Virus record (IMG/VR): IMGVR_UViG_3300037467_003067
Span: 64,001 to 128,000 of that record
DNA from: a virus
Lineage: Duplodnaviria > Caudoviricetes
Length of the DNA: 64,000 bases
Reading direction: 5' to 3' (one strand)
In this document: positions 1 to 64,000 of the stretch, in pieces
Layout of the letters: each line of letters opens with the position of its first letter
Position numbering within the stretch: the stretch's first letter is position 1
The notes under the pieces: model-generated
The model's input: only the letters and a program-made list of their open reading frames with translations
Databases searched by the model: none
Told to the model about the DNA's origin: nothing
Position numbers and translations under genes: made by a program

Positions 1-2
1 AT

Positions 3-497
3 GCAGTCTTGTACAAGGGCAAAGGATATAGCTCGATGCTCGACGGCAATCAACTCGTCGTCTTCGATTCCCACAATATCTATCGCCACGACCCAACAGC
101 CGATCGCCAGGATACCGGCGACCTCGGCGTAGGCATCGGCGACCGAATCCAATTCAAAGATTCGACCACGGTGGGCAAGGTGGTCAATCTGGAACTCCCC
201 AGACCAGGTCAATCCCAGGACTATCTCGCCTTCTTCGGTCCCTACAAATACTCCTTCACCCTGAAGGACATTAAAAATCCTGATGACTTCATTGCCAGGT
301 ACACGCCTATAATCAAGACCAAGATCGAGCAAGACCCCAAGTCCAGGGAGTTTCTCAAAGTCAGAATGCAGAACAGTCAAGGCGAATATGACGCGGAACT
401 CGAAAGGTATGCCAACTACATCGCCAGGAGATTGCTGGATACGATGCCCGATACCTTGGTTGGAAATGTCTACAAAAAAGGGACGAGAATTAAATAA
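3..497 (+). CDS. 5'-truncated hypothetical protein; begins with the tail of a possible ADP-ribosyltransferase-like domain
   Basis: Frame is open from the window edge. KGYSSMLDGNQLVVFDSHNI resembles the GYD..E.VVF..I end of phage ART-like domains. Confidence 0.45.
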   Translation, partial: AVLYKGKGYSSMLDGNQLVVFDSHNIYRHDPTADRQDTGDLGVGIGDRIQFKDSTTVGKVVNLELPRPGQSQDYLAFFGPYKYSFTLKDIKNPDDFIARYTPIIKTKIEQDPKSREFLKVRMQNSQGEYDAELERYANYIARRLLDTMPDTLVGNVYKKGTRIK

Positions 498-559
498 AAA
501 TCAAGTTCGTCCCAAATATGTTTAAGCTATATTTATTTTAACATAAACCAGGGGGCGGC

Positions 560-1447
560 ATGATCGAATTAAGCAATGGACATAAGTTCAGTTTTCAATG
601 CGCATCAGGAGCCTTGGGCTTCGACGGACTCGGATACTTCTGGGAATATCCCCTAAGGTGGCTCGGTCTCATCGACCCAACCCAATTCACCGTCGTCGCC
701 AAGACCGTCACGCTCAATCCCAGAGAAGGCAACCTCAGCATGTGGCACCCCTGGACCTGCGTCCGACTGCTCCCCGAAGGCACGGTCAACAGCGTCGGTC
801 TCACCAACCCCGGTCTCGAAACCTGGATTGAAACCTATTACCCACGCGCCCAAAAGAAAGGCTACGACCTCGCCGCATCCGTCGAATCCGATAGCTGGGA
901 AGACGCCTTCGTCATCGGCACCTTCCTCGCCGATTGCGACCTTAAATTCATCGAAGTCAACGTAAGTTGCCCGAACGTAGGTAAAATGACGCCTGCTGAT
1001 ATGGTCACAAAAGTTATCAAAGGATTAAAGGAATCTTGCCCCAAGCATCCCGTCATCCTCAAGATGTCCTTCCAGCAAACACAAGATGAACAACTCGTGA
1101 CCAAATTGGGGCAACTCGACGAGATCGAGGCAGTCCATGTTATCAACTCCGTGCCCTGGGAAGTCATCTTCCCCGACCAACCCTCGCCCCTGGAGAAGTA
1201 CAACCTCACAGGTGGTGTCAGCGGTACGTACATCCACAGCCTCGCCAGGACCGCTGTGAGGAACATCAAAAGACTGATCCCCAACAAGCCGGTCGTTGCG
1301 GGCGGCGGGATCTACTCCCTCCAAGAAATAAGCAATTTCAAATATGATGGGGCATCCGCATATTCCTTCGGAACGCTCTTCCTCAGGAAACCTTGGATGC
1401 CCAACCAAATCATCAAGCAGATCAAGAACTACGAGGCGTGGCTTTAA
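560..1447 (+). CDS. pyrD: dihydroorotate dehydrogenase, family 1
   Basis: Motifs ASG, KTVT..PR.GN, NSVGLTNPG, EVNVSCPN, GGVSG, GGGI. Confidence 0.9.
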   Translation: MIELSNGHKFSFQCASGALGFDGLGYFWEYPLRWLGLIDPTQFTVVAKTVTLNPREGNLSMWHPWTCVRLLPEGTVNSVGLTNPGLETWIETYYPRAQKKGYDLAASVESDSWEDAFVIGTFLADCDLKFIEVNVSCPNVGKMTPADMVTKVIKGLKESCPKHPVILKMSFQQTQDEQLVTKLGQLDEIEAVHVINSVPWEVIFPDQPSPLEKYNLTGGVSGTYIHSLARTAVRNIKRLIPNKPVVAGGGIYSLQEISNFKYDGASAYSFGTLFLRKPWMPNQIIKQIKNYEAWL

Positions 1448-1869
1448 ATCGTGCCGCCCGTGTCGCCCGCATTCGGAACAATCATGTTGTTCATCGACAG
1501 GTCGGGCGGGCGACCAGTTGGCACATTGCCAGGGACATTCCCCAAGCCCGGTCCCTGACCCGGTGGGCTATTACTCAGGTCGATAAGATGGGTCCACCGC
1601 GTGGACACCTTCTGACGGATCTCCTGCTTGACGCCGTTGGGAACCTGCGGATCAGACATCACGGCATTCACAATCGCATTGAGAATCTGCGAACCCGTAG
1701 GACCATTCAACGCGCTAGAAATCGACGCCGATAAGTCCTTGAATGCCATCTGAAGTCTGCTGGAATAGGGCGCAATCTGACCCGCACCATTCCCGATCGG
1801 CGCGGATACCCCACTATTATCATTCATATCTTCACGCAAACGAACATACTGACCGAATGTTTTTATCAA
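1444..1869 (-). CDS. hypothetical protein with capsid-targeting-like N-terminus
   Basis: SD AGGAG upstream of TTG; N-terminus MIKTFGQYVRLRE. Confidence 0.7.
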   Translation of the reverse strand: MIKTFGQYVRLREDMNDNSGVSAPIGNGAGQIAPYSSRLQMAFKDLSASISSALNGPTGSQILNAIVNAVMSDPQVPNGVKQEIRQKVSTRWTHLIDLSNSPPGQGPGLGNVPGNVPTGRPPDLSMNNMIVPNAGDTGGTI

Positions 1870-2201
1870 TTTTCACTCCTACTGCGAGTTTCTACACGTA
1901 GATGTATAACTATGGTTATCGGGCTTGCCTTAGAAATCAGTTTTGCCCTGAAATCTAATTTTTGGCAACTGAAATTGAGTCACAAGAATAATTGCGATCA
2001 GCCCTAGATCAGTAATAACTACTCTAGCGAGTTTTGGTTTTTCGAGCAAGATCAATATTTGCCTGAAAAATCATATCCAAGAATTGATTCTTGGACAAAG
2101 TCCTAGTCCTAGTTATGAGTAAACTTGTTAAAAGTTAACTCTATGACACTATATATGCCTTACACGCTGCTGTTAGTTAAACGCTTAGGAGCAAATAAAA
2201 T

Positions 2202-4082
2202 ATGCGAAGAAATTTAATTAAGTGGGAAGCGTTTGAAAGAATCCAGAAGGATTCTTTGTCGGCGGCTGAGCACGAACTGTTCGAAGCATCGGAAGTCCTC
2301 GCTGAGGCTTTGGGCGTCGATCAACTTGGTCTCAACTGCTACAGCGATTCAAACGTTATCTACGAAACTCTGGACAATACCTATGTCCGAGCAGATTATG
2401 CCCTTTCCCATGACCACCTGACCTTCGAAAACATCGAAGAACTGGTCATCGACGAGGAAACCGCCGCAGAGGCAAGCAAGCAAAAGATCTCCGACCTGGT
2501 CGAGGCGATCCTGTCTAACGAGAGCCAAAAGGCTGACCAGATCCTTTCCGATTACATGTCCTCACCCGACGTTCGCAAGACCCTCATGGAAGGTCGTAAA
2601 GCCGGTTTCGTTCGCGACAAGAGCGAAGTCAAAGCCGCTGCCAAGACCAAGTCCAAGAACGCCGGAAAGTCCTTCATCAAGGCTCGCAAGCGATTGCTTG
2701 ATGCCGCTCCTGATGCCAACACCGGACCCCGCCTCAAGCGAGGAACCTTCGGTAGCATCAAGAATGACCCCAAAGGATATCAGAAGCGATACTGGAAGAC
2801 CCGTGGCAAGAAGCAAGGTCGTAACGTCATCAACGCTCAGGGCAAGGTCGAGAAAAAGAAGCACTGTATGAAGGAATTCTACAGCCTCGCCGAAAACGTC
2901 CTCGGCTTCGTTCACTACCACAACTTCGGTCCCCTTCTCCAAGAATCCGTCATCCATCGCGATCAGAAAGGTAACGTCGTCGCTGTCAAGATGCCGACCC
3001 TCAAGATCCGAAATGAGAACCGCATCCTGACCCTCAACCACAAGCACCAAATCGACAGCGATGTCAAAGTCGTGCGTGAAGAGGCTCACGGACTCGCGAC
3101 CGATGTCCGATTCTGCAAGGCTGTTGCCGAACTCAAGCGACACAACAACTTCTCGGATAATGAAGCCCTCAAGGAATGCCTCAACAACCTCGTTGGGCAG
3201 TTCCCCAGCGTGCTTTACCTCTCCCAGACCGAACTGTCGCACACCGTCGCCGAAGCCCTCGACACCGCTGGTGTCGCCAACTACGACGACCAGACCTGCG
3301 ACTTCATCGCCGAAGGTATCCTCCGCACCGCTTACGATGTCTTCGGAGATCGCGTCGAGCGAATCCTGCGATTCGCCCAAGCCGATGTCCAGACTGAAGG
3401 CGATGCCTACGTACACTTCCAAGATGTTGTTCATAAGTTCTTCCCAACACTTGACGAAAACTACACGTTACAGATGCAGGTCTTCACCGACCTCTTCAAC
3501 GCTGTCAACGAAGTGTGGGGACTCGCAACAGAGGCGGGCGACGCTGCTACCGTCAAGGACGCCGAGACCATCCTCGAAGAACTCTCCGCGATCGTCGATG
3601 GACAGGCTACCGCCGATATCAACCTCGCCGAAGAAGTCGCCGAATGGCTCGCTCAGTATGTCGAGAGCAACCTCGAAGGCGGCGAATGGCAGATCCCTGG
3701 ACCGCACGTCACCATCAATGGCGACCACCCGGCGATGAACGACAAGGCTCGCAAAAGCTACAGTCCCGCTCAGGACGCTGGAGCCGATGCCGAGGCTTGG
3801 CACAACCGAGCCACAGAAAAGCAGTTCACCGGTTCCATGTGGACCAACGTGGGCGGCGAAGGCATCTTCCCAAACCTCAACAATCCTTACATCCCTAAGC
3901 CGTTCGGTGACTACACCATGAAGGGCGAGAAGGGCGTCGATAAGGACAACGGCGGCGAAGGCACCTGGCAGGATAGCAACACCTGGCCAAACCTGACCAA
4001 TCCCAACGTTCCCAAGGCAGAAACGCCCAAGAGCTACAAGATGAAGAACGGTCCGGAAACCGACTTGGTTGTTGATAAGTAA
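2202..4082 (+). CDS. putative prohead core/head assembly protein
   Basis: 626 aa, strong SD, codon bias like the capsid gene, directly upstream of the prohead protease; function inferred from position only. Confidence 0.55.
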   Translation: MRRNLIKWEAFERIQKDSLSAAEHELFEASEVLAEALGVDQLGLNCYSDSNVIYETLDNTYVRADYALSHDHLTFENIEELVIDEETAAEASKQKISDLVEAILSNESQKADQILSDYMSSPDVRKTLMEGRKAGFVRDKSEVKAAAKTKSKNAGKSFIKARKRLLDAAPDANTGPRLKRGTFGSIKNDPKGYQKRYWKTRGKKQGRNVINAQGKVEKKKHCMKEFYSLAENVLGFVHYHNFGPLLQESVIHRDQKGNVVAVKMPTLKIRNENRILTLNHKHQIDSDVKVVREEAHGLATDVRFCKAVAELKRHNNFSDNEALKECLNNLVGQFPSVLYLSQTELSHTVAEALDTAGVANYDDQTCDFIAEGILRTAYDVFGDRVERILRFAQADVQTEGDAYVHFQDVVHKFFPTLDENYTLQMQVFTDLFNAVNEVWGLATEAGDAATVKDAETILEELSAIVDGQATADINLAEEVAEWLAQYVESNLEGGEWQIPGPHVTINGDHPAMNDKARKSYSPAQDAGADAEAWHNRATEKQFTGSMWTNVGGEGIFPNLNNPYIPKPFGDYTMKGEKGVDKDNGGEGTWQDSNTWPNLTNPNVPKAETPKSYKMKNGPETDLVVDK

Positions 4083-4089
4083 TCTTTAA

Positions 4090-4872
4090 ATGGAGGTCAG
4101 GAGAGTGAACAATAAATGGAACAATGTTGATGTGAGCCTACAAGTGGCGAACAACATCGAACTCCTGCTCCCCCTAAACGAGAACTACCATGAGGGACAT
4201 CAATACCTCATGGTAGACTCGTGCCAAGGCGGCGGGTTTTTTCTCGACCTTCTGGAATCCACCAACGGTGGTCGTAGGACCAAATTCCGTGGCAAGTTCC
4301 AGGAAGCAGAAGCCGTAAACAAAAACAAGAGAATGTATCCATATAGCATTCTTGATGAGAATATCGGGCGACTCCAAGAGACCATCACCGCTGGTGGACT
4401 CGTCGGAGAACTCGACCACCCGACCGACTCCATCATCCACTTCGCTAACGCCTCCCACAAAATTACTAAGTTGTGGTGGGATGGCAATGTGCTGATGGGA
4501 GAAGGCGAAATTCTCGGCACGCCACATGGAATGATCCTCAAGGCTCTCATCGACGACGACGTTCGGGTCGGCATTAGTAGCCGAGGCGTCGGAAACGGTA
4601 AGGTCAACGAGGATGGTATCCTGGTTATCGGCGAATCCTATAAGCTGATTACCTTCGATGCCGTCGCTGACCCCAGCACCTTCCAGGCATTTCAGAAGGA
4701 AATCGTCGGAAACAAGCGAGAAAGCTATGTCCCACGAAATTCCGATAATAATACAAAAAATGTTCATAGCAGCATATATAACGTACGCAAAGAACAAGTT
4801 ATAGCTTGCTTGGGCGGCATTGTTAAAACACAAACCAATGAAATAAAGGCGAGGTTAAATAATAATGGATAA
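4090..4872 (+). CDS. gp21: prohead core protease (T4 gp21-like)
   Basis: NKNKRMYP, GELDHP, VGISSRGVG, FDAVADPS motifs; synteny. Confidence 0.92.
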   Translation: MEVRRVNNKWNNVDVSLQVANNIELLLPLNENYHEGHQYLMVDSCQGGGFFLDLLESTNGGRRTKFRGKFQEAEAVNKNKRMYPYSILDENIGRLQETITAGGLVGELDHPTDSIIHFANASHKITKLWWDGNVLMGEGEILGTPHGMILKALIDDDVRVGISSRGVGNGKVNEDGILVIGESYKLITFDAVADPSTFQAFQKEIVGNKRESYVPRNSDNNTKNVHSSIYNVRKEQVIACLGGIVKTQTNEIKARLNNNG

Positions 4873-5779
4873 GGTTTTGGAAGCGTTGAAGCACTTGCTG
4901 CCGGAAGACAGCGTGAAGGAGATCTCCGAAGCGGTCTCAGGCATTCTTGAAGACGCCAAGAAAGAAATCGGAGATGAGTTCAACACCAAGCTAGAGGAAG
5001 CTTATGCTGATCTGGCTAAGGAGTTGGGCGATGCCGAGAAGACGGCTGAAGAAGGTTACACGGAAGCCTGGGGTATCATCCAGGATCTCCGCAACCGACT
5101 CGAAGCCCAGAAGGGCGAATTCGAAAAGGCTCTCGAAGATGGATATGCTGAAGCTTATGAGCTGATCCAGACCGAGAAGCAGAAGAATGAGAACCTGACC
5201 GCCGAGTTGTACGAAGAGTATGACCGTCGCCTCAAGGAAATGAAGGGATACATCGTCGAAAAGGTCGACGAATTCCTCAAGTTCCAGGGTGCCTCGATCT
5301 ACGAACAGGCTCGCCGCGATGTTCTCAATGACCCCCGCATGGCTGAACACAAGGTCACCCTCGACAAGATCGTCGACCTCGCCGTTAACTATGCCAGCGA
5401 CGAAGACTTCGCCTTCGCCAATAACAGCAAGCTCGAAGAAATGGCTCGCTCCGTCGACCAGTTGAAGTCTCAGGTTCGCCTTCTCGAAGGTCGTAACGTG
5501 AAGCTCTCAACCGAAAACACCAAGCTCAACGAACAGGTCCGCGCCGCCGCTGAAGTTATCACGGAAGCACGTGAACATAACTTGAAGATTGAGAGGAAAG
5601 AAAGAGTTAAGAATGGCAAGAACGCAAGTGGGAGAGGTAGCCTGATTGCCGAAGGTGTCATGCCCGAACCGCGTCACACCGCCAGCGAAGGCTCAAACGA
5701 TAGTGCGATCAATGAGAACACCAGCCCAGAACTTCATGAGATGCAAGTCCTTGCTGGGTTGAAGAAAGTTTCTTATTAA
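4865..5779 (+). CDS. gp22: prohead scaffolding protein (T4 gp22-like)
   Basis: Acidic coiled-coil protein between protease and major capsid gene. Confidence 0.75.
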   Translation: MDKVLEALKHLLPEDSVKEISEAVSGILEDAKKEIGDEFNTKLEEAYADLAKELGDAEKTAEEGYTEAWGIIQDLRNRLEAQKGEFEKALEDGYAEAYELIQTEKQKNENLTAELYEEYDRRLKEMKGYIVEKVDEFLKFQGASIYEQARRDVLNDPRMAEHKVTLDKIVDLAVNYASDEDFAFANNSKLEEMARSVDQLKSQVRLLEGRNVKLSTENTKLNEQVRAAAEVITEAREHNLKIERKERVKNGKNASGRGSLIAEGVMPEPRHTASEGSNDSAINENTSPELHEMQVLAGLKKVSY

Positions 5780-5806
5780 TAATTACTTTTTGGAATAAGG
5801 TAAAAA

Positions 5807-7282
5807 ATGGATATTAATGCTAGATTTTTGAATGAAGCCCGCGAAATCGAAGCTCAGTGGAGCCGAACCGGTCTTCTCGACGGAATTAACGATCGCTTCG
5901 TTCGTTCAACCACTGCCGTTCTTCTTGAGAACCAGAGGCTCATCAACGAAGTAAGCACCGACACCAGCGATATCGCTCAGTTCAAGCGAATCTCGATTCC
6001 CTTGGTCCGACGTATCTACCCCCAGCTTATCGCTAACAAGATCGTATCTGTTCAGCCGTTGCTGGGTCCGACCGGGTTGGTCTACTACCTCCGCTTCCGT
6101 TACAGCAGCAACAAGGGCGCTACCCGTGGTGCTAGCAACAACGGCGGCTTCCCCGGTGACGATGTCAACACGCTGATGCAGCGTGCCTCCGGTGATGCCA
6201 ACCTCGACAATTGGTACACCCACCAGTTCGTTCCCAACGAGGTCACCTCGACCGATGCCGGTAGCGACACTGTGGCTGTCTACGCTCCCCTGGAGCACAC
6301 CCCGATCCTCGGCGGAACCATGACGGGTACGGTTTATGTCGGCACCACCGCCGTCCAGACCTTCGTCGTCCTCGAAAATGGTAACTTCGTCTTCACCGCG
6401 ATCGGCTCGCCGACCACCTACGTCAACGTCAGCGGTGCCGCCAGCGGTACGATCACGGCTGGCTCGGGTGCCTCGCTGAACCTCACCACTGGTGAATTGT
6501 CGTTGACATTCAACAGCGCTCCTAGTTCCAATTATGTCGTAGTTAATTATGAATATAATATGGAATGTAATCAAGATCTCCCGGAGATCAACCTCGTGAT
6601 CGAGTCCGAGGAAATCGCCGCTAAGACCCGTAAGCTGAAGGCTGTTTGGAGCTACGAGGCTCAGCAGGATCTCCGATCCCAGCACAACCTCGACGCCGAA
6701 GCCGAACTGACCGCCGTCTTGGCTCAGGAAATCAACCTCGAAATCGATCGTGAGATTCTCACAGACTTGCGCAATAATGCCGGAACCGTGGCAGCATGGG
6801 ATTTTAATACCGCGCTAGGCGATACCATCAAAGAAAAATATGAAAGCTTGTACGTAAAAGTAGTTGAGCTTTCCGCCGTCGTTCACCGTAAGACCCTCCG
6901 TGGTGGCTGCAACTGGCTCGTTACGTCTCCTGAAGTCGCCTCGATGTTCGAGACCGCGACCGCTGGATTCGCCCCGACCCCCAGCGAAACCTTCACGACC
7001 TCCCTCGGTGTCCAGTACGTCGGAACTATCAACAGCCGATGGCGCTTGTATAAGGACCCCCTCTTCCCGCAGGGTCAAATCCTCGCCGGGTACAAGGGTG
7101 ATAGTTACATGGATTCTGGTTATTTCTATTGTCCATATGTTCCTATGACTCAGACCCCGGTCGTCCTTGATCCCGAAAGCTTTTGCCCACGTAAAGGTAT
7201 CTTAACTCGGTACGGGAAGAAGTTGCTTCGCGAGGGAGCAAAGTTCTACGCGAGACTGAGTATTGCTAACTTCATCATCTAA
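5807..7282 (+). CDS. gp23: major capsid protein (T4 gp23-like) with a beta-rich insertion
   Basis: AVLLENQ, VSVQPLLGPTGL, AKTRKLKAVWS.E.QQDL, EINLEIDREI, FYCPYVP, TRYG motifs. Confidence 0.96.
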   Translation: MDINARFLNEAREIEAQWSRTGLLDGINDRFVRSTTAVLLENQRLINEVSTDTSDIAQFKRISIPLVRRIYPQLIANKIVSVQPLLGPTGLVYYLRFRYSSNKGATRGASNNGGFPGDDVNTLMQRASGDANLDNWYTHQFVPNEVTSTDAGSDTVAVYAPLEHTPILGGTMTGTVYVGTTAVQTFVVLENGNFVFTAIGSPTTYVNVSGAASGTITAGSGASLNLTTGELSLTFNSAPSSNYVVVNYEYNMECNQDLPEINLVIESEEIAAKTRKLKAVWSYEAQQDLRSQHNLDAEAELTAVLAQEINLEIDREILTDLRNNAGTVAAWDFNTALGDTIKEKYESLYVKVVELSAVVHRKTLRGGCNWLVTSPEVASMFETATAGFAPTPSETFTTSLGVQYVGTINSRWRLYKDPLFPQGQILAGYKGDSYMDSGYFYCPYVPMTQTPVVLDPESFCPRKGILTRYGKKLLREGAKFYARLSIANFII

Positions 7283-7312
7283 TATGTTGATGAATTAGCT
7301 ATGAAAACAGAA

Positions 7313-7342
7313 AAACCCTAGGTAGTGACCTACCTAGGGTTT
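7313..7342. terminator. bidirectional intrinsic terminator between gp23 and the tRNA
   Basis: aaaccctaggtag-tgac-ctacctagggttt, perfect 13-bp stem. Confidence 0.8.
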
Positions 7343-7347
7343 GGACG

Positions 7348-7419
7348 TGGAGGCGACGGGACTCGAACCCGTTATTCAGGCATGTCAGGCGAGCGGTTTT
7401 CCAGTTAACCTACGCCCCC
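7348..7419 (-). tRNA. tRNA-Val(GAC), atypical or possibly pseudo
   Basis: Acceptor GGGGGCG/CGCCTCC with A73, D arm GGTT/AACC, T arm ACGGG-TTCGAGT-CCCGT; anticodon stem CTCGC/GCCTG has two mismatches; no encoded CCA. Confidence 0.7.
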
Positions 7420-7435
7420 ACTAGTACAGATATGT

Positions 7436-7476
7436 AACCGGATCATCGAGGTTTATCTCGATGATCCGGTTTTTTT
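7436..7476 (+). terminator. intrinsic terminator
   Basis: aaccggatcatcgag / ctcgatgatccggtt stem followed by a T run. Confidence 0.8.
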
Positions 7477-7484
7477 GTCGAATT

Positions 7485-7560
7485 TTCTGTCCCTGGAAAG
7501 GTATTCTTACTTGCTGGAAAGAAGTTAACCCGAGAGGGAGTCAAGTTTTACGCAAATTCG
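7485..7560 (+). pseudogene. degenerate, frameshifted copy of the gp23 3' end
   Basis: Translates FCPWKGILTC / GKKLTREGVKFYA versus capsid FCPRKGILTRYGKKLLREGAKFYA (7181-7255). Confidence 0.8.
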
Positions 7561-7572
7561 GCAAAAAACATC

Positions 7573-7601
7573 TTGACAGGAAGGCTGATCTTTGGCATTA
7601 T
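7573..7601 (+). promoter_or_regulatory. sigma70-like promoter
   Basis: TTGACA-N17-CATTAT with extended TG, upstream of ORF 7657. Confidence 0.55.
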
Positions 7602-7656
7602 GTGGGAACGCTGATGGCGTGATGAGTTTTCGACACTTTCAATAAGGAGTTAAGGA

Positions 7657-8010
7657 ATGTTCCGAGTCAGATGTCCGCAATGCAGTAATGAGAGAGAGGT
7701 AAAGGTGAAGAAGCCTTGGATGGTAGGCGCTGAACCATACGAGAAGATCTGTAAGTCATGCTGCCAACAGGGTAAAGAGAAGACCGAAGAACACCGAGCT
7801 AAGCTTTCAGAGTCGATCAAAGCGACACAGACCGAGGAAGTGCTAAACCGGAAGAGCCAATACAATCAAGATCATCCGGAAGTTTGGAAAGGTAAGCTTG
7901 TTGCCGGACAAGGGGGAGGGTGGAACAAAGGGTTGTCTCTCCCTGCGCGTGACGAGGAAACTCGTCAGAAAATTTCCAAGTCCATGAAGAACAGGAGAAA
8001 GAACAAATGA
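7657..8010 (+). CDS. Zn-ribbon plus NUMOD3-like DNA-binding protein
   Basis: Two CxxC pairs; KTEEHRAKLSES and WNKG..DEETRQKISKS motifs; SD AAGGAG. Confidence 0.7.
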   Translation: MFRVRCPQCSNEREVKVKKPWMVGAEPYEKICKSCCQQGKEKTEEHRAKLSESIKATQTEEVLNRKSQYNQDHPEVWKGKLVAGQGGGWNKGLSLPARDEETRQKISKSMKNRRKNK

Positions 8011-9119
8011 ACATTACCGAATTCAAAGAGGTTTACAAGAGATTCCAGTCCCGAGATCGAATTACGATTCAATGTGATCGTCCCAACTGCCTGCGGACTG
8101 AATCCCTTAACAAGGATTCCGCAATGGGAAACATCGACCGAAACGGGGAATTCCGTTGTCGCCAATGTTCCTTTACCGATGAAGGGAAAAAGCGGATATC
8201 AGCAGCGACTTCATACAAACGATCCGATGAAGTGAAACAGAAGATGTCGGTTTCTAAGAAGAAGATGTACCAAACAGAAAAGGGGCAAGAAATGCGGAAG
8301 CATTTATCTCGGGCGGCTGCTAATCAACATGCAAATATGAACATTGAAACAACTAGGAGAAGAGGTCTCTTTCCATCAAAGAAGAATAATGACTTCAGGG
8401 TATATGGATCTTCATACGAGTTGAAGGCAGCTATCCTTCTGGAAGCTGACGATTTGGTCTTGAGCTACCAGTCTCAGGTTTATTATGAGATTGAGGAGCG
8501 TGCTCGAAGTATGGACCTTATTATTTATTATAAGGATGGAAGAAGATTGGCTGTTGAGATTAAGGCGAAAGCTCGTCTTCACGAAGAATCTGTTGTCGCT
8601 CAAATCAATGACGGCAGAAATTATGCCAAGTCTCAAGGATATGAGTTCGTCGTTTGGACCGAACAAGACCTGGGCTTCAAAAGCCCGCACGAGGCAACCA
8701 AATGGGCAGATGAGTACATTTCCAAGATGACTTCCGTTGATTATGTGAAAATCAGAAGACAGAGGAATGCCCAAAAGGCGGTAAAACATTACCACGAGAA
8801 ATTGAAATCTCAGATCCAGGTGTATTGTTCTTATTGCGGCGAAGACCATACGCTCAGAGAAGAGCAGTATCTAGATAACATCGAAAAGAACGGCCGGTAT
8901 ATCTGCATTAAAGAAAATGGAGCGATTGTGGGGAGTCGGTCTAAGGTGGACCGCAACCCCTATCATGCCGAGGGCAAGAAAAAGTGCAGTGGGGAATGTA
9001 AATTGGTCTTGCCCCTGGAGGACTTCAGCGTGAGCAACAAGGCGACCGGACAGAGGTGTAGTCAGTGCAAGAAATGTCGTGCGGCAAGGGCGACGAAGAA
9101 ATACAGGGAAAAGGAGTAA
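8007..9119 (+). CDS. putative homing endonuclease (NUMOD3-like repeats, TnsA-like PD-(D/E)XK domain, Zn fingers)
   Basis: SSYE...MDLIIYYKDG..AVEIK...FVVWTE; several CxxC motifs. Confidence 0.7.
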   Translation: MNITEFKEVYKRFQSRDRITIQCDRPNCLRTESLNKDSAMGNIDRNGEFRCRQCSFTDEGKKRISAATSYKRSDEVKQKMSVSKKKMYQTEKGQEMRKHLSRAAANQHANMNIETTRRRGLFPSKKNNDFRVYGSSYELKAAILLEADDLVLSYQSQVYYEIEERARSMDLIIYYKDGRRLAVEIKAKARLHEESVVAQINDGRNYAKSQGYEFVVWTEQDLGFKSPHEATKWADEYISKMTSVDYVKIRRQRNAQKAVKHYHEKLKSQIQVYCSYCGEDHTLREEQYLDNIEKNGRYICIKENGAIVGSRSKVDRNPYHAEGKKKCSGECKLVLPLEDFSVSNKATGQRCSQCKKCRAARATKKYREKE

Positions 9120-9130
9120 TTTCGTTCTCA

Positions 9131-9170
9131 AATGACGTATCGTGAATTTTAAAATTCACGATACGTCATT
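9131..9170. repeat. perfect 40-bp palindrome between convergent genes
   Basis: aatgacgtatcgtgaatttt|aaaattcacgatacgtcatt. Confidence 0.9.
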
Positions 9171-9577
9171 GGTCTACTAACAGGAGGTTTTTTAAATTCC
9201 CTGGGTCGTATAAGCATCCCATCTTGGTAGCGAACTCCGAAATTTACTGCTGCGTCTTCTTTCAGTTCCTCGCCCCCTCGTTTGATAACTTCTTCCACCA
9301 TAATATGATAAGATCCGTCGTGCCTTTGAAGGCAAAACCATTCTGGCAGTACATCATGATCCTTTACCCATTGGTCGACATTGGAAGGATCAAGTTTGAC
9401 CACTTTGACGATAGGAGTTCCAAATTTTTCACGACTTGGGATCGATTCAGCATGTATAACCTGAGAAGTCGGGCTTGTTGATGACATTGGTTTTTCTCCA
9501 TGGATTGGTCTATAAAAACAAATACTAACCTTGATGTTATCTTTGTTTTTTAATTTTGTCAACCCCGATTTTACCAT
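9149..9577 (-). CDS. hypothetical protein
   Basis: ORF fills the gap between convergent genes; start uncertain. Confidence 0.55.
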   Translation of the reverse strand: MVKSGLTKLKNKDNIKVSICFYRPIHGEKPMSSTSPTSQVIHAESIPSREKFGTPIVKVVKLDPSNVDQWVKDHDVLPEWFCLQRHDGSYHIMVEEVIKRGGEELKEDAAVNFGVRYQDGMLIRPREFKKPPVSRPMTYREF

Positions 9578-9621
9578 ATAAAACCACAGAAATAGACTAA
9601 ATTAAGGTCAAGGAGTAACCC

Positions 9622-10449
9622 ATGAAACTCAACCTTCCAATATTACCAGCAATTTTAGAATCTAAAAACTTCCTCTTGATCGGTGCCGGGGGCGGTTATG
9701 ACTGGCTCGGAACTTCCCCCATTGCCCATACTCTGTTCTCCCTCGGCAAAGAATGCAAGACCGTTGACCATGCCGACCTGCTTCGGACCAGCGGTGTCAA
9801 GCCCATCAAAAACTTCCTTGCCGCCAAGGTAGAGGAATTCCAAGCGGACTGCATCATCGCAGTAGACGGCGGTGTCGATGCCCTAATGCGTGGCGACGAG
9901 CGCGGTAGCGGCACGCTCCTGGAGGATTCGGTCACGCTCGCAGCCGTCTCGCAACTCTCGGTCAAGCACAAGGTTTTGGCTTGTTTGGGATTTGGCGCGG
10001 AGACCGAGGAAAGACTCAGCCACTATCGTGCCTTGGAGAACATGGCGGCTTTGGTCGCAAACGGTGGGTTCCTTGGGGCGTGCGCTCTCACCTCGGAGAT
10101 GTACGAATACAAGAAGTACAAAGACCGGGCTGAGAAGGCGTGGGAGGGTAAGCGGAAGAGCCACATTCATACGCGAGTAATTTCGGCGGTTGAGGGACGG
10201 TTCGGAGATGATTCGGTCTATGATGGTGTCGAGGCGAACTTGATGGTAGAGGATAAAGAGAGCGAGACTTTCATTAATCCTCTGATGAGTCTGTATTGGT
10301 TCTTCGACTTGATGAAGGTATACGAGCAGAGTTTGGTTGCGAAGGCATTGTTGCCGTCTAATACCAAGACCGATGCGTTTATGATTTACCGTCAGCTATT
10401 GCCGGATTTGATGAAAAATGGTAGAATGTCGCTGAAGATTCCGCTTTGA
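9622..10449 (+). CDS. DUF1152-like protein
   Basis: GAGGGYD, VDGGVDALMRGDE.G.GT..ED, INPLM..YWFF. Confidence 0.75.
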   Translation: MKLNLPILPAILESKNFLLIGAGGGYDWLGTSPIAHTLFSLGKECKTVDHADLLRTSGVKPIKNFLAAKVEEFQADCIIAVDGGVDALMRGDERGSGTLLEDSVTLAAVSQLSVKHKVLACLGFGAETEERLSHYRALENMAALVANGGFLGACALTSEMYEYKKYKDRAEKAWEGKRKSHIHTRVISAVEGRFGDDSVYDGVEANLMVEDKESETFINPLMSLYWFFDLMKVYEQSLVAKALLPSNTKTDAFMIYRQLLPDLMKNGRMSLKIPL

Positions 10450-10495
10450 ATGCGGAAGAACATGATCAGTCTTAACCGAGAAAAACAAGTACGTT

Positions 10496-11128
10496 ATGCC
10501 CAACGACAAGAAACAAGGCGTTTATATTCGGCAACACAAGAATTGGAACACCAAGACCATTTACAACAATGGTCGCGTCATGAGGATTTATCGACATCAA
10601 CCAAAAACAATTTTATTTTCATCTCCCATGGTTTCTGATTTTAATCAGAATCTTTGTGGCGGGTGGACCATGCCTGAACGTAATAGTTATATTGATACTT
10701 ATCAGCAAATGTTTAAAATGGAGAAACCATTTGCCGTACTTCACTATGATGCTGAAGATCGATCTTTGGCAGCAGAGATGCAGGAATTAGTAGAAGAAGC
10801 GGGCATGCTGGCAACGGTGCAGAAGGTGATTGCCCCATGGTGTCAAGGAGGATATAGGTGGGATATCTTGGCATGTCAAGATATGACTGTTGGTGAAATT
10901 GGTGATTTTGATGACTTGGTCTTTGATTATATCGATACAGGACTTAGCGATATTAGCACCATGCGTCAATATAGTGACATGCATCTTTCTGAATTCTTTG
11001 AAAAAGGTTGGGATATCCCTGAAATTCCTTTATGGTTGACCGGACTCATTTTAGGTTATCCTGTCGAGAATACGATTTCTCTTTATTGGGAACATGAGCT
11101 TAAATCCATTTTAGACATCGCAGAATAA
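10496..11128 (+). CDS. hypothetical protein
   Basis: 210-aa ORF in a co-directional run; GLILGYP near the C-terminus; start uncertain. Confidence 0.6.
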   Translation: MPNDKKQGVYIRQHKNWNTKTIYNNGRVMRIYRHQPKTILFSSPMVSDFNQNLCGGWTMPERNSYIDTYQQMFKMEKPFAVLHYDAEDRSLAAEMQELVEEAGMLATVQKVIAPWCQGGYRWDILACQDMTVGEIGDFDDLVFDYIDTGLSDISTMRQYSDMHLSEFFEKGWDIPEIPLWLTGLILGYPVENTISLYWEHELKSILDIAE

Positions 11129-11139
11129 GGGTTTTTGGA

Positions 11140-11361
11140 ATGAACAAGATTAGAACCGAGCAGCAGATCAGGGATGAAGCGAGGCAAATAGCAATGGTTC
11201 ATGGTTGGTCTCAAGATCAACACGACCGATTTCTTCAAGGGATGTTTGCCCTTAATGATCCGGACAACTCGTTTTACCAAGAGATGAAAGTGATCAGAGA
11301 CCATCCGCTAGACGAGGAAACCTACAAGGCGATTTTTTGTGAATCGATTTTTGGCGAATAA
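11140..11361 (+). CDS. hypothetical protein
   Basis: Small ORF packed between neighbours. Confidence 0.6.
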   Translation: MNKIRTEQQIRDEARQIAMVHGWSQDQHDRFLQGMFALNDPDNSFYQEMKVIRDHPLDEETYKAIFCESIFGE

Positions 11362-11377
11362 AGAGTGAGGTATTTGT

Positions 11378-12250
11378 ATGATTAGAGATAAGAAGAAGGG
11401 ATGCATGTACGGGCTTGCCATCGGCGATGCTCTCGGTGCGGCTGTTGAGTTTCGTGATCCGGGTACATTCCCGCCTGTGACAGGTTATCGAGGGAGTGGA
11501 CCGCACGGCATCGAGGCTGGTGCCTGGACTGACGACACGAGCATGGCACTTGCCTTAGCCGATAGTCTTGCTCATGATGGGAGCGCAAAAGACCAACTTG
11601 AGCGATACGTAGCATGGCATCAAGAAGGTAAATATTCGGTGAATGGTTGGTGTTTCGACATTGGCTGTACGACCAAGACGGCGTTGGAAGATTTTGTGCA
11701 GAAGGGGAATCTTCAGGGACCGTCGGAGGAGTGGGATAGTGGCAACGGGTCGATCATGCGTCTTGCACCGCTTGTGATTAAGTTTCATGGTTGTAGCGAT
11801 TTGTATGATAAGGCGGTAGAATCCAGTGTCGTGACACATGGAAGTCGATTGTGTAAATCAGCATGTGATTTTCTAGCTGAATTTCTTGAAGTTTTGATGG
11901 ATTCTTCGCCCGAGGACGATCGCGAAGATATGTTAGAATATGGAAATTATGAACCTGAGATCAACAAGGTGATTCGTTGGGGTTGGCGAGACAACCAGGA
12001 CATTCGGGGGACGGGGTTTGTTGTACAGAGTTTGGAAGCGGCGTTGTGGGCGTTCATGACATCGAACAGTTTTGAGGAAACGGTCTTGAAGGCTGTGAAC
12101 TTAGGAGAGGACTCGGATACGACTGGTGCGGTTGCGGGGCAGATGGCGGGTGCTTATTGGGGGTTTGATGCGATCCCGCAGTCTTTGGTTGATGGTTTGG
12201 CACGCAAGGATATGATTGATCTGTATTTGAACCCGATACTATTGAGTTAA
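11378..12250 (+). CDS. ADP-ribosylglycohydrolase (DraG/ARH family)
   Basis: GLAIGDALGA, WTDDT, GNGSIMRLAP, VNLGEDSDTTGAVAG. Confidence 0.93.
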   Translation: MIRDKKKGCMYGLAIGDALGAAVEFRDPGTFPPVTGYRGSGPHGIEAGAWTDDTSMALALADSLAHDGSAKDQLERYVAWHQEGKYSVNGWCFDIGCTTKTALEDFVQKGNLQGPSEEWDSGNGSIMRLAPLVIKFHGCSDLYDKAVESSVVTHGSRLCKSACDFLAEFLEVLMDSSPEDDREDMLEYGNYEPEINKVIRWGWRDNQDIRGTGFVVQSLEAALWAFMTSNSFEETVLKAVNLGEDSDTTGAVAGQMAGAYWGFDAIPQSLVDGLARKDMIDLYLNPILLS

Positions 12251-12714
12251 AGTAGCTTGATGATTTTTGCTGCTGGAGTTCTGTATTCGATGACCGGAAT
12301 TGGAGGTAGCTGATACGTACGTGTCAGTCTACTGGTCTTGTACGGAACCCCTGCCCAATAATTCTTGGCAGCTTCTTCTAGCACTAGTGGATTGGGATCA
12401 TCGTTGTGTCTGATTCGCAAGTCGATCTCGGTGTACCAGCCTTGATCTGAGCTTTCGACTTTCCCTTGTGGTTCGACCACGTAGATATAGTCTTGGTAGC
12501 CGCCCAACTTGCCGATGTCTTTGGTCTCTTTTGCCATGTAGATAGATTGAGCTCGCGGGAGCATGTTAGCCGGTCGGTATTTTTCGAGTATCACCTCGAC
12601 CGGATGTCCTTTGGTGTAACGGGCGGCGTTTGGTACCAGGATAGTGCCTTCGGGCAATTTCTTTGTCGATCCGTGATAGAAAAGGCTCTCCCACTGTTTA
12701 AATGAACTAACCAT
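12247..12714 (-). CDS. Arr-like ADP-ribosyltransferase-fold protein with capsid-targeting-like N-terminus
   Basis: FYHGS...G.IL.P, IYM, YIYVVEP.G; N-terminus MVSSFKQWES. Confidence 0.6.
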   Translation of the reverse strand: MVSSFKQWESLFYHGSTKKLPEGTILVPNAARYTKGHPVEVILEKYRPANMLPRAQSIYMAKETKDIGKLGGYQDYIYVVEPQGKVESSDQGWYTEIDLRIRHNDDPNPLVLEEAAKNYWAGVPYKTSRLTRTYQLPPIPVIEYRTPAAKIIKLL

Positions 12715-12874
12715 ATTTGTATTTATTTAGATTAAGGTTTTTGTTTCATGTCTTGGCGAGCTTGTTGTAGTTATTCTTTTATATTTTGCCGCATATATAT
12801 AATGTTGTGGTTTGCGAATTAAGGATGTTAGGCATCTTGATGACGTTTCGAGGGTACCAGCACAAGGCTACAAC

Positions 12875-13471
12875 ATGTTTCATCTTATTTTATTTAATCA
12901 AAATGTTTTTGGGCAATCTGCCCAAGCGTTTTATACTCTTTTATCACCTGGTTCAAATTCATCTCTTACTTCCGTGCCATCTGAACCATTTACAGTCGTG
13001 GTCTCGGGCGAACTCTTAAAAGATTTGATAATTACACCCAATGACGGTGGGCATTCCGGAGAATTCACTCCGCGTACGGTGAAGCTTACGAATGATTCCA
13101 CTTCGGCAACGTTTACCTACACACCGAGGCAATGGGGGTCTTTTAAAATATCAACCACCAACAACAGTGGTTTATTTAATCCGCATTCGGTCGAGTATAT
13201 TGGTTTAGTTAGGGATGCCCAAGAAGGAATTTATCCGAAGATCACTTTCCGAGTAAAAACTGCGATTGATTTCTCTTTAGAATCTTCGCCTTTATTTGAT
13301 CGAGTAACACAGGCATATCAATTAAGTTTAACGACTTATTATGTTCCAGAATATCCGATGGCATTGCATCCAGGTGACACCTTTACGCTTTATGGAATTG
13401 AGGCAGTTCGGGTGAAGAGAAATTATATCGGAGTCTCCAACTCGTTCTTGGAAATCGTATCGGAGGTTTAA
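12875..13471 (+). CDS. putative virion protein consisting mainly of the shared 179-aa C-terminal module
   Basis: Colinear with the C-termini of 17319-22487 and 28774-29658; ATG 12875 chosen by similarity to the 28774 N-terminus. Confidence 0.7.
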   Translation: MFHLILFNQNVFGQSAQAFYTLLSPGSNSSLTSVPSEPFTVVVSGELLKDLIITPNDGGHSGEFTPRTVKLTNDSTSATFTYTPRQWGSFKISTTNNSGLFNPHSVEYIGLVRDAQEGIYPKITFRVKTAIDFSLESSPLFDRVTQAYQLSLTTYYVPEYPMALHPGDTFTLYGIEAVRVKRNYIGVSNSFLEIVSEV

Positions 13472-13520
13472 GGCGAATGAAGTTGAAGGGAGATGTGATT
13501 TAGTTATTCTATATACCTTT

Positions 13521-14018
13521 ATGGTATTGTCTTTTATGGAATGGCTACAATTGCGTGAAAGTCGCGAGTGGCAACCTGGTCTTGGGACGAAGGACGAGAT
13601 TTATCGTCGGATCACGACGACGGGGATACCGGCTCGTCGCGGGACCAGAGCTAATCAGTTTAGCAAGTCGTATGCCACCGATCCTGGTGATTTTGGTCGA
13701 GGGATATACTACTCGACCAACTTCTACCGAGCCAAGCAGCATGGTGATGTCACTAAATCGGTTCTGAGGCTTAGGAATCCGATTGTGTTGACGGATGAGG
13801 AGGCGTATCGTTTCGCGGCTCAATTCCATACGGTCAAGTTGTCGGATGAGGATTACGAGAGCATAAGAGATCCTCGCTTGCGTGTCGAGAAGATGGTGGC
13901 GAATGCGATGGAGTTGACCAGGTATTTCATTGGGCTTGGTCACGATGGGTTGGTTTGTATCCACAAGCGGGGCGAATTGGAGATGGTTGATTTTTCGCCT
14001 TATCTTCATGCTAAATAG
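13521..14018 (+). CDS. ADP-ribosyltransferase-like protein with capsid-targeting-like N-terminus
   Basis: GDFGRGIYYST...A..HG, LRNP, GHDGLV, E.V.F motifs; MVLSFMEWLQLRES. Confidence 0.6.
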   Translation: MVLSFMEWLQLRESREWQPGLGTKDEIYRRITTTGIPARRGTRANQFSKSYATDPGDFGRGIYYSTNFYRAKQHGDVTKSVLRLRNPIVLTDEEAYRFAAQFHTVKLSDEDYESIRDPRLRVEKMVANAMELTRYFIGLGHDGLVCIHKRGELEMVDFSPYLHAK

Positions 14019-14021
14019 GGT

Positions 14022-14315
14022 ATGAAAACATTTACCGAATGGTTGGATTTGCGAGAAATGAATGACCCTGACCAACCGACTTTAGCGTATGATAAGATGT
14101 GGAATGCGGCATTTTGTCCTGAGTGCGCCCGCATGGCGTTAGCGGGGGAGATGCCACCTGAATTGGCAGACGATCCTTATGTGGTCAAGCCTGGAGAAGT
14201 GGTTCCTATCTCTCTTAATCAGTTGAGGGATCTTTGGGCGAATGAGCAGATGCCGCGATGTATGTGGTGTGATCGTCCATTGTGGAAGCCTATGCCGCGT
14301 CCGAGTGTTAATTGA
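14022..14315 (+). CDS. small Zn-binding protein with capsid-targeting-like N-terminus
   Basis: MKTFTEWLDLRE; CPEC and CMWC. Confidence 0.7.
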   Translation: MKTFTEWLDLREMNDPDQPTLAYDKMWNAAFCPECARMALAGEMPPELADDPYVVKPGEVVPISLNQLRDLWANEQMPRCMWCDRPLWKPMPRPSVN

Positions 14316-14870
14316 TTATTGGTTGGTCATAATTGATTTTAGAGCAGCTTCATAAGCGGCTTGCCATTGTGGTGGTAGCTCGTATTCGAGCGCCGCTTGT
14401 GGTGAGCCGCTTTCGACGATTGTATCGAGGATAATTTTGACGAGTTGGTGTAGTCGCTCTGTGTTGATGTTTGGGATAACGGCTTTGATTGCCTGCGTCA
14501 TCTTTGGGACATTGTAGAGGTTTTCTAGGTCTACGATGCGGTAGATCGGGGCTTGTCTGATACGGAGCATCCTGAGGGCTTCGAGCCGGTGTTGTCCTTC
14601 GACGACGTTGTTTTGGTCATCGACGATGAGTCGTTCGATGTATCCTTTGGGCGACTTGATCGCGGCGGCGAGGTCTTGGACTCGTTTTAGTTCTCTTGGG
14701 TCTCCGAGTCTGACACCACCTCGGAGTTGGCTTGTGGGTACGGTCTCGTTACCTTTTGCCATTCCGTAGTAGTAGCTGGCATCGATGATGTTTTGAACAT
14801 CGCATTGCGGTCGGATGACTCTGATGCTTTCGGTGAGCAGTTGATTTTCCAGCCATAGTTTGAATTGCAT
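14316..14870 (-). CDS. ParB/sulfiredoxin-like domain protein with capsid-targeting-like N-terminus
   Basis: LIVD...VVEGQHRLEAL; MQFKLWLEN; SD GGAG. Confidence 0.7.
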   Translation of the reverse strand: MQFKLWLENQLLTESIRVIRPQCDVQNIIDASYYYGMAKGNETVPTSQLRGGVRLGDPRELKRVQDLAAAIKSPKGYIERLIVDDQNNVVEGQHRLEALRMLRIRQAPIYRIVDLENLYNVPKMTQAIKAVIPNINTERLHQLVKIILDTIVESGSPQAALEYELPPQWQAAYEAALKSIMTNQ

Positions 14871-14883
14871 ATTAGTCTCCGTT

Positions 14884-16017
14884 TTACTCTTCACTGAAGT
14901 CTCGAAGCGGAATGAAGTTGACGCCGATGCTTGCTAGGTAGCCTCGGTTAGCTTGAACGAGGACCGTTTTGAAAGTGTCTTTCTGGGGATAGGACAGTTT
15001 TAGCTCGCCTTGTTGGTCCATTTGTTGTACTCGTTTTACATCGTCATCGGAGACCACGGTATAGCCATCGGTGTAGTACGTTTGCCCGTTGATAGTGAAT
15101 TGGAAGTATTCATCCATGGAGTATTCGGAAGTTTTCAGCGGCTCGATGGATTGGGCTTTGTTTCTTAAGGCGTATTTGAGTCCGAGCAATTTGGATTTGG
15201 ATTTATTGGTATCGAATCTTGCGCCGAGGAAGTTAGCTAGGTCGATAACGTAGTCATGATATTGCGGCTTGACTGCGGTGCTGCCTGCGCATTCGTCGCC
15301 ACTGATTCGTTTTTCATTTGGCGAATAGGTTACCATGACGTGCGGCTTGTTATTGGGTCCGAAGAGCGTGAGGATGGTACGGTCCTTGTCATGGCTCATG
15401 AGACCGACGCTGCCACAATTCGACATTTGCCTGGAGAGGAGCGCCGATCTCTCTCCGGTGTCGATCCACTTGAAGCCGTTGGGATAGACCTTGATGGGCG
15501 TAGTTTGGTCGAAGTGACGACGGCGGTCGTATTTGACGGCGGCGTCTTGGAAGTTCAGTTTCTTATACGGGGCGATGTCGGTGAGTTTACCGCTGGTGAT
15601 ATCCTGGATCAGTCCATAGTAGGTGAAGAACACATAGTCGAAGAATTTCTCATGAATCATCTTGACCAAACGTTGGCGTTGGTTATTGAGGAATTCTTGG
15701 TCGATTTCGTCATTTGGGAGTCGGTATTCCATTCTCTCGGCGGCTTGGCGGAATGTCTCTGGGTCTGTAGTGGCTTCGTAGAGATAGGTTAGTTCATAGA
15801 GCGACAGGTACTCTCTGGGGTTCCAGGTTATAATCCGCCACCAGTCTGGGTTTTCGGCTTGGGTTCCGATGGCTCGGTATTGCTTGTACCATTTGGCGAT
15901 GAGGGGCGCGAGCTTGCCGTATTTCTCGTAGAGAATCTTGGAGATGATCTCGGGGAATCCCATCCTGACTATGGTTTGTTTGGATTCTGTTAGGAGGAAC
16001 CAATTGGAAAATCGCAT
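14884..16017 (-). CDS. PcfJ-like domain protein with capsid-targeting-like N-terminus
   Basis: NGFKW...MSNCG...ILTL....PHV, paralogous to 35363 and 46207; MRFSNWFLLTES. Confidence 0.6.
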   Translation of the reverse strand: MRFSNWFLLTESKQTIVRMGFPEIISKILYEKYGKLAPLIAKWYKQYRAIGTQAENPDWWRIITWNPREYLSLYELTYLYEATTDPETFRQAAERMEYRLPNDEIDQEFLNNQRQRLVKMIHEKFFDYVFFTYYGLIQDITSGKLTDIAPYKKLNFQDAAVKYDRRRHFDQTTPIKVYPNGFKWIDTGERSALLSRQMSNCGSVGLMSHDKDRTILTLFGPNNKPHVMVTYSPNEKRISGDECAGSTAVKPQYHDYVIDLANFLGARFDTNKSKSKLLGLKYALRNKAQSIEPLKTSEYSMDEYFQFTINGQTYYTDGYTVVSDDDVKRVQQMDQQGELKLSYPQKDTFKTVLVQANRGYLASIGVNFIPLRDFSEE

Positions 16018-16039
16018 AAAGTATTTAGTTGTTTTAGTT

Positions 16040-16768
16040 TCAAAGTTTGAAATAGGTGTGGATTGTTTCGCTTAACCTTTTTGGGTCAGGATTTTCCAGA
16101 CCAATTCCCATGCAGGGGATAGCGATTTCGTGATTTTGAAATACAGCGTGAAAGAAATTTGGTCGATAGATGGCGATATTCCTAACGCCGAGAATATTAC
16201 TGAGGTGGAGCATGGAGCTATCGATGCAGACAATGCCGGATGATCCTAGTAGAAATCTGGCGGCGTTGATCCAATTGAGTCGGATTTGAGGAACATCGAG
16301 ATAGGATGGGTCGTTGGGACCTCCTATTTGTGCTACTTTTCGATTTCCGAAGTCAATATTTTTCCAATGTTGGTATCTTTTAAATTCGTATATTGTATGG
16401 GGGTGGCAAAGGATGGCATTGTGCTTGGGGATGGTGCCGAGTCGGTTGATGGCTTGAATAGAGAGTGTATATCGGGAGGGGACATTTAATATGCGGGCAC
16501 ACTTATCCACATAACTTTCAGTCCAAGCAGAATGGCTGTTTTGTCCATGTATATTACAAGTGAAATCATTGATTTTGTAAGATTGAAATCCAATTTTTTC
16601 GACATTAGGCAGCAAGGTTTGGATGAGGATTCCAAATGAGCCATCATTAAGCCACCAGGACAGTTGTAACTGGATCGGCTCTGCGAATCTTTCGATCAGG
16701 GGCAGCCAAGCGATTGCATCTCCATAACTACCTCGCAAGACAAGTTGTTTCATGATGTGGGTTTCCAT
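16040..16768 (-). CDS. glycosyltransferase family 9-like protein
   Basis: GSYGDAI, QIGG, IVCIDSSMLHLS..LG. Confidence 0.7.
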   Translation of the reverse strand: METHIMKQLVLRGSYGDAIAWLPLIERFAEPIQLQLSWWLNDGSFGILIQTLLPNVEKIGFQSYKINDFTCNIHGQNSHSAWTESYVDKCARILNVPSRYTLSIQAINRLGTIPKHNAILCHPHTIYEFKRYQHWKNIDFGNRKVAQIGGPNDPSYLDVPQIRLNWINAARFLLGSSGIVCIDSSMLHLSNILGVRNIAIYRPNFFHAVFQNHEIAIPCMGIGLENPDPKRLSETIHTYFKL

Positions 16769-16821
16769 TCGGAAAATTACATAGAGTATTTAATTCTATA
16801 TAGTTGAAATCTAAATAGGAT

Positions 16822-17193
16822 ATGGATTTCAGGATGTGGCTGGTTGAGAGCGAAGGCGTGATCCATGTTCCGTTGTCTAAATTGGTCTTGACCAAGAGCG
16901 AGTTACAGGCGGCGGTAGAGAACATCACGCGGGGTTATCCGGCGATGACGGAAGGACCTGTTTTGGTCGTGGATATGGGGCGTGGTTTGTATCAGTTGGT
17001 GAATGGATATCACCGGCTGATACCGATGATGTTGTCTGGTGCTGACAGTGTACTGGCTTTGGTTGATGTGTCGGCTGGAAAGCGACCGTGGGGGCTTCCG
17101 ACACGGTCCGATCGGTTTCGCTATGATCCGTCTTTGCCTTACAAGGGTTTGGAGACGTTCTTGGAGCCATATATGTTGCGACGGCTTGGTTAA
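16822..17193 (+). CDS. ParB-like domain protein with capsid-targeting-like N-terminus
   Basis: PVLV......YQLVNGYHR; MDFRMWLVESE. Confidence 0.65.
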   Translation: MDFRMWLVESEGVIHVPLSKLVLTKSELQAAVENITRGYPAMTEGPVLVVDMGRGLYQLVNGYHRLIPMMLSGADSVLALVDVSAGKRPWGLPTRSDRFRYDPSLPYKGLETFLEPYMLRRLG

Positions 17194-17318
17194 GTTGGAA
17201 TTCATGAAATAAAAGCGGAAACAAACTATTTGGTGGTGTTGGCGACGAAAAGAGTTTATTCGATAAATTCCGTAGGTTTTATTGTTTGTTCACATATTTT
17301 AATTAGGTATATGTTTTT

Positions 17319-20300
17319 ATGAGCTATGAATCAGTAATACTTACAGACTCGCCAGATGGTTGTTGGCCACTTGACGACGCTTCGGGGACATCCGCCCATG
17401 ACGTAAGTACGAGCAATCTTCCTGGTACATATACTGCCCCTTTTACACTCGGGCAAACAGGGCAAATTTCTGGTCATACGGCTGTCCATTTTGGAGATGG
17501 AGGGAAAGCCACATTTGATGGCAAGAGTTATGCAGCCAATGCTAATTACAGCCTTGAGGCATCATTTTATTTGTCTCAGGTGATAGCTACTGATCTTACA
17601 GTATCATTGATTTCAGTCGGTGTTCCTAATGTCGTGCTTTTCGATTCAGCACGAATTGCAGTTCGTGAGGTAGGTGGAAATGGAGATATTCTCCTGGTCG
17701 GATCTGGCGTGCAGCTTGGTTGGAACCATCTAATTCTAACAGTAGATAGCGGAAAGGTATTTACACTTTATCTCAACGGTACACAAGTAGGGTCGCATTC
17801 AGGAACAGCAACATATACAGATAGTAGCATAAAAGTTGGAGGCAATACTGGTGTAAATTTTGGTTATGCCGACACTTTTCAGTATGCCGTCCATTATCCA
17901 ACAGCATTGAGTTCGACTCAGGTCACTAACCATTACAATGCGTTCATCACACAGCCTCCTGGAATACCAACGGGTTTGACCGTTATACCTGGAGACACAC
18001 AGGCATCTTTAAGTTGGACTGCAACAACCGGAGCGACAAGTTATAACATTTATCGCTCAACCACGAGTGGTGCGGAAGTACAGATTCAGACTGGTGTTTC
18101 GACCAATTCATATAATGACACAGGATTAACCAACGGCACAACTTATTATTACAAAATCAATGCAGCCAATACCGCTGGTGAGAGTGGTTTATCGAGTGAA
18201 GTTAGTGTGGTTCCTACTAGTGTTGCTAGTCTTTATACAGTAGTTCCAGCGTCATCTAGTTTATCGCCAGGCGCAACTGATGTGTTCACCTTTACCCCAA
18301 ATGGCAATACTACAGTTACAGTGACTCCCTCTGTAACTGGAGGTGGTTCATTCAGCCCATCGACCATTACGTTTGACGGTGCGGGTTCATCCGAAACTTC
18401 GACATTTACAGCCCCGACAAGCGGCTCTACAGTAACGATTTCGTATACGAACTCGGGATCACTCACTGACCCTGGAGATACTACGCTTACCATTCTAACG
18501 CCATCGATTAGTGCTCCGACAGCAACATTGGTCTTGGCGGGTGCTGTCGTATTGACTTGTCCGATGGCAACAGGTGGAGCGCCTCCATATCGAACTTACC
18601 AATTCCAACGGTCTGATGATGATTCTACGTTTACGAACATAGGAACTGGAGATGTTCACAGAAAGTATACGGATATCACAGTTAGTGCTTCTACAACTTA
18701 CTATTATCGTGTTCTAGTGACTGACGATGGTGGTGGTAGCAATTGGTCTTCATCGATTTCGATTGCGACACCAGCTTCTACGGCAGGTAATACGATTCAG
18801 TGGTTGCCCGATGAAGTGTCTCATGCCACTGATTTGGCAGTTGCGAATGATGTTATACAATGGCAGTCGCTTAAGTCATATTTGGATTCTAGGCTAAATG
18901 AACCAGTCTCCAGTTACATATATTCAAACTATCAAGGTAGCGATTTAGATGCTGCTGCCAATAACGCTCTAGCTTACATCTCCTTGGTTGGGACTGATTC
19001 CACAACTGCTCAAACTTATGCGGACAAGGCAATCGCTGCCATGTTGAATGGTGCGACTGGCATTCAGCGGACTTTTTATTCGTGCATTCAGTTTAACGCT
19101 AGAGGTGATGGGACCACAACAACGTTTACCATTCCAAACTCGGATTACCTCTCAGCTTCTCTCAAGGTATTTCTAGTTCCTGTTGTAACCGAGACGATTA
19201 CAAAAGGATCAGATAATGGACAAGATTCATCTAATCTTGCAGGGGCAGTTTTTATAAAGGTATCTAACACAAATGACGGTCCGTCCGATTATATCAAGGA
19301 TACGGATTGGCAACAAGATACTTTTAATTATAGAGAAGATAAAATCGATTGGTCGTTAGCACAGAGTCAACCGATCACAGGCAGCACCTATTATTTGACT
19401 TCTGTTGATCTTGCTTCTACTGGCAATAAACTTACAAGTGGATTTACTGTCAGTGGCAATACAATTACCTTTGATACTCCTCCCGCAACGAACCAAGCGG
19501 TCTGTTTGGAATATGTCTATGGCACACATGCAGGTAATTATTCTACTTTAGCTTATCAGCAGACAACGAGTGGAAATGGTGGGGTATCTAATGCATGGGT
19601 AGATGGTCCTGGCTATGTCACTCGTTCGTTGCAATACATAGCCTACGCTTATGATTGGATGTGGAACTATCCAGGATTTTCTTGGGCGTTAAAAGCACAG
19701 ATTGGTAGTGTATTGGTAAAGTGGTCGGATTTTGCTAGAGACACAGCTTATGCTGCGAATGCTCCAGCGAGCAACTATGGTGCTGGTCACATCGCCATGC
19801 GAACAGCGATTGCTTTAGCTCTCAAAAATAGAGAATCTGTTAATTCGAGTCGCTTGCTGACCGAAGTCACCGACTATTACACCAATCTCGTCAAGCCAAC
19901 ACTTGCTGCCCCAACCGGAACTGTCGGTAGTAACAAAGATGGTTTTTGGTCGGAAGGCTGGAATTACGGAGCATGGGCGACAGAGAACATCATTTTGGCG
20001 GCTCTAGGAGCCGAAGAAGCTGGACTATACACGCCGACCGATGTCCACGCTTGGAGCAACGAAGTCATTCGTGCTTTGATAATTCAACAACCTACACAAA
20101 CTACAATTTTGGATGCTGGAGACGGCTACCAGTATCCTGAGCCATTCCCGTCTAAAGCAATATTGTATTTCACGAGTTATTATGCTACAGACACCACTTT
20201 GAAGTCATATGCGAACTATATGATTCAAAATTATACAGGGTCGCAAATAAGTGGTTTCAGGGATGTTATGTTCCGAGATCCATCGGCAACTGCTGCATCT

Positions 20301-22487
20301 TGGGGGTCAAGTTTACCTACCGCTTACAAGTTTAGCGGTACAGGGGTGATAATTTCCAGGAAGGCGTGGGATTACACTTCTACTTGGCTTGCTTTTCATG
20401 CTGGCAATTTGACAGGTGCGGCCCATCAACCTTATGGACAAGGATCATATGAAGTATGGAGGGGAGGCGACGATCTTATTCCTTTGGTTGATGCTCTTAC
20501 TGAAGTACAAAGCATTCAAGGTAAATCTCAATATGGTAGCGGGATTCTAGTTGACGATTTTGGTGCTGGTTACATGACATATCCTAGCACCAATCAAGGT
20601 CCGGCTATGGGCGTTTGGTATTCCGGTCCTAATGGTTGCCAAATTACCAAATTTGAAGATACCACTGGTTATTCTTATTGGGCTGCTGATTATGGAGCGG
20701 CATATGGTCATGATTCGTCAGGAGTTCCAAATCCAACAACGGAACTCAATCGTTCCCAACTCTACGTCAGAGGATCTAGTGGTACAGATTACTTGATCAC
20801 ACATGACCGTGTAACTACGGTTCAGGCAACATTCCTGAAACAATATCAGTTCCCGATCAATCCGGCGTCTACGATTGATCAGACTGGCACTTCGGTCACG
20901 ATTACGAGGGGAACGTCTACCTTATTCTCCAAAGTCTTCTCGGATGTACCGTTAACGACATCGCTTAACACATTGTCAATTAATGGCGGAACAAATAACT
21001 GCAAGCAATTCACTGCGGCTCCGACTACAAACGATAATGTCAAAGTCAGGTATCGCACTGCGATGCAGATTTCGCCTTCATCGGTAGTATCACCTGATAC
21101 CATGACGGATATTCTTTCGACCGATACTGTTTCCGAAGGAGTCATGATCGGAAATACGGTAACGATGTTCGGAGTTGATGGAGCGATCTCTGGAGACACT
21201 AGCTATAGTCACACAGCGACGAATGGTGAAACCGTTACTCATTATGTGACCGATCTCCAAGCCGATACGACCTATTACTTGACAGGTGCCGACCAAGCTT
21301 CTACGACATCAACATCAAATGGAGTGGCGTCGTTTACCAGCACGGGGACAGGTAGTTCACAGGCAATTGCTCTGTCGCTTACACCTCCTTCTGGCGTTCC
21401 TGCTGCGCCTACAGGATTGTCGGTAACGGCTGGTGATGCTCAAGTTGACTTGAGTTGGACTGCTTCGGCTGGCGCTACCAGTTATAATATTTATCGGTCT
21501 ACATCGAGCGGCACTGAGGTTCAAGTTCACACTGGTGTTTCGACGAACTCGTATAGTGATACTGGTTTGACGAATGGTACGACCTATTACTACAAGATTA
21601 GTGCGGTTAATGCTTTTGGCGAGAGTAGTCTATCGAGTGAAGATAGTGCGACTCCTGAAGTGCCTGGTTCGGCACCTTCATCACCTACAGGATTGTCGGC
21701 AACGGCTGGTGATGCTCAAATCGACTTGAGTTGGACTGTTGTTGCCGGTGCTACCAGTTATAATATTTATCGGTCTACATCGAGCGGCACTGAGGTTCAA
21801 GTTCACACTGGAGTTTCGACGAACTCGTATAGTGATACTGGTTTGACGAATGGTACGACCTATTACTACAAGATTAGTGCGGTTAATGCTTTTGGCGAGA
21901 GTAGTCTATCGAGCGAAGATAGTACAACTCCAGTTGAAGCGGCTGTATACACCCTTGTCGCACCTGCTCCCAACTATTCTATGACGGCTGTAACCTCTGG
22001 GGAATTTGCCGTAACGGTCTCTGGTGAGCTATTGAAAGATTTGGTCATTATTCCTCATGATGACGGACATCATGGAACGTTTTCACCTAGGAGAATCACT
22101 TTAACCAATGCTTCTCCTTCGACGACATTCACCTACACGCCAAGACAATGGGGAACATTCAGCATTTCGACCACCAATGACGGCGGTTTGGTTGATCCGC
22201 CTTCGGTCGAATATATCGGTCTGTTTAGGGATGCGAATGAAGGGATTCATCCCAAGATTACTTTCCGAGTAAAGACCGCATTTGATTTTGCCTTGGAATC
22301 TGCACCTTTGTTTGATAGAGCAACACAGACATATCAATTGGGATTAACGACTTATTATATCCCAGAACATCCAATAGCATTGCGTCCAGGTGACACCTTT
22401 ACGCTTTATGGAGTTGAGGCGATTCGAGTGAAAAGAAATCATATCGGAGTACCCAACTCGTTCTTGGAAATCGTATCTGAAGTTTGA
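17319..22487 (+). CDS. large virion protein: LamG/ConA-like domain, Fn3 domains, heparinase II/III-like lyase region, shared C-terminal module
   Basis: WPLDDASGT and YPTALS..QV..HY (LamG-like); LSW..SYNIYR..TGLTNGTTYYY (Fn3); EGWNYG, DAGDG, H...QG motifs. Confidence 0.75.
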   Translation: MSYESVILTDSPDGCWPLDDASGTSAHDVSTSNLPGTYTAPFTLGQTGQISGHTAVHFGDGGKATFDGKSYAANANYSLEASFYLSQVIATDLTVSLISVGVPNVVLFDSARIAVREVGGNGDILLVGSGVQLGWNHLILTVDSGKVFTLYLNGTQVGSHSGTATYTDSSIKVGGNTGVNFGYADTFQYAVHYPTALSSTQVTNHYNAFITQPPGIPTGLTVIPGDTQASLSWTATTGATSYNIYRSTTSGAEVQIQTGVSTNSYNDTGLTNGTTYYYKINAANTAGESGLSSEVSVVPTSVASLYTVVPASSSLSPGATDVFTFTPNGNTTVTVTPSVTGGGSFSPSTITFDGAGSSETSTFTAPTSGSTVTISYTNSGSLTDPGDTTLTILTPSISAPTATLVLAGAVVLTCPMATGGAPPYRTYQFQRSDDDSTFTNIGTGDVHRKYTDITVSASTTYYYRVLVTDDGGGSNWSSSISIATPASTAGNTIQWLPDEVSHATDLAVANDVIQWQSLKSYLDSRLNEPVSSYIYSNYQGSDLDAAANNALAYISLVGTDSTTAQTYADKAIAAMLNGATGIQRTFYSCIQFNARGDGTTTTFTIPNSDYLSASLKVFLVPVVTETITKGSDNGQDSSNLAGAVFIKVSNTNDGPSDYIKDTDWQQDTFNYREDKIDWSLAQSQPITGSTYYLTSVDLASTGNKLTSGFTVSGNTITFDTPPATNQAVCLEYVYGTHAGNYSTLAYQQTTSGNGGVSNAWVDGPGYVTRSLQYIAYAYDWMWNYPGFSWALKAQIGSVLVKWSDFARDTAYAANAPASNYGAGHIAMRTAIALALKNRESVNSSRLLTEVTDYYTNLVKPTLAAPTGTVGSNKDGFWSEGWNYGAWATENIILAALGAEEAGLYTPTDVHAWSNEVIRALIIQQPTQTTILDAGDGYQYPEPFPSKAILYFTSYYATDTTLKSYANYMIQNYTGSQISGFRDVMFRDPSATAASWGSSLPTAYKFSGTGVIISRKAWDYTSTWLAFHAGNLTGAAHQPYGQGSYEVWRGGDDLIPLVDALTEVQSIQGKSQYGSGILVDDFGAGYMTYPSTNQGPAMGVWYSGPNGCQITKFEDTTGYSYWAADYGAAYGHDSSGVPNPTTELNRSQLYVRGSSGTDYLITHDRVTTVQATFLKQYQFPINPASTIDQTGTSVTITRGTSTLFSKVFSDVPLTTSLNTLSINGGTNNCKQFTAAPTTNDNVKVRYRTAMQISPSSVVSPDTMTDILSTDTVSEGVMIGNTVTMFGVDGAISGDTSYSHTATNGETVTHYVTDLQADTTYYLTGADQASTTSTSNGVASFTSTGTGSSQAIALSLTPPSGVPAAPTGLSVTAGDAQVDLSWTASAGATSYNIYRSTSSGTEVQVHTGVSTNSYSDTGLTNGTTYYYKISAVNAFGESSLSSEDSATPEVPGSAPSSPTGLSATAGDAQIDLSWTVVAGATSYNIYRSTSSGTEVQVHTGVSTNSYSDTGLTNGTTYYYKISAVNAFGESSLSSEDSTTPVEAAVYTLVAPAPNYSMTAVTSGEFAVTVSGELLKDLVIIPHDDGHHGTFSPRRITLTNASPSTTFTYTPRQWGTFSISTTNDGGLVDPPSVEYIGLFRDANEGIHPKITFRVKTAFDFALESAPLFDRATQTYQLGLTTYYIPEHPIALRPGDTFTLYGVEAIRVKRNHIGVPNSFLEIVSEV
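21408..21923 (+). repeat. near-identical tandem duplication of an Fn3-coding unit (276-bp period)
   Basis: Copies start at 21408 and 21684; a more diverged copy lies at about 17960-18210. Confidence 0.9.
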
Positions 22488-22513
22488 AATAAAGCAATTA
22501 AAAATGCAATAGA

Positions 22514-22556
22514 AACCCCCTCAAGACCAGATTCAATATCTGGTCTTGAGGGGGTT
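22514..22556. terminator. bidirectional terminator
   Basis: 19-bp inverted repeat aaccccctcaagaccagat / atctggtcttgagggggtt. Confidence 0.8.
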
Positions 22557-22560
22557 GATT

Positions 22561-22995
22561 TCAACCTTCAGGGATCGATTCGAAGTCAACCGGTGGAATC
22601 GTCGTGCCGTGGTTCCAGGCTTTCTGCAGCCGTGTGATCCAATCGGTCATGAGCGATTGCTCATTCTCAGTTGGGCGGTCGTGCTGGTCGAGGAACCTGG
22701 GCGGGAGAGGGTTCGGTTCGTGGAGGTAACAGAAGATCGAGTACCCGGCGTCTCTTGCAGCCGACTCCGGACCCGATGCCCAGAAGTTGAGCCACTTGGA
22801 GAAGCGTCGGAGCAGGTCGAGCGGGAGGAAGTGATCGACGAAGATCGCCTGTTCGAGTTGATCGACCAGGGTTGCCGCTCGGCGATATTTGGCACGCAAC
22901 TTCGCGAGTCGGTCGTGGATCGCGTGCGTTCTGAAGTGCGGGGAAGGGGGAACGAGTCCCACGATTCCATCGCGACGGACGAGAGGCCAGTTCAC
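22561..22995 (-). CDS. hypothetical protein
   Basis: GTG start after SD AGGAGA, downstream of a TTGACA-N17-TACAAT promoter. Confidence 0.6.
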   Translation of the reverse strand: MNWPLVRRDGIVGLVPPSPHFRTHAIHDRLAKLRAKYRRAATLVDQLEQAIFVDHFLPLDLLRRFSKWLNFWASGPESAARDAGYSIFCYLHEPNPLPPRFLDQHDRPTENEQSLMTDWITRLQKAWNHGTTIPPVDFESIPEG

Positions 22996-23071
22996 TGGCT
23001 GTCTCCTAATCTGAGATATCAAAGAGCGTGATCCCACGTGGTTGTGGGTACTGGATTGTTCCAGTGAGCTT

Positions 23072-23100
23072 ATTGTATTGCCGTAGATTTGGAATGTCAA
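23072..23100 (-). promoter_or_regulatory. early/sigma70-like promoter
   Basis: TTGACA-N17-TACAAT. Confidence 0.7.
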
Positions 23101-23140
23101 CTAAAAATCTTGGGCTTAAACGGATTGTCCCTTACGGGAC

Positions 23141-23170
23141 CAAAACAGGGGGGCTAGCCCCCCTGTTTTG
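23141..23170. repeat. perfect 30-bp palindrome, terminator-like, between divergent genes
   Basis: caaaacaggggggct|agcccccctgttttg. Confidence 0.8.
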
Positions 23171-23243
23171 TTATCTGGGTTAAACATTATATTTTATGCA
23201 TACGAATATATATCATAGATTCTTCACGGGAGTATATAATTCT

Positions 23244-23987
23244 ATGGCAGACAATACAATAATTCAATCACCGTCCAGTGCCGGAGATACGATTTCTACG
23301 GAAGATATTGGCGGTGGTGTAAAAATATCGAGAAGCAAAATCGCCATCGGCAATCATGGAACCGATGGTGGCGATGTTACTACTTCGAATCCCTTTCCAG
23401 TGACGGTCGTTGATGGGACTAGCAATGTCGTTGCTACCGGCAACGTTGCTGGTGCCGCGTCTGATTCGGGAAATCCGGTTAAGATAGGAGCAGTTTATAA
23501 TTCTGTTGCCCCAACGTACACCACTGGACAGAGAGCGGATTTACAAACCGACAGCCATGGCAATCTACAAGTAGCTATGGCGACCAAATTAGATCCGGCT
23601 AATGACGGCGTCAGCGCTCGGATGATGAGCGGCGTCTTGTCAGATTCATCGAATAATTCGGTAGTCGTACAAACCGCATTTGGCACATTCAGTTCCAGTG
23701 GCGCAAATTCTTTGGTCTCTGGTGTTTCTGGGAAACAAGTAACGGTATTGGCGTATAGGATACAAGCGACAAATGCTGCATCTGCGACAAATACTGTCAA
23801 GTTCGTTGACACAGCAGGCACTCCAGCAACGGTCTCAATGTCATGGGATCTGAATGCTCGTGAAGGTGTTGTCGCTACTGCGCCAGCCGGGTCATTCGAG
23901 TTCAAGACCGGAACTGGCTTAGGTCTTCAATTAAATCTTTCTGCTGCTCAACCACTGAATGTAATGATCCAATACGTTCAGTTTTGA
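23244..23987 (+). CDS. putative virion structural protein
   Basis: S/T/G/A-rich beta-type sequence in the structural cluster; SD GGAG before ATG 23244. Confidence 0.65.
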   Translation: MADNTIIQSPSSAGDTISTEDIGGGVKISRSKIAIGNHGTDGGDVTTSNPFPVTVVDGTSNVVATGNVAGAASDSGNPVKIGAVYNSVAPTYTTGQRADLQTDSHGNLQVAMATKLDPANDGVSARMMSGVLSDSSNNSVVVQTAFGTFSSSGANSLVSGVSGKQVTVLAYRIQATNAASATNTVKFVDTAGTPATVSMSWDLNAREGVVATAPAGSFEFKTGTGLGLQLNLSAAQPLNVMIQYVQF

Positions 23988-24033
23988 TTATGATTAAAAT
24001 TCGAATTGATATAAGAACGAGGAAAGGCTAGTT

Positions 24034-27000
24034 ATGAGTAGAGAAATAGCAGTAAATCGCGGATATATTTCCAGTCGCTCTTTTTCTTCAAGCAGAGGAA
24101 GTGCGTCCAATCGCGGTTTGACTGTTGCATTTATACCAATTGCGCCTACGAACGTAACAGCAACAGCCACATCTCCAGTAACCATTACAGTTTCATGGAC
24201 CGATACAAATACCGGAGGTGCTTCTTATAAAATTGAACAATCATTAAACGGCACTTCGGGTTGGTCATTGGTAGGAACAACTCTAATAGGAGCAACATCG
24301 TTCGGCGACAGCGGTCTGACAGCTTCAACAGCGTATTTTTACCGGGTCAGAGGATCGAACATTAATGGAGAGTCGTCGCCGTCAAGCAATGCAACGGCGA
24401 CGACCCAAGGTGTGCCAATGGCACCATCGAATCTGGTGGCAACTGCAGTAAATTCTTCTCAGATCAATCTAACATGGACTGACAATTCCAACAATGAAAC
24501 AGGGTTTGTCTTAGAGCGGTCTTTGGATGGTATTTCGGGCTGGTCATCAATTGCGACGCCTGTGGCTAATGTCGCCTCGGCATCTGATACAGGGCTATCT
24601 GGATCAACTCAGTATTTTTATCGCATTAAAGCCGTTAATGCTGGTGGAAGTTCTTCCTACTCATCGACTGCCAATGCCACTACAACAGTTGGTCCTCCAG
24701 CGGCTCCTTCCAACCTTGTTGCGACATCAATCTCGTCTAGTGAGATCGATCTTACCTGGACCGATAATTCCGGAAATGAGACCGGATTTATTGTGGAAAG
24801 GACAACGGACCAAGTTAATTGGGCTGCCTTGATTGCCACGGCTGCCAACGCTACTTCTTACTCCGATACCTCGTGTGCGTCTTCTACCCAGTATTACTAC
24901 CGGGTACGAGCTACGAATGCTGGTGGCGATTCGGCAAATTCCTCGACCGCTTCGGCTTTGACAACCAGCGGTCCAGGTCCGTTCTTGTTGCTTCAAGGGA
25001 CCAACCTGACGAATACTCAAGCCAAAGCATCCGGTAATACAACTCAATGGCAGGCATTTAAGACCAGACTCGATGCTGAGTTAAACAATGTTACAGTGAC
25101 AGGTTATCAAGGAGATGCTCTGACATGGGCTGGAGACTTTGCTTTGGGATATCAAACGCTTAAAACCCTAGATCCAACGACAGCAGCAAAATATGCTGAC
25201 AAGGCAATTGCTGTTCTTAAGTATGGAATGCGGGGTGGGCAAAGGTCATACCAAGGAACAAGAGAATATCTCGCAAGAGGTGACGGAAGCACTACGGTTT
25301 TTAATTTACCTCACACAGATAACATTAACGCTTCTACATTCAAGGTTTGGACAGCGAGCGTGAGCATAGCGACGATTACAAATCATGTCGCCAATTCTCA
25401 AACCGAATCGTTTGGTGGTTTCGACAGTAGGGTCATCAAAGTTTCCAATACATCTGACGGCACAGCGGATTACACCGAGCGAACGATCAGTAATCGTCAT
25501 CCTGTGACGCTTACCACAGGGGATTGGGGACAGAATCCACTCTTGCGGGATGACTACATTGATTGGTCAGGTGCGACTAATCAGCCTGCCTCGGGTGCAA
25601 CTTACTATGTGACATGGGTAGATCCTCTTAATGGAACATTGGTCTCAGAAACTAATTACACGCTCGACACTGTAAATGGCACGCTTACTTTCAATGTTGC
25701 ACCTGGAGCGAACTCGGCGATTTTAGTTGAGTACCAATATGGTACATTTACATCTGGAGCAACAACGTTGGGGTACCAACAAACTTGTGAAGAGAGATGT
25801 GGTTTCAACAATATTTTCATTGACACAGGATACACCAGCCGGTACCTGGGAGCTTTCACAGCATTGGCATTTGATTGGTTATATGAGTATTCCGGATACT
25901 CGACTGATCTTAAGGCGGAAACCGCATATATCCTAAAATTGTGGAGTGATCAAGTAAGAGACAATGGATATTACAAAGATAATCCAACATCAAATTATTG
26001 TGCGGGACATTACGTTAGCCGGGTTTTGACGGCGATTGCCTTGAAAGAGCGAGGCGATGCCAATGGTCCAAGTTTGTTAACTGAAATTAAGACTTATCGA
26101 ACTGCCAATACAATTCCACAGGTAATGGACGCTCCCGCTGCTGGCAGCAGTCTCGGAACTTATAAAGGAGGATTCTGGGGAGAAGGATGGAATTATGGTC
26201 CTTTGGCGGTACGAAATATTTTGATGGCGGCTCTTGCTCTGGAAAATGACGGACAAGTCACGCCAACCAAGGAAAAAACCTGGGCTGGAGAGGTGATTCT
26301 TGCCTTACTTCACGGTCAACCTTCTAATGCCGATATCGTCGTCAATAGTACCCACTATCAGGGCACTATACATGATGCTGGCGATGGTTATGCCTATCCT
26401 CTTCCGGTTCCTGGCAAAGATTTGTACTACCTGGCCGCAGCGGCATCGTCAGACGCACAGTCCAGTCAATATGCGAATTTCTTTATACAGGAAGTCATTC
26501 AGCCACAAGTAGCAACCATGCAGGATCTATTATATCGAGACCCCTCAGCGATAGCTACTGATTGGACGACTGTGCTTAGTCCGCACTATCTGGCATCAGG
26601 GACGGGCGTAGTGTATGCCAGGAACGCTTGGGATTACGCTTCATTATGGCTCGCTTTCCAATGCGGAAATCTAGTCAGTGCAGATCACCAGAGCGATGCT
26701 CAAGGTGATCTGCACATTCAACGAGGTGCAGATGATTTGTTGGTAAACGCTAATGCTGTAACCGAAAACCAAGTTGTAGGAGGAGAAACCCTAGATAAGA
26801 AATCCGTTTTTGCCAACCTTGTGGCTGTCGATGACGGCGGCACAGGTCTTCAGAATTATCCCTATGCTCAGGGTTTTTGGCAAGGATCTCCTGGTAACAT
26901 TCTCCTTCAATATGAAGGCGTTAGTGGCTACGTATACACGGCAGGCGATTACAAAGCGGCTTACAGCTTGGCTTCATCGCCCGGCGATGGCGGGTCAGTT

Positions 27001-27660
27001 TCAACCTTACAAAGAAGTGTATTCTATGTGAGACCCGATATCGTGGTAGTTTACGACCGAGTTGTCCTGAAAACTTCGTCGTGTGCTGCTCGTCTCCAAT
27101 GGCATTCTATTGCCAATCCAACCGTCACCGGAGACTCATTCACGGTTTCAAGAGGATCGTCTAAGCTGTTCGGCACGATAGTGTCAAGGAGTGCCTTGAC
27201 GACAAGCGGTACCCAATTAACTATCAATGGGAGTACGTCTTGGACGCCTACGGGATCAGGCGAAACCTACTCGGTTTATCGAGTATCGTCTGTCCTAACC
27301 ACTCCAACACTCTCCCAGCGATTCTGTACAGTATTACAAACCGCTTCGTCCGGCACATCTTCGGCCTATTCTGTAGATCGCCTCGTAACTGGCAGCGACT
27401 TTGAAGGGGCAATCGTCAATGGGAATACCGTAGTGCTGTTTGGGCAAACGGCAGGACCAGTCTCGACCTCGGGCGGTAAGTCGTATTCTTATACGGGAAC
27501 AAATGGGCAAACTATCACTCACTATATTACGGACCTGAACCCTTCTCAAAGTTATACATTGTCAGGGGTTGCTTCGGGTACTGTTTCGGCATCGACGGCT
27601 GGTGTCATCACTTTCACGACAACAGGTAATGGTTCTCCCCAAATAGTGACGATTACCTAA
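24034..27660 (+). CDS. virion protein with three Fn3 domains and a heparinase II/III-like lyase region (paralogue of 17319-22487)
   Basis: LTWTDNS.NETGF..ER Fn3 repeats; YADKAIA, EGWNYG, DAGDGY.YP, RG.DDL shared with the 1722-aa protein. Confidence 0.75.
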   Translation: MSREIAVNRGYISSRSFSSSRGSASNRGLTVAFIPIAPTNVTATATSPVTITVSWTDTNTGGASYKIEQSLNGTSGWSLVGTTLIGATSFGDSGLTASTAYFYRVRGSNINGESSPSSNATATTQGVPMAPSNLVATAVNSSQINLTWTDNSNNETGFVLERSLDGISGWSSIATPVANVASASDTGLSGSTQYFYRIKAVNAGGSSSYSSTANATTTVGPPAAPSNLVATSISSSEIDLTWTDNSGNETGFIVERTTDQVNWAALIATAANATSYSDTSCASSTQYYYRVRATNAGGDSANSSTASALTTSGPGPFLLLQGTNLTNTQAKASGNTTQWQAFKTRLDAELNNVTVTGYQGDALTWAGDFALGYQTLKTLDPTTAAKYADKAIAVLKYGMRGGQRSYQGTREYLARGDGSTTVFNLPHTDNINASTFKVWTASVSIATITNHVANSQTESFGGFDSRVIKVSNTSDGTADYTERTISNRHPVTLTTGDWGQNPLLRDDYIDWSGATNQPASGATYYVTWVDPLNGTLVSETNYTLDTVNGTLTFNVAPGANSAILVEYQYGTFTSGATTLGYQQTCEERCGFNNIFIDTGYTSRYLGAFTALAFDWLYEYSGYSTDLKAETAYILKLWSDQVRDNGYYKDNPTSNYCAGHYVSRVLTAIALKERGDANGPSLLTEIKTYRTANTIPQVMDAPAAGSSLGTYKGGFWGEGWNYGPLAVRNILMAALALENDGQVTPTKEKTWAGEVILALLHGQPSNADIVVNSTHYQGTIHDAGDGYAYPLPVPGKDLYYLAAAASSDAQSSQYANFFIQEVIQPQVATMQDLLYRDPSAIATDWTTVLSPHYLASGTGVVYARNAWDYASLWLAFQCGNLVSADHQSDAQGDLHIQRGADDLLVNANAVTENQVVGGETLDKKSVFANLVAVDDGGTGLQNYPYAQGFWQGSPGNILLQYEGVSGYVYTAGDYKAAYSLASSPGDGGSVSTLQRSVFYVRPDIVVVYDRVVLKTSSCAARLQWHSIANPTVTGDSFTVSRGSSKLFGTIVSRSALTTSGTQLTINGSTSWTPTGSGETYSVYRVSSVLTTPTLSQRFCTVLQTASSGTSSAYSVDRLVTGSDFEGAIVNGNTVVLFGQTAGPVSTSGGKSYSYTGTNGQTITHYITDLNPSQSYTLSGVASGTVSASTAGVITFTTTGNGSPQIVTIT

Positions 27661-27671
27661 AGGACTTATTC

Positions 27672-28724
27672 ATGTATGATATCAAATCATTGATTTTTGG
27701 AAATGGATTCATTAACGGAACGATTGCGTCATTTTTGTTAAATGACGCAACATTTAAATATGATATCGCATTTACGGTATCTCAATCTTTTTCGCTTGCG
27801 AAAGTGGCGTTTTATGTTTTAGCTCGCTCGGGATCGCCTACTTGCACGATACGGATTGAGACCGATTCTTCAGGACGCCCATCAGGGACACTTGCTTGGG
27901 CAAACGCCACTGTGACAGCCCACCCGATTTCAGCAACGGGATGGACGGGAGAGGTTTCTTTGACGGCGGCTGGAACGGTGTCGCCTGGAACCATGTATCA
28001 CTTGGTTGTAACCAATGATGCAGGCACTCCAGCTACAGACAACTTTAGTGTTGGTGATAACACTTCCTTGTTCAGTCCATTTTCATCGTACCAGTTATGT
28101 GATTCTACTTTGTCCATATCTTTGCCTTCATCGTATAATGGCACAACTTGGTCAAATAGATCATCATCTCCGATTTATATTGTGAGCGATTCTGGAGGGA
28201 CAACAAAATCAGGACAACCATTTGATCTAACAGATATTGCTACAGTAAGTGCTTCTTTAAGTTATGGGATTAAGTTTACTGCACCTGTTTCCGGTTCGCT
28301 TTTAGGAGCCCATATTTCCCATTTGCCGAACACTGGAATTGGAACTGTAACGATAAAGTTGTACAACAGTTCTGATTCTCTGTTGGCAACGTCTACAGTG
28401 AATCCTGGGTATCTAGCAGCACTTGGAATTGCCAGGTCATCCTTCTTTGCCCTGTTCGATTCCGGATCTGTGTCCATAACAGCCGGTTCTGTGTATCGGT
28501 GTGTCCTGAATGATTCAGGTGGAGCCGATCGTATTGACTTTGTGACTTGCCCATCAACTCCTGTGGATTATCGAACGATTTCTCCATACACGCAAAGTGT
28601 GCAATGGACCCAGGGAATGGTAGGAGCTTGGACTGACACGCCAGGGAAGCTGCCTGTATCTTGGGGTCTCGTGATGTCATCTGTATCGAGTGGCGGCGGA
28701 TTGGCTCGGATTATTGGAGGATAA
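27672..28724 (+). CDS. putative virion structural protein
   Basis: Ser/Thr-rich beta-sandwich-like sequence, co-directional in the cluster. Confidence 0.65.
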   Translation: MYDIKSLIFGNGFINGTIASFLLNDATFKYDIAFTVSQSFSLAKVAFYVLARSGSPTCTIRIETDSSGRPSGTLAWANATVTAHPISATGWTGEVSLTAAGTVSPGTMYHLVVTNDAGTPATDNFSVGDNTSLFSPFSSYQLCDSTLSISLPSSYNGTTWSNRSSSPIYIVSDSGGTTKSGQPFDLTDIATVSASLSYGIKFTAPVSGSLLGAHISHLPNTGIGTVTIKLYNSSDSLLATSTVNPGYLAALGIARSSFFALFDSGSVSITAGSVYRCVLNDSGGADRIDFVTCPSTPVDYRTISPYTQSVQWTQGMVGAWTDTPGKLPVSWGLVMSSVSSGGGLARIIGG

Positions 28725-28773
28725 TCTAAAGGCAATCTATTTTGTTGCCTTTAGATTTTATTAAGGAAATGAT

Positions 28774-29658
28774 ATGTTAAATTTACTTCTTCTATTCAAT
28801 CAAGAAGCCGAAACCGGTCAGTCGGTATCCAGCTATACTTTATCTGGTCCATCAACTGGTTTTGTGGGGGTTACATCCTCAAATTTTACTGTAATGTTAG
28901 GGGCAGGCACGTTAAATGCAACAACTCGAATCACGCCACATGACGGCGATTCCGGAGGCACATTTACACCTACGTTCCTCTATCTTACCGATAGCGGGAG
29001 AAGTGGCACCTTCACGTATACGCCAGCATCAGAAGGCACGTTCACGATCAGTACGACCAATGACCAATCGTTGACTGACCCTTCTAGTCTTTCTGTGGAA
29101 ATAACCCATCGAAGTACCTACACGCTTTCCGCTCCTGATCCCAACTCGTCACTGACTGTTGTATCCTCAGGAAATTTCACGATTGAAGTGTCCGATACGC
29201 TTTCCAAGGATTTGGTTATTGTTCCTCATGATGATGGACATCATGGAACGTTTTCACCCAGCACTATTGCCTTGACTAATGCTTCTCCATCGGCAACATT
29301 CACTTACACACCGAAGCAATGGGGAACATTCAGAATTTCAACCACTAATAACAGCGGTTTAATTGATCCGCCTTCGGTAGAATATATTGGTCTAGTTCGG
29401 GATGCGAATGAAGGGATTCACCCGAAGATTACCTTCCGAGTTCGGAGTGCATTTGATTTTGTCTTGGAATCTGCACCTTTGTTTGATAGAGCAACACAGA
29501 CATATCAATTGGGTTTAACGACCTATTACATCCCAGAACATCCGATGGCATTGCGTCCAGGCGACACCTTTACGCTTTATGGAGTAGAAGCGATTCGAGT
29601 GAAAAGAAATCATATCGGAGTACCCAACTCGTTCTTGGAAATCGTATCTGAAGTTTAA
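28774..29658 (+). CDS. putative virion protein: Ig-like repeat plus shared C-terminal module
   Basis: Internal repeat (YTLS..TFTYTP..ISTTN) and a C-terminus nearly identical to the 1722-aa protein. Confidence 0.75.
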   Translation: MLNLLLLFNQEAETGQSVSSYTLSGPSTGFVGVTSSNFTVMLGAGTLNATTRITPHDGDSGGTFTPTFLYLTDSGRSGTFTYTPASEGTFTISTTNDQSLTDPSSLSVEITHRSTYTLSAPDPNSSLTVVSSGNFTIEVSDTLSKDLVIVPHDDGHHGTFSPSTIALTNASPSATFTYTPKQWGTFRISTTNNSGLIDPPSVEYIGLVRDANEGIHPKITFRVRSAFDFVLESAPLFDRATQTYQLGLTTYYIPEHPMALRPGDTFTLYGVEAIRVKRNHIGVPNSFLEIVSEV

Positions 29659-29661
29659 AAT

Positions 29662-29698
29662 AGAACTACCGCTGGATCTTTGATCCAGCGGTAGTTCT
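29662..29698. terminator. bidirectional terminator
   Basis: 17-bp inverted repeat agaactaccgctggatc-ttt-gatccagcggtagttct. Confidence 0.8.
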
Positions 29699-29730
29699 TG
29701 GGATGATGATGACTTGTGCTTTGTAACCAT

Positions 29731-30324
29731 TTAGTCTTGGGGTTGGAGCGGCTTGCCGGTCATCGTCTCCACCCAAAACCAGCAGATGTCCTTGATCTTC
29801 TTTTTGGGCTTTCGGTCAAGGATGATGTGTCGTTTCTTCGAGTGGTAGTTGTAGCACCACCCCAGGTCGCCCGGTTTTGCTCCTTTGCAGAAATTCGAAG
29901 CTGTCACCCTGACCCGGAATCGCCCTGGCGGCGGCGCGTGTCGCCTGAGGTAGAACACTTCGTGATTCACGATGACGGCGGCTTTTTCCATGCTGGTCCC
30001 GCCGTCATCACAGATGTATGCCCACATCGAAGGGCTGATGCCGTCGATGCTGTCTTGGTGGCTCTCCAAGAATTCGGCGGCGAGCAGTCTCGTCTGCTTT
30101 GTCGGCATCTCGGGCGAGTTTCCGTCCCGGAAAGTTCCTGGAAGAAAAACGGTACCGAGGTCGGTTGCGCCGAACAGGACCTTGATCATGAATATTTCGG
30201 GCGTGGAAGGACTGTTGCTGGCGGCAGCCTTGATGCCCTCATCGGCGAGTTGGGCAACGAAGACTTTGGTCGCTTCTTTCGGGACATCACGCCATTCGAT
30301 ATAATAGCCGCAGACCTCTTCCAT
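29731..30324 (-). CDS. hypothetical protein
   Basis: SD GAGGA; part of a minus-strand run. Confidence 0.65.
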   Translation of the reverse strand: MEEVCGYYIEWRDVPKEATKVFVAQLADEGIKAAASNSPSTPEIFMIKVLFGATDLGTVFLPGTFRDGNSPEMPTKQTRLLAAEFLESHQDSIDGISPSMWAYICDDGGTSMEKAAVIVNHEVFYLRRHAPPPGRFRVRVTASNFCKGAKPGDLGWCYNYHSKKRHIILDRKPKKKIKDICWFWVETMTGKPLQPQD

Positions 30325-30342
30325 TGGCTTAGTCCTCGGAGT

Positions 30343-30804
30343 TTACACTGGTGGGATTGCCGGACACCACTCGCAGTTTTCGTACTCTTCCCATCCGAAG
30401 ATGTTATCAGACGAGATCATTTCGATTGGGAAGATTGTCGAAGAGCCATCAATGTGTTTGAGTGTAATCTTGACGACTGTGGGTTCGGGATCATCTGGTG
30501 AACGGACCCAATAGAGTCCGTCTTCGGTGGGGCGTTTCGTGGACCAAGTTGGTTTGGACTTCAGTTCTTCAAGAAGCCCGAGAACATCACTTTGGAGATG
30601 TTCTCGGGCTGTCTCATTATCGGCATCGTATTTCTCTAGCATCTTTTCCGAGGCGTCATCTCCTGGATAGGACAGCCCATAATGATTTTCAAAGCCTTCT
30701 TCATTGCCACTCTCGACGATGACGTCTCTGAATGAGAAGTCGCTGCCTTCGCCGAAACTCACACAGGATTGGGCGATAGAGAGAAGAAGTTCACGCTTGG
30801 TCAC
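30343..30804 (-). CDS. hypothetical protein
   Basis: SD AGGAGA before GTG; WSTKRPTEDGLYW motif. Confidence 0.65.
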   Translation of the reverse strand: MTKRELLLSIAQSCVSFGEGSDFSFRDVIVESGNEEGFENHYGLSYPGDDASEKMLEKYDADNETAREHLQSDVLGLLEELKSKPTWSTKRPTEDGLYWVRSPDDPEPTVVKITLKHIDGSSTIFPIEMISSDNIFGWEEYENCEWCPAIPPV

Positions 30805-31372
30805 GAGAGTCTCCTGTGAAAATTGGTCTCAAATTTTGGGGACAAGCCTTCTGGTTTTCAGATTCCAGCAAAGCTTGGGGAGCAACGTTGACGTGTTTGC
30901 TGGACCTTACGAACTCAGGGAACTCGGGGTTATATTGTTCTTTGGCGAGGTCGAGAGCGGTCAATAGGTCTTCGACGAGGTTTTCTTGCTTGCCGATAAA
31001 GTCAATGGGATTATTGGGTGGACCCACGAAGTGAAGCAAATACTCACTGTAAAATCCGGGACATTTTTCGATGACATTATCCAGGAATTGATGGAATGTG
31101 TTTGCTCGGCATTCAGCATCGAGTGATCGGTATGGGTTCCAATGTCCCGTCTTGAACTTATATTTCCAGTAGGATTGAAACCAGGTTAACGGGTGTCTTA
31201 CAAAGGCAAATGTAAACAAACCTTGACCTGGACTTGTTCGACGGATAGGATGGGGAAGTTTGGTAAATGCCAATTCCCCAATTCCAGATTTCTCCAGGAC
31301 GGTACACACCCAACTTCCTCCGGTTTTAGGGATGTGCAGGAATCGGCTGTTTGGTAAGATAGCGGTAGCCAT
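30791..31372 (-). CDS. sulfotransferase family protein
   Basis: FLHIPKTGGSWV (5'-PSB-like), FAFVRHP..W..S, DFIGKQENL. Confidence 0.8.
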   Translation of the reverse strand: MATAILPNSRFLHIPKTGGSWVCTVLEKSGIGELAFTKLPHPIRRTSPGQGLFTFAFVRHPLTWFQSYWKYKFKTGHWNPYRSLDAECRANTFHQFLDNVIEKCPGFYSEYLLHFVGPPNNPIDFIGKQENLVEDLLTALDLAKEQYNPEFPEFVRSSKHVNVAPQALLESENQKACPQNLRPIFTGDSRDQA

Positions 31373-31418
31373 GGAGTAATCCTGTGAAAATGAGGAGGCA
31401 TCCTTGCCCTTTAAAAAA

Positions 31419-32582
31419 TCAAGCCATTTTGAGAATGGGGGAGTTGTCGCCTTCGTCGTCTGGAGCATCGGCAACTTCGTTACTGGTCTGGTGATCGTAG
31501 GTGATCCGCATGATCTCGCCCATGGATTCGATTTGGCTGATCGAATTGAGGGTGATTGCAATCCATCCAGCGGCCGGGAAAGTGACTTTGGGGAAAGGGG
31601 CAAGCAAGGATTCGATTTTGTTGATGGGAGTAGTGATCCGCATCACCGGAAGCTTGCCATCGGCATAGAGACGACACACCACTCGCCGGGATCGGATAAC
31701 TGTCCCTGCTTCCGGCATATGAATTTTGAAATAAGATGCTTGGTCTGTGTATGTGATTGGTCGATTTGGACCAAGCAGTGTCTTGATGATTTCAAAAGCA
31801 CGAAGTTCGTCTTCGGTGGTGATGATTTGTTTTGAAGTGGCAGGAATGGGCATTGGGATCGGTTGTGGTGGAGAAGTATTCAATGCAGCATTGAGGGTTC
31901 TTTGTCTTGCCCATTCTTCGATAGCACTGGCAAGGAGAGGTTTCCAAGATTCAATAACCGATTCGGTTTGTTTTCTGGTCTCAATGTTGGCAATGGCGAG
32001 TTTGACGAACTCGTTGGAAGGTTCGAGGAGTCGGTTGATCTCCATGATGAGGAAGTTGCGGGTGCGCTCACGCTGAGCGAGAGTCCGAAAGAGCTCTGGG
32101 TTAAACTGACTCTTCTGGAGAACAGTCAAGACTTCAAGGGGAGGGTTCTCGTCATTGAGGACATCCCAGACGGCGAAGCATTCTCGGTCCATGATGTTGG
32201 CATGTTCAGCGTCGGTGAAGAAACGCCAGTGGATACCATTGGTGAGGATGCCGAGTTTGACGGTCGGTTCTTTGGCAAAGTAGTCGGCGAGTTGTTCAGC
32301 GTACTGTCCGAGTTTTTTGCCGACTTCTTTGGCTTCGACGAAGAAGGCGAATCGACTGTTAACGCTGAATGCCCAATCAATGGGCTTTGTGGATCGGTCT
32401 TTGCCGAAGTCCACCTTATGTTCAGGCAGGCATTCTCGGGGATCGGTGATGTCGTAGCCGAGAATGTTGAAGAGAGGGCTAATCAGTGATTGTTTGGTAG
32501 CCTGTTCGTTCCCTCTGCAGTGTTCGTAAACTTGACGAACACGACGAACATACTCTTCAAGTCGCGTGCGGAGATCGCTCAT
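31419..32582 (-). CDS. HsdR N-terminal-like (type I restriction-type) endonuclease domain protein
   Basis: NEQATK..LI.P....LGYD, IDWA, VEAK, GILTNG..WRFFTD. Confidence 0.8.
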   Translation of the reverse strand: MSDLRTRLEEYVRRVRQVYEHCRGNEQATKQSLISPLFNILGYDITDPRECLPEHKVDFGKDRSTKPIDWAFSVNSRFAFFVEAKEVGKKLGQYAEQLADYFAKEPTVKLGILTNGIHWRFFTDAEHANIMDRECFAVWDVLNDENPPLEVLTVLQKSQFNPELFRTLAQRERTRNFLIMEINRLLEPSNEFVKLAIANIETRKQTESVIESWKPLLASAIEEWARQRTLNAALNTSPPQPIPMPIPATSKQIITTEDELRAFEIIKTLLGPNRPITYTDQASYFKIHMPEAGTVIRSRRVVCRLYADGKLPVMRITTPINKIESLLAPFPKVTFPAAGWIAITLNSISQIESMGEIMRITYDHQTSNEVADAPDDEGDNSPILKMA

Positions 32583-32629
32583 TGGGAGATACCCTTGGAT
32601 TGCTAGCATGAAATCTCTGAGATTCTATC

Positions 32630-32658
32630 ATTTTATCCAAGGGCAATTCATTTGTAAA
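32630..32658 (-). promoter_or_regulatory. early promoter
   Basis: gTTTACA-N17-TAAAAT. Confidence 0.7.
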
Positions 32659-32679
32659 CCAGATTTTTCGGCTTGGGAA

Positions 32680-32913
32680 TCAGAACCACCAAGGCATAGC
32701 ACGGACGTTGGCGATGTCCTCGGATTTGAGGTTCTTGAGGTGTTCTCGTGTCTCGGATGAGAGCTTTTCAAGATAGGCACCGGGCTTGGACAACCTGTGA
32801 CCGAATTGGGGATTGTGGAGATCGCCGAGGGTGATTAACATGGGATCATGGGCGACCTCCATCATGACAGATGCAGGCTTGGTTTGCCATTTACGTAAAA
32901 CGTCTTGTGACAT
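32680..32913 (-). CDS. hypothetical protein
   Basis: SD AAGGA; small ORF. Confidence 0.55.
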   Translation of the reverse strand: MSQDVLRKWQTKPASVMMEVAHDPMLITLGDLHNPQFGHRLSKPGAYLEKLSSETREHLKNLKSEDIANVRAMPWWF

Positions 32914-32989
32914 GGTATATTCCTTCGCCTGGTTTTGATCTAATCTTGGAATTCATTATCGCACAGAATGAGGAATGAGACAAGGGGAA

Positions 32990-33268
32990 TTAAAAAGCGA
33001 TATCGGCAGGCAATCCTAGAGTCGGCTCATATGTCCCGGAGACACAGTTTTCAGTCTCAGGTCTACGACGATACATAATCTCCAGACTATACTGCGTAAG
33101 CCGCAAAGAAGGGTTGGTGATACCGTACAAAACCTCAATTGGGAGTTGAGTAACTCGCACTGCTGATGTCGCATTTGCCAAGACTTCAATTGGAAATTGG
33201 GTAACTCGCGCCGCTGGCGTCCCGCTTATTAAAACTTCAATTGGAAATTGAGTAACTCGTGTTGCCAT
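32990..33268 (-). CDS. small repeat protein, probably structural
   Basis: Four RVTQxxIEVL-like repeats; start overlaps the upstream stop. Confidence 0.7.
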   Translation of the reverse strand: MATRVTQFPIEVLISGTPAARVTQFPIEVLANATSAVRVTQLPIEVLYGITNPSLRLTQYSLEIMYRRRPETENCVSGTYEPTLGLPADIAF

Positions 33269-34269
33269 TATGCTTGCACCTTGATGCCAAATTCACCATT
33301 ATTGATATCCGACACGGTCCAAGCTGTTGTTGTTGCGGGGCTCTTCTCCAAAATGTCGATCGAGTAGGAATAAGCATTGCCTACTGACGAATCCGCTGAC
33401 TCGTAATCTACACCGCCCGTGCGATAAAATGTCCGCAATGTCCTGGTCCCAGCGTCATCCTTACGTGCTAATGCGAGTCTCTGAATGCCGTATATCTGGG
33501 CAGCAGCACCAGCAAGGTCTTGGAAGCCGTAGCTGTCCTTTTGTCCCGGAGTCGAACTTGACACATACGTCGTGTCGCCATCGATTGCTTGCTCATCCAC
33601 TGCAGCCCAATTCAAGCCTGTATTTGGCGTGAACTCTGTATAATTGCCTGCCGCGTTGGGATAAATACATTGGACTCGGACATCGCCAAGGAAGTCATTG
33701 TTAGCAGATCCATTTGTATCTGCCAAGTAGAGGTCATCAAGCCAATAAGCGTCATTTGAACTTGCCGTAAATTTCAAATCATTGGCATAGGCGTTCGCGG
33801 AAGTTATGGTATTTACGCCAGTCGCACTTAACCAAGTTACACCGTTTACACGAAGTTCATAAGCACCTGTTGTGCTGTGGAATGTGACTTTAAGTTCAAC
33901 ATAATTAGTTGCATTTCGGACAATAGCATTCGTGGTTGTCCCCAAAAGGACACTTTGATTGCCCCTGAAAAGAGAGAATTGTCCGGTTTGATTCATTGCT
34001 AGAGAACATTGATACGTAGTACCATCAAGGAAACTCACGGAGGTTGACCAAGAAGGAGTCCAATCTGTATAGGTGAAGGCAAAGCCTACGATTAGGGTGG
34101 TGGAATTGGCAAATATTTTTTCTAGGTTAGATCCGTTTACACGAACGCCTTGAGTCGAATTTCTTCCAAATGATGAACTGAGTTGGTTGCCAGAGACCTG
34201 GTTCCATTTTTTTGATAAATCAGATATGCTTGCGTAATGATCAAATGATTCCATGAAAAGAAGTGCCAT
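33268..34269 (-). CDS. putative tail/virion beta-sandwich protein
   Basis: MALLFMESFDHY, YVELKV, DDLY..D......FLGDVRV motifs typical of phage structural proteins. Confidence 0.7.
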   Translation of the reverse strand: MALLFMESFDHYASISDLSKKWNQVSGNQLSSSFGRNSTQGVRVNGSNLEKIFANSTTLIVGFAFTYTDWTPSWSTSVSFLDGTTYQCSLAMNQTGQFSLFRGNQSVLLGTTTNAIVRNATNYVELKVTFHSTTGAYELRVNGVTWLSATGVNTITSANAYANDLKFTASSNDAYWLDDLYLADTNGSANNDFLGDVRVQCIYPNAAGNYTEFTPNTGLNWAAVDEQAIDGDTTYVSSSTPGQKDSYGFQDLAGAAAQIYGIQRLALARKDDAGTRTLRTFYRTGGVDYESADSSVGNAYSYSIDILEKSPATTTAWTVSDINNGEFGIKVQA

Positions 34270-34313
34270 TATTCCCCCAATTAAAATTGCTCCTTTATCT
34301 AGACTAATTAAAT

Positions 34314-35267
34314 TTAATTGTTCTGGATTAGTAGAAGAAGTTGGACCGAAATGTCCTGCCCAGGAGTGCTGCTTCCAACCTGGTCCACGTCAATAGAAAA
34401 CACATCGCCCTCAACCACGTTCACCGTGTCAAAACTCACCTGAGTTCCATCGGTTGCATCAGCCGCCAATTGTAATCGATTCGCTTGAACCACCGACCAA
34501 ATCGACGTTCCATTTACATTAATGTCTACGATCAATGCCGAACCCGATGGCGCTCCCTTTGCGTGGATAAATGCCTTCGTTATAATCCCGTCTCGCTCGA
34601 TTACAATCTCGTTGGTCTTGTTCGCACCGACTGACGCTGCCGTTCCTTGTGCCAACATAAAACAGATCGATCGTGGGAAAACCTGCCCCGTTACAGTTTC
34701 GCCCTGAGATCCAGGCGATCCCTGAACACCCTGCGGACCAGTTGCCCCGGCTGTACCTTGGAAACCCTGATTACCTTGAGTGCCTGTCCCGGCTGTACCT
34801 TGGAAACCCTGATTACCTTGAGTGCCGGTAATGCCTGCCGTACCCTGGAAACCTTGAGTGCCTTGAGTCCCAGTACCGATCGCGCCTTGAAATCCCTGAG
34901 TTCCTTGAGTACCCTGGAAGCCTTGAACGCCCTGAGTCCCAGCACCAGTAACGCCTTGAGTACCTTGCGGACCAGTTGCCCCTATTGTACCCTGGAAGCC
35001 TTGAACGCCCTGAGTCCCAGCACCGGTAGCACCTTGAAAGCCTTGGCTACCTTGAACGCCTTGAGCAGCCGAGGCTCCTTGAACACCGGGCGTGCCTTGA
35101 GGACCAGTAGGACCAATCAATGCCGTTGGGTTAATAGAAGAAAAACTGAAATTACCTCTGTTGTGAAGGCATTTCTGTTGACAACTACTTTGTTCATCGG
35201 TACATGGTGGAATACGAGTGATTGAACTTACAGCTACACCATTAATCATTCTGATGGGATTTCGCAT
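34314..35267 (-). CDS. collagen-like (Gly-X-Gln) fibre protein
   Basis: Long GxQ repeat region followed by a globular C-terminal domain. Confidence 0.85.
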   Translation of the reverse strand: MRNPIRMINGVAVSSITRIPPCTDEQSSCQQKCLHNRGNFSFSSINPTALIGPTGPQGTPGVQGASAAQGVQGSQGFQGATGAGTQGVQGFQGTIGATGPQGTQGVTGAGTQGVQGFQGTQGTQGFQGAIGTGTQGTQGFQGTAGITGTQGNQGFQGTAGTGTQGNQGFQGTAGATGPQGVQGSPGSQGETVTGQVFPRSICFMLAQGTAASVGANKTNEIVIERDGIITKAFIHAKGAPSGSALIVDINVNGTSIWSVVQANRLQLAADATDGTQVSFDTVNVVEGDVFSIDVDQVGSSTPGQDISVQLLLLIQNN

Positions 35268-35362
35268 TACATATCTATTTATAGATTATTCTTAAATATT
35301 GTCGACCAAGCTAATTTAGAGCCTAGTTTTATTTTTATTAAAATTTATAGCCTATATAAGAT

Positions 35363-36952
35363 ATGAGATTTTTGGAGTGGATAATCTTGACTGAAAACAC
35401 GACTGCTTCCCAATTCCTCAAGCAGCCCCAAAATGCGGAGTATGCCCGCTCGGTCAAGAATACGGTCATTAAGTTTGTATCGACTCGGTTCAACGGCTTC
35501 AACCAAAATAGTCTGAGCCGGGTAGTGAACTGGTTCGTGAAGGAATTGATTGTCCAGGGGATTAGTCTGGATCGCGTGTTAACGGTCTTGCAAAACATGT
35601 GGCAAAACATCGGTGATTATATCAGCGGAAATGTCAACAATAATCAGTTGATGAGTAAGTTGAACCTGGTAGATTATCGCTATCAGACCGCCGTTCAGGA
35701 CAGTGAAGAATGGCACGAGTCGCTAGCACAGAAGCAACGTGGGAAGGGGGCTGAGGGGCGTGTGGTCGTATCGCTGAATAACGTGCCTGGTTTCAAGGGA
35801 TGGAATTGGGTGGCTCTTGACAAGAGCTACTGCGGGCAGGAAGGCGATGCCATGGGGCATTGTGGAAATATCGAAAACAAGGGTAACATCTTGTCGTTGC
35901 GAGACCCTGAAGGCTATCCCCACCTAACGTTCATCAATCATCAGGGCGTCTTGGGTGAGATGAAAGGTCGCGGCAATTCGAAGCCAGTCCCCAGGTATTA
36001 TCCGGCGATCGTGAAGTTATTGTTGAGCAATGAGATCGGAGCAATTCGCGGTGGAGGGTATGCTCCCAAGAACAATTTTGACCTATCTGATCTTCCCGAA
36101 GATATGTACACGATGGTCAAATCACAAAAGCCTTATATCGATAATCCTAATGCATTTGAAAAAAAGCATCATGAAATTATTCAAGGTTTGACCAAAAAGA
36201 CTCGTGGGCAACTTTTGAAAAATTCGAATGTTGAGAATGTTGGACAAACAGTTGCGGACTTGGTCAACAGGAATTATGATTCGCCTCTAATATATGACAC
36301 CGAGACAAAAGACAAATCTCCAGAGCAGGTGTACAAGAATAATATTTGGAAGATGTATACGGAATTATTGAATGCGGTATATTCTCGGGCTCGCACGTCT
36401 CATCCCGAGGAATTATTGGCTTGGATGGACAAGATGGTTGAGTCGTTCGTGTCGGCTATGGTCGAGCGAGATCACAAGACATGGAAGGAGTCACCCCCGC
36501 AGGATAAACAATTTTTCCCGCAACTTAGCAATATCGTGAAGCTTGACGAGATGGTTTATCGACTTTCGCACCAACAGCCCGAGATCATGCGTTCGGCACC
36601 GAAGCGGAGCCGGTTTGGTAATTGGTCATCGTACATTAAGGCATTGCGTCGGTTCCTGGATCATGAAGGGTACGAGTTGCCTGGTTATCGTCCAGGGAAC
36701 CATCAGATCAGCTATGAGTTCAATCAGAAAATGGCTGAAGAAGTAGCTCGTCAAGGCAAGGGCATCGTGGACCTTGTCAATCAGGCTTATGCCGACATGG
36801 ACCCGAGGTTGAGTGCTGGTCCGTTGGCGCGTCACCAATTCACGCGAGAGAACCCCAATGATTTCTTCTATGGCAAAGACCCTTCATTGGGGTTGACCAG
36901 GAATAGTCGAAGACGGTTGGATCGCATGGAGCGAGAATATGGCGATGAATGA
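35363..36952 (+). CDS. PcfJ-like domain protein with capsid-targeting-like N-terminus
   Basis: EGDAMGHCG..ILSLRD..PHLT..EMKGRGNSKP; MRFLEWIILTEN. Confidence 0.65.
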   Translation: MRFLEWIILTENTTASQFLKQPQNAEYARSVKNTVIKFVSTRFNGFNQNSLSRVVNWFVKELIVQGISLDRVLTVLQNMWQNIGDYISGNVNNNQLMSKLNLVDYRYQTAVQDSEEWHESLAQKQRGKGAEGRVVVSLNNVPGFKGWNWVALDKSYCGQEGDAMGHCGNIENKGNILSLRDPEGYPHLTFINHQGVLGEMKGRGNSKPVPRYYPAIVKLLLSNEIGAIRGGGYAPKNNFDLSDLPEDMYTMVKSQKPYIDNPNAFEKKHHEIIQGLTKKTRGQLLKNSNVENVGQTVADLVNRNYDSPLIYDTETKDKSPEQVYKNNIWKMYTELLNAVYSRARTSHPEELLAWMDKMVESFVSAMVERDHKTWKESPPQDKQFFPQLSNIVKLDEMVYRLSHQQPEIMRSAPKRSRFGNWSSYIKALRRFLDHEGYELPGYRPGNHQISYEFNQKMAEEVARQGKGIVDLVNQAYADMDPRLSAGPLARHQFTRENPNDFFYGKDPSLGLTRNSRRRLDRMEREYGDE

Positions 36953-36969
36953 GTGGCAACAATCGAAAA

Positions 36970-37257
36970 CTAGGGCGATGACTTGACCAATGCGCCCTCG
37001 CCAGCCCAGCCGGTTCCTGCTTCGCATTCAACCAGACAATTGCGATAAGGAACTTTGCCGATCTCTTGGTATTCATTATCCCAATAGTCGTAGTCGATCA
37101 CGATATCGACCACCTCAATCACTTTGCCAAATCCTCTAAATACACAAGTGGTATCGACTTTTTGGTTGTATGTACCGTTTGCTGGAGCATGACCAAGACA
37201 TAGTCCGGCAGGGGTTTTGGGAAATACGCTATCGCCTACATTGATCTCATTTGCCAT
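36970..37257 (-). CDS. hypothetical protein
   Basis: SD GGAG; small ORF. Confidence 0.6.
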   Translation of the reverse strand: MANEINVGDSVFPKTPAGLCLGHAPANGTYNQKVDTTCVFRGFGKVIEVVDIVIDYDYWDNEYQEIGKVPYRNCLVECEAGTGWAGEGALVKSSP

Positions 37258-37310
37258 TTGCTAAGCTCCAAAAAGGGGCATCCTTGTCCCTGAGATACTC
37301 TATCGAAGAT

Positions 37311-38102
37311 TCAATCATCACCATCATCATCTTCGTCTTCGTCTTCAGGCTCAGGATCTGCCTTCAAGCCAATCATATCGTCCAGGCGTTTGCGCCTAGC
37401 ATCGGTCAGGTCACAGATTGTGAAGGAGATTTTGTACGTGGCTTCATCGAGCGCATCGGCGAGGATTTTACGACCGATGCTGAGGGTGTCGCCCATCATT
37501 TCATAGATGGTATCGATCGGCTTTTTTTGTTTGAAGTTGATTGGACTGATGGTCTGGACGTGGTATGTTTCACCGGTCTTGGTGACTTGGACGTAGCCCT
37601 GTTTGACACTGGCAAGAAGTTTCTTGTCGGCGATCTCTTGCAAGCCCTCTTTGGTGTATCTTTGCTTGTAGTAAGTGGGCATTTCGGTTTTGCCGTTTTT
37701 GTAGCATAGATGCGGTCGCCCGAGATGCATGAAGAAAGCATTGACGTAGTCGGCACGCGACCAATGACATCGCTCGACCATCTTGTCGATGGCATCATCG
37801 GACTGCTGCTTCAGCCAATCCGTGATATCGAGGCTGACCCATCGAAGAGTGCCGTGCTCATAGTGAAGGTCGACCCGATTGAGCGTGCCGTCGTTGCTGA
37901 ATGTCCATTCGTATTCCCCGCTCCATTCATGATGGTCGCGGGCGAATTGTCCCAAGGTAAGCGAGCCTTTCTGCTGCGTGGCGACGAGCTTGTCTCTGTA
38001 CTTCTTGAGCAACTTCAACGGTTCGTTGATGATCAGCTTGCAGGGAATGTCGTCCGAGAACTGCATGTAATCCATCAACGAACCAAGAACGACCATAGCC
38101 AT
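37311..38102 (-). CDS. hypothetical protein
   Basis: 263-aa ORF with acidic tail, downstream of an early promoter. Confidence 0.7.
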   Translation of the reverse strand: MAMVVLGSLMDYMQFSDDIPCKLIINEPLKLLKKYRDKLVATQQKGSLTLGQFARDHHEWSGEYEWTFSNDGTLNRVDLHYEHGTLRWVSLDITDWLKQQSDDAIDKMVERCHWSRADYVNAFFMHLGRPHLCYKNGKTEMPTYYKQRYTKEGLQEIADKKLLASVKQGYVQVTKTGETYHVQTISPINFKQKKPIDTIYEMMGDTLSIGRKILADALDEATYKISFTICDLTDARRKRLDDMIGLKADPEPEDEDEDDDGDD

Positions 38103-38190
38103 AATAGAAGACTCTTATTGTGAGTTCGTGAACTTCGTTGGGGTTTGATGCCGATTCAGTCAATCTGGAGTCCCAGCATCGACATCAACC

Positions 38191-38219
38191 ACTATAGCAG
38201 CTTTGTTTGCCGTTGTAAA
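38191..38219 (-). promoter_or_regulatory. early promoter
   Basis: TTTACA-N17-TATAGT. Confidence 0.7.
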
Positions 38220-38321
38220 GTCCAAAATTAAAAATTTGTGGTTTCGATTCCAATATATAACTTAAGGTAGGACCATGGTAATAGCAAAGTGGGTATTGGG
38301 ATGAAGGGCAAATCATCAGGA

Positions 38322-39509
38322 ATGGATCATTTCTTAAGCGGATTGAAAACCTGGTTGGAGGCAACCGAATCTTACGTTGCCAAGAAGGTCGACCCCGCAT
38401 TGATGACGTGGGACGAATTCTGGCAATTGGTCAATCCTCAGTACAAGAGTCATTCTTCGGACGCCTATGACTATTCGCTCGAAGATTACGGCATGCAACA
38501 CAAGAAGGAGGATTATCCCACGCTCCTCTTCAGGAGGAAGATTTCTGGCATCACTTTCGAATTCCGCTTGAAGAAAGAGGATCGATATCAGTGGAAATTC
38601 GTCAAGACCGATCAGGATGGCGAACCGGTTCGAATCAACGGCGAACTCCAATATTATACGCCCGAGGAATTAGAACGATTCGGCAAGCAAAGATACGCCT
38701 ACAGCTTTGCGGTATTCGATGGCGATCAGCAGGTTGCCTTGGCGCAAGACGAGTGGGGATGTTTGCTGTTTGCGGTCGCGCGAGAATATCGCGGTTTTGG
38801 TCTGGGACCGATGCTTGCCAAGATAGCATGGGAAGCAGAGCCGGGTAAGGACACAGGAGGATGTACTCCGGGTGGAGCCGCCACGACCAAGAAAGCCTAC
38901 CAAGAATTCGTCCGAGATTATTTGAAAAAGGGTTTTTATTCTTACCTGGTCCGCGAAGGACTCTTGACTGCCGAAAAGGTCAAGGCGATCATTGCGAGCG
39001 CCAAGCTTTCCCCGCCCAAGGAGAATTCCAGGGTTGACCTTGGGACCAATGACCCCAAAGACTTGCTCCTGTATGCCGAGAATGGACACTTCATCCTCTA
39101 CAATCGCAAATTAAAAGATTTGCTGGACCAGGGAGATGAGGAACATTATTACTACTGGTATGAGAAGTGTATCAAGGGAACTTCCTTTGCTGGTGGCGGC
39201 TATGCTACCTCGGACCGACTCTTCCTTCATCAACTCGGCGGCGATACTCCGAACATCAAGAAGTTCATGTTCAATCTGGCACTGAGCTACTGTCGCCAGG
39301 AGAATGTTCCGCTTCATGTTTACAATGACGACATCGGCTTGGTTGATCCGGCGACGATGGAAGTCAATGGCAACTTGGTCACCTTGAAGACGGCTCCGAT
39401 CGATTACAGGGCGTGGGCTTTGCAGGAGAAAACGTTCAGGCGGTCTTTCGATAGGTACCAAGAATTCAAATCAAGATTGTTGGAGCTAGCTGAAGTCAAA
39501 TATAGGTAA
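38322..39509 (+). CDS. GNAT-like acetyltransferase with capsid-targeting-like N-terminus
   Basis: V..EYRGFGLG (acetyl-CoA motif A), TPGG; LKTWLEATES. Confidence 0.65.
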   Translation: MDHFLSGLKTWLEATESYVAKKVDPALMTWDEFWQLVNPQYKSHSSDAYDYSLEDYGMQHKKEDYPTLLFRRKISGITFEFRLKKEDRYQWKFVKTDQDGEPVRINGELQYYTPEELERFGKQRYAYSFAVFDGDQQVALAQDEWGCLLFAVAREYRGFGLGPMLAKIAWEAEPGKDTGGCTPGGAATTKKAYQEFVRDYLKKGFYSYLVREGLLTAEKVKAIIASAKLSPPKENSRVDLGTNDPKDLLLYAENGHFILYNRKLKDLLDQGDEEHYYYWYEKCIKGTSFAGGGYATSDRLFLHQLGGDTPNIKKFMFNLALSYCRQENVPLHVYNDDIGLVDPATMEVNGNLVTLKTAPIDYRAWALQEKTFRRSFDRYQEFKSRLLELAEVKYR

Positions 39510-39580
39510 GTAACTTGAAATTCTACCAATTTATCATCTAAGTATACTACTATAATTTTAACTCGAAAGGAGTGGTAGGA

Positions 39581-40555
39581 ATGGATGAGAAATTATTAAG
39601 TATTAAAGAAGCAGCTAAGTTGTTGAATGTGTGCGAGAACACGCTAAGGGATTGGGACATTGAAGGCAAGTTGCCTGCGGCTCGGTCCAAAGGTGGTCAT
39701 CGTCGTTATAGTCTGGATCAGGTCCGTGGATATCTTGATAAAAACCCGCCCAAAGAAGAACCTATGACCAAATCGATCTCAGAGACCAAACATCTGGATC
39801 AGATGATCGAAGTTTGGGAAAAATCTGGGATGTTGTCTGATCTGGATAAGGAAGAAAAAGGAGTTATGGCAGTTCTTCTTGAAAACGCAAAGCTTGCCAG
39901 TGGACTCAATACCAATCCGTTGCTTTCGACAAGTCAATTAGTCTGGTTGACACGGGAAAGTTGGATGCGATGTCGATTTCGCAAGATGGTATCAGTCCAA
40001 CCACTCTTGGGACCGTGTGGGCTTGTATTTTTTTATAATAATACTCATAAATCTGCTCCTGGTCACATAGACTCAGATGCGGTAGCCTCTAAAACCTTGA
40101 AATATGATTTTAAATTATTTACCAAGGCAAAATTTGAATCTATCAAGGAAGTCTATGCTGATACCTTAGCCATGGGATTGGAAATACATATTTTCGAACA
40201 TCTTCCCAAACTCAGTTACGGTAAAATTCAGGATGTCCTAGCAATCAATACTTTTGCTGTTAAGTTTTCCGAGATTTATGACTACATCATAGCCCCCGAG
40301 CATTTAATTGAAGATATGGAAAAGTGTCCAGCATTTGAAGGTCTAGATTTATATGGGATTAACTTGTGCCTTGATCCTGAAACTTTCGAGCCACGGGCGG
40401 CTGCAGGGCGATATCCCAAGAATACATTAACGCTTCCTATTTTCGCTCCCTTTATCACAGTCTTCGACACGGGGTGTTGTCATGTGAATGGCACCATGCC
40501 GGTCTTAATGAGAGCGGGATGGCTAGACCAAAAGAAAGAAGATAATCCGAAGTGA
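39581..40555 (+). CDS. MerR-type HTH fused to a degenerate gp23-like capsid domain
   Basis: LSIKEAAKLLNV..NTLRDW..EGKL....GGHRRY, then AVLLEN, VSVQPLLGPCGLV and LDPETFEPR matching the capsid gene. Confidence 0.8.
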   Translation: MDEKLLSIKEAAKLLNVCENTLRDWDIEGKLPAARSKGGHRRYSLDQVRGYLDKNPPKEEPMTKSISETKHLDQMIEVWEKSGMLSDLDKEEKGVMAVLLENAKLASGLNTNPLLSTSQLVWLTRESWMRCRFRKMVSVQPLLGPCGLVFFYNNTHKSAPGHIDSDAVASKTLKYDFKLFTKAKFESIKEVYADTLAMGLEIHIFEHLPKLSYGKIQDVLAINTFAVKFSEIYDYIIAPEHLIEDMEKCPAFEGLDLYGINLCLDPETFEPRAAAGRYPKNTLTLPIFAPFITVFDTGCCHVNGTMPVLMRAGWLDQKKEDNPK

Positions 40556-40572
40556 ATCTTAGTTCAATTTCT

Positions 40573-40611
40573 AAGCCCCTGTTGATGTTCTTTTAATAGC
40601 AACAGGGGCTT
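40573..40611. terminator. bidirectional terminator
   Basis: aagcccctgttg / caacaggggctt. Confidence 0.7.
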
Positions 40612-40616
40612 GTGTA

Positions 40617-42191
40617 TTAGTGGATCTCTGATCCAAGGAATCTCTGGATTGGGAATCCAACAGTCCCTTGGGAATCGTCGCAATTGAGTGCGACCATTCT
40701 TTGGGTCTCGGCAACGCCACCCCAGAAATTGTCGTGAGTCGCCTCCATCTCATTCGCACATCCGACCGCATAATTTAAGGCAATTACAGCCTGTTGTGCG
40801 ATCGTGACCTCATTGCTCCCGCTGACGAGTGAATGGACGCAATTGGTGAAGTAGTTGCCCGTGACGATACAGCTTCCGGTCGGCTTCAGGTCCATCCCGC
40901 AATTACACTGGTGGACGGAATTGTTGGTGATCGTTCCCGACATGGTCCTGAAGGCACTGGTGGTGCCTGGAATGAACGAATTCATGCCGAAGCAGTAATT
41001 GCCTGAGACAACCGCTGGACCGCCATTGGTGATGCCAACGGCATTATTCGTACCGCCAGTGTAGACACCATTGGAAACGGTTCCAGCCCCTTCAAAATGA
41101 TTACCGGATACAACGACACGAGCCACGGAAAAGGCATCGATGCCATGCCACATATTCGACAAGGAGAAGTTGTTGCCGGTGATGGTGATTGCCCCAGGAG
41201 TCACTGCCCCCGAGCCGGGACCAACATAAATCATTGCTGTACTCTGTCGCGGTCCTTCCTCGATATCGTCTTGGTGGAAATTGTTGCCGGTAATCGCGAC
41301 GAACGTTGTTCCAGATATGATCTGGATAACTGACTCGTCGAGCTTGGCGCAATTGGTCATGATGTTGTTCGTGATCGATATATGCGAGGTTCGATCTTCA
41401 AGGTGGATGGTGTTGTAAGGATAATCGGAAATGATATTGTCGGAGATCAAGGAATTCTGGACGTTGGCGAAATCGATCGCAAAACCTCCGACGTTGGATG
41501 TCGAGAGTCCATTCCTGAATCGATTCCCTATAACTTGACCACCCACGAATGTGCCATTGGGCGAGTTGAAGTTCACGTCGTCGGCATAGTTGTCATGGAA
41601 CGAACAGCCTCTTACGGTAAATCCGTCGATGGAGGCTGTGCTGTTGTTCGTTATGTAAATACTGAAAGCCAGACCAGAGAATTCACATGAATCCACGACG
41701 ATATTGGAGAGGTTCGTGATGACGCCACCGTCGTTCCCATAGCGAATGCCGTGACAAAGTGCGTTGCCTGCATAGAGCGACATTTGACCGTCGAATACGA
41801 TATTCCTCAGCGTGACATTCTTACAATCATCAATGAGGATGAGATTGGAAAGGATGGCTGAATTGCGTTTGACTTGAAGGTCTTGCAAAACGATATTGTC
41901 ACAGCCGTTAAAGGTGAACAGGCTGCCATATGGAGGCGTCAATGTGTTAGGGTTGTCGTGGTCGAGGAGCAGAGAGGTCTTGCCTGGAACGCCTTGGATG
42001 CGGCAATTCGCTGGCAGAGTGAAACCGTTGCCTGCTGTCTTGACCAAATAGGTCTTGGGACCAAGTTGTAATGTGCCACCATTGGTGGATAATTGAGATA
42101 TGGCATTAGCGAAGGCTTGGGTGTCATCCGTGTTTCCATCACCAACAGCAGCGAAATCGGCATCAAGATTGTAAAATAGAGCTTCTGACAT
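40617..42191 (-). CDS. right-handed beta-helix (pectate-lyase-like) protein, possible tailspike/depolymerase
   Basis: AVGDG.TDDT.AF..AI start; many ITGNN / ISDN repeats. Confidence 0.85.
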   Translation of the reverse strand: MSEALFYNLDADFAAVGDGNTDDTQAFANAISQLSTNGGTLQLGPKTYLVKTAGNGFTLPANCRIQGVPGKTSLLLDHDNPNTLTPPYGSLFTFNGCDNIVLQDLQVKRNSAILSNLILIDDCKNVTLRNIVFDGQMSLYAGNALCHGIRYGNDGGVITNLSNIVVDSCEFSGLAFSIYITNNSTASIDGFTVRGCSFHDNYADDVNFNSPNGTFVGGQVIGNRFRNGLSTSNVGGFAIDFANVQNSLISDNIISDYPYNTIHLEDRTSHISITNNIMTNCAKLDESVIQIISGTTFVAITGNNFHQDDIEEGPRQSTAMIYVGPGSGAVTPGAITITGNNFSLSNMWHGIDAFSVARVVVSGNHFEGAGTVSNGVYTGGTNNAVGITNGGPAVVSGNYCFGMNSFIPGTTSAFRTMSGTITNNSVHQCNCGMDLKPTGSCIVTGNYFTNCVHSLVSGSNEVTIAQQAVIALNYAVGCANEMEATHDNFWGGVAETQRMVALNCDDSQGTVGFPIQRFLGSEIH

Positions 42192-42231
42192 AATACATAT
42201 CTATTAATTCCTTAACATTAAAGTATTTGAT

Positions 42232-42651
42232 ATGAAGACTTTTGAAGAATGGAAATCAGGTAAAAACGAATCCAAAGATGATCACTTCTGGGGATACCAC
42301 CTGATCATTGATATGACCGGATGCAACGATAATGTTGCCAAGAAGGACAAGATCAGGGAGTTCGTCAAGGACTTGGTCAAGAAGATCAAAATGAAGGCTG
42401 TAGGCGAGCCGGTGATTCGCTATCTGCTGCCGGGGAAGCCGAACGCTGGTTACTCCATGATGCAACTTATCGAGACTAGCGATATCACGGCACATTTCAT
42501 GACCAAAACAAGAACCGTCTATTGCGACATCTTCTCCTGCAAGGAGTATGACCCTAAGGTGGCTGAGAAGGTAGTCAAAGAATATTTCGAACCTAAGCAC
42601 ATCAAGACAAAATTTATGATTCGTGACGCTGCCAAGAAAGGTGGCGTCTAA
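42232..42651 (+). CDS. speD: S-adenosylmethionine decarboxylase-like pyruvoyl enzyme
   Basis: WGYHLIID, QLIETS.I.AHF, DIFSCK. Confidence 0.8.
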   Translation: MKTFEEWKSGKNESKDDHFWGYHLIIDMTGCNDNVAKKDKIREFVKDLVKKIKMKAVGEPVIRYLLPGKPNAGYSMMQLIETSDITAHFMTKTRTVYCDIFSCKEYDPKVAEKVVKEYFEPKHIKTKFMIRDAAKKGGV

Positions 42652-43069
42652 AGGAGATACTTTGGCAAGACCGTTGAAAGTTGACCCGTATTCTTATGAC
42701 ATGGAATTGAGATCGCTGGTCATCGCACTTCTGAAAAAGCGGAAAGGCATCGGGATCGATCTCTTCGGAGTATTACAGATTGATGACCAGGAGAATGGTC
42801 ATGTTCGGGTCCTTGATCAAAGAGACGAGGACCAGAGCATTGAGTATGGCACTGAATACACCTTCAAGGACGTGAAGGAAGGCGTGGATTTCTTCCTAGA
42901 GATCCGCCAAGAGCGGCAACTCGGATATGACTTCGACCGCCAGCGTGACCGCGAGATGGCTAAGAAGGAGATTGAGGAAGATCGCATTGCCCGAATGGAA
43001 AAGGCGCAACGGCGAATCAACCTGATCGAAGATGATGATTTGGAATTCTTAGGTGATGCGAATGCCTAG
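42623..43069 (+). CDS. hypothetical protein
   Basis: ORF follows speD; start uncertain. Confidence 0.6.
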   Translation: MTLPRKVASKGDTLARPLKVDPYSYDMELRSLVIALLKKRKGIGIDLFGVLQIDDQENGHVRVLDQRDEDQSIEYGTEYTFKDVKEGVDFFLEIRQERQLGYDFDRQRDREMAKKEIEEDRIARMEKAQRRINLIEDDDLEFLGDANA

Positions 43070-43633
43070 CTCGTGGGCATGAGCTTGGATGAGATCGAGG
43101 GGAATCCATGCCTTGATCTCATCTGATTCCTTGGTCAAGTCGGTCCAAGTGTAGGACTGGACGCCCAAGATGCGGTGGACAAGTTCGTTGAACGTGAGCC
43201 ATTCCCAATGGTCGCATTTGTGTTGCTCTTCCGGGGGCGAAGGCATGTTCTCTGCGACATTGATGCCTTCTGGATCGGCGAGCGTCCCCTTCATGAAGAG
43301 CGTGACATATGCCTTGCTCTTCCCTTCCATGTGGTCGTGGCGAAGGAAGACTTGGGGACGTCCCCGACCCATTGTGTGGATCTTGACCTTGAGTCCCTTG
43401 CCCGTCCTCGGGTCAAGGACTTCTTCTTCGGGTTCTCGACTGGCAGCAACTTCCAGGCTATCATCATCGAGATCAACGTGACCGCCTGGAAAGGCGAGGA
43501 AACCGGCACAGTGGGAACCTTTGCGGATGCCGACGAGCATTCGCCCTTGGTGGACGATAATGACGCCGACGCCGACCAAGCATCGCTCGGACTTCTTAGG
43601 AGGAAAGAAATAATCGCGAAGTGTCTTAAACAT
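43049..43633 (-). CDS. Nudix hydrolase
   Basis: VGVGV, FPGGHVD.....AASRE.EEE (Nudix box), KC..WEW. Confidence 0.85.
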   Translation of the reverse strand: MFKTLRDYFFPPKKSERCLVGVGVIIVHQGRMLVGIRKGSHCAGFLAFPGGHVDLDDDSLEVAASREPEEEVLDPRTGKGLKVKIHTMGRGRPQVFLRHDHMEGKSKAYVTLFMKGTLADPEGINVAENMPSPPEEQHKCDHWEWLTFNELVHRILGVQSYTWTDLTKESDEIKAWIPLDLIQAHAHELGIRIT

Positions 43634-43668
43634 GAGACCTTCTTGGTCTTGAAAATATATTGTCTTAG

Positions 43669-43744
43669 TAGCACCAGGGGGATTCGAACCCACCACTGTA
43701 CGGATTTTAAGTCCGTTGCCTCCTACCAATTGGGCTATGGTGCC
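43669..43744 (-). tRNA. tRNA-Leu(TAA) with short variable loop
   Basis: Acceptor GGCACCA/TGGTGCT; anticodon arm ACGGA-CTTAAAA-TCCGT; T loop TTCGAAT. Confidence 0.85.
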
Positions 43745-43758
43745 ATTGGATGTCGGTC

Positions 43759-44013
43759 TTAATTAGAAACATCATCCCACAAAAAATATAATTGTATATC
43801 TTCTCTGATCCTGAGGATGAAACGGATATAAAAGAGACCAAATCCGATGTAGCAATAGAAACTGTTGTATCTTTCTTTGCCATCAAACCGCCACCAGCCC
43901 ATAAACCGTGCGAATATCACTCCAAAGAGTACCCCATGATTCCACATGTCTTCTGTGATATCGTGTTGCCAAAACAATCGGATTCGAATTCCTAGCTTGA
44001 TGGGGCATTTCAT
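43759..44013 (-). CDS. hypothetical hydrophobic protein
   Basis: SD GAGGA; aromatic-rich. Confidence 0.5.
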   Translation of the reverse strand: MKCPIKLGIRIRLFWQHDITEDMWNHGVLFGVIFARFMGWWRFDGKERYNSFYCYIGFGLFYIRFILRIREDIQLYFLWDDVSN

Positions 44014-44021
44014 GGGCTTCC

Positions 44022-44270
44022 TCAGCATACCTCCAGGGTTGCCTCGTTTTTGTCGTCGATGACGACCGTCACGTTCTTGAACTTGAGGCTTCCTTTGGTT
44101 GCAGGATTGTTCGGGGTTTCTTTCGTAGACCAAGGGGCATTTGCTGTCACGTGATTGACGTAATAGGTTTCCCCTTTAGCTTTGATCACCCACGGAGGGA
44201 TAGAGGGATCATTGATATGCGCTTTATTGAAGTGGAAGACAGCTTCGCGACACTTTTCAATCTATGTCAT
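44022..44270 (-). pseudogene. phage-type small gene with in-frame TAG at codon 3 (absent from the ORF track)
   Basis: ATG ACA TAG then IEKCREAVFHFNK...PWSTKETP...TKGSLKFK...C-stop, 83 codons in total. Confidence 0.6.
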
Positions 44271-44312
44271 GTTTTGTTCTCTAAAAAGGAAGTTATACGA
44301 ACACAAGTTCGA

Positions 44313-44386
44313 AGGCTCCGGTAGGATTCGAACCTACGATTTCCTGGGTTGCAGCCAGGTGCCTTAGCCAGCTTGGCCACGGAGCC
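44313..44386 (-). tRNA. tRNA-Cys(GCA)
   Basis: Acceptor GGCTCCG/CGGAGCC with U73; anticodon arm CCTGG-CTGCAAC-CCAGG; canonical T arm. Confidence 0.93.
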
Positions 44387-44406
44387 GAATCACATCCGAC
44401 ACTTTA

Positions 44407-44435
44407 ATGATACCCTGATCAATCGAAGCTGTAAA
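44407..44435 (-). promoter_or_regulatory. early promoter for tRNA-Cys
   Basis: gTTTACA-N17-TATCAT. Confidence 0.7.
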
Positions 44436-44453
44436 CCTCGATCTTGAGGTTTT

Positions 44454-44993
44454 TCACTGTTTTGTTTTCCAGTAGTGATCGACCTTGGCTTGACAACTTG
44501 GACAGAATTTGCCAAACCATCCCCAATGAGCGAAGTTGCCCATGACGCAATCATATTGGATTACATCGCCTTTGCGATATTGATCCGGCAAACGATAGTA
44601 GAAGTGGCAGAGTTCGTGTGCCAGAACTTTTGCTTTCCTCTCCATCGCAGTATACTCAAACCAATCATGGTAATACACATACATTATCTCGCCACCCACA
44701 GGTCGATTAACAACGGCTACGCCTGCTGCTATCTTTGATGGGCGATCAGGGTAAATATAAATGCGTATTTTGTTGAGGTCGGTAGAATAAACCAACTCAG
44801 GTTCAGCGTCATGGCGATGCGAGACCTCCATGAACAACTTCCACCCTTCCGAGAAGGATTTGCGAAAATCCGCTTCGACTTCCTTGTCATAACGTTCCAT
44901 CAGACAATAGTATAGTGTTTCGCTATGGACCGGAGTGGTTAAGCTTAAGAGAAGTGTAAATGCTAAAAAGAATTTAGAAATATGTTTCAGCAT
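44454..44993 (-). CDS. secreted zincin-like metallopeptidase
   Basis: Signal-peptide-like N-terminus; AHELCH...LPDQY, CVM, FCPSC. Confidence 0.7.
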   Translation of the reverse strand: MLKHISKFFLAFTLLLSLTTPVHSETLYYCLMERYDKEVEADFRKSFSEGWKLFMEVSHRHDAEPELVYSTDLNKIRIYIYPDRPSKIAAGVAVVNRPVGGEIMYVYYHDWFEYTAMERKAKVLAHELCHFYYRLPDQYRKGDVIQYDCVMGNFAHWGWFGKFCPSCQAKVDHYWKTKQ

Positions 44994-45018
44994 ACATTAT
45001 CTATGATTAATCCAGTTA

Positions 45019-45046
45019 AATCCCCGTGGGTAATCCCACGGGGATT
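45019..45046. terminator. intrinsic terminator
   Basis: aatccccgtggg-taat-cccacggggatt. Confidence 0.75.
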
Positions 45047-45059
45047 CAGACACCAAATA

Positions 45060-45329
45060 TCAAATCGCGGCATTGATGCGGTTGGCGATTTCTTCCATGC
45101 CGAGATTCGCCATCTCGGCATACAGGTGATCTTGTGAGATTTGGAGAGTCGTCGCGAGTAGCGACTTCACGTGGTCCTCGTCCCAGCCGTGGTGATCACA
45201 ATCGTAATCAACCAAGTGTTTACAAGTCCCAGCGTCCAAAGGATCAGCCCCCTGAAGCGTGTCCCGAATTGTGCTGAGGATCACGTCATCGTCCTGCGAC
45301 CAATCGTCCTCGTCAAAATCCTTCATCAC
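45060..45329 (-). CDS. hypothetical acidic protein
   Basis: SD AAGGAGG. Confidence 0.65.
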   Translation of the reverse strand: MMKDFDEDDWSQDDDVILSTIRDTLQGADPLDAGTCKHLVDYDCDHHGWDEDHVKSLLATTLQISQDHLYAEMANLGMEEIANRINAAI

Positions 45330-45340
45330 ACTGCCTCCTT

Positions 45341-46180
45341 TTAGCGGATAGAATATCTCAAACTGCCGTTGATCGCTTTCGCGATTGCTCTGATGTCGCT
45401 TTGGTACAGTCCAGCATAGTTGAACGGTCCAATCTCGACGATAACGAACCCACGACCTGGGACTTCACCCACATCCATGATGTAGACCGGGTAAGGACTC
45501 CAACACGACGCCGCTTCCTCTGCGAAGCATGCTGCCCGGTCGTCGAACCCTTCCATCGGGTCGCAGAATCCATTGCTCATGTACTGACTGCCCGAGGCGA
45601 CCTTCTCGTTCACTATGATGAATCGCCATTCATAGACGATCTTCTGGGGGGCTGAAACGATGATCTCCGTCGCCTCAGGAACGTAGCGACGGAGAGTCAT
45701 GTCGTTGCTCCACGTCCTCAGGTTGGTCTTACGCACCAAAGTCCCGGTGAAGGTCTTTTCGTTGTCATTAGGTCGAATGAATACGACATCATCTTTCCCG
45801 TGCTGGGAGTAGAGGTAATCGACCAATTCAGAATTGTCCAAGGCTCCCAAGGTTGAGAAATAGGGATTCTCTGGAAGGACGAACGGCTTCAATTGCTTGT
45901 AGTAATTTTTGCAACTAAAAATCAGTGGATCGTACCAGGCAAATGGCTGAGGTAGGGACTTTTCCTGCTGCCTGATGTCCAGGAGCGTGTTGATCGAGCC
46001 GTAGTAGACGACCGGTTCCTTCCCCTTGAGGTTACTCAAGAAGGAAAGGTCGGAATCGTCGAATACAATGACCTCACAGCCGAGCTCCTGGAGCAGGTAG
46101 CTGAGACGCTGGGGGCAATTGCGGTCGTTCTGGTATTGGACGGCTTCGATGAGCCAAGTTGGAGTATTCATGATGACCAC
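45341..46180 (-). CDS. ATP-grasp domain protein (DUF4343-like)
   Basis: VFIRP...K.FTG, EWRFII, MDVG......IVE....AGLY. Confidence 0.75.
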   Translation of the reverse strand: MVIMNTPTWLIEAVQYQNDRNCPQRLSYLLQELGCEVIVFDDSDLSFLSNLKGKEPVVYYGSINTLLDIRQQEKSLPQPFAWYDPLIFSCKNYYKQLKPFVLPENPYFSTLGALDNSELVDYLYSQHGKDDVVFIRPNDNEKTFTGTLVRKTNLRTWSNDMTLRRYVPEATEIIVSAPQKIVYEWRFIIVNEKVASGSQYMSNGFCDPMEGFDDRAACFAEEAASCWSPYPVYIMDVGEVPGRGFVIVEIGPFNYAGLYQSDIRAIAKAINGSLRYSIR

Positions 46181-46206
46181 AATTTTAGCAGATTAAAACT
46201 GACGTG

Positions 46207-47862
46207 TCAACCGGAACGTGTATTGCCGTTAATGACATTGAGACAATCGTGAGCTTTTTCGAGGGTCTGTTTGACCATGTACCCAGCGGAGGTGTCATCG
46301 TCATAAGGATCATCGTATACTGATTCGTAATGAGCGATAACTTCTTCGCAGAGTTTGTACACCAACTTGCCAAATCGCTTCATCAATTTGCCGATTTCGC
46401 GGCGACGAGGGTTGTCACGTAAGACAATCGAACTCTCTGCTCCGTAAGGCTTGGGGTCGTGTGTCTTGGTGAAGTAAGAGTAGTTCGTCTTGGCGTATTG
46501 GTATCCCTCCAAGGCACGACTAACAGTCTCAATAATAGTATAAATATATTCCTTGAAGTTATATCCGGATTCTACCTTGATGTTACGATAATCCTTCATC
46601 CTGAGCCAATTATTGTCGACCAACAATTTCAATTGGTCAATATTCCAAGACAATCGATCCGTAATTGACTTGAAATCATCATTGAGTTGGTAGTTAATGA
46701 CTTCATGGTCTGGCAATTCGAACAACTGCACCTCGGCGATTCGTCTTAAGTCGCCGATTTCCTTGGTGTGGCTGATCATGTGCTGCTTTTGTGCTTCGTC
46801 CATGTTGGAAAGGTCGATGATCTCCTTTCTCTTTTGATCCGAGATCGGAGCCGACATCGCCTTCGTTAAGGCATCTTGGTTTTGGAATTCATGGTCGAAT
46901 TTTTGCTTGATCGCCTCTTTGGTTCGACTGTCCAGGTTGGGGCTATAGATCAGATCGACGGCTTTAGTGTCCAAATCGGGTTTGTAATCTCCGATGATTT
47001 CGAAGCAATTCTTAATAGGCAATGGGTCAGGACCGTCGGCGAGTAAGAGTGCGGCAACGTAAGGATGAAGTTCCGGGTTGACCTTTTGATTGGAATATCC
47101 TTTGGCTTCGCCCAGATTATGGTTGTTGATGATGTAAGTGGCTTCTACCTGGTTTTGTGGATTCTTTAGAGAGACGATACGGTCTTCCGGGCGATGTTGA
47201 CCCAGGATATTGCCGCAATGACCGCCAGCATTTCCTTCTTGGTCGCAGTATGCCTTGTCGAGGGCGATCCACTTCCAACCGTCTGGGAACTGAATCAAGA
47301 CTCGTCCTTGCGGTCCTTCGGTCCTGGAAGCATTTTTATCTTTGTTCTGTGCGGTTGTTCGGAACAAGGCGGCGTCTTGTTGTAGGTATCTGAAGCTTAC
47401 AGCAGGCGTGCCTAGACCCATGCCGGTGGGTGGGGTCGCTTTCCCGAGAGCCTTCCAGAAATTGGGGTTGTTCACGTTAGCGTGAAACACATCTTTGACT
47501 TGGTCCCATTCAGCACGGGTGATATAGACCGGCTTCGGCGCGTATTTATGAGCCCCTAGTCTCATGCTGCCCATTTGTCTTGATGGGAGATCCATGGAGG
47601 TTTCGCCCTTATAGCCGCCGATTAGAATGTGCAAGGCAAGCCAGTTGAGAAGAATGTTGAGCTTATCGCCTTTTAGACCTTGTAGCAATTCAGCATCGTT
47701 CTGGGACAATTCTCTTTGTGCCCTGGCTTTTGCTTCTTGCACGTATGGAGCACAGTTAGGGTTTTGCAGGATATCCTTGACGGTCCCATTGGCGGCACGA
47801 CCCGCATTGTACCAGAAGTAATCCTCGTCGCCTTCGAGCCAGAGTTTGAACTGCAACATCAT
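46207..47862 (-). CDS. PcfJ-like domain protein with capsid-targeting-like N-terminus
   Basis: DGWKWIALDKAYC.QEG...GHCGN, closely similar to 35363; MLQFKLWLE. Confidence 0.65.
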   Translation of the reverse strand: MMLQFKLWLEGDEDYFWYNAGRAANGTVKDILQNPNCAPYVQEAKARAQRELSQNDAELLQGLKGDKLNILLNWLALHILIGGYKGETSMDLPSRQMGSMRLGAHKYAPKPVYITRAEWDQVKDVFHANVNNPNFWKALGKATPPTGMGLGTPAVSFRYLQQDAALFRTTAQNKDKNASRTEGPQGRVLIQFPDGWKWIALDKAYCDQEGNAGGHCGNILGQHRPEDRIVSLKNPQNQVEATYIINNHNLGEAKGYSNQKVNPELHPYVAALLLADGPDPLPIKNCFEIIGDYKPDLDTKAVDLIYSPNLDSRTKEAIKQKFDHEFQNQDALTKAMSAPISDQKRKEIIDLSNMDEAQKQHMISHTKEIGDLRRIAEVQLFELPDHEVINYQLNDDFKSITDRLSWNIDQLKLLVDNNWLRMKDYRNIKVESGYNFKEYIYTIIETVSRALEGYQYAKTNYSYFTKTHDPKPYGAESSIVLRDNPRRREIGKLMKRFGKLVYKLCEEVIAHYESVYDDPYDDDTSAGYMVKQTLEKAHDCLNVINGNTRSG

Positions 47863-47904
47863 CTTTCCTATTCTTCTAAGAAAGTCTTAATATCTATTTT
47901 CTAT

Positions 47905-48259
47905 GTGAACTTATTTTTGGGGTTTTAGTCCATTAATTTCCGATCCAACCAACAGCCCACTCATTGGAGCAGGTCTTACATCAGGGCAATCGGCTACCCC
48001 TCTCATTCCGAGAGTTTTGATTCTCAAACCTTCTTTGATAATATTAACAGCAGCATTTTGGTCACTCTTTCTTTAAATTTAGCAATTCATTAGCATTATC
48101 GTAATAGTTTTGAGCTTCTTTATTGGCTTTATACGCAATGCTTCTTTGATTGAGGAAGCGATTGTAAAGATATCTCACACAGCCGAAGTGCTTGTTAAGC
48201 AATACTTGTTGCTTGTCACTCGGATTCAGCCTATATTTATAGGAATACAAATGCTTCAT
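47905..48259 (-). mobile_element. tnpB: internally deleted IS200/IS605-family TnpB remnant
   Basis: N-terminal YKYRLNP...HFGCVRYLYN joined out of frame to C-terminal DQNAAVNI; ends in agTTCAC. Confidence 0.8.
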
Positions 48260-48352
48260 TGTGTTTATATATAACGATTGAATCAGATGAATATAATCCA
48301 ATAGTTATATAGAATTAAGCGTAATTACTTCCTAATTAAATTAAGGTTCAAG

Positions 48353-48838
48353 ATGCTGTTTAAAGAGTGGCTTCTCAAAGAAGAAGAGGAAGATGATGAC
48401 ATGGGAATGGATCTCGCCGACCAGATTCAATCGGCAATCGGTTCGGTCGCAATGAATTCCTACCGCCGCACTCGTGTACCGAAGGGATATCCCAGTGAGA
48501 TCATGGGACGATATCTCAATCAGGTGCGAGGCATCCGCGACTGGATTCAGAAAACCCGATTTCCGGTGAACCTGGAGAATTTGGATTTGGCATCCCAAGC
48601 CCTAGCTGACGCGATTCTTGACTTTCGCCGAAACGGTGGTATATTCGAGCCTGCAAGTTACGTCGGCGGGGCTGACCCCCGTTCAGCCGAACATCTGTCG
48701 CAGTTCGCTCAATTCCTGAGGCAGCGAATGAATCAACCAAAAGTCTACGGCAAGCAATGGGGACAGTTTCCCGAGTATTGGGACGCCTTCATGGAAGATT
48801 TTTCGGAAGCGGCAAAAAGATGGAAGGCTGAACAATGA
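48353..48838 (+). CDS. hypothetical protein with capsid-targeting-like N-terminus
   Basis: MLFKEWLLKEE. Confidence 0.7.
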   Translation: MLFKEWLLKEEEEDDDMGMDLADQIQSAIGSVAMNSYRRTRVPKGYPSEIMGRYLNQVRGIRDWIQKTRFPVNLENLDLASQALADAILDFRRNGGIFEPASYVGGADPRSAEHLSQFAQFLRQRMNQPKVYGKQWGQFPEYWDAFMEDFSEAAKRWKAEQ

Positions 48839-50565
48839 GAGGGCTACATTTCCAACGCTGGCTTGAGAACCAGGAATATGACCAATTCCGTGGGCTGATC
48901 GATCAGGCTGCCCAAGGCAGAGACTTTGCATTCAAAAGTTGGTTCCCTGAAGGTGAACGTGTATACATTCCGTTCACCCCTCAAGGAGGCGAACAACAAA
49001 ACTACGACAAAGATATCGCCGAAGCCCTGAGTGACATTGGGTATACCATCAAAGATTACCGTGCCGGGCTGGCAGTCAATGCTCAAGGACGAGTCATGCG
49101 GATTGGCAAATTGCTCAACAGTATGTACCAGAAGGATATCGCCGAACTCGATGCCAGCAGAGCGAACATCTCTCCAATTACTTACGAACGAAAGAGAAAA
49201 GAGAATATCGAGTATTGGACCGAATTGTTGAATATGTTCCAGAATTCACCTTATCGGTCGCATTCGGCAACCGGCGACACACAGGCTTACTACGTCGTGA
49301 TCAGCAGCAACATCCACGACATCGGGGCGATGTCCACGGGAAGGTCGTGGGAATCTTGCATGAACCTTCAGAAAGGTGCCCACTCCGACGACGTGTATTG
49401 CGAGGTGAAGAAGGGCGGCTTTGTCGCCTATCTGATCCAAGGCAATGACCGAGACATCAAGCGACCTTTGGCTCGAATCTCGATCAAGCGATTCGAGAAC
49501 AAGGCTGGAGATTCGATTGCGATGCCCGAAGACACGGTCTACGGCAACGACATGTCCGGTTTCCAGGAGACCGTGAGGAAGTGGATCGAGTCCAAGCAAG
49601 GACCGGTCAAGGTTGGTCTGTATAAGAGACGGGGCGGGGAATACTCGGACAGCCTCGGCTCGCATCATATTCAGGGCGACACGACTGCCAAGGGCTTAAT
49701 GAGAATGATTCGTTTCGGTCTCAGCAAGGGGACCTGGAATCCCCGTCGCCGTCCCTATTTCGATGCGGCAATCAAGGAGATCAATTCCGGCAAGCAGCGA
49801 TTCGGTCTCAAATTCTTGCGCAAAGTCGCCGACATTCTCAAGGGACAGTCTCAGGGTTTTCGCAAGGATGAGCTTGTAGATTTTGCGATGGCTCACCCTC
49901 AGGCAGTTGACAAAGAATTGTATGAGATGCTGCCGGAATTCAAGAAGGACAAATTTGATGAGATCGATCCCAAGTTCACGCAGGATCGAATCGTCAAGGC
50001 ATACGAACTTTTGGATGGCGGGTTAACTATCGAGAACCCGGCATTGGAATTGGATAAAGGATTGAATTACGGAAACGTCGGCAAGATTAACGACCTTCTC
50101 CAGCACACTCAGAAGATCAAGCAAATGCCCGAGAGTATGATCCGACAAGTGGTCCAATTCGGCAAAGATTTGCTGGAGAGGTTCGGGGGCGAGATCCAGA
50201 GGAAACCGGCAAGATTACCGGGGGCACGAAGCCCTCTGATTTCGGCACTTGGGTCCGTCATTCATGCTCTTGACATGGCACATGCCGATACGCCAACTGT
50301 TGTCAATTGGTATCATGAGTTGTTGCCTTATTTTGATGACTTGGGTGGAATCAATGGGTCATTTGGACGAGCTTTTGCTCGGCTGGGAATCAACGGGACA
50401 CCGTTCCTGTCATTCTTGCAAAAGAAAAAGCAAGAGTTGGAAGAGAAGGCGGCACGAGGCGAGGGATATCCTGAATTCAATAAAAAGCAAATTGAACAAT
50501 TCAATTATGTGATTGATTCGATTGAGAATGGTTCGGGGAGATCTGACAGGTATACGTACTTCTGA
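48835..50565 (+). CDS. hypothetical protein with capsid-targeting-like N-terminus
   Basis: LHFQRWLENQE; conserved-looking DI.AMSTGRSWESCM and PLARI motifs. Confidence 0.7.
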   Translation: MRGLHFQRWLENQEYDQFRGLIDQAAQGRDFAFKSWFPEGERVYIPFTPQGGEQQNYDKDIAEALSDIGYTIKDYRAGLAVNAQGRVMRIGKLLNSMYQKDIAELDASRANISPITYERKRKENIEYWTELLNMFQNSPYRSHSATGDTQAYYVVISSNIHDIGAMSTGRSWESCMNLQKGAHSDDVYCEVKKGGFVAYLIQGNDRDIKRPLARISIKRFENKAGDSIAMPEDTVYGNDMSGFQETVRKWIESKQGPVKVGLYKRRGGEYSDSLGSHHIQGDTTAKGLMRMIRFGLSKGTWNPRRRPYFDAAIKEINSGKQRFGLKFLRKVADILKGQSQGFRKDELVDFAMAHPQAVDKELYEMLPEFKKDKFDEIDPKFTQDRIVKAYELLDGGLTIENPALELDKGLNYGNVGKINDLLQHTQKIKQMPESMIRQVVQFGKDLLERFGGEIQRKPARLPGARSPLISALGSVIHALDMAHADTPTVVNWYHELLPYFDDLGGINGSFGRAFARLGINGTPFLSFLQKKKQELEEKAARGEGYPEFNKKQIEQFNYVIDSIENGSGRSDRYTYF

Positions 50566-50585
50566 CGTACACCTGTCAGTTAAGA

Positions 50586-50870
50586 TCACTTCTTCTTGTT
50601 AAGAATACGGTCCGCACAACGCTTGATGCCCTCGGGGTTGGGGGCGTTGTGGGCATAAGCCTTGGCGGCTCGGGCTTGCTTGGCATTAGTGACGGGGAAA
50701 CTGCCCTTGGGAGCACCACCGGCTGGACCACAAAACGGACCTTCGCCCGCCGACGAGGTCTCGCGATCCTTGCCAACATTCGATCCGCCCGGCTTCTTGC
50801 GAGCAGCTTCTTCATCCTTCGGCAGACCTTCGCTTTCCTTTGCTTCTAAAAATTCTTTCCAGGTTATCAT
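50586..50870 (-). CDS. small basic protein with capsid-targeting-like N-terminus
   Basis: MITWKEFLEAKES; SD GGAG. Confidence 0.75.
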   Translation of the reverse strand: MITWKEFLEAKESEGLPKDEEAARKKPGGSNVGKDRETSSAGEGPFCGPAGGAPKGSFPVTNAKQARAAKAYAHNAPNPEGIKRCADRILNKKK

Positions 50871-50878
50871 ATAATTAA

Positions 50879-50926
50879 AACTCCAAAAACTAAACCGCAT
50901 CTAAGCGATATCTAGTTTTTGGAGTT
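50879..50926 (-). promoter_or_regulatory. hairpin covering the SD, with an embedded late-promoter-like motif; also terminator-like
   Basis: 14-bp inverted repeat aactccaaaaacta / tagtttttggagtt; TAGATA at 50914-50909. Confidence 0.55.
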
Positions 50927-50932
50927 CACTTT

Positions 50933-51190
50933 CTAAGTCCGTTTTTCAAGTTGGTCAATTGCTGCTTCCGTTGATATCTTGGGTTTGATGCTGTCCCGGT
51001 ATCTCAACTTTTCCTTTGGCATGACTTTGGGAACGATCCTGGCTGAATATAGCCTGTTATAATCGCACCGTTCATTGATAATGGTTGCCGCCATTCTCGC
51101 CATAGTTTCTTGCTTGTATTTCAACGGTCCTTCGCTGTTACCCATCCAGACCTTGTCAACGGTGTCCCAGCAGCCGTAAACTTTCGCCAT
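50933..51190 (-). CDS. hypothetical protein
   Basis: SD AAGGA. Confidence 0.65.
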   Translation of the reverse strand: MAKVYGCWDTVDKVWMGNSEGPLKYKQETMARMAATIINERCDYNRLYSARIVPKVMPKEKLRYRDSIKPKISTEAAIDQLEKRT

Positions 51191-51253
51191 GGTGTTTGTG
51201 TCCTTGAAAAAATACCCAGACCAAGGTAGAAACTACCTTGGTCTGGGATATGG

Positions 51254-51589
51254 TCAACTAAGTCTGCTTCCCGAAGCCACTTCGACTGTGGGCGAACAGA
51301 GGGCAAATCTGCCCTGATCATCCTTTGCCGCCAGGACCATGCCGTGGCTCTGTTCTCCCCGCAAGACCCGAGGCTCCAGATTGGCGACGATGACGATCTG
51401 CTTGCCGATCATGGCAGCAAGGTCTTCGGCGTTGTAGTAGTCACGAATCCCGGCGACGATCTGGCGTTCGTTATCTGGTCCAAGCAAGACCTTGAGCAGT
51501 ACGAGTTTGTCGGCTTTGGGATGCGGAGTTGCCTCTAAGATGGTGACGACTCGCAGATCAATCGCTTGGAATTGCTCGAAAGTGATCAC
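51254..51589 (-). CDS. stand-alone tRNA-binding OB-fold protein (MetG C-terminal/CsaA/Trbp111-like)
   Basis: DLRV..I..A..HP.ADKL, RQIVAGI, VANLEPR.L.G..S.GM.LAA. Confidence 0.9.
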   Translation of the reverse strand: MITFEQFQAIDLRVVTILEATPHPKADKLVLLKVLLGPDNERQIVAGIRDYYNAEDLAAMIGKQIVIVANLEPRVLRGEQSHGMVLAAKDDQGRFALCSPTVEVASGSRLS

Positions 51590-51602
51590 GAAGTCTCCTT
51601 CA

Positions 51603-52709
51603 TTAAATGCTCACGGCTTTCCAGCCCAATGTTTCGCCTGCACGGTACGGGCGAAATTCGTGGATCGAATCAGGAACAGTCCAGGATTCTTTGACTAACC
51701 TAGTTCTCTTTTGACAAGTCAACAAACCATAGAAATTTCGACCATTCCTCGACACGAACTTCTCGAACCGTTCAATCCGGATCTCGTCCAAGCCCTTGAT
51801 TGCCGGTCCTGGATTAAACGCCTCCCAGACCGATTCTAGCAGACACGGAGAATTGAAGACTCCGGCGCACCCTTCATCACATTCTTTCTTGCTGATCTCA
51901 TGAGGAGCGGTGTCTGATCCCAAGAAGAAGCAACCCTCTGCCTTTATTGCCGCTTCCACGAGTGCTTTTTGGTCACGCTTGTACTTAACCACCGGCATGC
52001 AGTAAAGGTGTGGTCGGAGTTTTCCCGCGAGTAGGTTGTCCAGTGAGTTTTGAAGGTGGTGCGGGGTGATGGTTGCGGCGATCCTGCCGGGAGCCCAGCG
52101 ATGCCACTCTCTAACCTTTTCCACAGCTTCCTTGGTCGTGATGTGTTCCAAAACGATGCGGAGTTTGGAAAACGCTTGGAGGTAATAAGGAACCAACTGG
52201 AGAAAGTTGGATTCTCGTTCCAAGATTTCGTTCTGTTCTTCTATGACGTTCTCGATCTCGCCGTGAAAGGAAAGCACCATACCGAGTCTTTCGATCTCTG
52301 CGATGGTTTGTAGAAAAAGGGAATTTTTCCTAGGGCTGTAGAGAAGTCGTACTAAGTCGGCATGAGGGGTGCCGTCGTGGGCATTGGTCGTAACGCCCTC
52401 AGGATAGACCTTGAAGCCCACAGCCCCCGCCTTGTAGACCTCGCGAACGGTCTCGGGCGTGGTCGCAGTCAACATCTTGGCGAGGATATGGGGACGGCAA
52501 TCGCCGAGGTGAGGTTTGATCTGCTCGTCGTAGGTGAGGACGGTCTCGCCGTTCCAGACAGGAGGTGTTGTGTTGGGCATGACTATGGCATCACCACAGA
52601 CCCGACCCGTATAGGGGGCGACCTTGGCTATGGTCTCGCCTTGCCGCAAGTGGGTGTGGGCGTCGAAGGGAGCCTCAATCGTGAAGTCAGTGATGTATTC
52701 GACAGGCAT
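51603..52709 (-). CDS. pyrC: dihydroorotase (E. coli-type)
   Basis: D.H.HLR, VMPN..PP, K.YP.G.TTN, HGE, LEHITT, YCMPV.K, FLGSDTAPH. Confidence 0.93.
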   Translation of the reverse strand: MPVEYITDFTIEAPFDAHTHLRQGETIAKVAPYTGRVCGDAIVMPNTTPPVWNGETVLTYDEQIKPHLGDCRPHILAKMLTATTPETVREVYKAGAVGFKVYPEGVTTNAHDGTPHADLVRLLYSPRKNSLFLQTIAEIERLGMVLSFHGEIENVIEEQNEILERESNFLQLVPYYLQAFSKLRIVLEHITTKEAVEKVREWHRWAPGRIAATITPHHLQNSLDNLLAGKLRPHLYCMPVVKYKRDQKALVEAAIKAEGCFFLGSDTAPHEISKKECDEGCAGVFNSPCLLESVWEAFNPGPAIKGLDEIRIERFEKFVSRNGRNFYGLLTCQKRTRLVKESWTVPDSIHEFRPYRAGETLGWKAVSI

Positions 52710-52728
52710 GGTGATGTCCTTGAAATGA

Positions 52729-52767
52729 AAAGACCGCCCGCCAAAATACCCTTATTGGCGGGCGGTA
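52729..52767 (-). terminator. intrinsic terminator closing the structured RNA
   Basis: accgcccgccaa / ttggcgggcggt followed by a T run on the minus strand. Confidence 0.75.
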
Positions 52768-53355
52768 TAGGTTTGTGCTTATTCGCTTGTCCGTGGCTTC
52801 CGTTTAATCCAGTCCTGAGTCTGAGCCAGGCGCTTAACCTTTAAGCTACCCCCGCTAATATGGACCAAATTTTTAAGAGCGGGGGACGAGAATCGAACTC
52901 GTAATCTCCTGGGTTTGAGACTGGAACTCGACCGGACAATAAGCACAGTAAGGAGTCTGTTGGCGATAGTCTCAGCCTGATTTTGCCCTTTACGCTCTGC
53001 CGCTGGCGTACCCCGGCGTGGTCTAGTGGGAATGCCGGGGGAAGGATTCGAACCTTCGACCTAAGGGACAATTTAAGTCTAAGTCTAAGCCTAAGACTGC
53101 GCCTCTAACCGCAGGAAAGTTCTGCGGTTAGTTTGATGGGGACGAACCGTTCTTCTGAACTTACGGAAATCTAAGGGAACCTTAGCCCTGTCAGATTCTT
53201 GGACTCACCACAGCCTTATTTCTAAGGTCTTACACGGTGATAACCTAGTCTTTCAACTAGCTTCTCAAGCGTGAATTCCCGTAGAACTTACGGTACTTAA
53301 TCTGAAAGAGTATTTCCCTCTTAAATTTCCGAAGGTTTTTCTTCAACTGTTCGAA
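52730..53355 (-). ncRNA. large structured RNA with two circularly permuted tRNA-like domains
   Basis: Two units ordered T arm, loop-closed acceptor stem, D arm; long enclosing helices; several GAAA-capped hairpins; no credible ORF. Confidence 0.8.
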
Positions 53356-53359
53356 ACCC

Positions 53360-54109
53360 CTATTTCACGAGGTCTCCGAAGACGAAGCCGAGGACAGCAT
53401 CACCACACTTCTTCTGCTCGACCTCGATGCTGTTGGCTTCCTCGCGAGCGACCTTGATCGCGTCCTTGAGAGCCCGGACGCGCTTGAGAGCATTGTTTCG
53501 GTCTTGGATGCGGATGGCTCCTGATTTCTTGGTGTTGTTCCAGACCCCGATCGGCTTGTCCACATGCTGAACTTGAACCTGTGCCGGGTGCTTGTCGGTC
53601 GCTTTGGCGAGTTCCAAGACTTCGGCGACCTTGGCAAGTTTCTGGGTCACGTAAGGATCGGTCGTATAGCCGCCTATCTCGGGATCGGGCTTCCAATTCT
53701 CGGAGGGATCGAGCGTCGGGAGCTTGGCAATGAACGTCTCCAGATCGGTGACTTGCTTCTCCAAGAAGAGCAAATTGGTCACCGGAACACCGGAGAGGAC
53801 GACCTTGCCGTCGACCTTGATGTCAGCTTTGGCGATCGTGTTCCCGATGTCTTGAGTGAGGACAACATCCAGCATGGGAGCCAGAGCCGATTTCACTTCG
53901 GAAAGGACATTCGGAATCGTATTCTGGACCCGTTTGATCTCAGGAGGTAGGTGGTTGGCTTGTCCGTCCTCAAACGGCTCGTACCTCCGGTATAAGCCCG
54001 TGAGAGAATCCGGTTTGAGACGAAGGTGTGCGTCCGTAAGGACTTTCTGGGCATTGGTCTTTTGCCCCGAAACCACCGCCACAATCTGGCAAAGCTTTGC
54101 CTTACTCAT
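53360..54109 (-). CDS. conserved-looking ~250-aa hypothetical protein, candidate partner of the downstream RNA
   Basis: Strong codon bias, own promoter; KL.QI.AV..G.K, VPVT.LLFLEKQ, LPTLDP..W motifs; helical character. Confidence 0.8.
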   Translation of the reverse strand: MSKAKLCQIVAVVSGQKTNAQKVLTDAHLRLKPDSLTGLYRRYEPFEDGQANHLPPEIKRVQNTIPNVLSEVKSALAPMLDVVLTQDIGNTIAKADIKVDGKVVLSGVPVTNLLFLEKQVTDLETFIAKLPTLDPSENWKPDPEIGGYTTDPYVTQKLAKVAEVLELAKATDKHPAQVQVQHVDKPIGVWNNTKKSGAIRIQDRNNALKRVRALKDAIKVAREEANSIEVEQKKCGDAVLGFVFGDLVK

Positions 54110-54169
54110 GGTCCCCAGAGTCCTCAAATCTTGAATTTGTTGAAAACTGAACTTGATGCTGATGATCTT

Positions 54170-54198
54170 ATTGTATCTGGCTTAGACAACTTTGTAAA
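54170..54198 (-). promoter_or_regulatory. early promoter
   Basis: gTTTACA-N17-TACAAT. Confidence 0.75.
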
Positions 54199-54258
54199 CC
54201 AAGTTTTTTGAATTCCTGTCCGGTATTGCGTCACCTCTACCGGACAGGAATAAAAGGG

Positions 54259-54702
54259 TCAGGCTTGGGGAGAAGGAGCCTGATCCTTTGTCTGCTTCTG
54301 TCCTCGTTTCTTGCGAGGCTCGAACAGGTAGGGACACAGGGCGCGGACGATCGGCTCGTGGTATTCGCGAGGAAGCTTGGCATTTCGCACCAGTCGCTTC
54401 GTCGCGTAGCGGATGCCAGTTTTTTCGTCGAACACGTCCGGCGGTTTGCAGCAAGCCCGCGACACGCAGGTCGTCTTCTGCCCCGGAGAAATGGAAAGCT
54501 CGATCCGCACCTCGGGTACGGAAAAGGGAACTGTGACCAGACAGCCGGTCGTGTCTCGGCACCATCGTCCGAAAGCACGAACGCGAGTGTCTACCGATCC
54601 CATTCCGAACAAGATGACCGCCTGAGCGGTTTTCCCATCAGGTAGGGCAATCTTGACGATTTGATTCGCAGGTGGTTTCCACTTCTTGCCATTTTTGCTC
54701 AT
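54259..54702 (-). CDS. hypothetical basic protein
   Basis: SD GGGAG; downstream of an early promoter. Confidence 0.65.
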   Translation of the reverse strand: MSKNGKKWKPPANQIVKIALPDGKTAQAVILFGMGSVDTRVRAFGRWCRDTTGCLVTVPFSVPEVRIELSISPGQKTTCVSRACCKPPDVFDEKTGIRYATKRLVRNAKLPREYHEPIVRALCPYLFEPRKKRGQKQTKDQAPSPQA

Positions 54703-54760
54703 TCGCTTCTCCCTGTGAGTTTTGTTGATGAAATACGATCTTGCGTGCTAATTGGAAGTC

Positions 54761-54789
54761 ATTGTATCTTGACACAAACCAATTGTAAA
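54761..54789 (-). promoter_or_regulatory. early promoter
   Basis: gTTTACA-N17-TACAAT. Confidence 0.75.
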
Positions 54790-54852
54790 CTGAAAACTCG
54801 GAAAAATCCAAATTGACTGGCGAAAGCATCCGGGACTGACTCGTTTACTCTC

Positions 54853-56481
54853 ATGGACACAACCGAAGATATCAGCCGATTTTCTCACCCCAAGATGGCA
54901 TACTACCGCTACGTCTACCGCAACAGTCCGAAATGGGATGGCAAGCAATCGCTGGAAAACAAGACCGTCATCGTCTACGGCGAACAGGGTTATGGCGACA
55001 TCATCCAATTCGTCCGCTACATCCCCTCCCTAATGCATCAGAAATGCCGCGTAATCGTCCACTGCCCCCAACCCCTTCACCGGCTCTTCGGAGTTAGCAG
55101 CATCGGTCACGAATGGATCGACCGCGACATCGAGGAATTACCCGACCACGACTTTCACATCCCTTCCATGAGCATGCCATTCAAGGGACTAACTGAAACT
55201 CCATCCCCTTATCTCAAAGTCTCTGAAAAAAGAAACGACATCCAAGGCGAATTCAAAGTGGGGATCGCCTGGGAAGGCAATCCCGAACATTCGAACAACT
55301 TCCTGAGGAGTTGCCACCTCTCCCTCTTCCAGCAAATTCAGGAATTGCCCCATGTGACAATGTACATGCTACAAGAAAAAATCAACATTCCAGAATTCGC
55401 CGATGTCAACGAGAACTTCCAACTCTTCTCCGTGAATAAGACCGATTTCTACGATACCGCAACCCTCATCAATTCCATGGACCTGATCATTTCGGTAGAC
55501 ACCTCAGTCTTACATTTAGCAGGTGCCTTGGGCAAGGAAAATGTCTACGGACTTCTCTCCAATCCCTGCGATGCCCGCTGGGAAGTCAAAAATTGGTATC
55601 CCAATACAACCCTTATCCACGACCAAGACGGCAACTGGACCAATACATTCCGAACCCTGGAAAGGGTTGCTGCTTCCAAGAATACAGCAGTCAAGATACA
55701 TCGCCAATTCAAAACTAAAGAAAACTACGACAGCATCCTCGTCACGGGCGGCATCGGCGACTTCATCGCCCTCGAAAGTCACATGAATAATGACCTCAGG
55801 AAAAGGATCAAGCGGATATATCTTGCTACCCGTGCCGATCAAACAATCGAGCAATTGGCTCGACCGATCTTCAACGAAGCCGATATCGTCAAGATATTTT
55901 CCGACTACACAAAGATGACGTTCTATCAGAAGACCGAGGTCGCCGCCCATCTCAAAGCAATCAAATGCCCTTTCCCATCCGATTGGCGTTCGGTGGAAGA
56001 TTGGAGCATCCTCGTCAAATTCGACGAGATCAACCGAGGCAAGTATCGCTACCACGGCACCAAAATTTTCGATCACATCAATGATTGCTTTGATTGGGAC
56101 AATTATATCGTTGTTTGTCCCATGACCAATACCGAGAGAGATACGGGACGTGACTTCGACCAGAAAGACTGGCAGGATACAATTAATCGCCTAGAAATTA
56201 CCAATAAGACCGGAATTGTCATCGCCGGGGAACGAGTGGAAGTCCCGAATCATCACAAGCTAATCAATCTCTCAGGACAAACTTCCCTGTTCGAATCGAT
56301 CGGCATTCTGAAGAAAGCAACGGGTTACATCGGCATCGATTCGTTCCTGTCAATTTTGGCAGCCCAGAGATTCAATCCCCCGAACATCCTCGTGAAAAGC
56401 ATCAATCCACATCTATACAAGTATTCTAATATTTACTATGCTCCACACGAGGACCGAAGTTTTATCAAGCCGAGGCTGTAA
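54853..56481 (+). CDS. tandem GT9-like glycosyltransferase
   Basis: EQGYGD.IQF.RY, VGIAW.GNP.H, ISVDTS..HLAGALG; second unit GGIGD...YIGIDS. Confidence 0.8.
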   Translation: MDTTEDISRFSHPKMAYYRYVYRNSPKWDGKQSLENKTVIVYGEQGYGDIIQFVRYIPSLMHQKCRVIVHCPQPLHRLFGVSSIGHEWIDRDIEELPDHDFHIPSMSMPFKGLTETPSPYLKVSEKRNDIQGEFKVGIAWEGNPEHSNNFLRSCHLSLFQQIQELPHVTMYMLQEKINIPEFADVNENFQLFSVNKTDFYDTATLINSMDLIISVDTSVLHLAGALGKENVYGLLSNPCDARWEVKNWYPNTTLIHDQDGNWTNTFRTLERVAASKNTAVKIHRQFKTKENYDSILVTGGIGDFIALESHMNNDLRKRIKRIYLATRADQTIEQLARPIFNEADIVKIFSDYTKMTFYQKTEVAAHLKAIKCPFPSDWRSVEDWSILVKFDEINRGKYRYHGTKIFDHINDCFDWDNYIVVCPMTNTERDTGRDFDQKDWQDTINRLEITNKTGIVIAGERVEVPNHHKLINLSGQTSLFESIGILKKATGYIGIDSFLSILAAQRFNPPNILVKSINPHLYKYSNIYYAPHEDRSFIKPRL

Positions 56482-57277
56482 CTCTATGACTGGCGGCATG
56501 AGATAGGTGGAAAAGCAATTCTTGAATAACTTGCTGTAACCTTGTTGGATTGGTCTGAATAAGTTGCTGGAAGGCTTGTTGATTATGCTTGAGATTTCGC
56601 ATAAACTGCTGAGCCACAAGCATAGAGTCCGAAGTACCCTTGTCGTCTTTCCCGTAGTTCAATCTTCCCATGCTGGCTCGATCATCCTCTTTCTTGCCAA
56701 TCTGAGAAAAGAATCCTTGTACGGCTCGTTCGATCTGCTGCTGTACATTCGCGTCATAGAAGTGGATGACAATTTGGTCTTTATTCTGATAAAATCCTCC
56801 AAAACTGGTGCCAATCTTAAACCCGATCACATCGGATTGCATATCTGTTTGTACAGTGTCGAGATTCTTGGCAAGTATAGGAAGTGATTGAAGGACGGTC
56901 CATATGTCATTGGGCTGGATTGAAATGTATCTCTTAGAGGTTTGCCCGTTCGTTTTGACGCCCTTGTGATTGCCCTTCCTGTACCACTCGATCCAAGCGC
57001 CATTGCTGTCGGCTGTCCAACCCATGGTTGCCAAAACCTGTGTCAACTTTTGAATAAGTTGCTTATAAGATTGGTTGTATTGTTGATACTGCTGAGGGTT
57101 TTGCATCAAATCCTGGACAACCTTATGCCGTTCCCCGTGATCAGTGAGACTGCCGTAGACGATATTAGTCATGAGTTGTTCAGGAACTTTGCCAGCAAAA
57201 TAATTAGGCAAATTTTGAATAATCAACTGTACATCATTAGCATTTTCTAATAGGTAAAACCAATCTGAAAAATCCAT
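56465..57277 (-). CDS. hypothetical protein with capsid-targeting-like N-terminus
   Basis: MDFSDWFYLLEN; Gln-rich. Confidence 0.7.
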   Translation of the reverse strand: MDFSDWFYLLENANDVQLIIQNLPNYFAGKVPEQLMTNIVYGSLTDHGERHKVVQDLMQNPQQYQQYNQSYKQLIQKLTQVLATMGWTADSNGAWIEWYRKGNHKGVKTNGQTSKRYISIQPNDIWTVLQSLPILAKNLDTVQTDMQSDVIGFKIGTSFGGFYQNKDQIVIHFYDANVQQQIERAVQGFFSQIGKKEDDRASMGRLNYGKDDKGTSDSMLVAQQFMRNLKHNQQAFQQLIQTNPTRLQQVIQELLFHLSHAASHRVTASA

Positions 57278-57406
57278 AATAACATATATAGAAATTTAAT
57301 AGATTAAATCTTTTCCTCCAACAAAATCCATTAAAAAATTAAAGTATAACTGACATCTTCCGATAATACAAGTGTACCAACAAACACTTTACAGACAGGA
57401 AAAACG

Positions 57407-58303
57407 ATGGCTACCAAAGGCGTGAAAGCGAAGAAGATTCAGGCGACCGAAGCTCAAGAAACTCTCGATGCGGTCAAGGGACTCGACCTCAATACCGTGA
57501 TCGGCGAAGTCGGCAATCTCCAGGTCAATATCCAGAATGTCCTGGCAAACCTGAGTTCCTCTTTGACCAGTAAAATCCAACATATGGATACTGTCAACCA
57601 GGCAATTACCCTGAAAGAAGATCGCTTAAAGGAACTGTACGATATCGAAAAGGAAGCGATCACCATCGACGACCTCCGCGCACAGAGGGAAGAAGAAGCC
57701 AAGGAATGGTCTAAAAAGAAGCAAGAGAAGGACGCTCAATGGACCGAGGAACTCGCCGAACGCGAGAAGTTCCGCAAGCGTGAACACGAAGAATATGTTT
57801 ATGCTACCAAGCAAAATCAGAAGCGAATCAAGGATGAGTTCGATGCAGAGGTCGCCCGCACTAAGCGGGAAGAGCATATCCGCCAGGAATTGCTTCAGCG
57901 AGAATGGAATGCTCGGGAAGAGGAGATCGCCAAACAAGAAGACGAGATCACGGGTCTTCGGAACCAAGTTGCCGGATTCGATGGTCGACTCAAGTCCGAA
58001 ATTGGCAAGGCTGAAGCCATCCTCGGAAACACCTTAAAGCGTCAGTATGAGCATGACATCCTGATCATGAAGAAGGACGCCGAGAACGAGCGGAAGATGA
58101 ACGAGGCACATGCGGCAATGCTTCAGCAGACGATCGGTGGTCTCCAAGACCAAATCAAGGATCTCCAGGTCCAGTTGACAGCGGCTCGTGCCGACGCAAG
58201 GGATGTGGCTTCCCAAGCCCTCCAGAGTGCCTCAGGACGACAGGTCGCCGAAGCCCTCCAGAGAGTCGTCGATACCCGCGACAACGCGACCAAAGCCAAA
58301 TAA
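57407..58303 (+). CDS. coiled-coil protein
   Basis: Long charged heptad-like helix; SD AGGA. Confidence 0.75.
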   Translation: MATKGVKAKKIQATEAQETLDAVKGLDLNTVIGEVGNLQVNIQNVLANLSSSLTSKIQHMDTVNQAITLKEDRLKELYDIEKEAITIDDLRAQREEEAKEWSKKKQEKDAQWTEELAEREKFRKREHEEYVYATKQNQKRIKDEFDAEVARTKREEHIRQELLQREWNAREEEIAKQEDEITGLRNQVAGFDGRLKSEIGKAEAILGNTLKRQYEHDILIMKKDAENERKMNEAHAAMLQQTIGGLQDQIKDLQVQLTAARADARDVASQALQSASGRQVAEALQRVVDTRDNATKAK

Positions 58304-58326
58304 ACGCGAAATAGAGGCATCTGCCC

Positions 58327-59763
58327 CTATCTTCCCTTCTTGATCCAGTTCGAGAGAGAAGGTCCCCCCTTCAATCCCCACCGAACGAGCAGGTTCATGT
58401 CCCGTTCGGTGGGGAGTTTGTTATATTTCCCCCGCGCCTGAGTGATCATCCTTTGTGTGTTCGAGATTTCCAAGGTCAAAAGCCGGTCGATGTTCCCAAG
58501 GGTATCATACCGCTTCAGGGACCAAATCGAAGTTCTCCCGCTGACGCAGGAATGGGCATAGGAGGCTACACAGTGGTGCATAGCGTTGCCCTCATTCCTC
58601 AGTTCCTTGGAATTGATCAACTCGGTGATCAGGTAGACCTTCTTGTTCTCTCCCTCGCCTTCCACGTGTTCGAATTCCGGGATGCCCGAAATGTTCCAGG
58701 ATATATCAGGTCCACCCTTCTTGTCCAGGCTTCCCAACCTTCGATGCCACATCTCCACTAGATTTAGAAGGGTCGTCGGATTACGACCTTTCATGGTGAA
58801 ATTGGGTTGCGGCGGGAGCAATCTCGGTCCGGTGGGACTCGGGTTGGGGACGGATCGGGTGTACTTCTGGTCGTATACGTAGTCGATGATGGGTCCGTGA
58901 TGAACCGGGTCGAGCATGGGATGAAGGATTAGCCAACGTATGACCGAAATGCCGAACTCATCGCTCTCGGTGACATTCGATCCCAGGCGTGTGGACAAGA
59001 TCGATCTCACCAAGCGCTCATCGCCCCCCATGTTGATTACTTGTGCCCAGCGGAAAGCGGCAGGAATGCTGAACTCGCCAGGAGCTTGAAGGAAGTAGTG
59101 AGCCATCTTCTTGGTCATGGGGATCGGCAATCCTGAAGCGGTTCGGATGTTTTGACCGATCCCCACATGAATGAACCACCGTTGCTCCTTGATCCCGTTT
59201 CCGGTGGCACCGGCATACCACGCCGTGTTCATGAACGACGGGACATGGTACTTGGCGAACAGGTGCCGGACCAGGGAGTCGAATTGTCGCCAGACATTGT
59301 GACTCTTCGGCTTCCAGTCCTCAAGCGGGCGAAGCCAGCGATTACGATGACTGGCAATTGCGACCAAACCGTTGATGTAGTCTTTGCTTGACTTACCTTC
59401 GAAGATATCGGTATGTTCGTAGCAGTAGAGAAGGAGTTCCTTGAGGACGCTCATGTCGGGGCGGTAATGCGATAACTTGTTCGTGGAATCATAGATGTGG
59501 CACATCCGATCTAGCGGCGTCCTTTGAGACCAAGTTCTGGTCTCGCCCCGGTCGATTGAGTTCAACGTCTCGACCGGGTCCTTGACGCCTTGCTTTGCTT
59601 GTCGCAGGAGGTTCTCGGCGCATTGAGACCGCTCCAAGGCTACCTGTTGCTTCCACGCTTCCTGGCGTTTGCGATTTTCTTTGGCAAGGGTCTTCCTTGC
59701 TTGGGCTTCCTTCTTCAACTTGTTCGAAGAAGGCTTGGGCGATTTATCGTTGTGCCGTGTCAT
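58327..59763 (-). CDS. PcfJ domain protein
   Basis: EL..EG.AM.HCV.SY...C..G...IWSL....LTLE....Q.RG..N. Confidence 0.8.
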   Translation of the reverse strand: MTRHNDKSPKPSSNKLKKEAQARKTLAKENRKRQEAWKQQVALERSQCAENLLRQAKQGVKDPVETLNSIDRGETRTWSQRTPLDRMCHIYDSTNKLSHYRPDMSVLKELLLYCYEHTDIFEGKSSKDYINGLVAIASHRNRWLRPLEDWKPKSHNVWRQFDSLVRHLFAKYHVPSFMNTAWYAGATGNGIKEQRWFIHVGIGQNIRTASGLPIPMTKKMAHYFLQAPGEFSIPAAFRWAQVINMGGDERLVRSILSTRLGSNVTESDEFGISVIRWLILHPMLDPVHHGPIIDYVYDQKYTRSVPNPSPTGPRLLPPQPNFTMKGRNPTTLLNLVEMWHRRLGSLDKKGGPDISWNISGIPEFEHVEGEGENKKVYLITELINSKELRNEGNAMHHCVASYAHSCVSGRTSIWSLKRYDTLGNIDRLLTLEISNTQRMITQARGKYNKLPTERDMNLLVRWGLKGGPSLSNWIKKGR

Positions 59764-59770
59764 GAAACAT

Positions 59771-59799
59771 ATTATATCCAAGTCATTTGGGTTTGTAAA
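59771..59799 (-). promoter_or_regulatory. early promoter, probably giving a leaderless mRNA
   Basis: TTTACA-N17-TATAAT, 7 nt before ATG 59763. Confidence 0.7.
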
Positions 59800-59807
59800 G
59801 TCGGACC

Positions 59808-60449
59808 TTAAAAGAAACCTAAAGCCTGGTCAAGTGAATCGAACATTCGGGCATTGGAAGCGTTGTATTCTTCTAATGCCTTGCGGACGCTATCGTTTCC
59901 TTTGTCTTCGATAATTTCCAAGAGGACATCGGAAGTAGTGTATAATTCGTCTTGTCGCGATGCGTATTCTCGGTATTGAACCATAATCGGGGATGTACTG
60001 GAATACCACTTCTTATGGTTCTCTTCCCACGTTTGCGGGCGATCATCGGAGGGAAATGTCAGTAAATCAGCCCCCATGCTCACGATTAAATGATTGGGCG
60101 AATGAACATTGATGTCTAAAGTCTTGATGGCGTCCGAAGGGTCCATAACTTGACAGCAAAGTAAATATGCCATTGCCGATGAGCGGCTGATTCCGGCTTG
60201 GCATATGCAAATGACCTCGTCGAGATTCTTGTCTTTGCCCCATGCCAAGGCTCGCTCGACATGTTCGTATGTCGGATGAATCAATCCCGGTCTTGGAGAG
60301 AAGATATCATGGAACTCCATGTAAAGACAATCTCTTGCCTCGGTCCTAATCCGCTTAACGGTTTCGGTTTCATTGTTTGGACTATTCATCAAGAGGACAT
60401 CATGCCCTAATGCATGATGTTGTGCGAGCTTCTGCTTCATAATCTTCAT
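59808..60449 (-). CDS. Cys-based (CX5R) tyrosine/dual-specificity phosphatase-like protein
   Basis: F.DI, CQAGISRSSA, PN. Confidence 0.8.
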   Translation of the reverse strand: MKIMKQKLAQHHALGHDVLLMNSPNNETETVKRIRTEARDCLYMEFHDIFSPRPGLIHPTYEHVERALAWGKDKNLDEVICICQAGISRSSAMAYLLCCQVMDPSDAIKTLDINVHSPNHLIVSMGADLLTFPSDDRPQTWEENHKKWYSSTSPIMVQYREYASRQDELYTTSDVLLEIIEDKGNDSVRKALEEYNASNARMFDSLDQALGFF

Positions 60450-60468
60450 CGTTCTGTCCTTTTACCTA

Positions 60469-61107
60469 TTAAATTTCAATCGGACCAAGAGATCTGTGAT
60501 ATTCTAAATAATCAGCAGCGGCTCGAAGCAAGACTGGATCGTCATCAAAGGACCCTAAAGCTCTATTACATCTACTGCATAACAAACTTCGAACGACGCC
60601 TGTATTATGATCATGATCTACAGCTAACCTAGTAAGACGTCCCCGCCACATTGCTGTTTCGGGTTGTTTGCAAATAGCACACACATCCCCTTGTTGTTGG
60701 TTCATTAGGTTATATTCTTCCAATGATATGCCATAATTGCTTTTAAGTGCATAATCTTTTTTAACGTGTTTTCTGTTGTCTCTATATTGTTGATCGCGAT
60801 CTTTAGTTCGTTCTTTATATTCTTTGCTTTTCATTTTAGCCTCTGGTGTGGCACGAAGTTCTCGTCTTCTAGCATTGATTTTTTCTTTATTTGCATTTTT
60901 CCATTCTTTATTTTTCTGATAATGTCGTTCTTTGTTTTCTTTGTAATATTGTTGCCTATATTCTGGGTTGTCATCTACCCATTGTTTATACCTAGTTTTG
61001 GTACAGTTTTTACACTCACTTCTGACTCCACTGGGTCGATCTGAACGAATCCCAAAATTATCTATAGGCAAAATCAAACAGCAACGAGAGCATTGTTTTG
61101 TTTTCAT
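60469..61107 (-). CDS. endonuclease VII-type HNH homing endonuclease
   Basis: YGISLEEY..M..QQ..CAIC, VDHDH.TG.VR.LLC..CN..LG; AT-rich relative to flanks. Confidence 0.88.
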   Translation of the reverse strand: MKTKQCSRCCLILPIDNFGIRSDRPSGVRSECKNCTKTRYKQWVDDNPEYRQQYYKENKERHYQKNKEWKNANKEKINARRRELRATPEAKMKSKEYKERTKDRDQQYRDNRKHVKKDYALKSNYGISLEEYNLMNQQQGDVCAICKQPETAMWRGRLTRLAVDHDHNTGVVRSLLCSRCNRALGSFDDDPVLLRAAADYLEYHRSLGPIEI

Positions 61108-61119
61108 AATAAAATTATA

Positions 61120-62364
61120 TCAGATTTCAATTAATCCACAAGTTCTTTCTTTCGGGTCAAATTTATATAAATCCGCTTTGACGTAGAGAATTTGGTGAAG
61201 AGAATGCCAATCCGAGGGATAAAAATTCTTAATTCGGTTCAACTGCATTTTCACAGGAGTGTTGATATACCTAGCTTGCTGTTCTTTGCAATAATAAAAA
61301 AAACTGTTACTATTCCAAAAAGACTTATGTGTGGGATCTTGGAAAGCTCCTCTTTGGTCACTCGAAGGAGTCAGGCTCAAAAGCCACCCTTTAGGAGCTA
61401 AACATCGATAGATTTCCTTCATCACATGGATTTGGTCTTTCATGTGTTCCAGGGCATCGTGGGCGCGAAATACGCCGACGGTCCCATCTTCGATTGGCCA
61501 GGGATCTTCCAGGTCAGCCGTGATGTCCCCGCCGAACTTGTCAATGCTCTCGTAGTTCAGGGGCGAGTCGAAGCCGCCGCAAAGGTCGATCTTCCTCAGC
61601 CCGTTCATATCCGACCACTTCTCGACCATCTGGTAGATGTACTTGTCGTGGAGTCCCAAGGTCATGTTCTGAATGAGTTCGTTCTTTTCACCCTTGCTGG
61701 TATTCATCCCCGTGTAATGATACACATAAAGGCACTTATCGATGTGCTTGACGTTGCCGTGGATGTAGCTACGACAGACGATGTCATGGTCATCACAGAC
61801 CTCCATGGAGGCGTCATGACCACCGATACCGACGTAGAATGATCGTCGCCAGGCACGCACGTGATTAGGGGCATACCAGATCTTGGAGAAGGCAGCGGGG
61901 TCGGGAGCGAATGCCAAGGTTTCGAGAAGGTCTTTTCCTTTCCATTGGAACGGACGATATTTCCAGCCGTAGATATCGCTGTAGGTGTACGGTTGGTCGT
62001 TGAGAATTTCGCAGCAATTGGAATAAACAAAATCGACCTTGTCGTCGGCAAATGTTGCAGTGAGTTCTTCGAGGCAATCGGGAGTTAATTCATCGTCATG
62101 GTCAACTTCGACCAGGACATTGCCGAGAGAATTTTCGCAGGCAAACTTCTTGATCTCGCCGATGTTTTGGGTGAGACCAGTGTAAGGGATGATACGGACC
62201 TTAGAGATTAGGTTACCATAGACTGGTAGGCTGATATCTTCGGGGCGGCAATCGCCATTGGGGACGATAACCCATTCAAAATCTTGATGCGTTTGGTCGA
62301 TGAGGGACTTAGCCAGACGATTAATGAATAGGGGATTATGAGTAGGGGTAAAAATTGATAGCAT
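61120..62364 (-). CDS. GT2 glycosyltransferase fused to a SAM-dependent methyltransferase-like domain
   Basis: SIFTPTHN, VDHDD, CDD.D; C-terminal DLCGG, LEH, E.YR.L.P.G, DPTH. Confidence 0.82.
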   Translation of the reverse strand: MLSIFTPTHNPLFINRLAKSLIDQTHQDFEWVIVPNGDCRPEDISLPVYGNLISKVRIIPYTGLTQNIGEIKKFACENSLGNVLVEVDHDDELTPDCLEELTATFADDKVDFVYSNCCEILNDQPYTYSDIYGWKYRPFQWKGKDLLETLAFAPDPAAFSKIWYAPNHVRAWRRSFYVGIGGHDASMEVCDDHDIVCRSYIHGNVKHIDKCLYVYHYTGMNTSKGEKNELIQNMTLGLHDKYIYQMVEKWSDMNGLRKIDLCGGFDSPLNYESIDKFGGDITADLEDPWPIEDGTVGVFRAHDALEHMKDQIHVMKEIYRCLAPKGWLLSLTPSSDQRGAFQDPTHKSFWNSNSFFYYCKEQQARYINTPVKMQLNRIKNFYPSDWHSLHQILYVKADLYKFDPKERTCGLIEI

Positions 62365-62396
62365 GACTTAAAAGAGTGAGTCATGCTATCAATTTT
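62351..62396. repeat. inverted repeat covering the start codon of the GT2-methyltransferase gene
   Basis: aaaattgatagcatgact / agtcatgctatcaatttt, 18-bp perfect stem. Confidence 0.85.
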
Positions 62397-62412
62397 CATG
62401 GCTTAATTCAGA

Positions 62413-63159
62413 TTACTTAACCGTCCAGAGTCCAGCCGAGATTTCCCACCAAAGTTTTTTGTATTGCGGGATTGAGACCAATTCCTTGTCGTCGGACTTG
62501 CTCTTCAAGTATGCCTGGAGGTTCTTCGCCCATGCATTCCAGACCAAGGGGTCGATCCCAGCAGCAATCAATGCTTCCTTGTTGGAATCTTTGGTGGTGA
62601 GCATGATTTGCTTGACTTCGTTCAGGGCTTCATCACCAATCTGAGTTGAAATCTTCTTGAAGCTCGTAGCTAGGGCTTTCGACCCTTTCTTGAGCATTTC
62701 ATCCTGTGGGAGGATGTTGGGGTCTTTCGCCCATGCGGCGACGAGGCTCGAAATGGTCTCAGCATTATTGACATTGACGGCACCAACCTTCAATTCTCGG
62801 GTTGCGGTGAGTACCTTGACAATTTCTTCTCCGTTGACCGAATAGTGGAGCGACAGTTTGGCATCGACCTGAATCTTGGTTGCCTTGACACCTGCACCAA
62901 AGACGACTCGGCGACCATCAATCCAGTGTTTCTTGACCTGACCTTCTTCGGAAACGGTCCACTTGATCTTGGCGGCTGTGATGAATTGGGCGTATTCGTT
63001 TTCCAGCTTGGCTTCCATGACCATCAATTCGCCTGGCTTGGATGGTTCCAGGGGTCCGATGATCGATAAGGTTGGCTGGACCATAGCGGTTGCCTTGACG
63101 ATTTTATCGTCGATAATGACCAAGGTGGGTTCTGTATTTTCCATTTTTTGTTTCTCCAA
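62413..63159 (-). CDS. hypothetical protein
   Basis: 248-aa ORF with consistent codon bias. Confidence 0.7.
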   Translation of the reverse strand: MEKQKMENTEPTLVIIDDKIVKATAMVQPTLSIIGPLEPSKPGELMVMEAKLENEYAQFITAAKIKWTVSEEGQVKKHWIDGRRVVFGAGVKATKIQVDAKLSLHYSVNGEEIVKVLTATRELKVGAVNVNNAETISSLVAAWAKDPNILPQDEMLKKGSKALATSFKKISTQIGDEALNEVKQIMLTTKDSNKEALIAAGIDPLVWNAWAKNLQAYLKSKSDDKELVSIPQYKKLWWEISAGLWTVK

Positions 63160-63241
63160 AATGCGAGATATCCTTCATTACCAGAGTAATCATTTGTGTT
63201 AAACGTATATAGTGTAGTGCGATTATGGAGGGAACGAATTT

Positions 63242-63661
63242 ATGAAATTGCTTTCTAAAATGTCATTGCCAATGAAGGCACAAACGACCTGGCAGGGGTT
63301 GATCGAAAACAGCCTCTTGGCAACAGCCGCGACGGGTCTGACCTATGTCGCCGAAAATGCGAGTAATGCCAACTTCGGCAACTATTCTCCATTGGTTGTC
63401 GGAATTGCTTCCATTTCTTTGTATTGTGTCAAGAAAATATTGGAAATAAAAAATATGACGAATCCTCTGGAGAATGTAACTCCGGTTGATCCGATGCCAG
63501 CCCCAGAACCCGCTCCCGAGCCTGAGACCCCACCGACACCAGAACCGGTCGTGGTCCCAGAACCAGTTGCCCCGGCTCCCGTTGTTGTTCCACCGACTCC
63601 GGTTGTACGTCCGCAACCGATTGATCCTGAAGAAGGGAGTGACTTTCCTTTGGTCGTCTAA
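63242..63661 (+). CDS. membrane protein with Pro-rich tail (holin-like)
   Basis: Two hydrophobic segments then PEP/PV repeats; SD GGAGG. Confidence 0.55.
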   Translation: MKLLSKMSLPMKAQTTWQGLIENSLLATAATGLTYVAENASNANFGNYSPLVVGIASISLYCVKKILEIKNMTNPLENVTPVDPMPAPEPAPEPETPPTPEPVVVPEPVAPAPVVVPPTPVVRPQPIDPEEGSDFPLVV

Positions 63662-63673
63662 CAAGGAGGGATT

Positions 63674-64000
63674 ATGTTCCAAGCTGATGATTATTTGACT
63701 AATGGTTGGGTTCCGCCTTCGAATCCCAATGATTGGCAGCAAGACATGCTTGTTTTGCACAATCAGCAAAGAAGTAATCGTACAGAGTTGACCATGAATG
63801 ACAAGCTCCAGGCTGCGGCTCAGAAGCATGCGGAATGGATGGCTGCCACGGAGACCTTATCCCACACGGGAGAAAACGGCAGTGACATGACCTCAAGGAT
63901 CAATGCGGAAGGATACGATTGGTCCACGATCGGCGAGAATGTCGCCTACGGATATCCTACCGTCCAGACCGTGGTGAAAGGATGGATGGAATCTTATGGT
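63674..64000 (+). CDS. CAP/SCP domain protein, 3'-truncated (absent from the ORF track)
   Basis: LHN..R, L..AAQ.HA.WMA, SH.G, GENVA.G, V..WM.S.G; SD AAGGAGG. Confidence 0.88.
   Translation, partial: MFQADDYLTNGWVPPSNPNDWQQDMLVLHNQQRSNRTELTMNDKLQAAAQKHAEWMAATETLSHTGENGSDMTSRINAEGYDWSTIGENVAYGYPTVQTVVKGWMESYG

What the first reader, a model, noticed from the sequence alone, without database searches (positions are those of the whole stretch)
1444..57277. About 15 unrelated proteins share a capsid-targeting-like N-terminal tag: a head-packaged effector set
Seen N-termini: MIKTFGQYVRLRE (1869), MVSSFKQWES (12714), MVLSFMEWLQLRES (13521), MKTFTEWLDLRE (14022), MQFKLWLEN (14870), MRFSNWFLLTES (16017), MDFRMWLVESE (16822), MRFLEWIILTEN (35363), LKTWLEATES (38322), MKTFEEW..NES (42232), MLQFKLWLE (47862), MLFKEWLLKEE (48353), LHFQRWLEN (48835), MITWKEFLEAKES (50870), MDFSDWFYLLEN (57277). 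Consensus F-x-x-W-hydrophobic...E. Established: T4 internal proteins carry a ~10-aa capsid-targeting sequence (MKTYQEFIAE-type) cut after Glu by gp21, and a gp21 homologue is present here. Inference: a portable tag loads ART-like, ParB-like, GNAT, PcfJ-like and SpeD-like cargo into the head for injection, on a larger scale than T4's few internal proteins.
Basis: partly seen in the sequence, partly recalled or inferred. Interest (0 to 1): 0.82.

Follow-up and report, generated by a model that had tools for sequence, protein, structure and literature searches.

The report
T4-like head-loading tag, massively expanded
About one gene in eight of this uncultured giant T4-related phage begins with a 10-13-residue peptide that closely matches the signal phage T4 uses to load proteins into its head, so the phage probably packs dozens of unrelated proteins with its DNA, though no packaging has been measured.

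Summary
Observation confirmed, and larger than stated. All 15 N-termini are present. Across the 298.6-kb record that holds the window, about 37-41 genes carry the tag against about 0.4 expected. A 595-kb relative (LR756511.1) has 33, and 80 related IMG/VR loci have 68.

The tag is selected as a peptide, because synonymous codons vary. It is portable: only 3 similar pairs occur among 37 mature parts. It sits only at N-termini.

Its invariant residues are an aromatic pair three residues apart, followed by a hydrophobic residue. These match T4 CTS residues 4, 7 and 8, the published targeting and processing determinants. 31 of 37 tags then have a hydrophobic-x-Glu site. A strict T4-type pattern recovers exactly IPI, IPII, IPIII and gp61.1 in T4, 9 genes here, and 0-1 in six other T4-like or jumbo phages.

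The window encodes an S77 (gp21-type) protease with the catalytic His and Ser, and a gp23-type capsid protein.

Packaging and cleavage are inferred, not shown.

This scan has noted the same tag in the neighbouring window and similar tags in other huge phages. I found no paper describing it. Verdict: a new variant of a known kind.

The parts
1444..1869 (-). Tagged gene, 141 aa, TTG start behind an AGGAG site. Low-complexity Gly/Pro/Asn-rich body. Lies divergently next to the head-gene block.
   Evidence: Aromatic pair at residues 5 and 8; L-R-E ends at residue 13. Genes at the same position in about 25 related loci start with the MKTF-type tag. No Pfam or PHROGs family.
2202..4082 (+). Unknown 626-aa protein directly upstream of the protease. 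It is not the portal.
   Evidence: No Pfam family. The T4 gp20 homologue lies outside the window at G000 59602-63459. The Atlas search gave nothing usable. Its role in head assembly is inferred from position only.
4090..4872 (+). Prohead protease, T4 gp21 type. Proposed enzyme that removes the tag.
   Evidence: Pfam Peptidase_S77, 86.8 bits against a cut-off of 27. It is the only S77 gene in the 298-kb record. It aligns with T4 gp21, and the His of the DHP motif and the Ser of the SSRG motif are conserved.
4865..5779 (+). Probable scaffold (gp22 position). Glu/Lys-rich, 304 aa.
   Evidence: It lies between the protease and the capsid gene, as in T4. It has many hydrophobic-x-Glu sites and no Pfam family. 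TTAAATA lies 3 nt before its ATG. It has no tag-like repeats.
5807..7282 (+). Major capsid protein, gp23 type.
   Evidence: Pfam Gp23, E 4.5e-83. The site that aligns with the T4 gp23 maturation cut reads L-I-N-E then V. This is the same hydrophobic-x-Glu rule seen in the tags.
12247..12714 (-). Weakly tagged gene, 155 aa, weakly Arr-like (ADP-ribosyltransferase). It converges on an ADP-ribosylglycohydrolase gene.
   Evidence: Aromatic pair at residues 5 and 8, then Glu 9, with no hydrophobic residue after the pair. Arr-ms E 0.0067 and ARR-2 E 0.029. Three homologues lack the aromatic pair. The AF2 model was unusable. CTAAATA lies 9 nt upstream.
13521..14018 (+). Tagged gene, 165 aa, unknown function.
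   Evidence: Aromatic pair at residues 5 and 8; L-R-E ends at residue 13. Matrix score 23. CTATATA lies 5 nt upstream. No family found.
14022..14315 (+). Tagged gene, 97 aa, unknown function. Its start is the most T4-like (MKTF...).
   Evidence: Aromatic pair at residues 4 and 7; L-R-E ends at residue 12. CTAAATA lies 4 nt before the ATG. No Pfam family.
14316..14870 (-). Tagged gene, 184 aa, weakly ParB-like.
   Evidence: Aromatic pair at residues 3 and 6; W-L-E ends at residue 8 and L-T-E at residue 14. PHROGs ParB-like or methyltransferase hits at E 1e-5 to 1e-3. GGAG lies upstream of the ATG.
14884..16017 (-). Tagged gene, 377 aa. Distant paralogue of 46207-47862.
   Evidence: Aromatic pair at residues 3 and 6; L-T-E ends at residue 11. 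CTAAATA lies 4 nt before the ATG. BLASTP E 5e-4 to 46207-47862.
16822..17193 (+). Tagged small ORF, 123 aa. My gene caller did not call it.
   Evidence: Aromatic pair at residues 3 and 6; L-V-E ends at residue 9. CTAAATA lies 4 nt before the ATG. No family found.
35363..36952 (+). Tagged gene, 529 aa. Member of a large family of unknown function with a conserved Cys/Glu/His/Cys block.
   Evidence: Aromatic pair at residues 3 and 6; L-T-E ends at residue 11. There are 250 homologues. In 54 of 120, an 11-14-aa leader ends just before a conserved box, and 42 of those leaders carry the aromatic pair. AF2 pLDDT 87: the tag is helix 3-10, with a break at 11-13. No fold match.
38322..39509 (+). Variant tag with an uncertain start codon, 395 aa.
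   Evidence: Trp 11 and Leu 12, then W-L-E and A-T-E sites. The first aromatic residue is at an atypical distance. phrog_29287, unknown function, E 9e-44.
42232..42651 (+). Tagged S-adenosylmethionine decarboxylase (SpeD), 139 aa.
   Evidence: Pfam AdoMet_dc E 1.5e-21; the domain starts at residue 23. It has a 20-aa leader with the aromatic pair at residues 4 and 7. Most of 58 homologues start 3-5 aa before the domain, and a few from other large contigs carry other tag-like leaders.
46207..47862 (-). Tagged gene, 551 aa. Paralogue of 35363-36952.
   Evidence: Aromatic pair at residues 5 and 8; W-L-E ends at residue 10. BLASTP E 3e-22 to 35363-36952.
48353..48838 (+). Tagged gene, 161 aa. The tag is followed by an acidic run.
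   Evidence: Aromatic pair at residues 3 and 6; L-K-E ends at residue 10. No Pfam family.
48835..50565 (+). Tagged gene, 576 aa, unknown function.
   Evidence: Aromatic pair at residues 6 and 9; W-L-E ends at residue 11. Matrix score 23. It has one tagged paralogue elsewhere in the genome.
50586..50870 (-). Tagged gene, 94 aa, with a Trp-x-x-Phe variant of the pair.
   Evidence: Aromatic pair at residues 4 and 7; F-L-E ends at residue 9 and A-K-E at residue 12. A second tag-like start lies 10 codons upstream in the same frame.
56465..57277 (-). Tagged gene, 270 aa, unknown function.
   Evidence: Aromatic pair at residues 3 and 6; L-L-E ends at residue 11. CTATATA lies 7 nt before the ATG.

Best explanation
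The shared N-terminus is a T4-type capsid-targeting propeptide that this clade of huge T4-related phages has spread over dozens of unrelated genes.

Proposed mechanism:
1. The genes are made late in infection.
2. The first 8-10 residues form a short amphipathic helix. Its aromatic pair (equivalent to T4 CTS residues 4 and 7) and the following hydrophobic residue dock the protein onto the scaffolding core of the assembling prohead.
3. The gp21-type S77 protease then cuts after the Glu of the hydrophobic-x-Glu site that closes the tag. This frees the mature protein inside the head, and it leaves with the DNA at infection.

Shown here: the tag itself, its position, its portability, selection at the peptide level, its match to the T4 determinants, the protease and capsid genes, and the clade-wide spread.

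Inferred: docking, cleavage, presence in virions and injection.
For: 1. Enrichment at N-termini only. 41 genes against 0.4 expected in this record, and 33 against 2.1 in LR756511.1. 68 N-terminal against 18 other hits in 80 related loci.

2. Peptide-level selection. Phe is coded by TTC 19 times and TTT 16 times. Leu uses four or more codons. Glu at +5 is GAA 7 times and GAG 7 times.

3. Portability. Only 3 similar pairs among 37 mature parts. Most SpeD homologues lack any leader. A 250-member family has a fixed leader/body boundary.

4. Match to T4.
- IPII and IPIII start MKTYQEFIAE and IPI starts MKTFKEF.
- The review PMC9026906 places targeting at residues 4 and 7 and processing at 8 and 10. 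These are the invariant columns of the tag.
- The pattern M-[KR]-[TS]-[FY]-x-x-[FWY] finds only IPI, IPII, IPIII and gp61.1 in T4.
- It finds 9 genes here, 15 in LR756511.1, and 0-1 in six other phages.

5. Processing site. 31 of 37 tags have hydrophobic-x-Glu just after the pair, against 17% of control N-termini. The capsid protein's predicted maturation site is L-I-N-E then V.

6. Machinery. S77 protease with conserved His and Ser, and a gp23-type capsid protein.

7. Timing. The motif [CT]TA[AT]ATA is promoter-like: 43 of its 122 copies lie within 80 nt upstream of starts. The looser core TA[AT]ATA lies 2-12 nt before the ATG of 11 of 37 tagged genes against 11 of 255 others. The full motif also lies upstream of the terminase gene and the 626-aa gene.

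8. Fast turnover, like the T4 internal-protein loci. 6 of 37 tagged genes have a homologue in LR756511.1 against 134 of 255 untagged genes, P = 3e-5.

9. AF2 model. The tag is a separate helix (residues 3-10, lower pLDDT), followed by a break at the Glu-Asn junction.
Against: - There are no virion proteomics, no N-terminomics and no cultured member of the clade.
- 12-14% of all genes is far beyond any known head cargo.
- Some cargo, such as SpeD, a CCA-adding or poly(A) polymerase-like enzyme and a P-loop kinase, has no obvious reason to be injected.
- The tag is not enriched in T4-like phages with intermediate capsid similarity: XacN1, Atu_ph07, RaK2, Mel-JY01, immuto and LR756508. Common descent with the T4 CTS is therefore not shown, and convergence or another use is possible.
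- The Glu lies at +5 or +8 from the first aromatic residue, not +6 as in T4.
- T4 gp61.1 has the same kind of start but lies beside the primase gene and is not a known virion protein.
- Only about a quarter of tagged genes have the late-promoter-like motif.
- The scaffold shows no tag-like partner motif.
Confidence: 0.6

Rival explanations
1. The tag docks proteins onto some other phage-made hub rather than the prohead. Examples are a chaperone, the phage's own actin-like filament or a compartment, or a modifying enzyme that recognises a shared leader.
For: The tag is clade-specific and absent from six other T4-like or jumbo phages that share the same head machinery. The cargo includes metabolic and RNA-processing enzymes. 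T4 gp61.1 shows that such a start can occur on a protein not known from virions. Earlier scan notes report shared leaders with non-capsid partners in other elements.
Against: No candidate partner gene was found to co-occur. The match to the T4 determinants (residues 4, 7, 8 and a Glu site) and to the start of all three T4 internal proteins would then be coincidence. The conserved hydrophobic-x-Glu end of the tag fits the S77 protease encoded here.
Confidence: 0.17
2. The tag is a removable propeptide that keeps enzymes inactive, or marks them for timed cleavage or degradation in the cell, without packaging.
For: A conserved Glu site closes the tag. In several proteins the tag directly abuts the catalytic domain. 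For example, a P-loop begins about residue 18, and the Arr-like core begins at residue 13.
Against: Prohead proteases of this family act inside the prohead (PMC9026906). A 10-residue helix joined by a flexible break is unlikely to inhibit such varied folds. This reading does not explain the aromatic pair that matches the T4 targeting residues.
Confidence: 0.08
3. The shared start reflects a constraint on the mRNA, such as translation of leaderless late transcripts, not on the protein.
For: Several tagged genes have the late-promoter-like motif only 4-7 nt before the ATG, which implies leaderless or nearly leaderless mRNAs.
Against: Synonymous codons vary freely at the conserved residues. Most tagged genes have ordinary Shine-Dalgarno sites. 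Other genes with the same promoter position, such as the scaffold gene, lack the tag.
Confidence: 0.04
4. The similarity is due to chance or to common descent of paralogues.
For: Three paralogous pairs exist among the tagged proteins.
Against: Enrichment is about 100-fold over the internal rate. 34 of 37 mature parts have no similarity to each other.
Confidence: 0.01

Closest known systems
Capsid-targeting sequence (CTS) of phage T4 internal proteins IPI, IPII and IPIII (Mullaney and Black 1996, as reviewed in PMC9026906 and PMC3012670)
   Same: Both are N-terminal propeptides of 10-19 residues that start M-K-T-F/Y. Both have aromatic residues at positions 4 and 7, a hydrophobic residue at 8, and a closing Glu site for the gp21-type protease. 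Both are attached to otherwise unrelated, fast-evolving proteins. Both occur in a phage with a gp21/gp22/gp23-type head module.
   Different: This phage has about 40 tagged genes in half a genome, against 3-4 in T4. The cargo includes large proteins (up to about 670 aa) and enzymes. Trp is preferred at the second aromatic position. The Glu lies at +5 or +8 instead of +6. Packaging is untested. The tag was not found in six intermediate T4-like lineages.
T4 Alt, a head-packaged ADP-ribosyltransferase processed by gp21
   Same: It is the precedent for an enzyme loaded into a T4-type head, cut by the prohead protease and injected. The window has a weakly Arr-like tagged gene.
   Different: Alt is not known to use the short CTS. 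The ART assignment here is weak (E 0.007-0.03, and the fold prediction failed).
Propeptide-bearing inner-body and ejection proteins of phiKZ-like giant phages (phiKZ, 201phi2-1, SPN3US; PMC9026906, PMC7411985)
   Same: Many different head-internal proteins are cut after Glu by a gp21-related prohead protease. Giant capsids carry tens of MDa of protein.
   Different: Those propeptides are long and dissimilar, and they share no uniform N-terminal tag. The cut motif has a small residue at P3. The phage lineage is different.
N-terminal targeting of Dar antirestriction proteins into the phage P1 head (PMC9024508; listed, not read)
   Same: Packaging of defence-countering proteins into a myovirus head through N-terminal determinants.
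   Different: The sequences are unrelated, the proteins are few, and the head machinery is different.

Membership tests
T4-type capsid-targeting sequence (CTS) | Lies at the extreme N-terminus, directly after the initiator Met | tested here: met
   41 N-terminal against 19 internal hits in 84,901 residues, with 0.4 N-terminal hits expected. The first aromatic residue is at residue 3-6 in nearly all tags.
T4-type capsid-targeting sequence (CTS) | Aromatic residues at CTS positions 4 and 7, the targeting determinants in IPIII genetics | tested here: met
   Phe, then Trp/Phe/Tyr three residues later, are the two near-invariant columns. The determinants are taken from PMC9026906. T4 IPI-III fit the same pattern.
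T4-type capsid-targeting sequence (CTS) | Hydrophobic residue at P3 and Glu at P1 of a gp21 cut site that closes the tag (positions 8 and 10 in T4) | tested here: inconclusive
   31 of 37 tags have hydrophobic-x-Glu, against 17% of controls. However, the Glu lies at +5 or +8 from the first aromatic residue, not +6. Cleavage itself was not tested.
T4-type capsid-targeting sequence (CTS) | Portable: heads otherwise unrelated proteins | tested here: met
   Only 3 similar pairs among 37 mature parts. SpeD homologues mostly lack a leader. One cargo family has a fixed leader boundary.
T4-type capsid-targeting sequence (CTS) | Occurs together with a gp21-type protease, a scaffold and a gp23-type capsid protein | tested here: met
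   Peptidase_S77 at 86.8 bits and Gp23 at E 4.5e-83. The catalytic His and Ser are conserved. The scaffold is assigned by position only.
T4-type capsid-targeting sequence (CTS) | Tagged proteins are expressed late | tested here: inconclusive
   The late-promoter-like core TA[AT]ATA lies 2-12 nt before the ATG in 11 of 37 tagged genes against 11 of 255 untagged genes. No transcript data exist.
T4-type capsid-targeting sequence (CTS) | Tagged proteins are present in virions with the tag removed | not testable with these tools
   No cultured member of the clade was found: the best cultured capsid match is 43% identity or less. Cultured jumbo phages with published virion proteomes (XacN1, Atu_ph07, RaK2) lack the tag.
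Peptidase S77 (T4 gp21 prohead protease) | Pfam model above the curated cut-off, and the catalytic His and Ser retained | tested here: met
   (87.1 bits against a cut-off of 27). The alignment with T4 gp21 has the His and Ser columns invariant in five phages. Which T4 residues are catalytic rests on my own recall.
S-adenosylmethionine decarboxylase (SpeD), for 42232-42651 | Full-length match to Pfam AdoMet_dc above the cut-off | tested here: met
   77.2 bits against a cut-off of 25. Profile positions 1-106 of 107 match residues 23-131.
ADP-ribosyltransferase (Arr-like), for 12247-12714 | Significant match to an ART family or an ART fold | tested here: inconclusive
   Arr-ms at 17 bits against a cut-off of 25. 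ARR-2 E 0.029. The AF2 model has pLDDT 33.
   No such hit at E <= 0.01 for any tagged protein in the window, nor for 62 members of the 529-aa family. Fold searches gave only weak rows.

The most novel reading that the evidence does not exclude
A widespread clade of roughly 0.5-0.6-Mb T4-related phages uses a T4-like address peptide to load some 40-80 different proteins into the capsid. That is at least 12% of its proteome. The load includes RNA-repair-type enzymes, an Arr-like transferase, SpeD and large families of unknown function. This fast-evolving protein set would be delivered with the DNA. It would be by far the largest and most varied virion cargo known to be addressed by a single short tag.
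Probability: 0.45. Interest if true: 0.8.

Novelty: new variant of a known kind. Interest (0 to 1): 0.62.

Why it matters
If the tag loads the head, it gives a sequence-only way to read out the injected protein set of uncultured huge phages. These proteins act before any phage gene is expressed, so they are prime candidates for counter-defence and host takeover.

It would show that the T4 CTS principle scales from 3 proteins to dozens. It would explain part of why these capsids and genomes are so large. It would also offer a natural set of tags and cargo sizes for protein delivery with phage capsids.

The claim is directly testable with a protease assay and a tag-reporter packaging assay.

Tried and rejected
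1. Cultured jumbo phages with published virion proteomes. XacN1, Atu_ph07 (first 400 kb) and RaK2 were fetched and scanned. The tag is not enriched in them (1, 5 and 3 hits against 0.6-1.1 expected). Their proteomes therefore cannot test this tag. XacN1 ORF272 (chitinase) was found in virions (PMC5852040), but it has a tag-like start only if an unannotated upstream start is used.

2. Intermediate T4-like lineages. Mel-JY01, Flavobacterium phage immuto and LR756508 show no enrichment. A continuous line of descent to the T4 CTS could not be shown.

3. The scaffold here has no tag-like segment; its best score is 1.6.

4. Fold of the Arr-like protein. The AF2 model was unusable.

5. Function of the 529-aa cargo family. 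The model is good, but there is no convincing PDB match by Foldseek or VIA. There are no Pfam families beyond HEAT/LRV repeats in a few members.

6. The 626-aa protein in the head block. No Pfam family and nothing usable in the Atlas.

I could not check whether the one family member that starts exactly at the tag/body boundary (P0006) is a miscalled start.

8. Literature. No paper in the searchable library describes an expanded CTS set in huge phages.

9. A megablast of 10 kb of the window against cultured phages found nothing.

Full report
WHAT THE WINDOW IS. The window is bases 64,001-128,000 of a 298,603-bp IMG/VR virus record. IMG/VR labels it 'provirus', and CheckV rates it 59% complete. 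Two of its proteins also occur on a 585,064-bp contig in the protein collection. The full genome is therefore probably near 0.6 Mb.

The closest public record is the uncultured 595-kb huge phage LR756511.1, with 74.6% capsid-protein identity. The best cultured phages reach 43% identity or less. IMG/VR holds 371 relatives with about 80% capsid identity, on contigs of up to 533 kb.

The window carries a T4-type head block:
- an S77 prohead protease at 4090-4872, Pfam 86.8 bits;
- a Glu/Lys-rich gene in the scaffold position at 4865-5779;
- a gp23-type major capsid protein at 5807-7282, E 4.5e-83.

The protease aligns with T4 gp21 and keeps the His and Ser of the active site. The T4 portal homologue is a 1,285-aa gene just outside the window. 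The 626-aa gene at 2202-4082 is therefore not the portal, and it remains unknown.

THE OBSERVATION. All 15 N-termini are present as described. I called genes with my own Markov-model caller, which gave 292 genes.
It occurs only 15 times anywhere else in about 76,000 residues. About 0.5 cases are expected, P about 7e-22.
- The looser pattern with any aromatic residue at the second position gives about 33 genuine cases against 2.3 expected.
- A position matrix gives 41 against 0.4 expected.
- After hand-removal of five hits at internal start codons, 37 genes remain. A few small uncalled ORFs also carry the tag.

The tag thus heads roughly 13% of the genes of the record and about a quarter of those in the window. 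One apparent hit, at 51254-51589, looks to me like the conserved start of a tRNA-binding domain rather than a tag; this is my own recall and was not scanned.

IT IS A PEPTIDE, IT IS PORTABLE, AND IT IS CLADE-WIDE.
- Synonymous codons vary freely at the conserved residues. Phe is TTC 19 times and TTT 16 times. Leu uses CTT, TTG, CTA and CTG. Glu at +5 is GAA 7 times and GAG 7 times. Selection therefore acts on the protein.
- With the tag cut off, only three pairs among 37 proteins show any similarity.
- LR756511.1 has 33 tagged genes against 2.1 expected.
- In 80 related loci around the capsid gene, 68 ORFs start with the tag, against 18 hits elsewhere in 525,618 six-frame positions. The 68 include a conserved small gene beside the head block.

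Two cargo families show the module boundary.
- SpeD (42232-42651). The Pfam domain starts at residue 23. About 30 of 58 homologues start only 3-5 residues before the domain. The copy here has a 20-residue leader, and copies on other large contigs, one of 669 kb, carry different tag-like leaders and linkers.
- The roughly 500-aa family of 35363-36952, with 250 homologues. In 54 of 120 members a leader of mostly 13 residues ends immediately before a conserved box. 42 of those leaders carry the aromatic pair, and the leader usually ends in hydrophobic-x-Glu followed by Asn or Ser. One member, as called, starts exactly at the boundary.

An AlphaFold model of this protein has mean pLDDT 87. It shows the tag as a separate short helix (residues 3-10, pLDDT about 66), then a break at residues 11-13, then the well-ordered body.

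COMPARISON WITH T4. From the T4 record itself, IPII and IPIII start MKTYQEFIAE and IPI starts MKTFKEF. The review PMC9026906 reports two findings from the work of Mullaney and Black. The first ten residues of IPIII suffice for packaging. Targeting depends mainly on residues 4 and 7, and processing on residues 8 and 10.

In the tag found here, the near-invariant columns are the aromatic pair and the hydrophobic residue after it. The pair stands at residues 4 and 7 in the MKTF-type starts, and between residues 3 and 9 in nearly all the others. Several tags begin with the same M-K-T-F.

The pattern M-[KR]-[TS]-[FY]-x-x-[FWY] at N-termini recovers exactly four genes in T4: the three internal proteins and the uncharacterised gp61.1. 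It finds 9 genes here and 15 in LR756511.1. It finds none in XacN1, Atu_ph07, RaK2, Mel-JY01 and immuto, and one in LR756508.

After the pair, 31 of 37 tags have a hydrophobic-x-Glu site, against 17% of control N-termini. The capsid protein's site that aligns with the T4 gp23 maturation cut reads L-I-N-E then V. This follows the same rule.

The differences from T4 are as follows:
- Trp is preferred at the second aromatic position.
- The Glu is at +5 or +8 from the first aromatic residue, not +6.
- The tagged set is ten times larger.

TIMING AND TURNOVER. The heptamer [CT]TA[AT]ATA resembles the T4 and cyanophage late promoter; that resemblance is my own recall. It behaves like a promoter here. 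43 of its 122 copies lie within 80 nt upstream of called starts, including the terminase gene and the 626-aa gene. A looser form, TTAAATA, lies 3 nt before the ATG of the scaffold gene.

The looser core TA[AT]ATA lies 2-12 nt before the ATG of 11 of 37 tagged genes, against 11 of 255 others, often at exactly 4 nt. This suggests late, leaderless transcripts. It is only suggestive, since about three quarters of tagged genes lack it.

Tagged genes turn over quickly. 6 of 37 have a homologue in LR756511.1, against 134 of 255 untagged genes (P = 3e-5). Four of those six homologues keep a tag-like start with the aromatic pair. The 2H-phosphoesterase homologue has none, and one homologue matches only the C-terminal part. 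This mirrors the variable internal-protein loci of T-even phages (PMC9026906, PMC3012670).

CARGO. Most tagged proteins match nothing in Pfam or PHROGs.

Identified:
- SpeD;
- a 2H phosphoesterase or LigT-like protein;
- a P-loop kinase;
- a CCA-adding or poly(A) polymerase-like protein, whose tag starts at residue 9.
The last three lie outside the window.

Weak:
- ParB-like for 14316-14870;
- Arr-like for 12247-12714. Its fold prediction failed.

Not found: GNAT and PcfJ-like.

WHAT WEAKENS THE CAPSID READING.
- There are no virion data.
- Six T4-like or jumbo phages with the same head machinery lack the tag. Homology with the T4 CTS is therefore not established.
- The scale is unprecedented.
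- Some cargo is puzzling.
- T4 gp61.1 lies in a replication-gene region.
- The earlier idea that the tag copies a scaffold repeat does not hold in this genome.

VERDICT. The best explanation, at about 0.6, is a T4-type capsid-targeting propeptide removed by the S77 protease. The main rival, at about 0.17, is docking to another phage hub.

No paper in the searchable library describes such an expansion in huge phages. This scan has already noted the same tag in the neighbouring window of this genome, and similar expanded tags in other huge phages.

Noticed in passing
window 11378-12250 (+) and 12247-12714 (-): An ADP-ribosylglycohydrolase gene (Pfam E 2.5e-67, untagged) converges on the weakly Arr-like tagged gene, and their 3' ends overlap by 4 nt. 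This could be a transferase and its reversing enzyme, a pairing known from toxin-immunity systems.
   Followed up: partly
window 14022, 16017, 16822 and 35363 (ATG positions), and others genome-wide: CTAAATA or CTATATA sits exactly 4 nt before the ATG of several tagged genes, with no Shine-Dalgarno site. The same motif lies 30-50 nt upstream of the terminase gene and the 626-aa head-block gene. This suggests T4-like late promoters that produce leaderless mRNAs.
   Followed up: partly
T4 NC_000866 18966-19130 (L077); G000 277748-277942 (L013:9748-9942) and G000 166038-166190: T4 gp61.1 (54 aa, unknown function) has a CTS-like start, a G-T-T-S-G motif and a Lys-rich tail. Small tagged ORFs of this phage have the same layout. 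gp61.1 may be an overlooked internal protein of T4, or it may be a warning that such starts are not always capsid signals.
   Followed up: partly
window 2202-4082 (+): A 626-aa protein directly upstream of the protease has no known family. Its N-terminus has a Trp-x-x-Phe pair at residues 8 and 11. The true portal homologue is a 1,285-aa gene at G000 59602-63459, outside the window.
   Followed up: partly
window 35363-36952, 46207-47862, 14884-16017: These are three tagged paralogues of a family with more than 250 members on large viral contigs. The family has a nearly invariant Cys/Glu/His/Cys block around residues 157-167 and a helical C-terminal half. The AF2 model is confident, but no PDB fold match was found.
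   Followed up: yes
LR756511.1 242585-242995 (W01); LR756508.1 156579-158096 (W06): The 595-kb relative has a second, divergent S77 protease gene far from its head block. In LR756508 the S77 domain lies inside a 576-aa open frame and matches in two pieces. The record that holds the window has only one S77 gene.
   Followed up: no
window 560-1447 (+), 9622-10449 (+), 8007-9119 (+): A dihydroorotate dehydrogenase-like gene (E 3e-25), a DUF1152 gene (E 1.5e-18) and a weak TnsA-like endonuclease hit lie around the head genes.
   Followed up: no
window 50586-50900 (-): The same reading frame has two consecutive tag-like starts ten codons apart. The true start is therefore uncertain.
   Followed up: no

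Follow-up and report, generated by a model that had tools for sequence, protein, structure and literature searches.

BldC and the IS607 transposases are the closest described relatives of the DNA-binding part of the protein considered here. BldC (PDB 6AMA/6AMK) is a free 68-aa protein that occupies adjacent 9-bp direct repeats head to tail (PMC5859096), and the left end of an IS607 element contains phased 9-bp repeats to which the N-terminal domain of TnpA binds (PMC6188088). The rest of the protein is related to the capsid proteins gp23 and gp24 of phage T4. In T4 gp23, the A domain is located at the capsomer axis, the first 65 residues are cleaved off, and the insertion domain reinforces the capsomer and makes extensive intra-capsomer contacts (PMC9958956). 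The same HK97 fold has been exapted outside virions in the encapsulins, including the truncated, A-domain-only Family 4; the survey of these proteins mentions no HTH or DNA-binding fusions (PMC8346489). In AcrIIA15 and related anti-defence proteins, an autorepressing N-terminal helix-turn-helix (HTH) is coupled to a C-terminal mimic domain (PMC10901769). It is also known that capsid proteins trigger host defences (PMC9712102) and that DSAD1 and the tail tube compete for DSR2 (PMC11087589).

The window, a stretch of 64,000 nucleotides, belongs to a viral record of 299 kb that is 59% complete (G000). At 39581–40555 on the plus strand it contains a gene of 324 aa in which an HTH is fused to an HK97-fold body; the ORF is backed by homologues, its start methionine is the same as theirs, and its ribosome-binding site, AAGGAG, is at 39567–39572. 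The GC content of the gene is 42%, against 48% in the window, 50% in both neighbours, and 54% in gp23, which may be a mark of transfer from a more AT-rich relative. The cognate major capsid protein gp23, which represents the source lineage of the body, is encoded at 5807–7282 on the plus strand (Pfam Gp23, E 4.5e-83). The first-pass annotation placed the fusion gene 32 kb from the head genes, and the measured distance to gp23 is 32.3 kb. The gene upstream of the fusion (38289–39509) matches phrog_29287, whose function is unknown, and the downstream neighbour is convergent. The only recurring neighbour seen around the fusion is an R2K ATP-grasp gene, located within 5 kb of it in two genomes (45341–46180 in the window and L005:12257–13084). 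Directly 3′ of gp23, a TnsA-like endonuclease gene is found (8007–9119), and relatives have other putative homing endonucleases in this place. The same protein is also found on a contig of 585 kb. Among named gp23 proteins, the nearest is that of LR756511, a 595 kb uncultured phage (75%); related gp23 genes occur on 371 IMG/VR contigs, and the best 80 of them show an identity of about 80%.

An HTH of about 55 aa had been noted at the N terminus, and residues 5–55 (39593–39745, plus strand) indeed match Pfam HTH_17 with an E-value of 5.6e-12 and MerR with 7.7e-9 (35.7 bits, cut-off 28.2). The label "MerR-type" is correct at the superfamily level; however, the coiled-coil helix is absent, and the nearest proteins are BldC and the DNA-binding domains of IS607 TnpA. 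The HTH helix stops at residue 54 and is followed by a variable linker predicted with low confidence (residues 56–67, 39746–39781, plus strand; pLDDT low at 62–66, identity 19% over residues 53–72), and the long dimerisation helix is missing. BldC is the best solved structural match (Z 8.4, rmsd 1.2 Å, 52 aligned residues). It shares with the fusion a head fold that lacks the coiled coil of MerR, direct repeats that include an A/T tract, and several interface residues (V17, W25, L5, and G38). Unlike BldC, the fusion has repeats 20–24 bp apart and an attached 250-aa capsid fold, and the guanine-reading Arg30 of BldC aligns with its Asp24. The best named phage and plasmid matches are the N-terminal domains of IS607 TnpA transposases, 44–58% identical to the head, and the helically phased direct repeats upstream of these transposases appear to resemble the predicted operator described below. 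Unlike IS607 TnpA, the fusion has no serine recombinase domain, tnpB, or element ends, and the HK97 body stands in the place of the catalytic domain; a search for a resolvase/serine recombinase domain in the protein gave no match. The protein differs from a classical MerR regulator in the lack of a coiled coil and in having direct repeats with a separate inverted copy instead of a spacer palindrome. On the features tested, the protein belongs neither to the classical MerR regulators nor to IS607 TnpA, Gp23, or gp24. A PADLOC match to mad1 covers only the HTH, and the Mad1 publication examined does not describe autoregulation. The HTH tree (51 columns) gave no resolution.

The alignment of the C-terminal part to gp23, made by eye in the first-pass annotation, is reproduced by BLASTP (E 2e-10, residues 79–161 against 18–104). 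The family profile matches the gp23 profile at 99.5–99.9% (E 5e-23 or better) over 241 colinear columns, which include the pro-region, and matches the single gp23 sequence at 97%. The exaptation of an HK97-fold domain proposed earlier is supported by the fold checks: AlphaFold with the family alignment gave a pLDDT of 91 and a pTM of 0.83, and all the PDB matches listed by Foldseek are HK97-fold capsids or encapsulins. The best structural match in the whole library is T4 gp24 (PDB 1YUE; Z 10.5, rmsd 3.8 Å, 198 aligned residues), so that a gp23-like fold of the C-terminal region is indeed predicted. No match to Pfam Gp23 (PF07068) over the cut-off was obtained for the target protein, and its relatives P0122, P0121, P0126, and P0249 exceed this cut-off. 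The ESM Atlas structure search returned only HTH look-alikes or weak rows, and its feature search gave Gp23 at 0.83, which is a lead only. The prediction of a body homodimer scored 0.28 against a mark of 0.42 and is evidence in neither direction; gp23 folded from its single sequence (pLDDT 34) was unusable.

The body retains the A and P domains and the E-loop of the HK97 fold, and all its parts are on the plus strand. The BLASTP and profile alignments place the homologue of the gp23 N-terminal pro-region and the following helix at residues 68–133 (39782–39979). The AlphaFold model and profile alignment show a short E-loop without the insertion domain, a P-domain strand, and the spine helix at residues 134–208 (39980–40204), a reduced A domain at residues 209–285 (40205–40435), and the final P-domain strands at residues 286–315 (40436–40525). 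Three of the four motif pairs cited earlier are in register with gp23, and the fourth, LDPETFEPR, is not. This motif, at residues 264–272 (40370–40396), precedes strands that match gp23 425–444, whereas its gp23 counterpart (454–462) follows them. Seven of the nine residues are identical, a level above chance (reached in 0 of 150 shuffles), and the motif is conserved in the family. In the intermediate P0122 it sits as an insert behind an intact gp23-like strand. Given the shuffling result and the P0122 insert, the motif is best read as a hairpin that was apparently duplicated or moved into the A domain, with loss of the original.

The absence of the capsid insertion domain, noted from the start, appears in the profile alignment as a gap of about 155 residues. 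Also lost are part of the P-domain helix (about 11 residues shorter after the strand), the P-domain hairpin, the last gp23 strand, and much of the A-domain helix and loop. The presumed cleavage glutamate, placed by reference to the prohead-protease site of T4, is present in 80 of 81 cognate gp23 proteins against 10 of 50 family members, and the pro-region homologue of the fusion has not retained this site. Since the insertion domain, elements of the A and P domains, and the cleavage site are gone, we infer that the body probably no longer builds a lattice. Its identity with gp23 is only about 20%, and it contains aromatic residues specific to the family.

The fusion is not a singleton. A search for the same architecture revealed 52 further full-length homologues with 34–50% identity, nearly all with the HTH, and a search with the body alone revealed 81 representatives at E below 1e-10. 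The mean pairwise identity in the family is 77% for the HTH, 20–50% for segments of the body, and 19% for the linker. Both parts are under purifying selection, with dN/dS of 0.04–0.07 for the HTH and 0.27–0.29 for the body in the three unsaturated pairs of the L003/L009/L022 trio; most other pairs are saturated. The carriers belong to a clade of phages of roughly 0.5–0.6 Mb, and the neighbours of the gene vary from genome to genome. The gene is accessory, as it is missing from a complete 533 kb relative and from the 595 kb record; these two large records carry the call, since partial records, including 17 partial gp23 relatives that lack the family, cannot prove absence. A pattern scan found no family members in GTDB genomes, and none were found in named phages. 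The HTH is absent from 11 of the 86 full-body representatives; one such gene viewed in context is complete and has an operator score of 0. In a quick tree of the body, members of the target family group together on their own (SH-aLRT 99), and the P0119 group falls elsewhere, with kin without the HTH (94); the branches of this tree are long, and long-branch effects should be kept in mind.

Repeats similar to AAAWCTACYA were found in 14 loci at about −58 and −37 from the start, with an inverted copy over the ribosome-binding site in nine of them. The direct repeats are 20–24 bp apart, and their distances to the start are fixed despite unrelated neighbours. In the window, the motif scan places repeat 1, the best match of this copy, at the −35 position (39518–39528, plus strand), repeat 2 at 39542–39552 (plus strand), overlapping a TATAAT at 39551–39556, and the inverted copy between the ribosome-binding site and the start codon (39573–39583, minus strand). 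The window copy is weaker than those of the family (22 against up to 44); its repeat 2 is weak and shifted, and the exact consensus pattern misses it. The motif trained without the window (score 304 against 160–175 for shuffles) places only one paired site of G000 above the window's promoter. When one group was left out at a time, all 12 independent loci outscored at least 320 of the 322 control promoters. The sole control promoter that outscores the window's operator contains an inverted repeat upstream of a 497-aa gene (G000:C1, about 157150–157250).

In the complete 572 kb genome G001, the exact paired pattern occurs once, at the fusion gene. Only one more promoter with a high score was found; it belongs to a second, divergent HTH-gp23 fusion of this genome, which was outside the training, and it scored 38.1, with none of the 322 controls higher. 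The head-operon and gp23 promoters score at background, and single sites show no genome-wide enrichment; as G000 is only 59% complete, further operator targets may be missing from the data. Of three IS607-type upstream regions, two fall within the top 1–2% of controls and one does not, and the operator repeats appear to resemble IS607 left-end motifs. Repeat 2 ends in ACTATA, which these phages use as a general promoter element and which is also located upstream of the head operon; therefore, the operator overlaps the promoter. A sigma-70 scan found no promoter for the fusion gene, and no stable motif emerged when general promoter motifs were sought de novo in G000. Judging by the position and conservation of the repeats, the protein probably represses its own promoter.

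Accessory copies and fragments of gp23 arise repeatedly within the clade. The second fusion of G001 (about 462.4–463.3 kb; also L017:6351–7346, minus strand) is 331 aa long, is located 6 kb from gp23, and has three operator copies over the promoter and start, so that cross-regulation is possible. P0249 (L005:13532–14152, minus strand; 2.6 kb from a target-family gene) and P0250 carry an HTH on the gp23 A domain only, with a length of 206 aa, an architecture paralleled by the Family 4 encapsulins; the operator is not common to them. P0130 (L024:2541–3845) and P0119 carry an HTH on a near-intact gp23 without the insertion domain (434 aa) and keep the presumed cleavage site, and their close kin P0131–P0134 have no HTH. 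At least two HTH-gp23 fusion events are plausible from these comparisons. Shortened gp23 paralogues without an HTH occur among the relatives as well. In four loci, HTH-less gp23 paralogues or N-terminal fragments are found 0.4–2.7 kb downstream of the fusion (L004:11319–11987, L002:3824–4612, L003:3336–3839, and L022 from 6730 onward). Dispersed mini-genes contain gp23 pieces of 25–70 residues: L258, L260, L263, L265, and L266 in G006, L259 in G005, L276 and L281 in G004, L278 in G003, and L280 in G007. Most of them end in a basic stretch followed by RSIDDPW or a variant; the tag has 11 exact coding matches in G006 and none in G000 and G001, and the fusion protein does not have it. One tagged gene resembles the end of a 626-aa head-operon protein. 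In three relatives, the same HTH class is also joined to a T5orf172/MUG113 domain, in a gene that lies about 4 kb downstream of gp23 (L230:1120–1857; L241), and the operator is not common to the one scored. Another HTH_17 protein of G001 (L029:1415–2179, minus strand; 254 aa) has an uncharacterised helical C-terminal part.

We propose, with the chances a little short of even, that the fusion is an autorepressed capsid mimic wired like AcrIIA15. Its winged HTH was probably captured from an IS607-family element along with the left-end repeats, and would bind the repeats over its own promoter and start, switching off its own expression. The gp23-derived body would be a soluble HK97 module that does not form a lattice and is the working part of the fusion. 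It may engage a usual binding partner of the capsid protein, most likely a capsid-sensing defence protein of the host, or otherwise the head proteins assembling in a co-infecting relative. When the partner ties up the body, operator occupancy would drop and more protein would be made; without the partner, the loop would keep a potentially assembly-poisoning protein scarce.

On balance, we lean towards a function of the body beyond that of a regulator, because a repressor for which no target other than itself is visible should have a second job, and the persistence of HTH-less bodies suggests that it is the body that carries it. Of the readings offered in the first-pass annotation, the decoy for capsid-sensing defences fits best once autorepression is added to it. 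The architecture of AcrIIA15 and host sensing of virion proteins make a capsid mimic the most coherent reading; the likeness to AcrIIA15 is a functional analogy only, since there is no homology and the HTH is of another class. The main weakness of the mimic is that a faithful decoy should retain the sensed surface, yet the body has diverged far from gp23, unlike the gp23-fragment mini-genes of the clade, which stay close to it. The low identity fits equally well with a protein that is purely a regulator.

Such a regulator, in which the HK97 body took the place of the IS607 dimerisation domain and acts as a scaffold for oligomerisation or as a sensor, seems to us unlikely, though it has to be taken seriously. 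As a sensor it might respond to free gp23, scaffold, or chaperonin, with itself and neighbouring or unseen genes as targets. The HTH is much more conserved than any segment of the body, direct repeats two helical turns apart with an inverted copy suit a multimer, and BldC-like heads are often fused to sensor domains. The aromatic residues specific to the family hint at a domain that has been repacked and is self-contained, and the operator shared with the second fusion gene of G001 could be cross-regulation. However, the operator was not found at the head genes or the other promoters scanned, which also speaks against the earlier idea of a regulator sensing capsid assembly. The downstream neighbours are not conserved, the next gene in the window is convergent, and bodies without the HTH persist.

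It is improbable that the fusion is a minor head protein, gp24-like or internal, which assembles together with gp23 and anchors DNA within the shell. The whole HK97 fold is retained, with T4 gp24 as the best match, the N-terminal fusion would point inward (by analogy with the T4 pro-region), the fusion is 1.7 kb from gp23 in one genome, and ACTATA precedes the head operon too. The minor subunit or tether suggested by the first-pass annotation is nevertheless disfavoured. Unlike gp23 and gp24, the fusion is accessory, HTH-bearing, and encoded outside the head cluster, with the lattice elements listed above gone and the maturation glutamate seldom kept; moreover, two large relatives, one of them complete, do without the gene, and a tether needs no operator on its own promoter.

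Still less probable is a matchmaker between DNA and proheads, in which the HTH would tag the locus that encodes it and the body would dock on proheads, so that genomes with the gene are packaged preferentially. There is one unique site per genome, the gene is patchy and variable in position, and small terminases and the PICI packaging redirector use the same HTH superfamily; yet the repeats coincide exactly with the promoter and the ribosome-binding site, an arrangement typical of a repressor, and no linkage to terminase genes was seen in the loci. A neutral relic, left by an IS607 element that inserted into a gp23 copy undergoing decay, would account for the TnpA-like head, the operator-like IS607 left ends, and the low GC content, but is highly improbable, given the dN/dS well below 1 in both parts, the intact frames across 34–50% identity, the confident fold, and motif spacing retained despite synonymous saturation.

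The HTH and capsid parts each belong to known superfamilies, and the joined protein is apparently undescribed: in a literature search that mostly did not cover subscription journals, no publication on an HTH-HK97 fusion was found. The HK97 fold is known as a builder of shells in capsids and encapsulins, which, unlike the fusion, are in the latter case cellular, enzyme-associated compartments; no publication found places it within a DNA-binding protein. As the protein is small and well folded and has a predicted operator, the central claims can be tested without phage culture. More broadly, we suggest only tentatively that the clade may repeatedly turn its capsid protein into non-assembling mimics directed against hosts or rivals, with at least two, and possibly four, of them wired to a captured IS607 head and its repeats for a feedback supply on demand. 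If the body is a mimic, it would represent a new class of counter-defence and a bait for capsid-sensing immune proteins; should it be a sensor, transcription would be linked to head assembly. On either reading, the end of a transposon and a duplicate of a capsid gene can be combined into a new gene.
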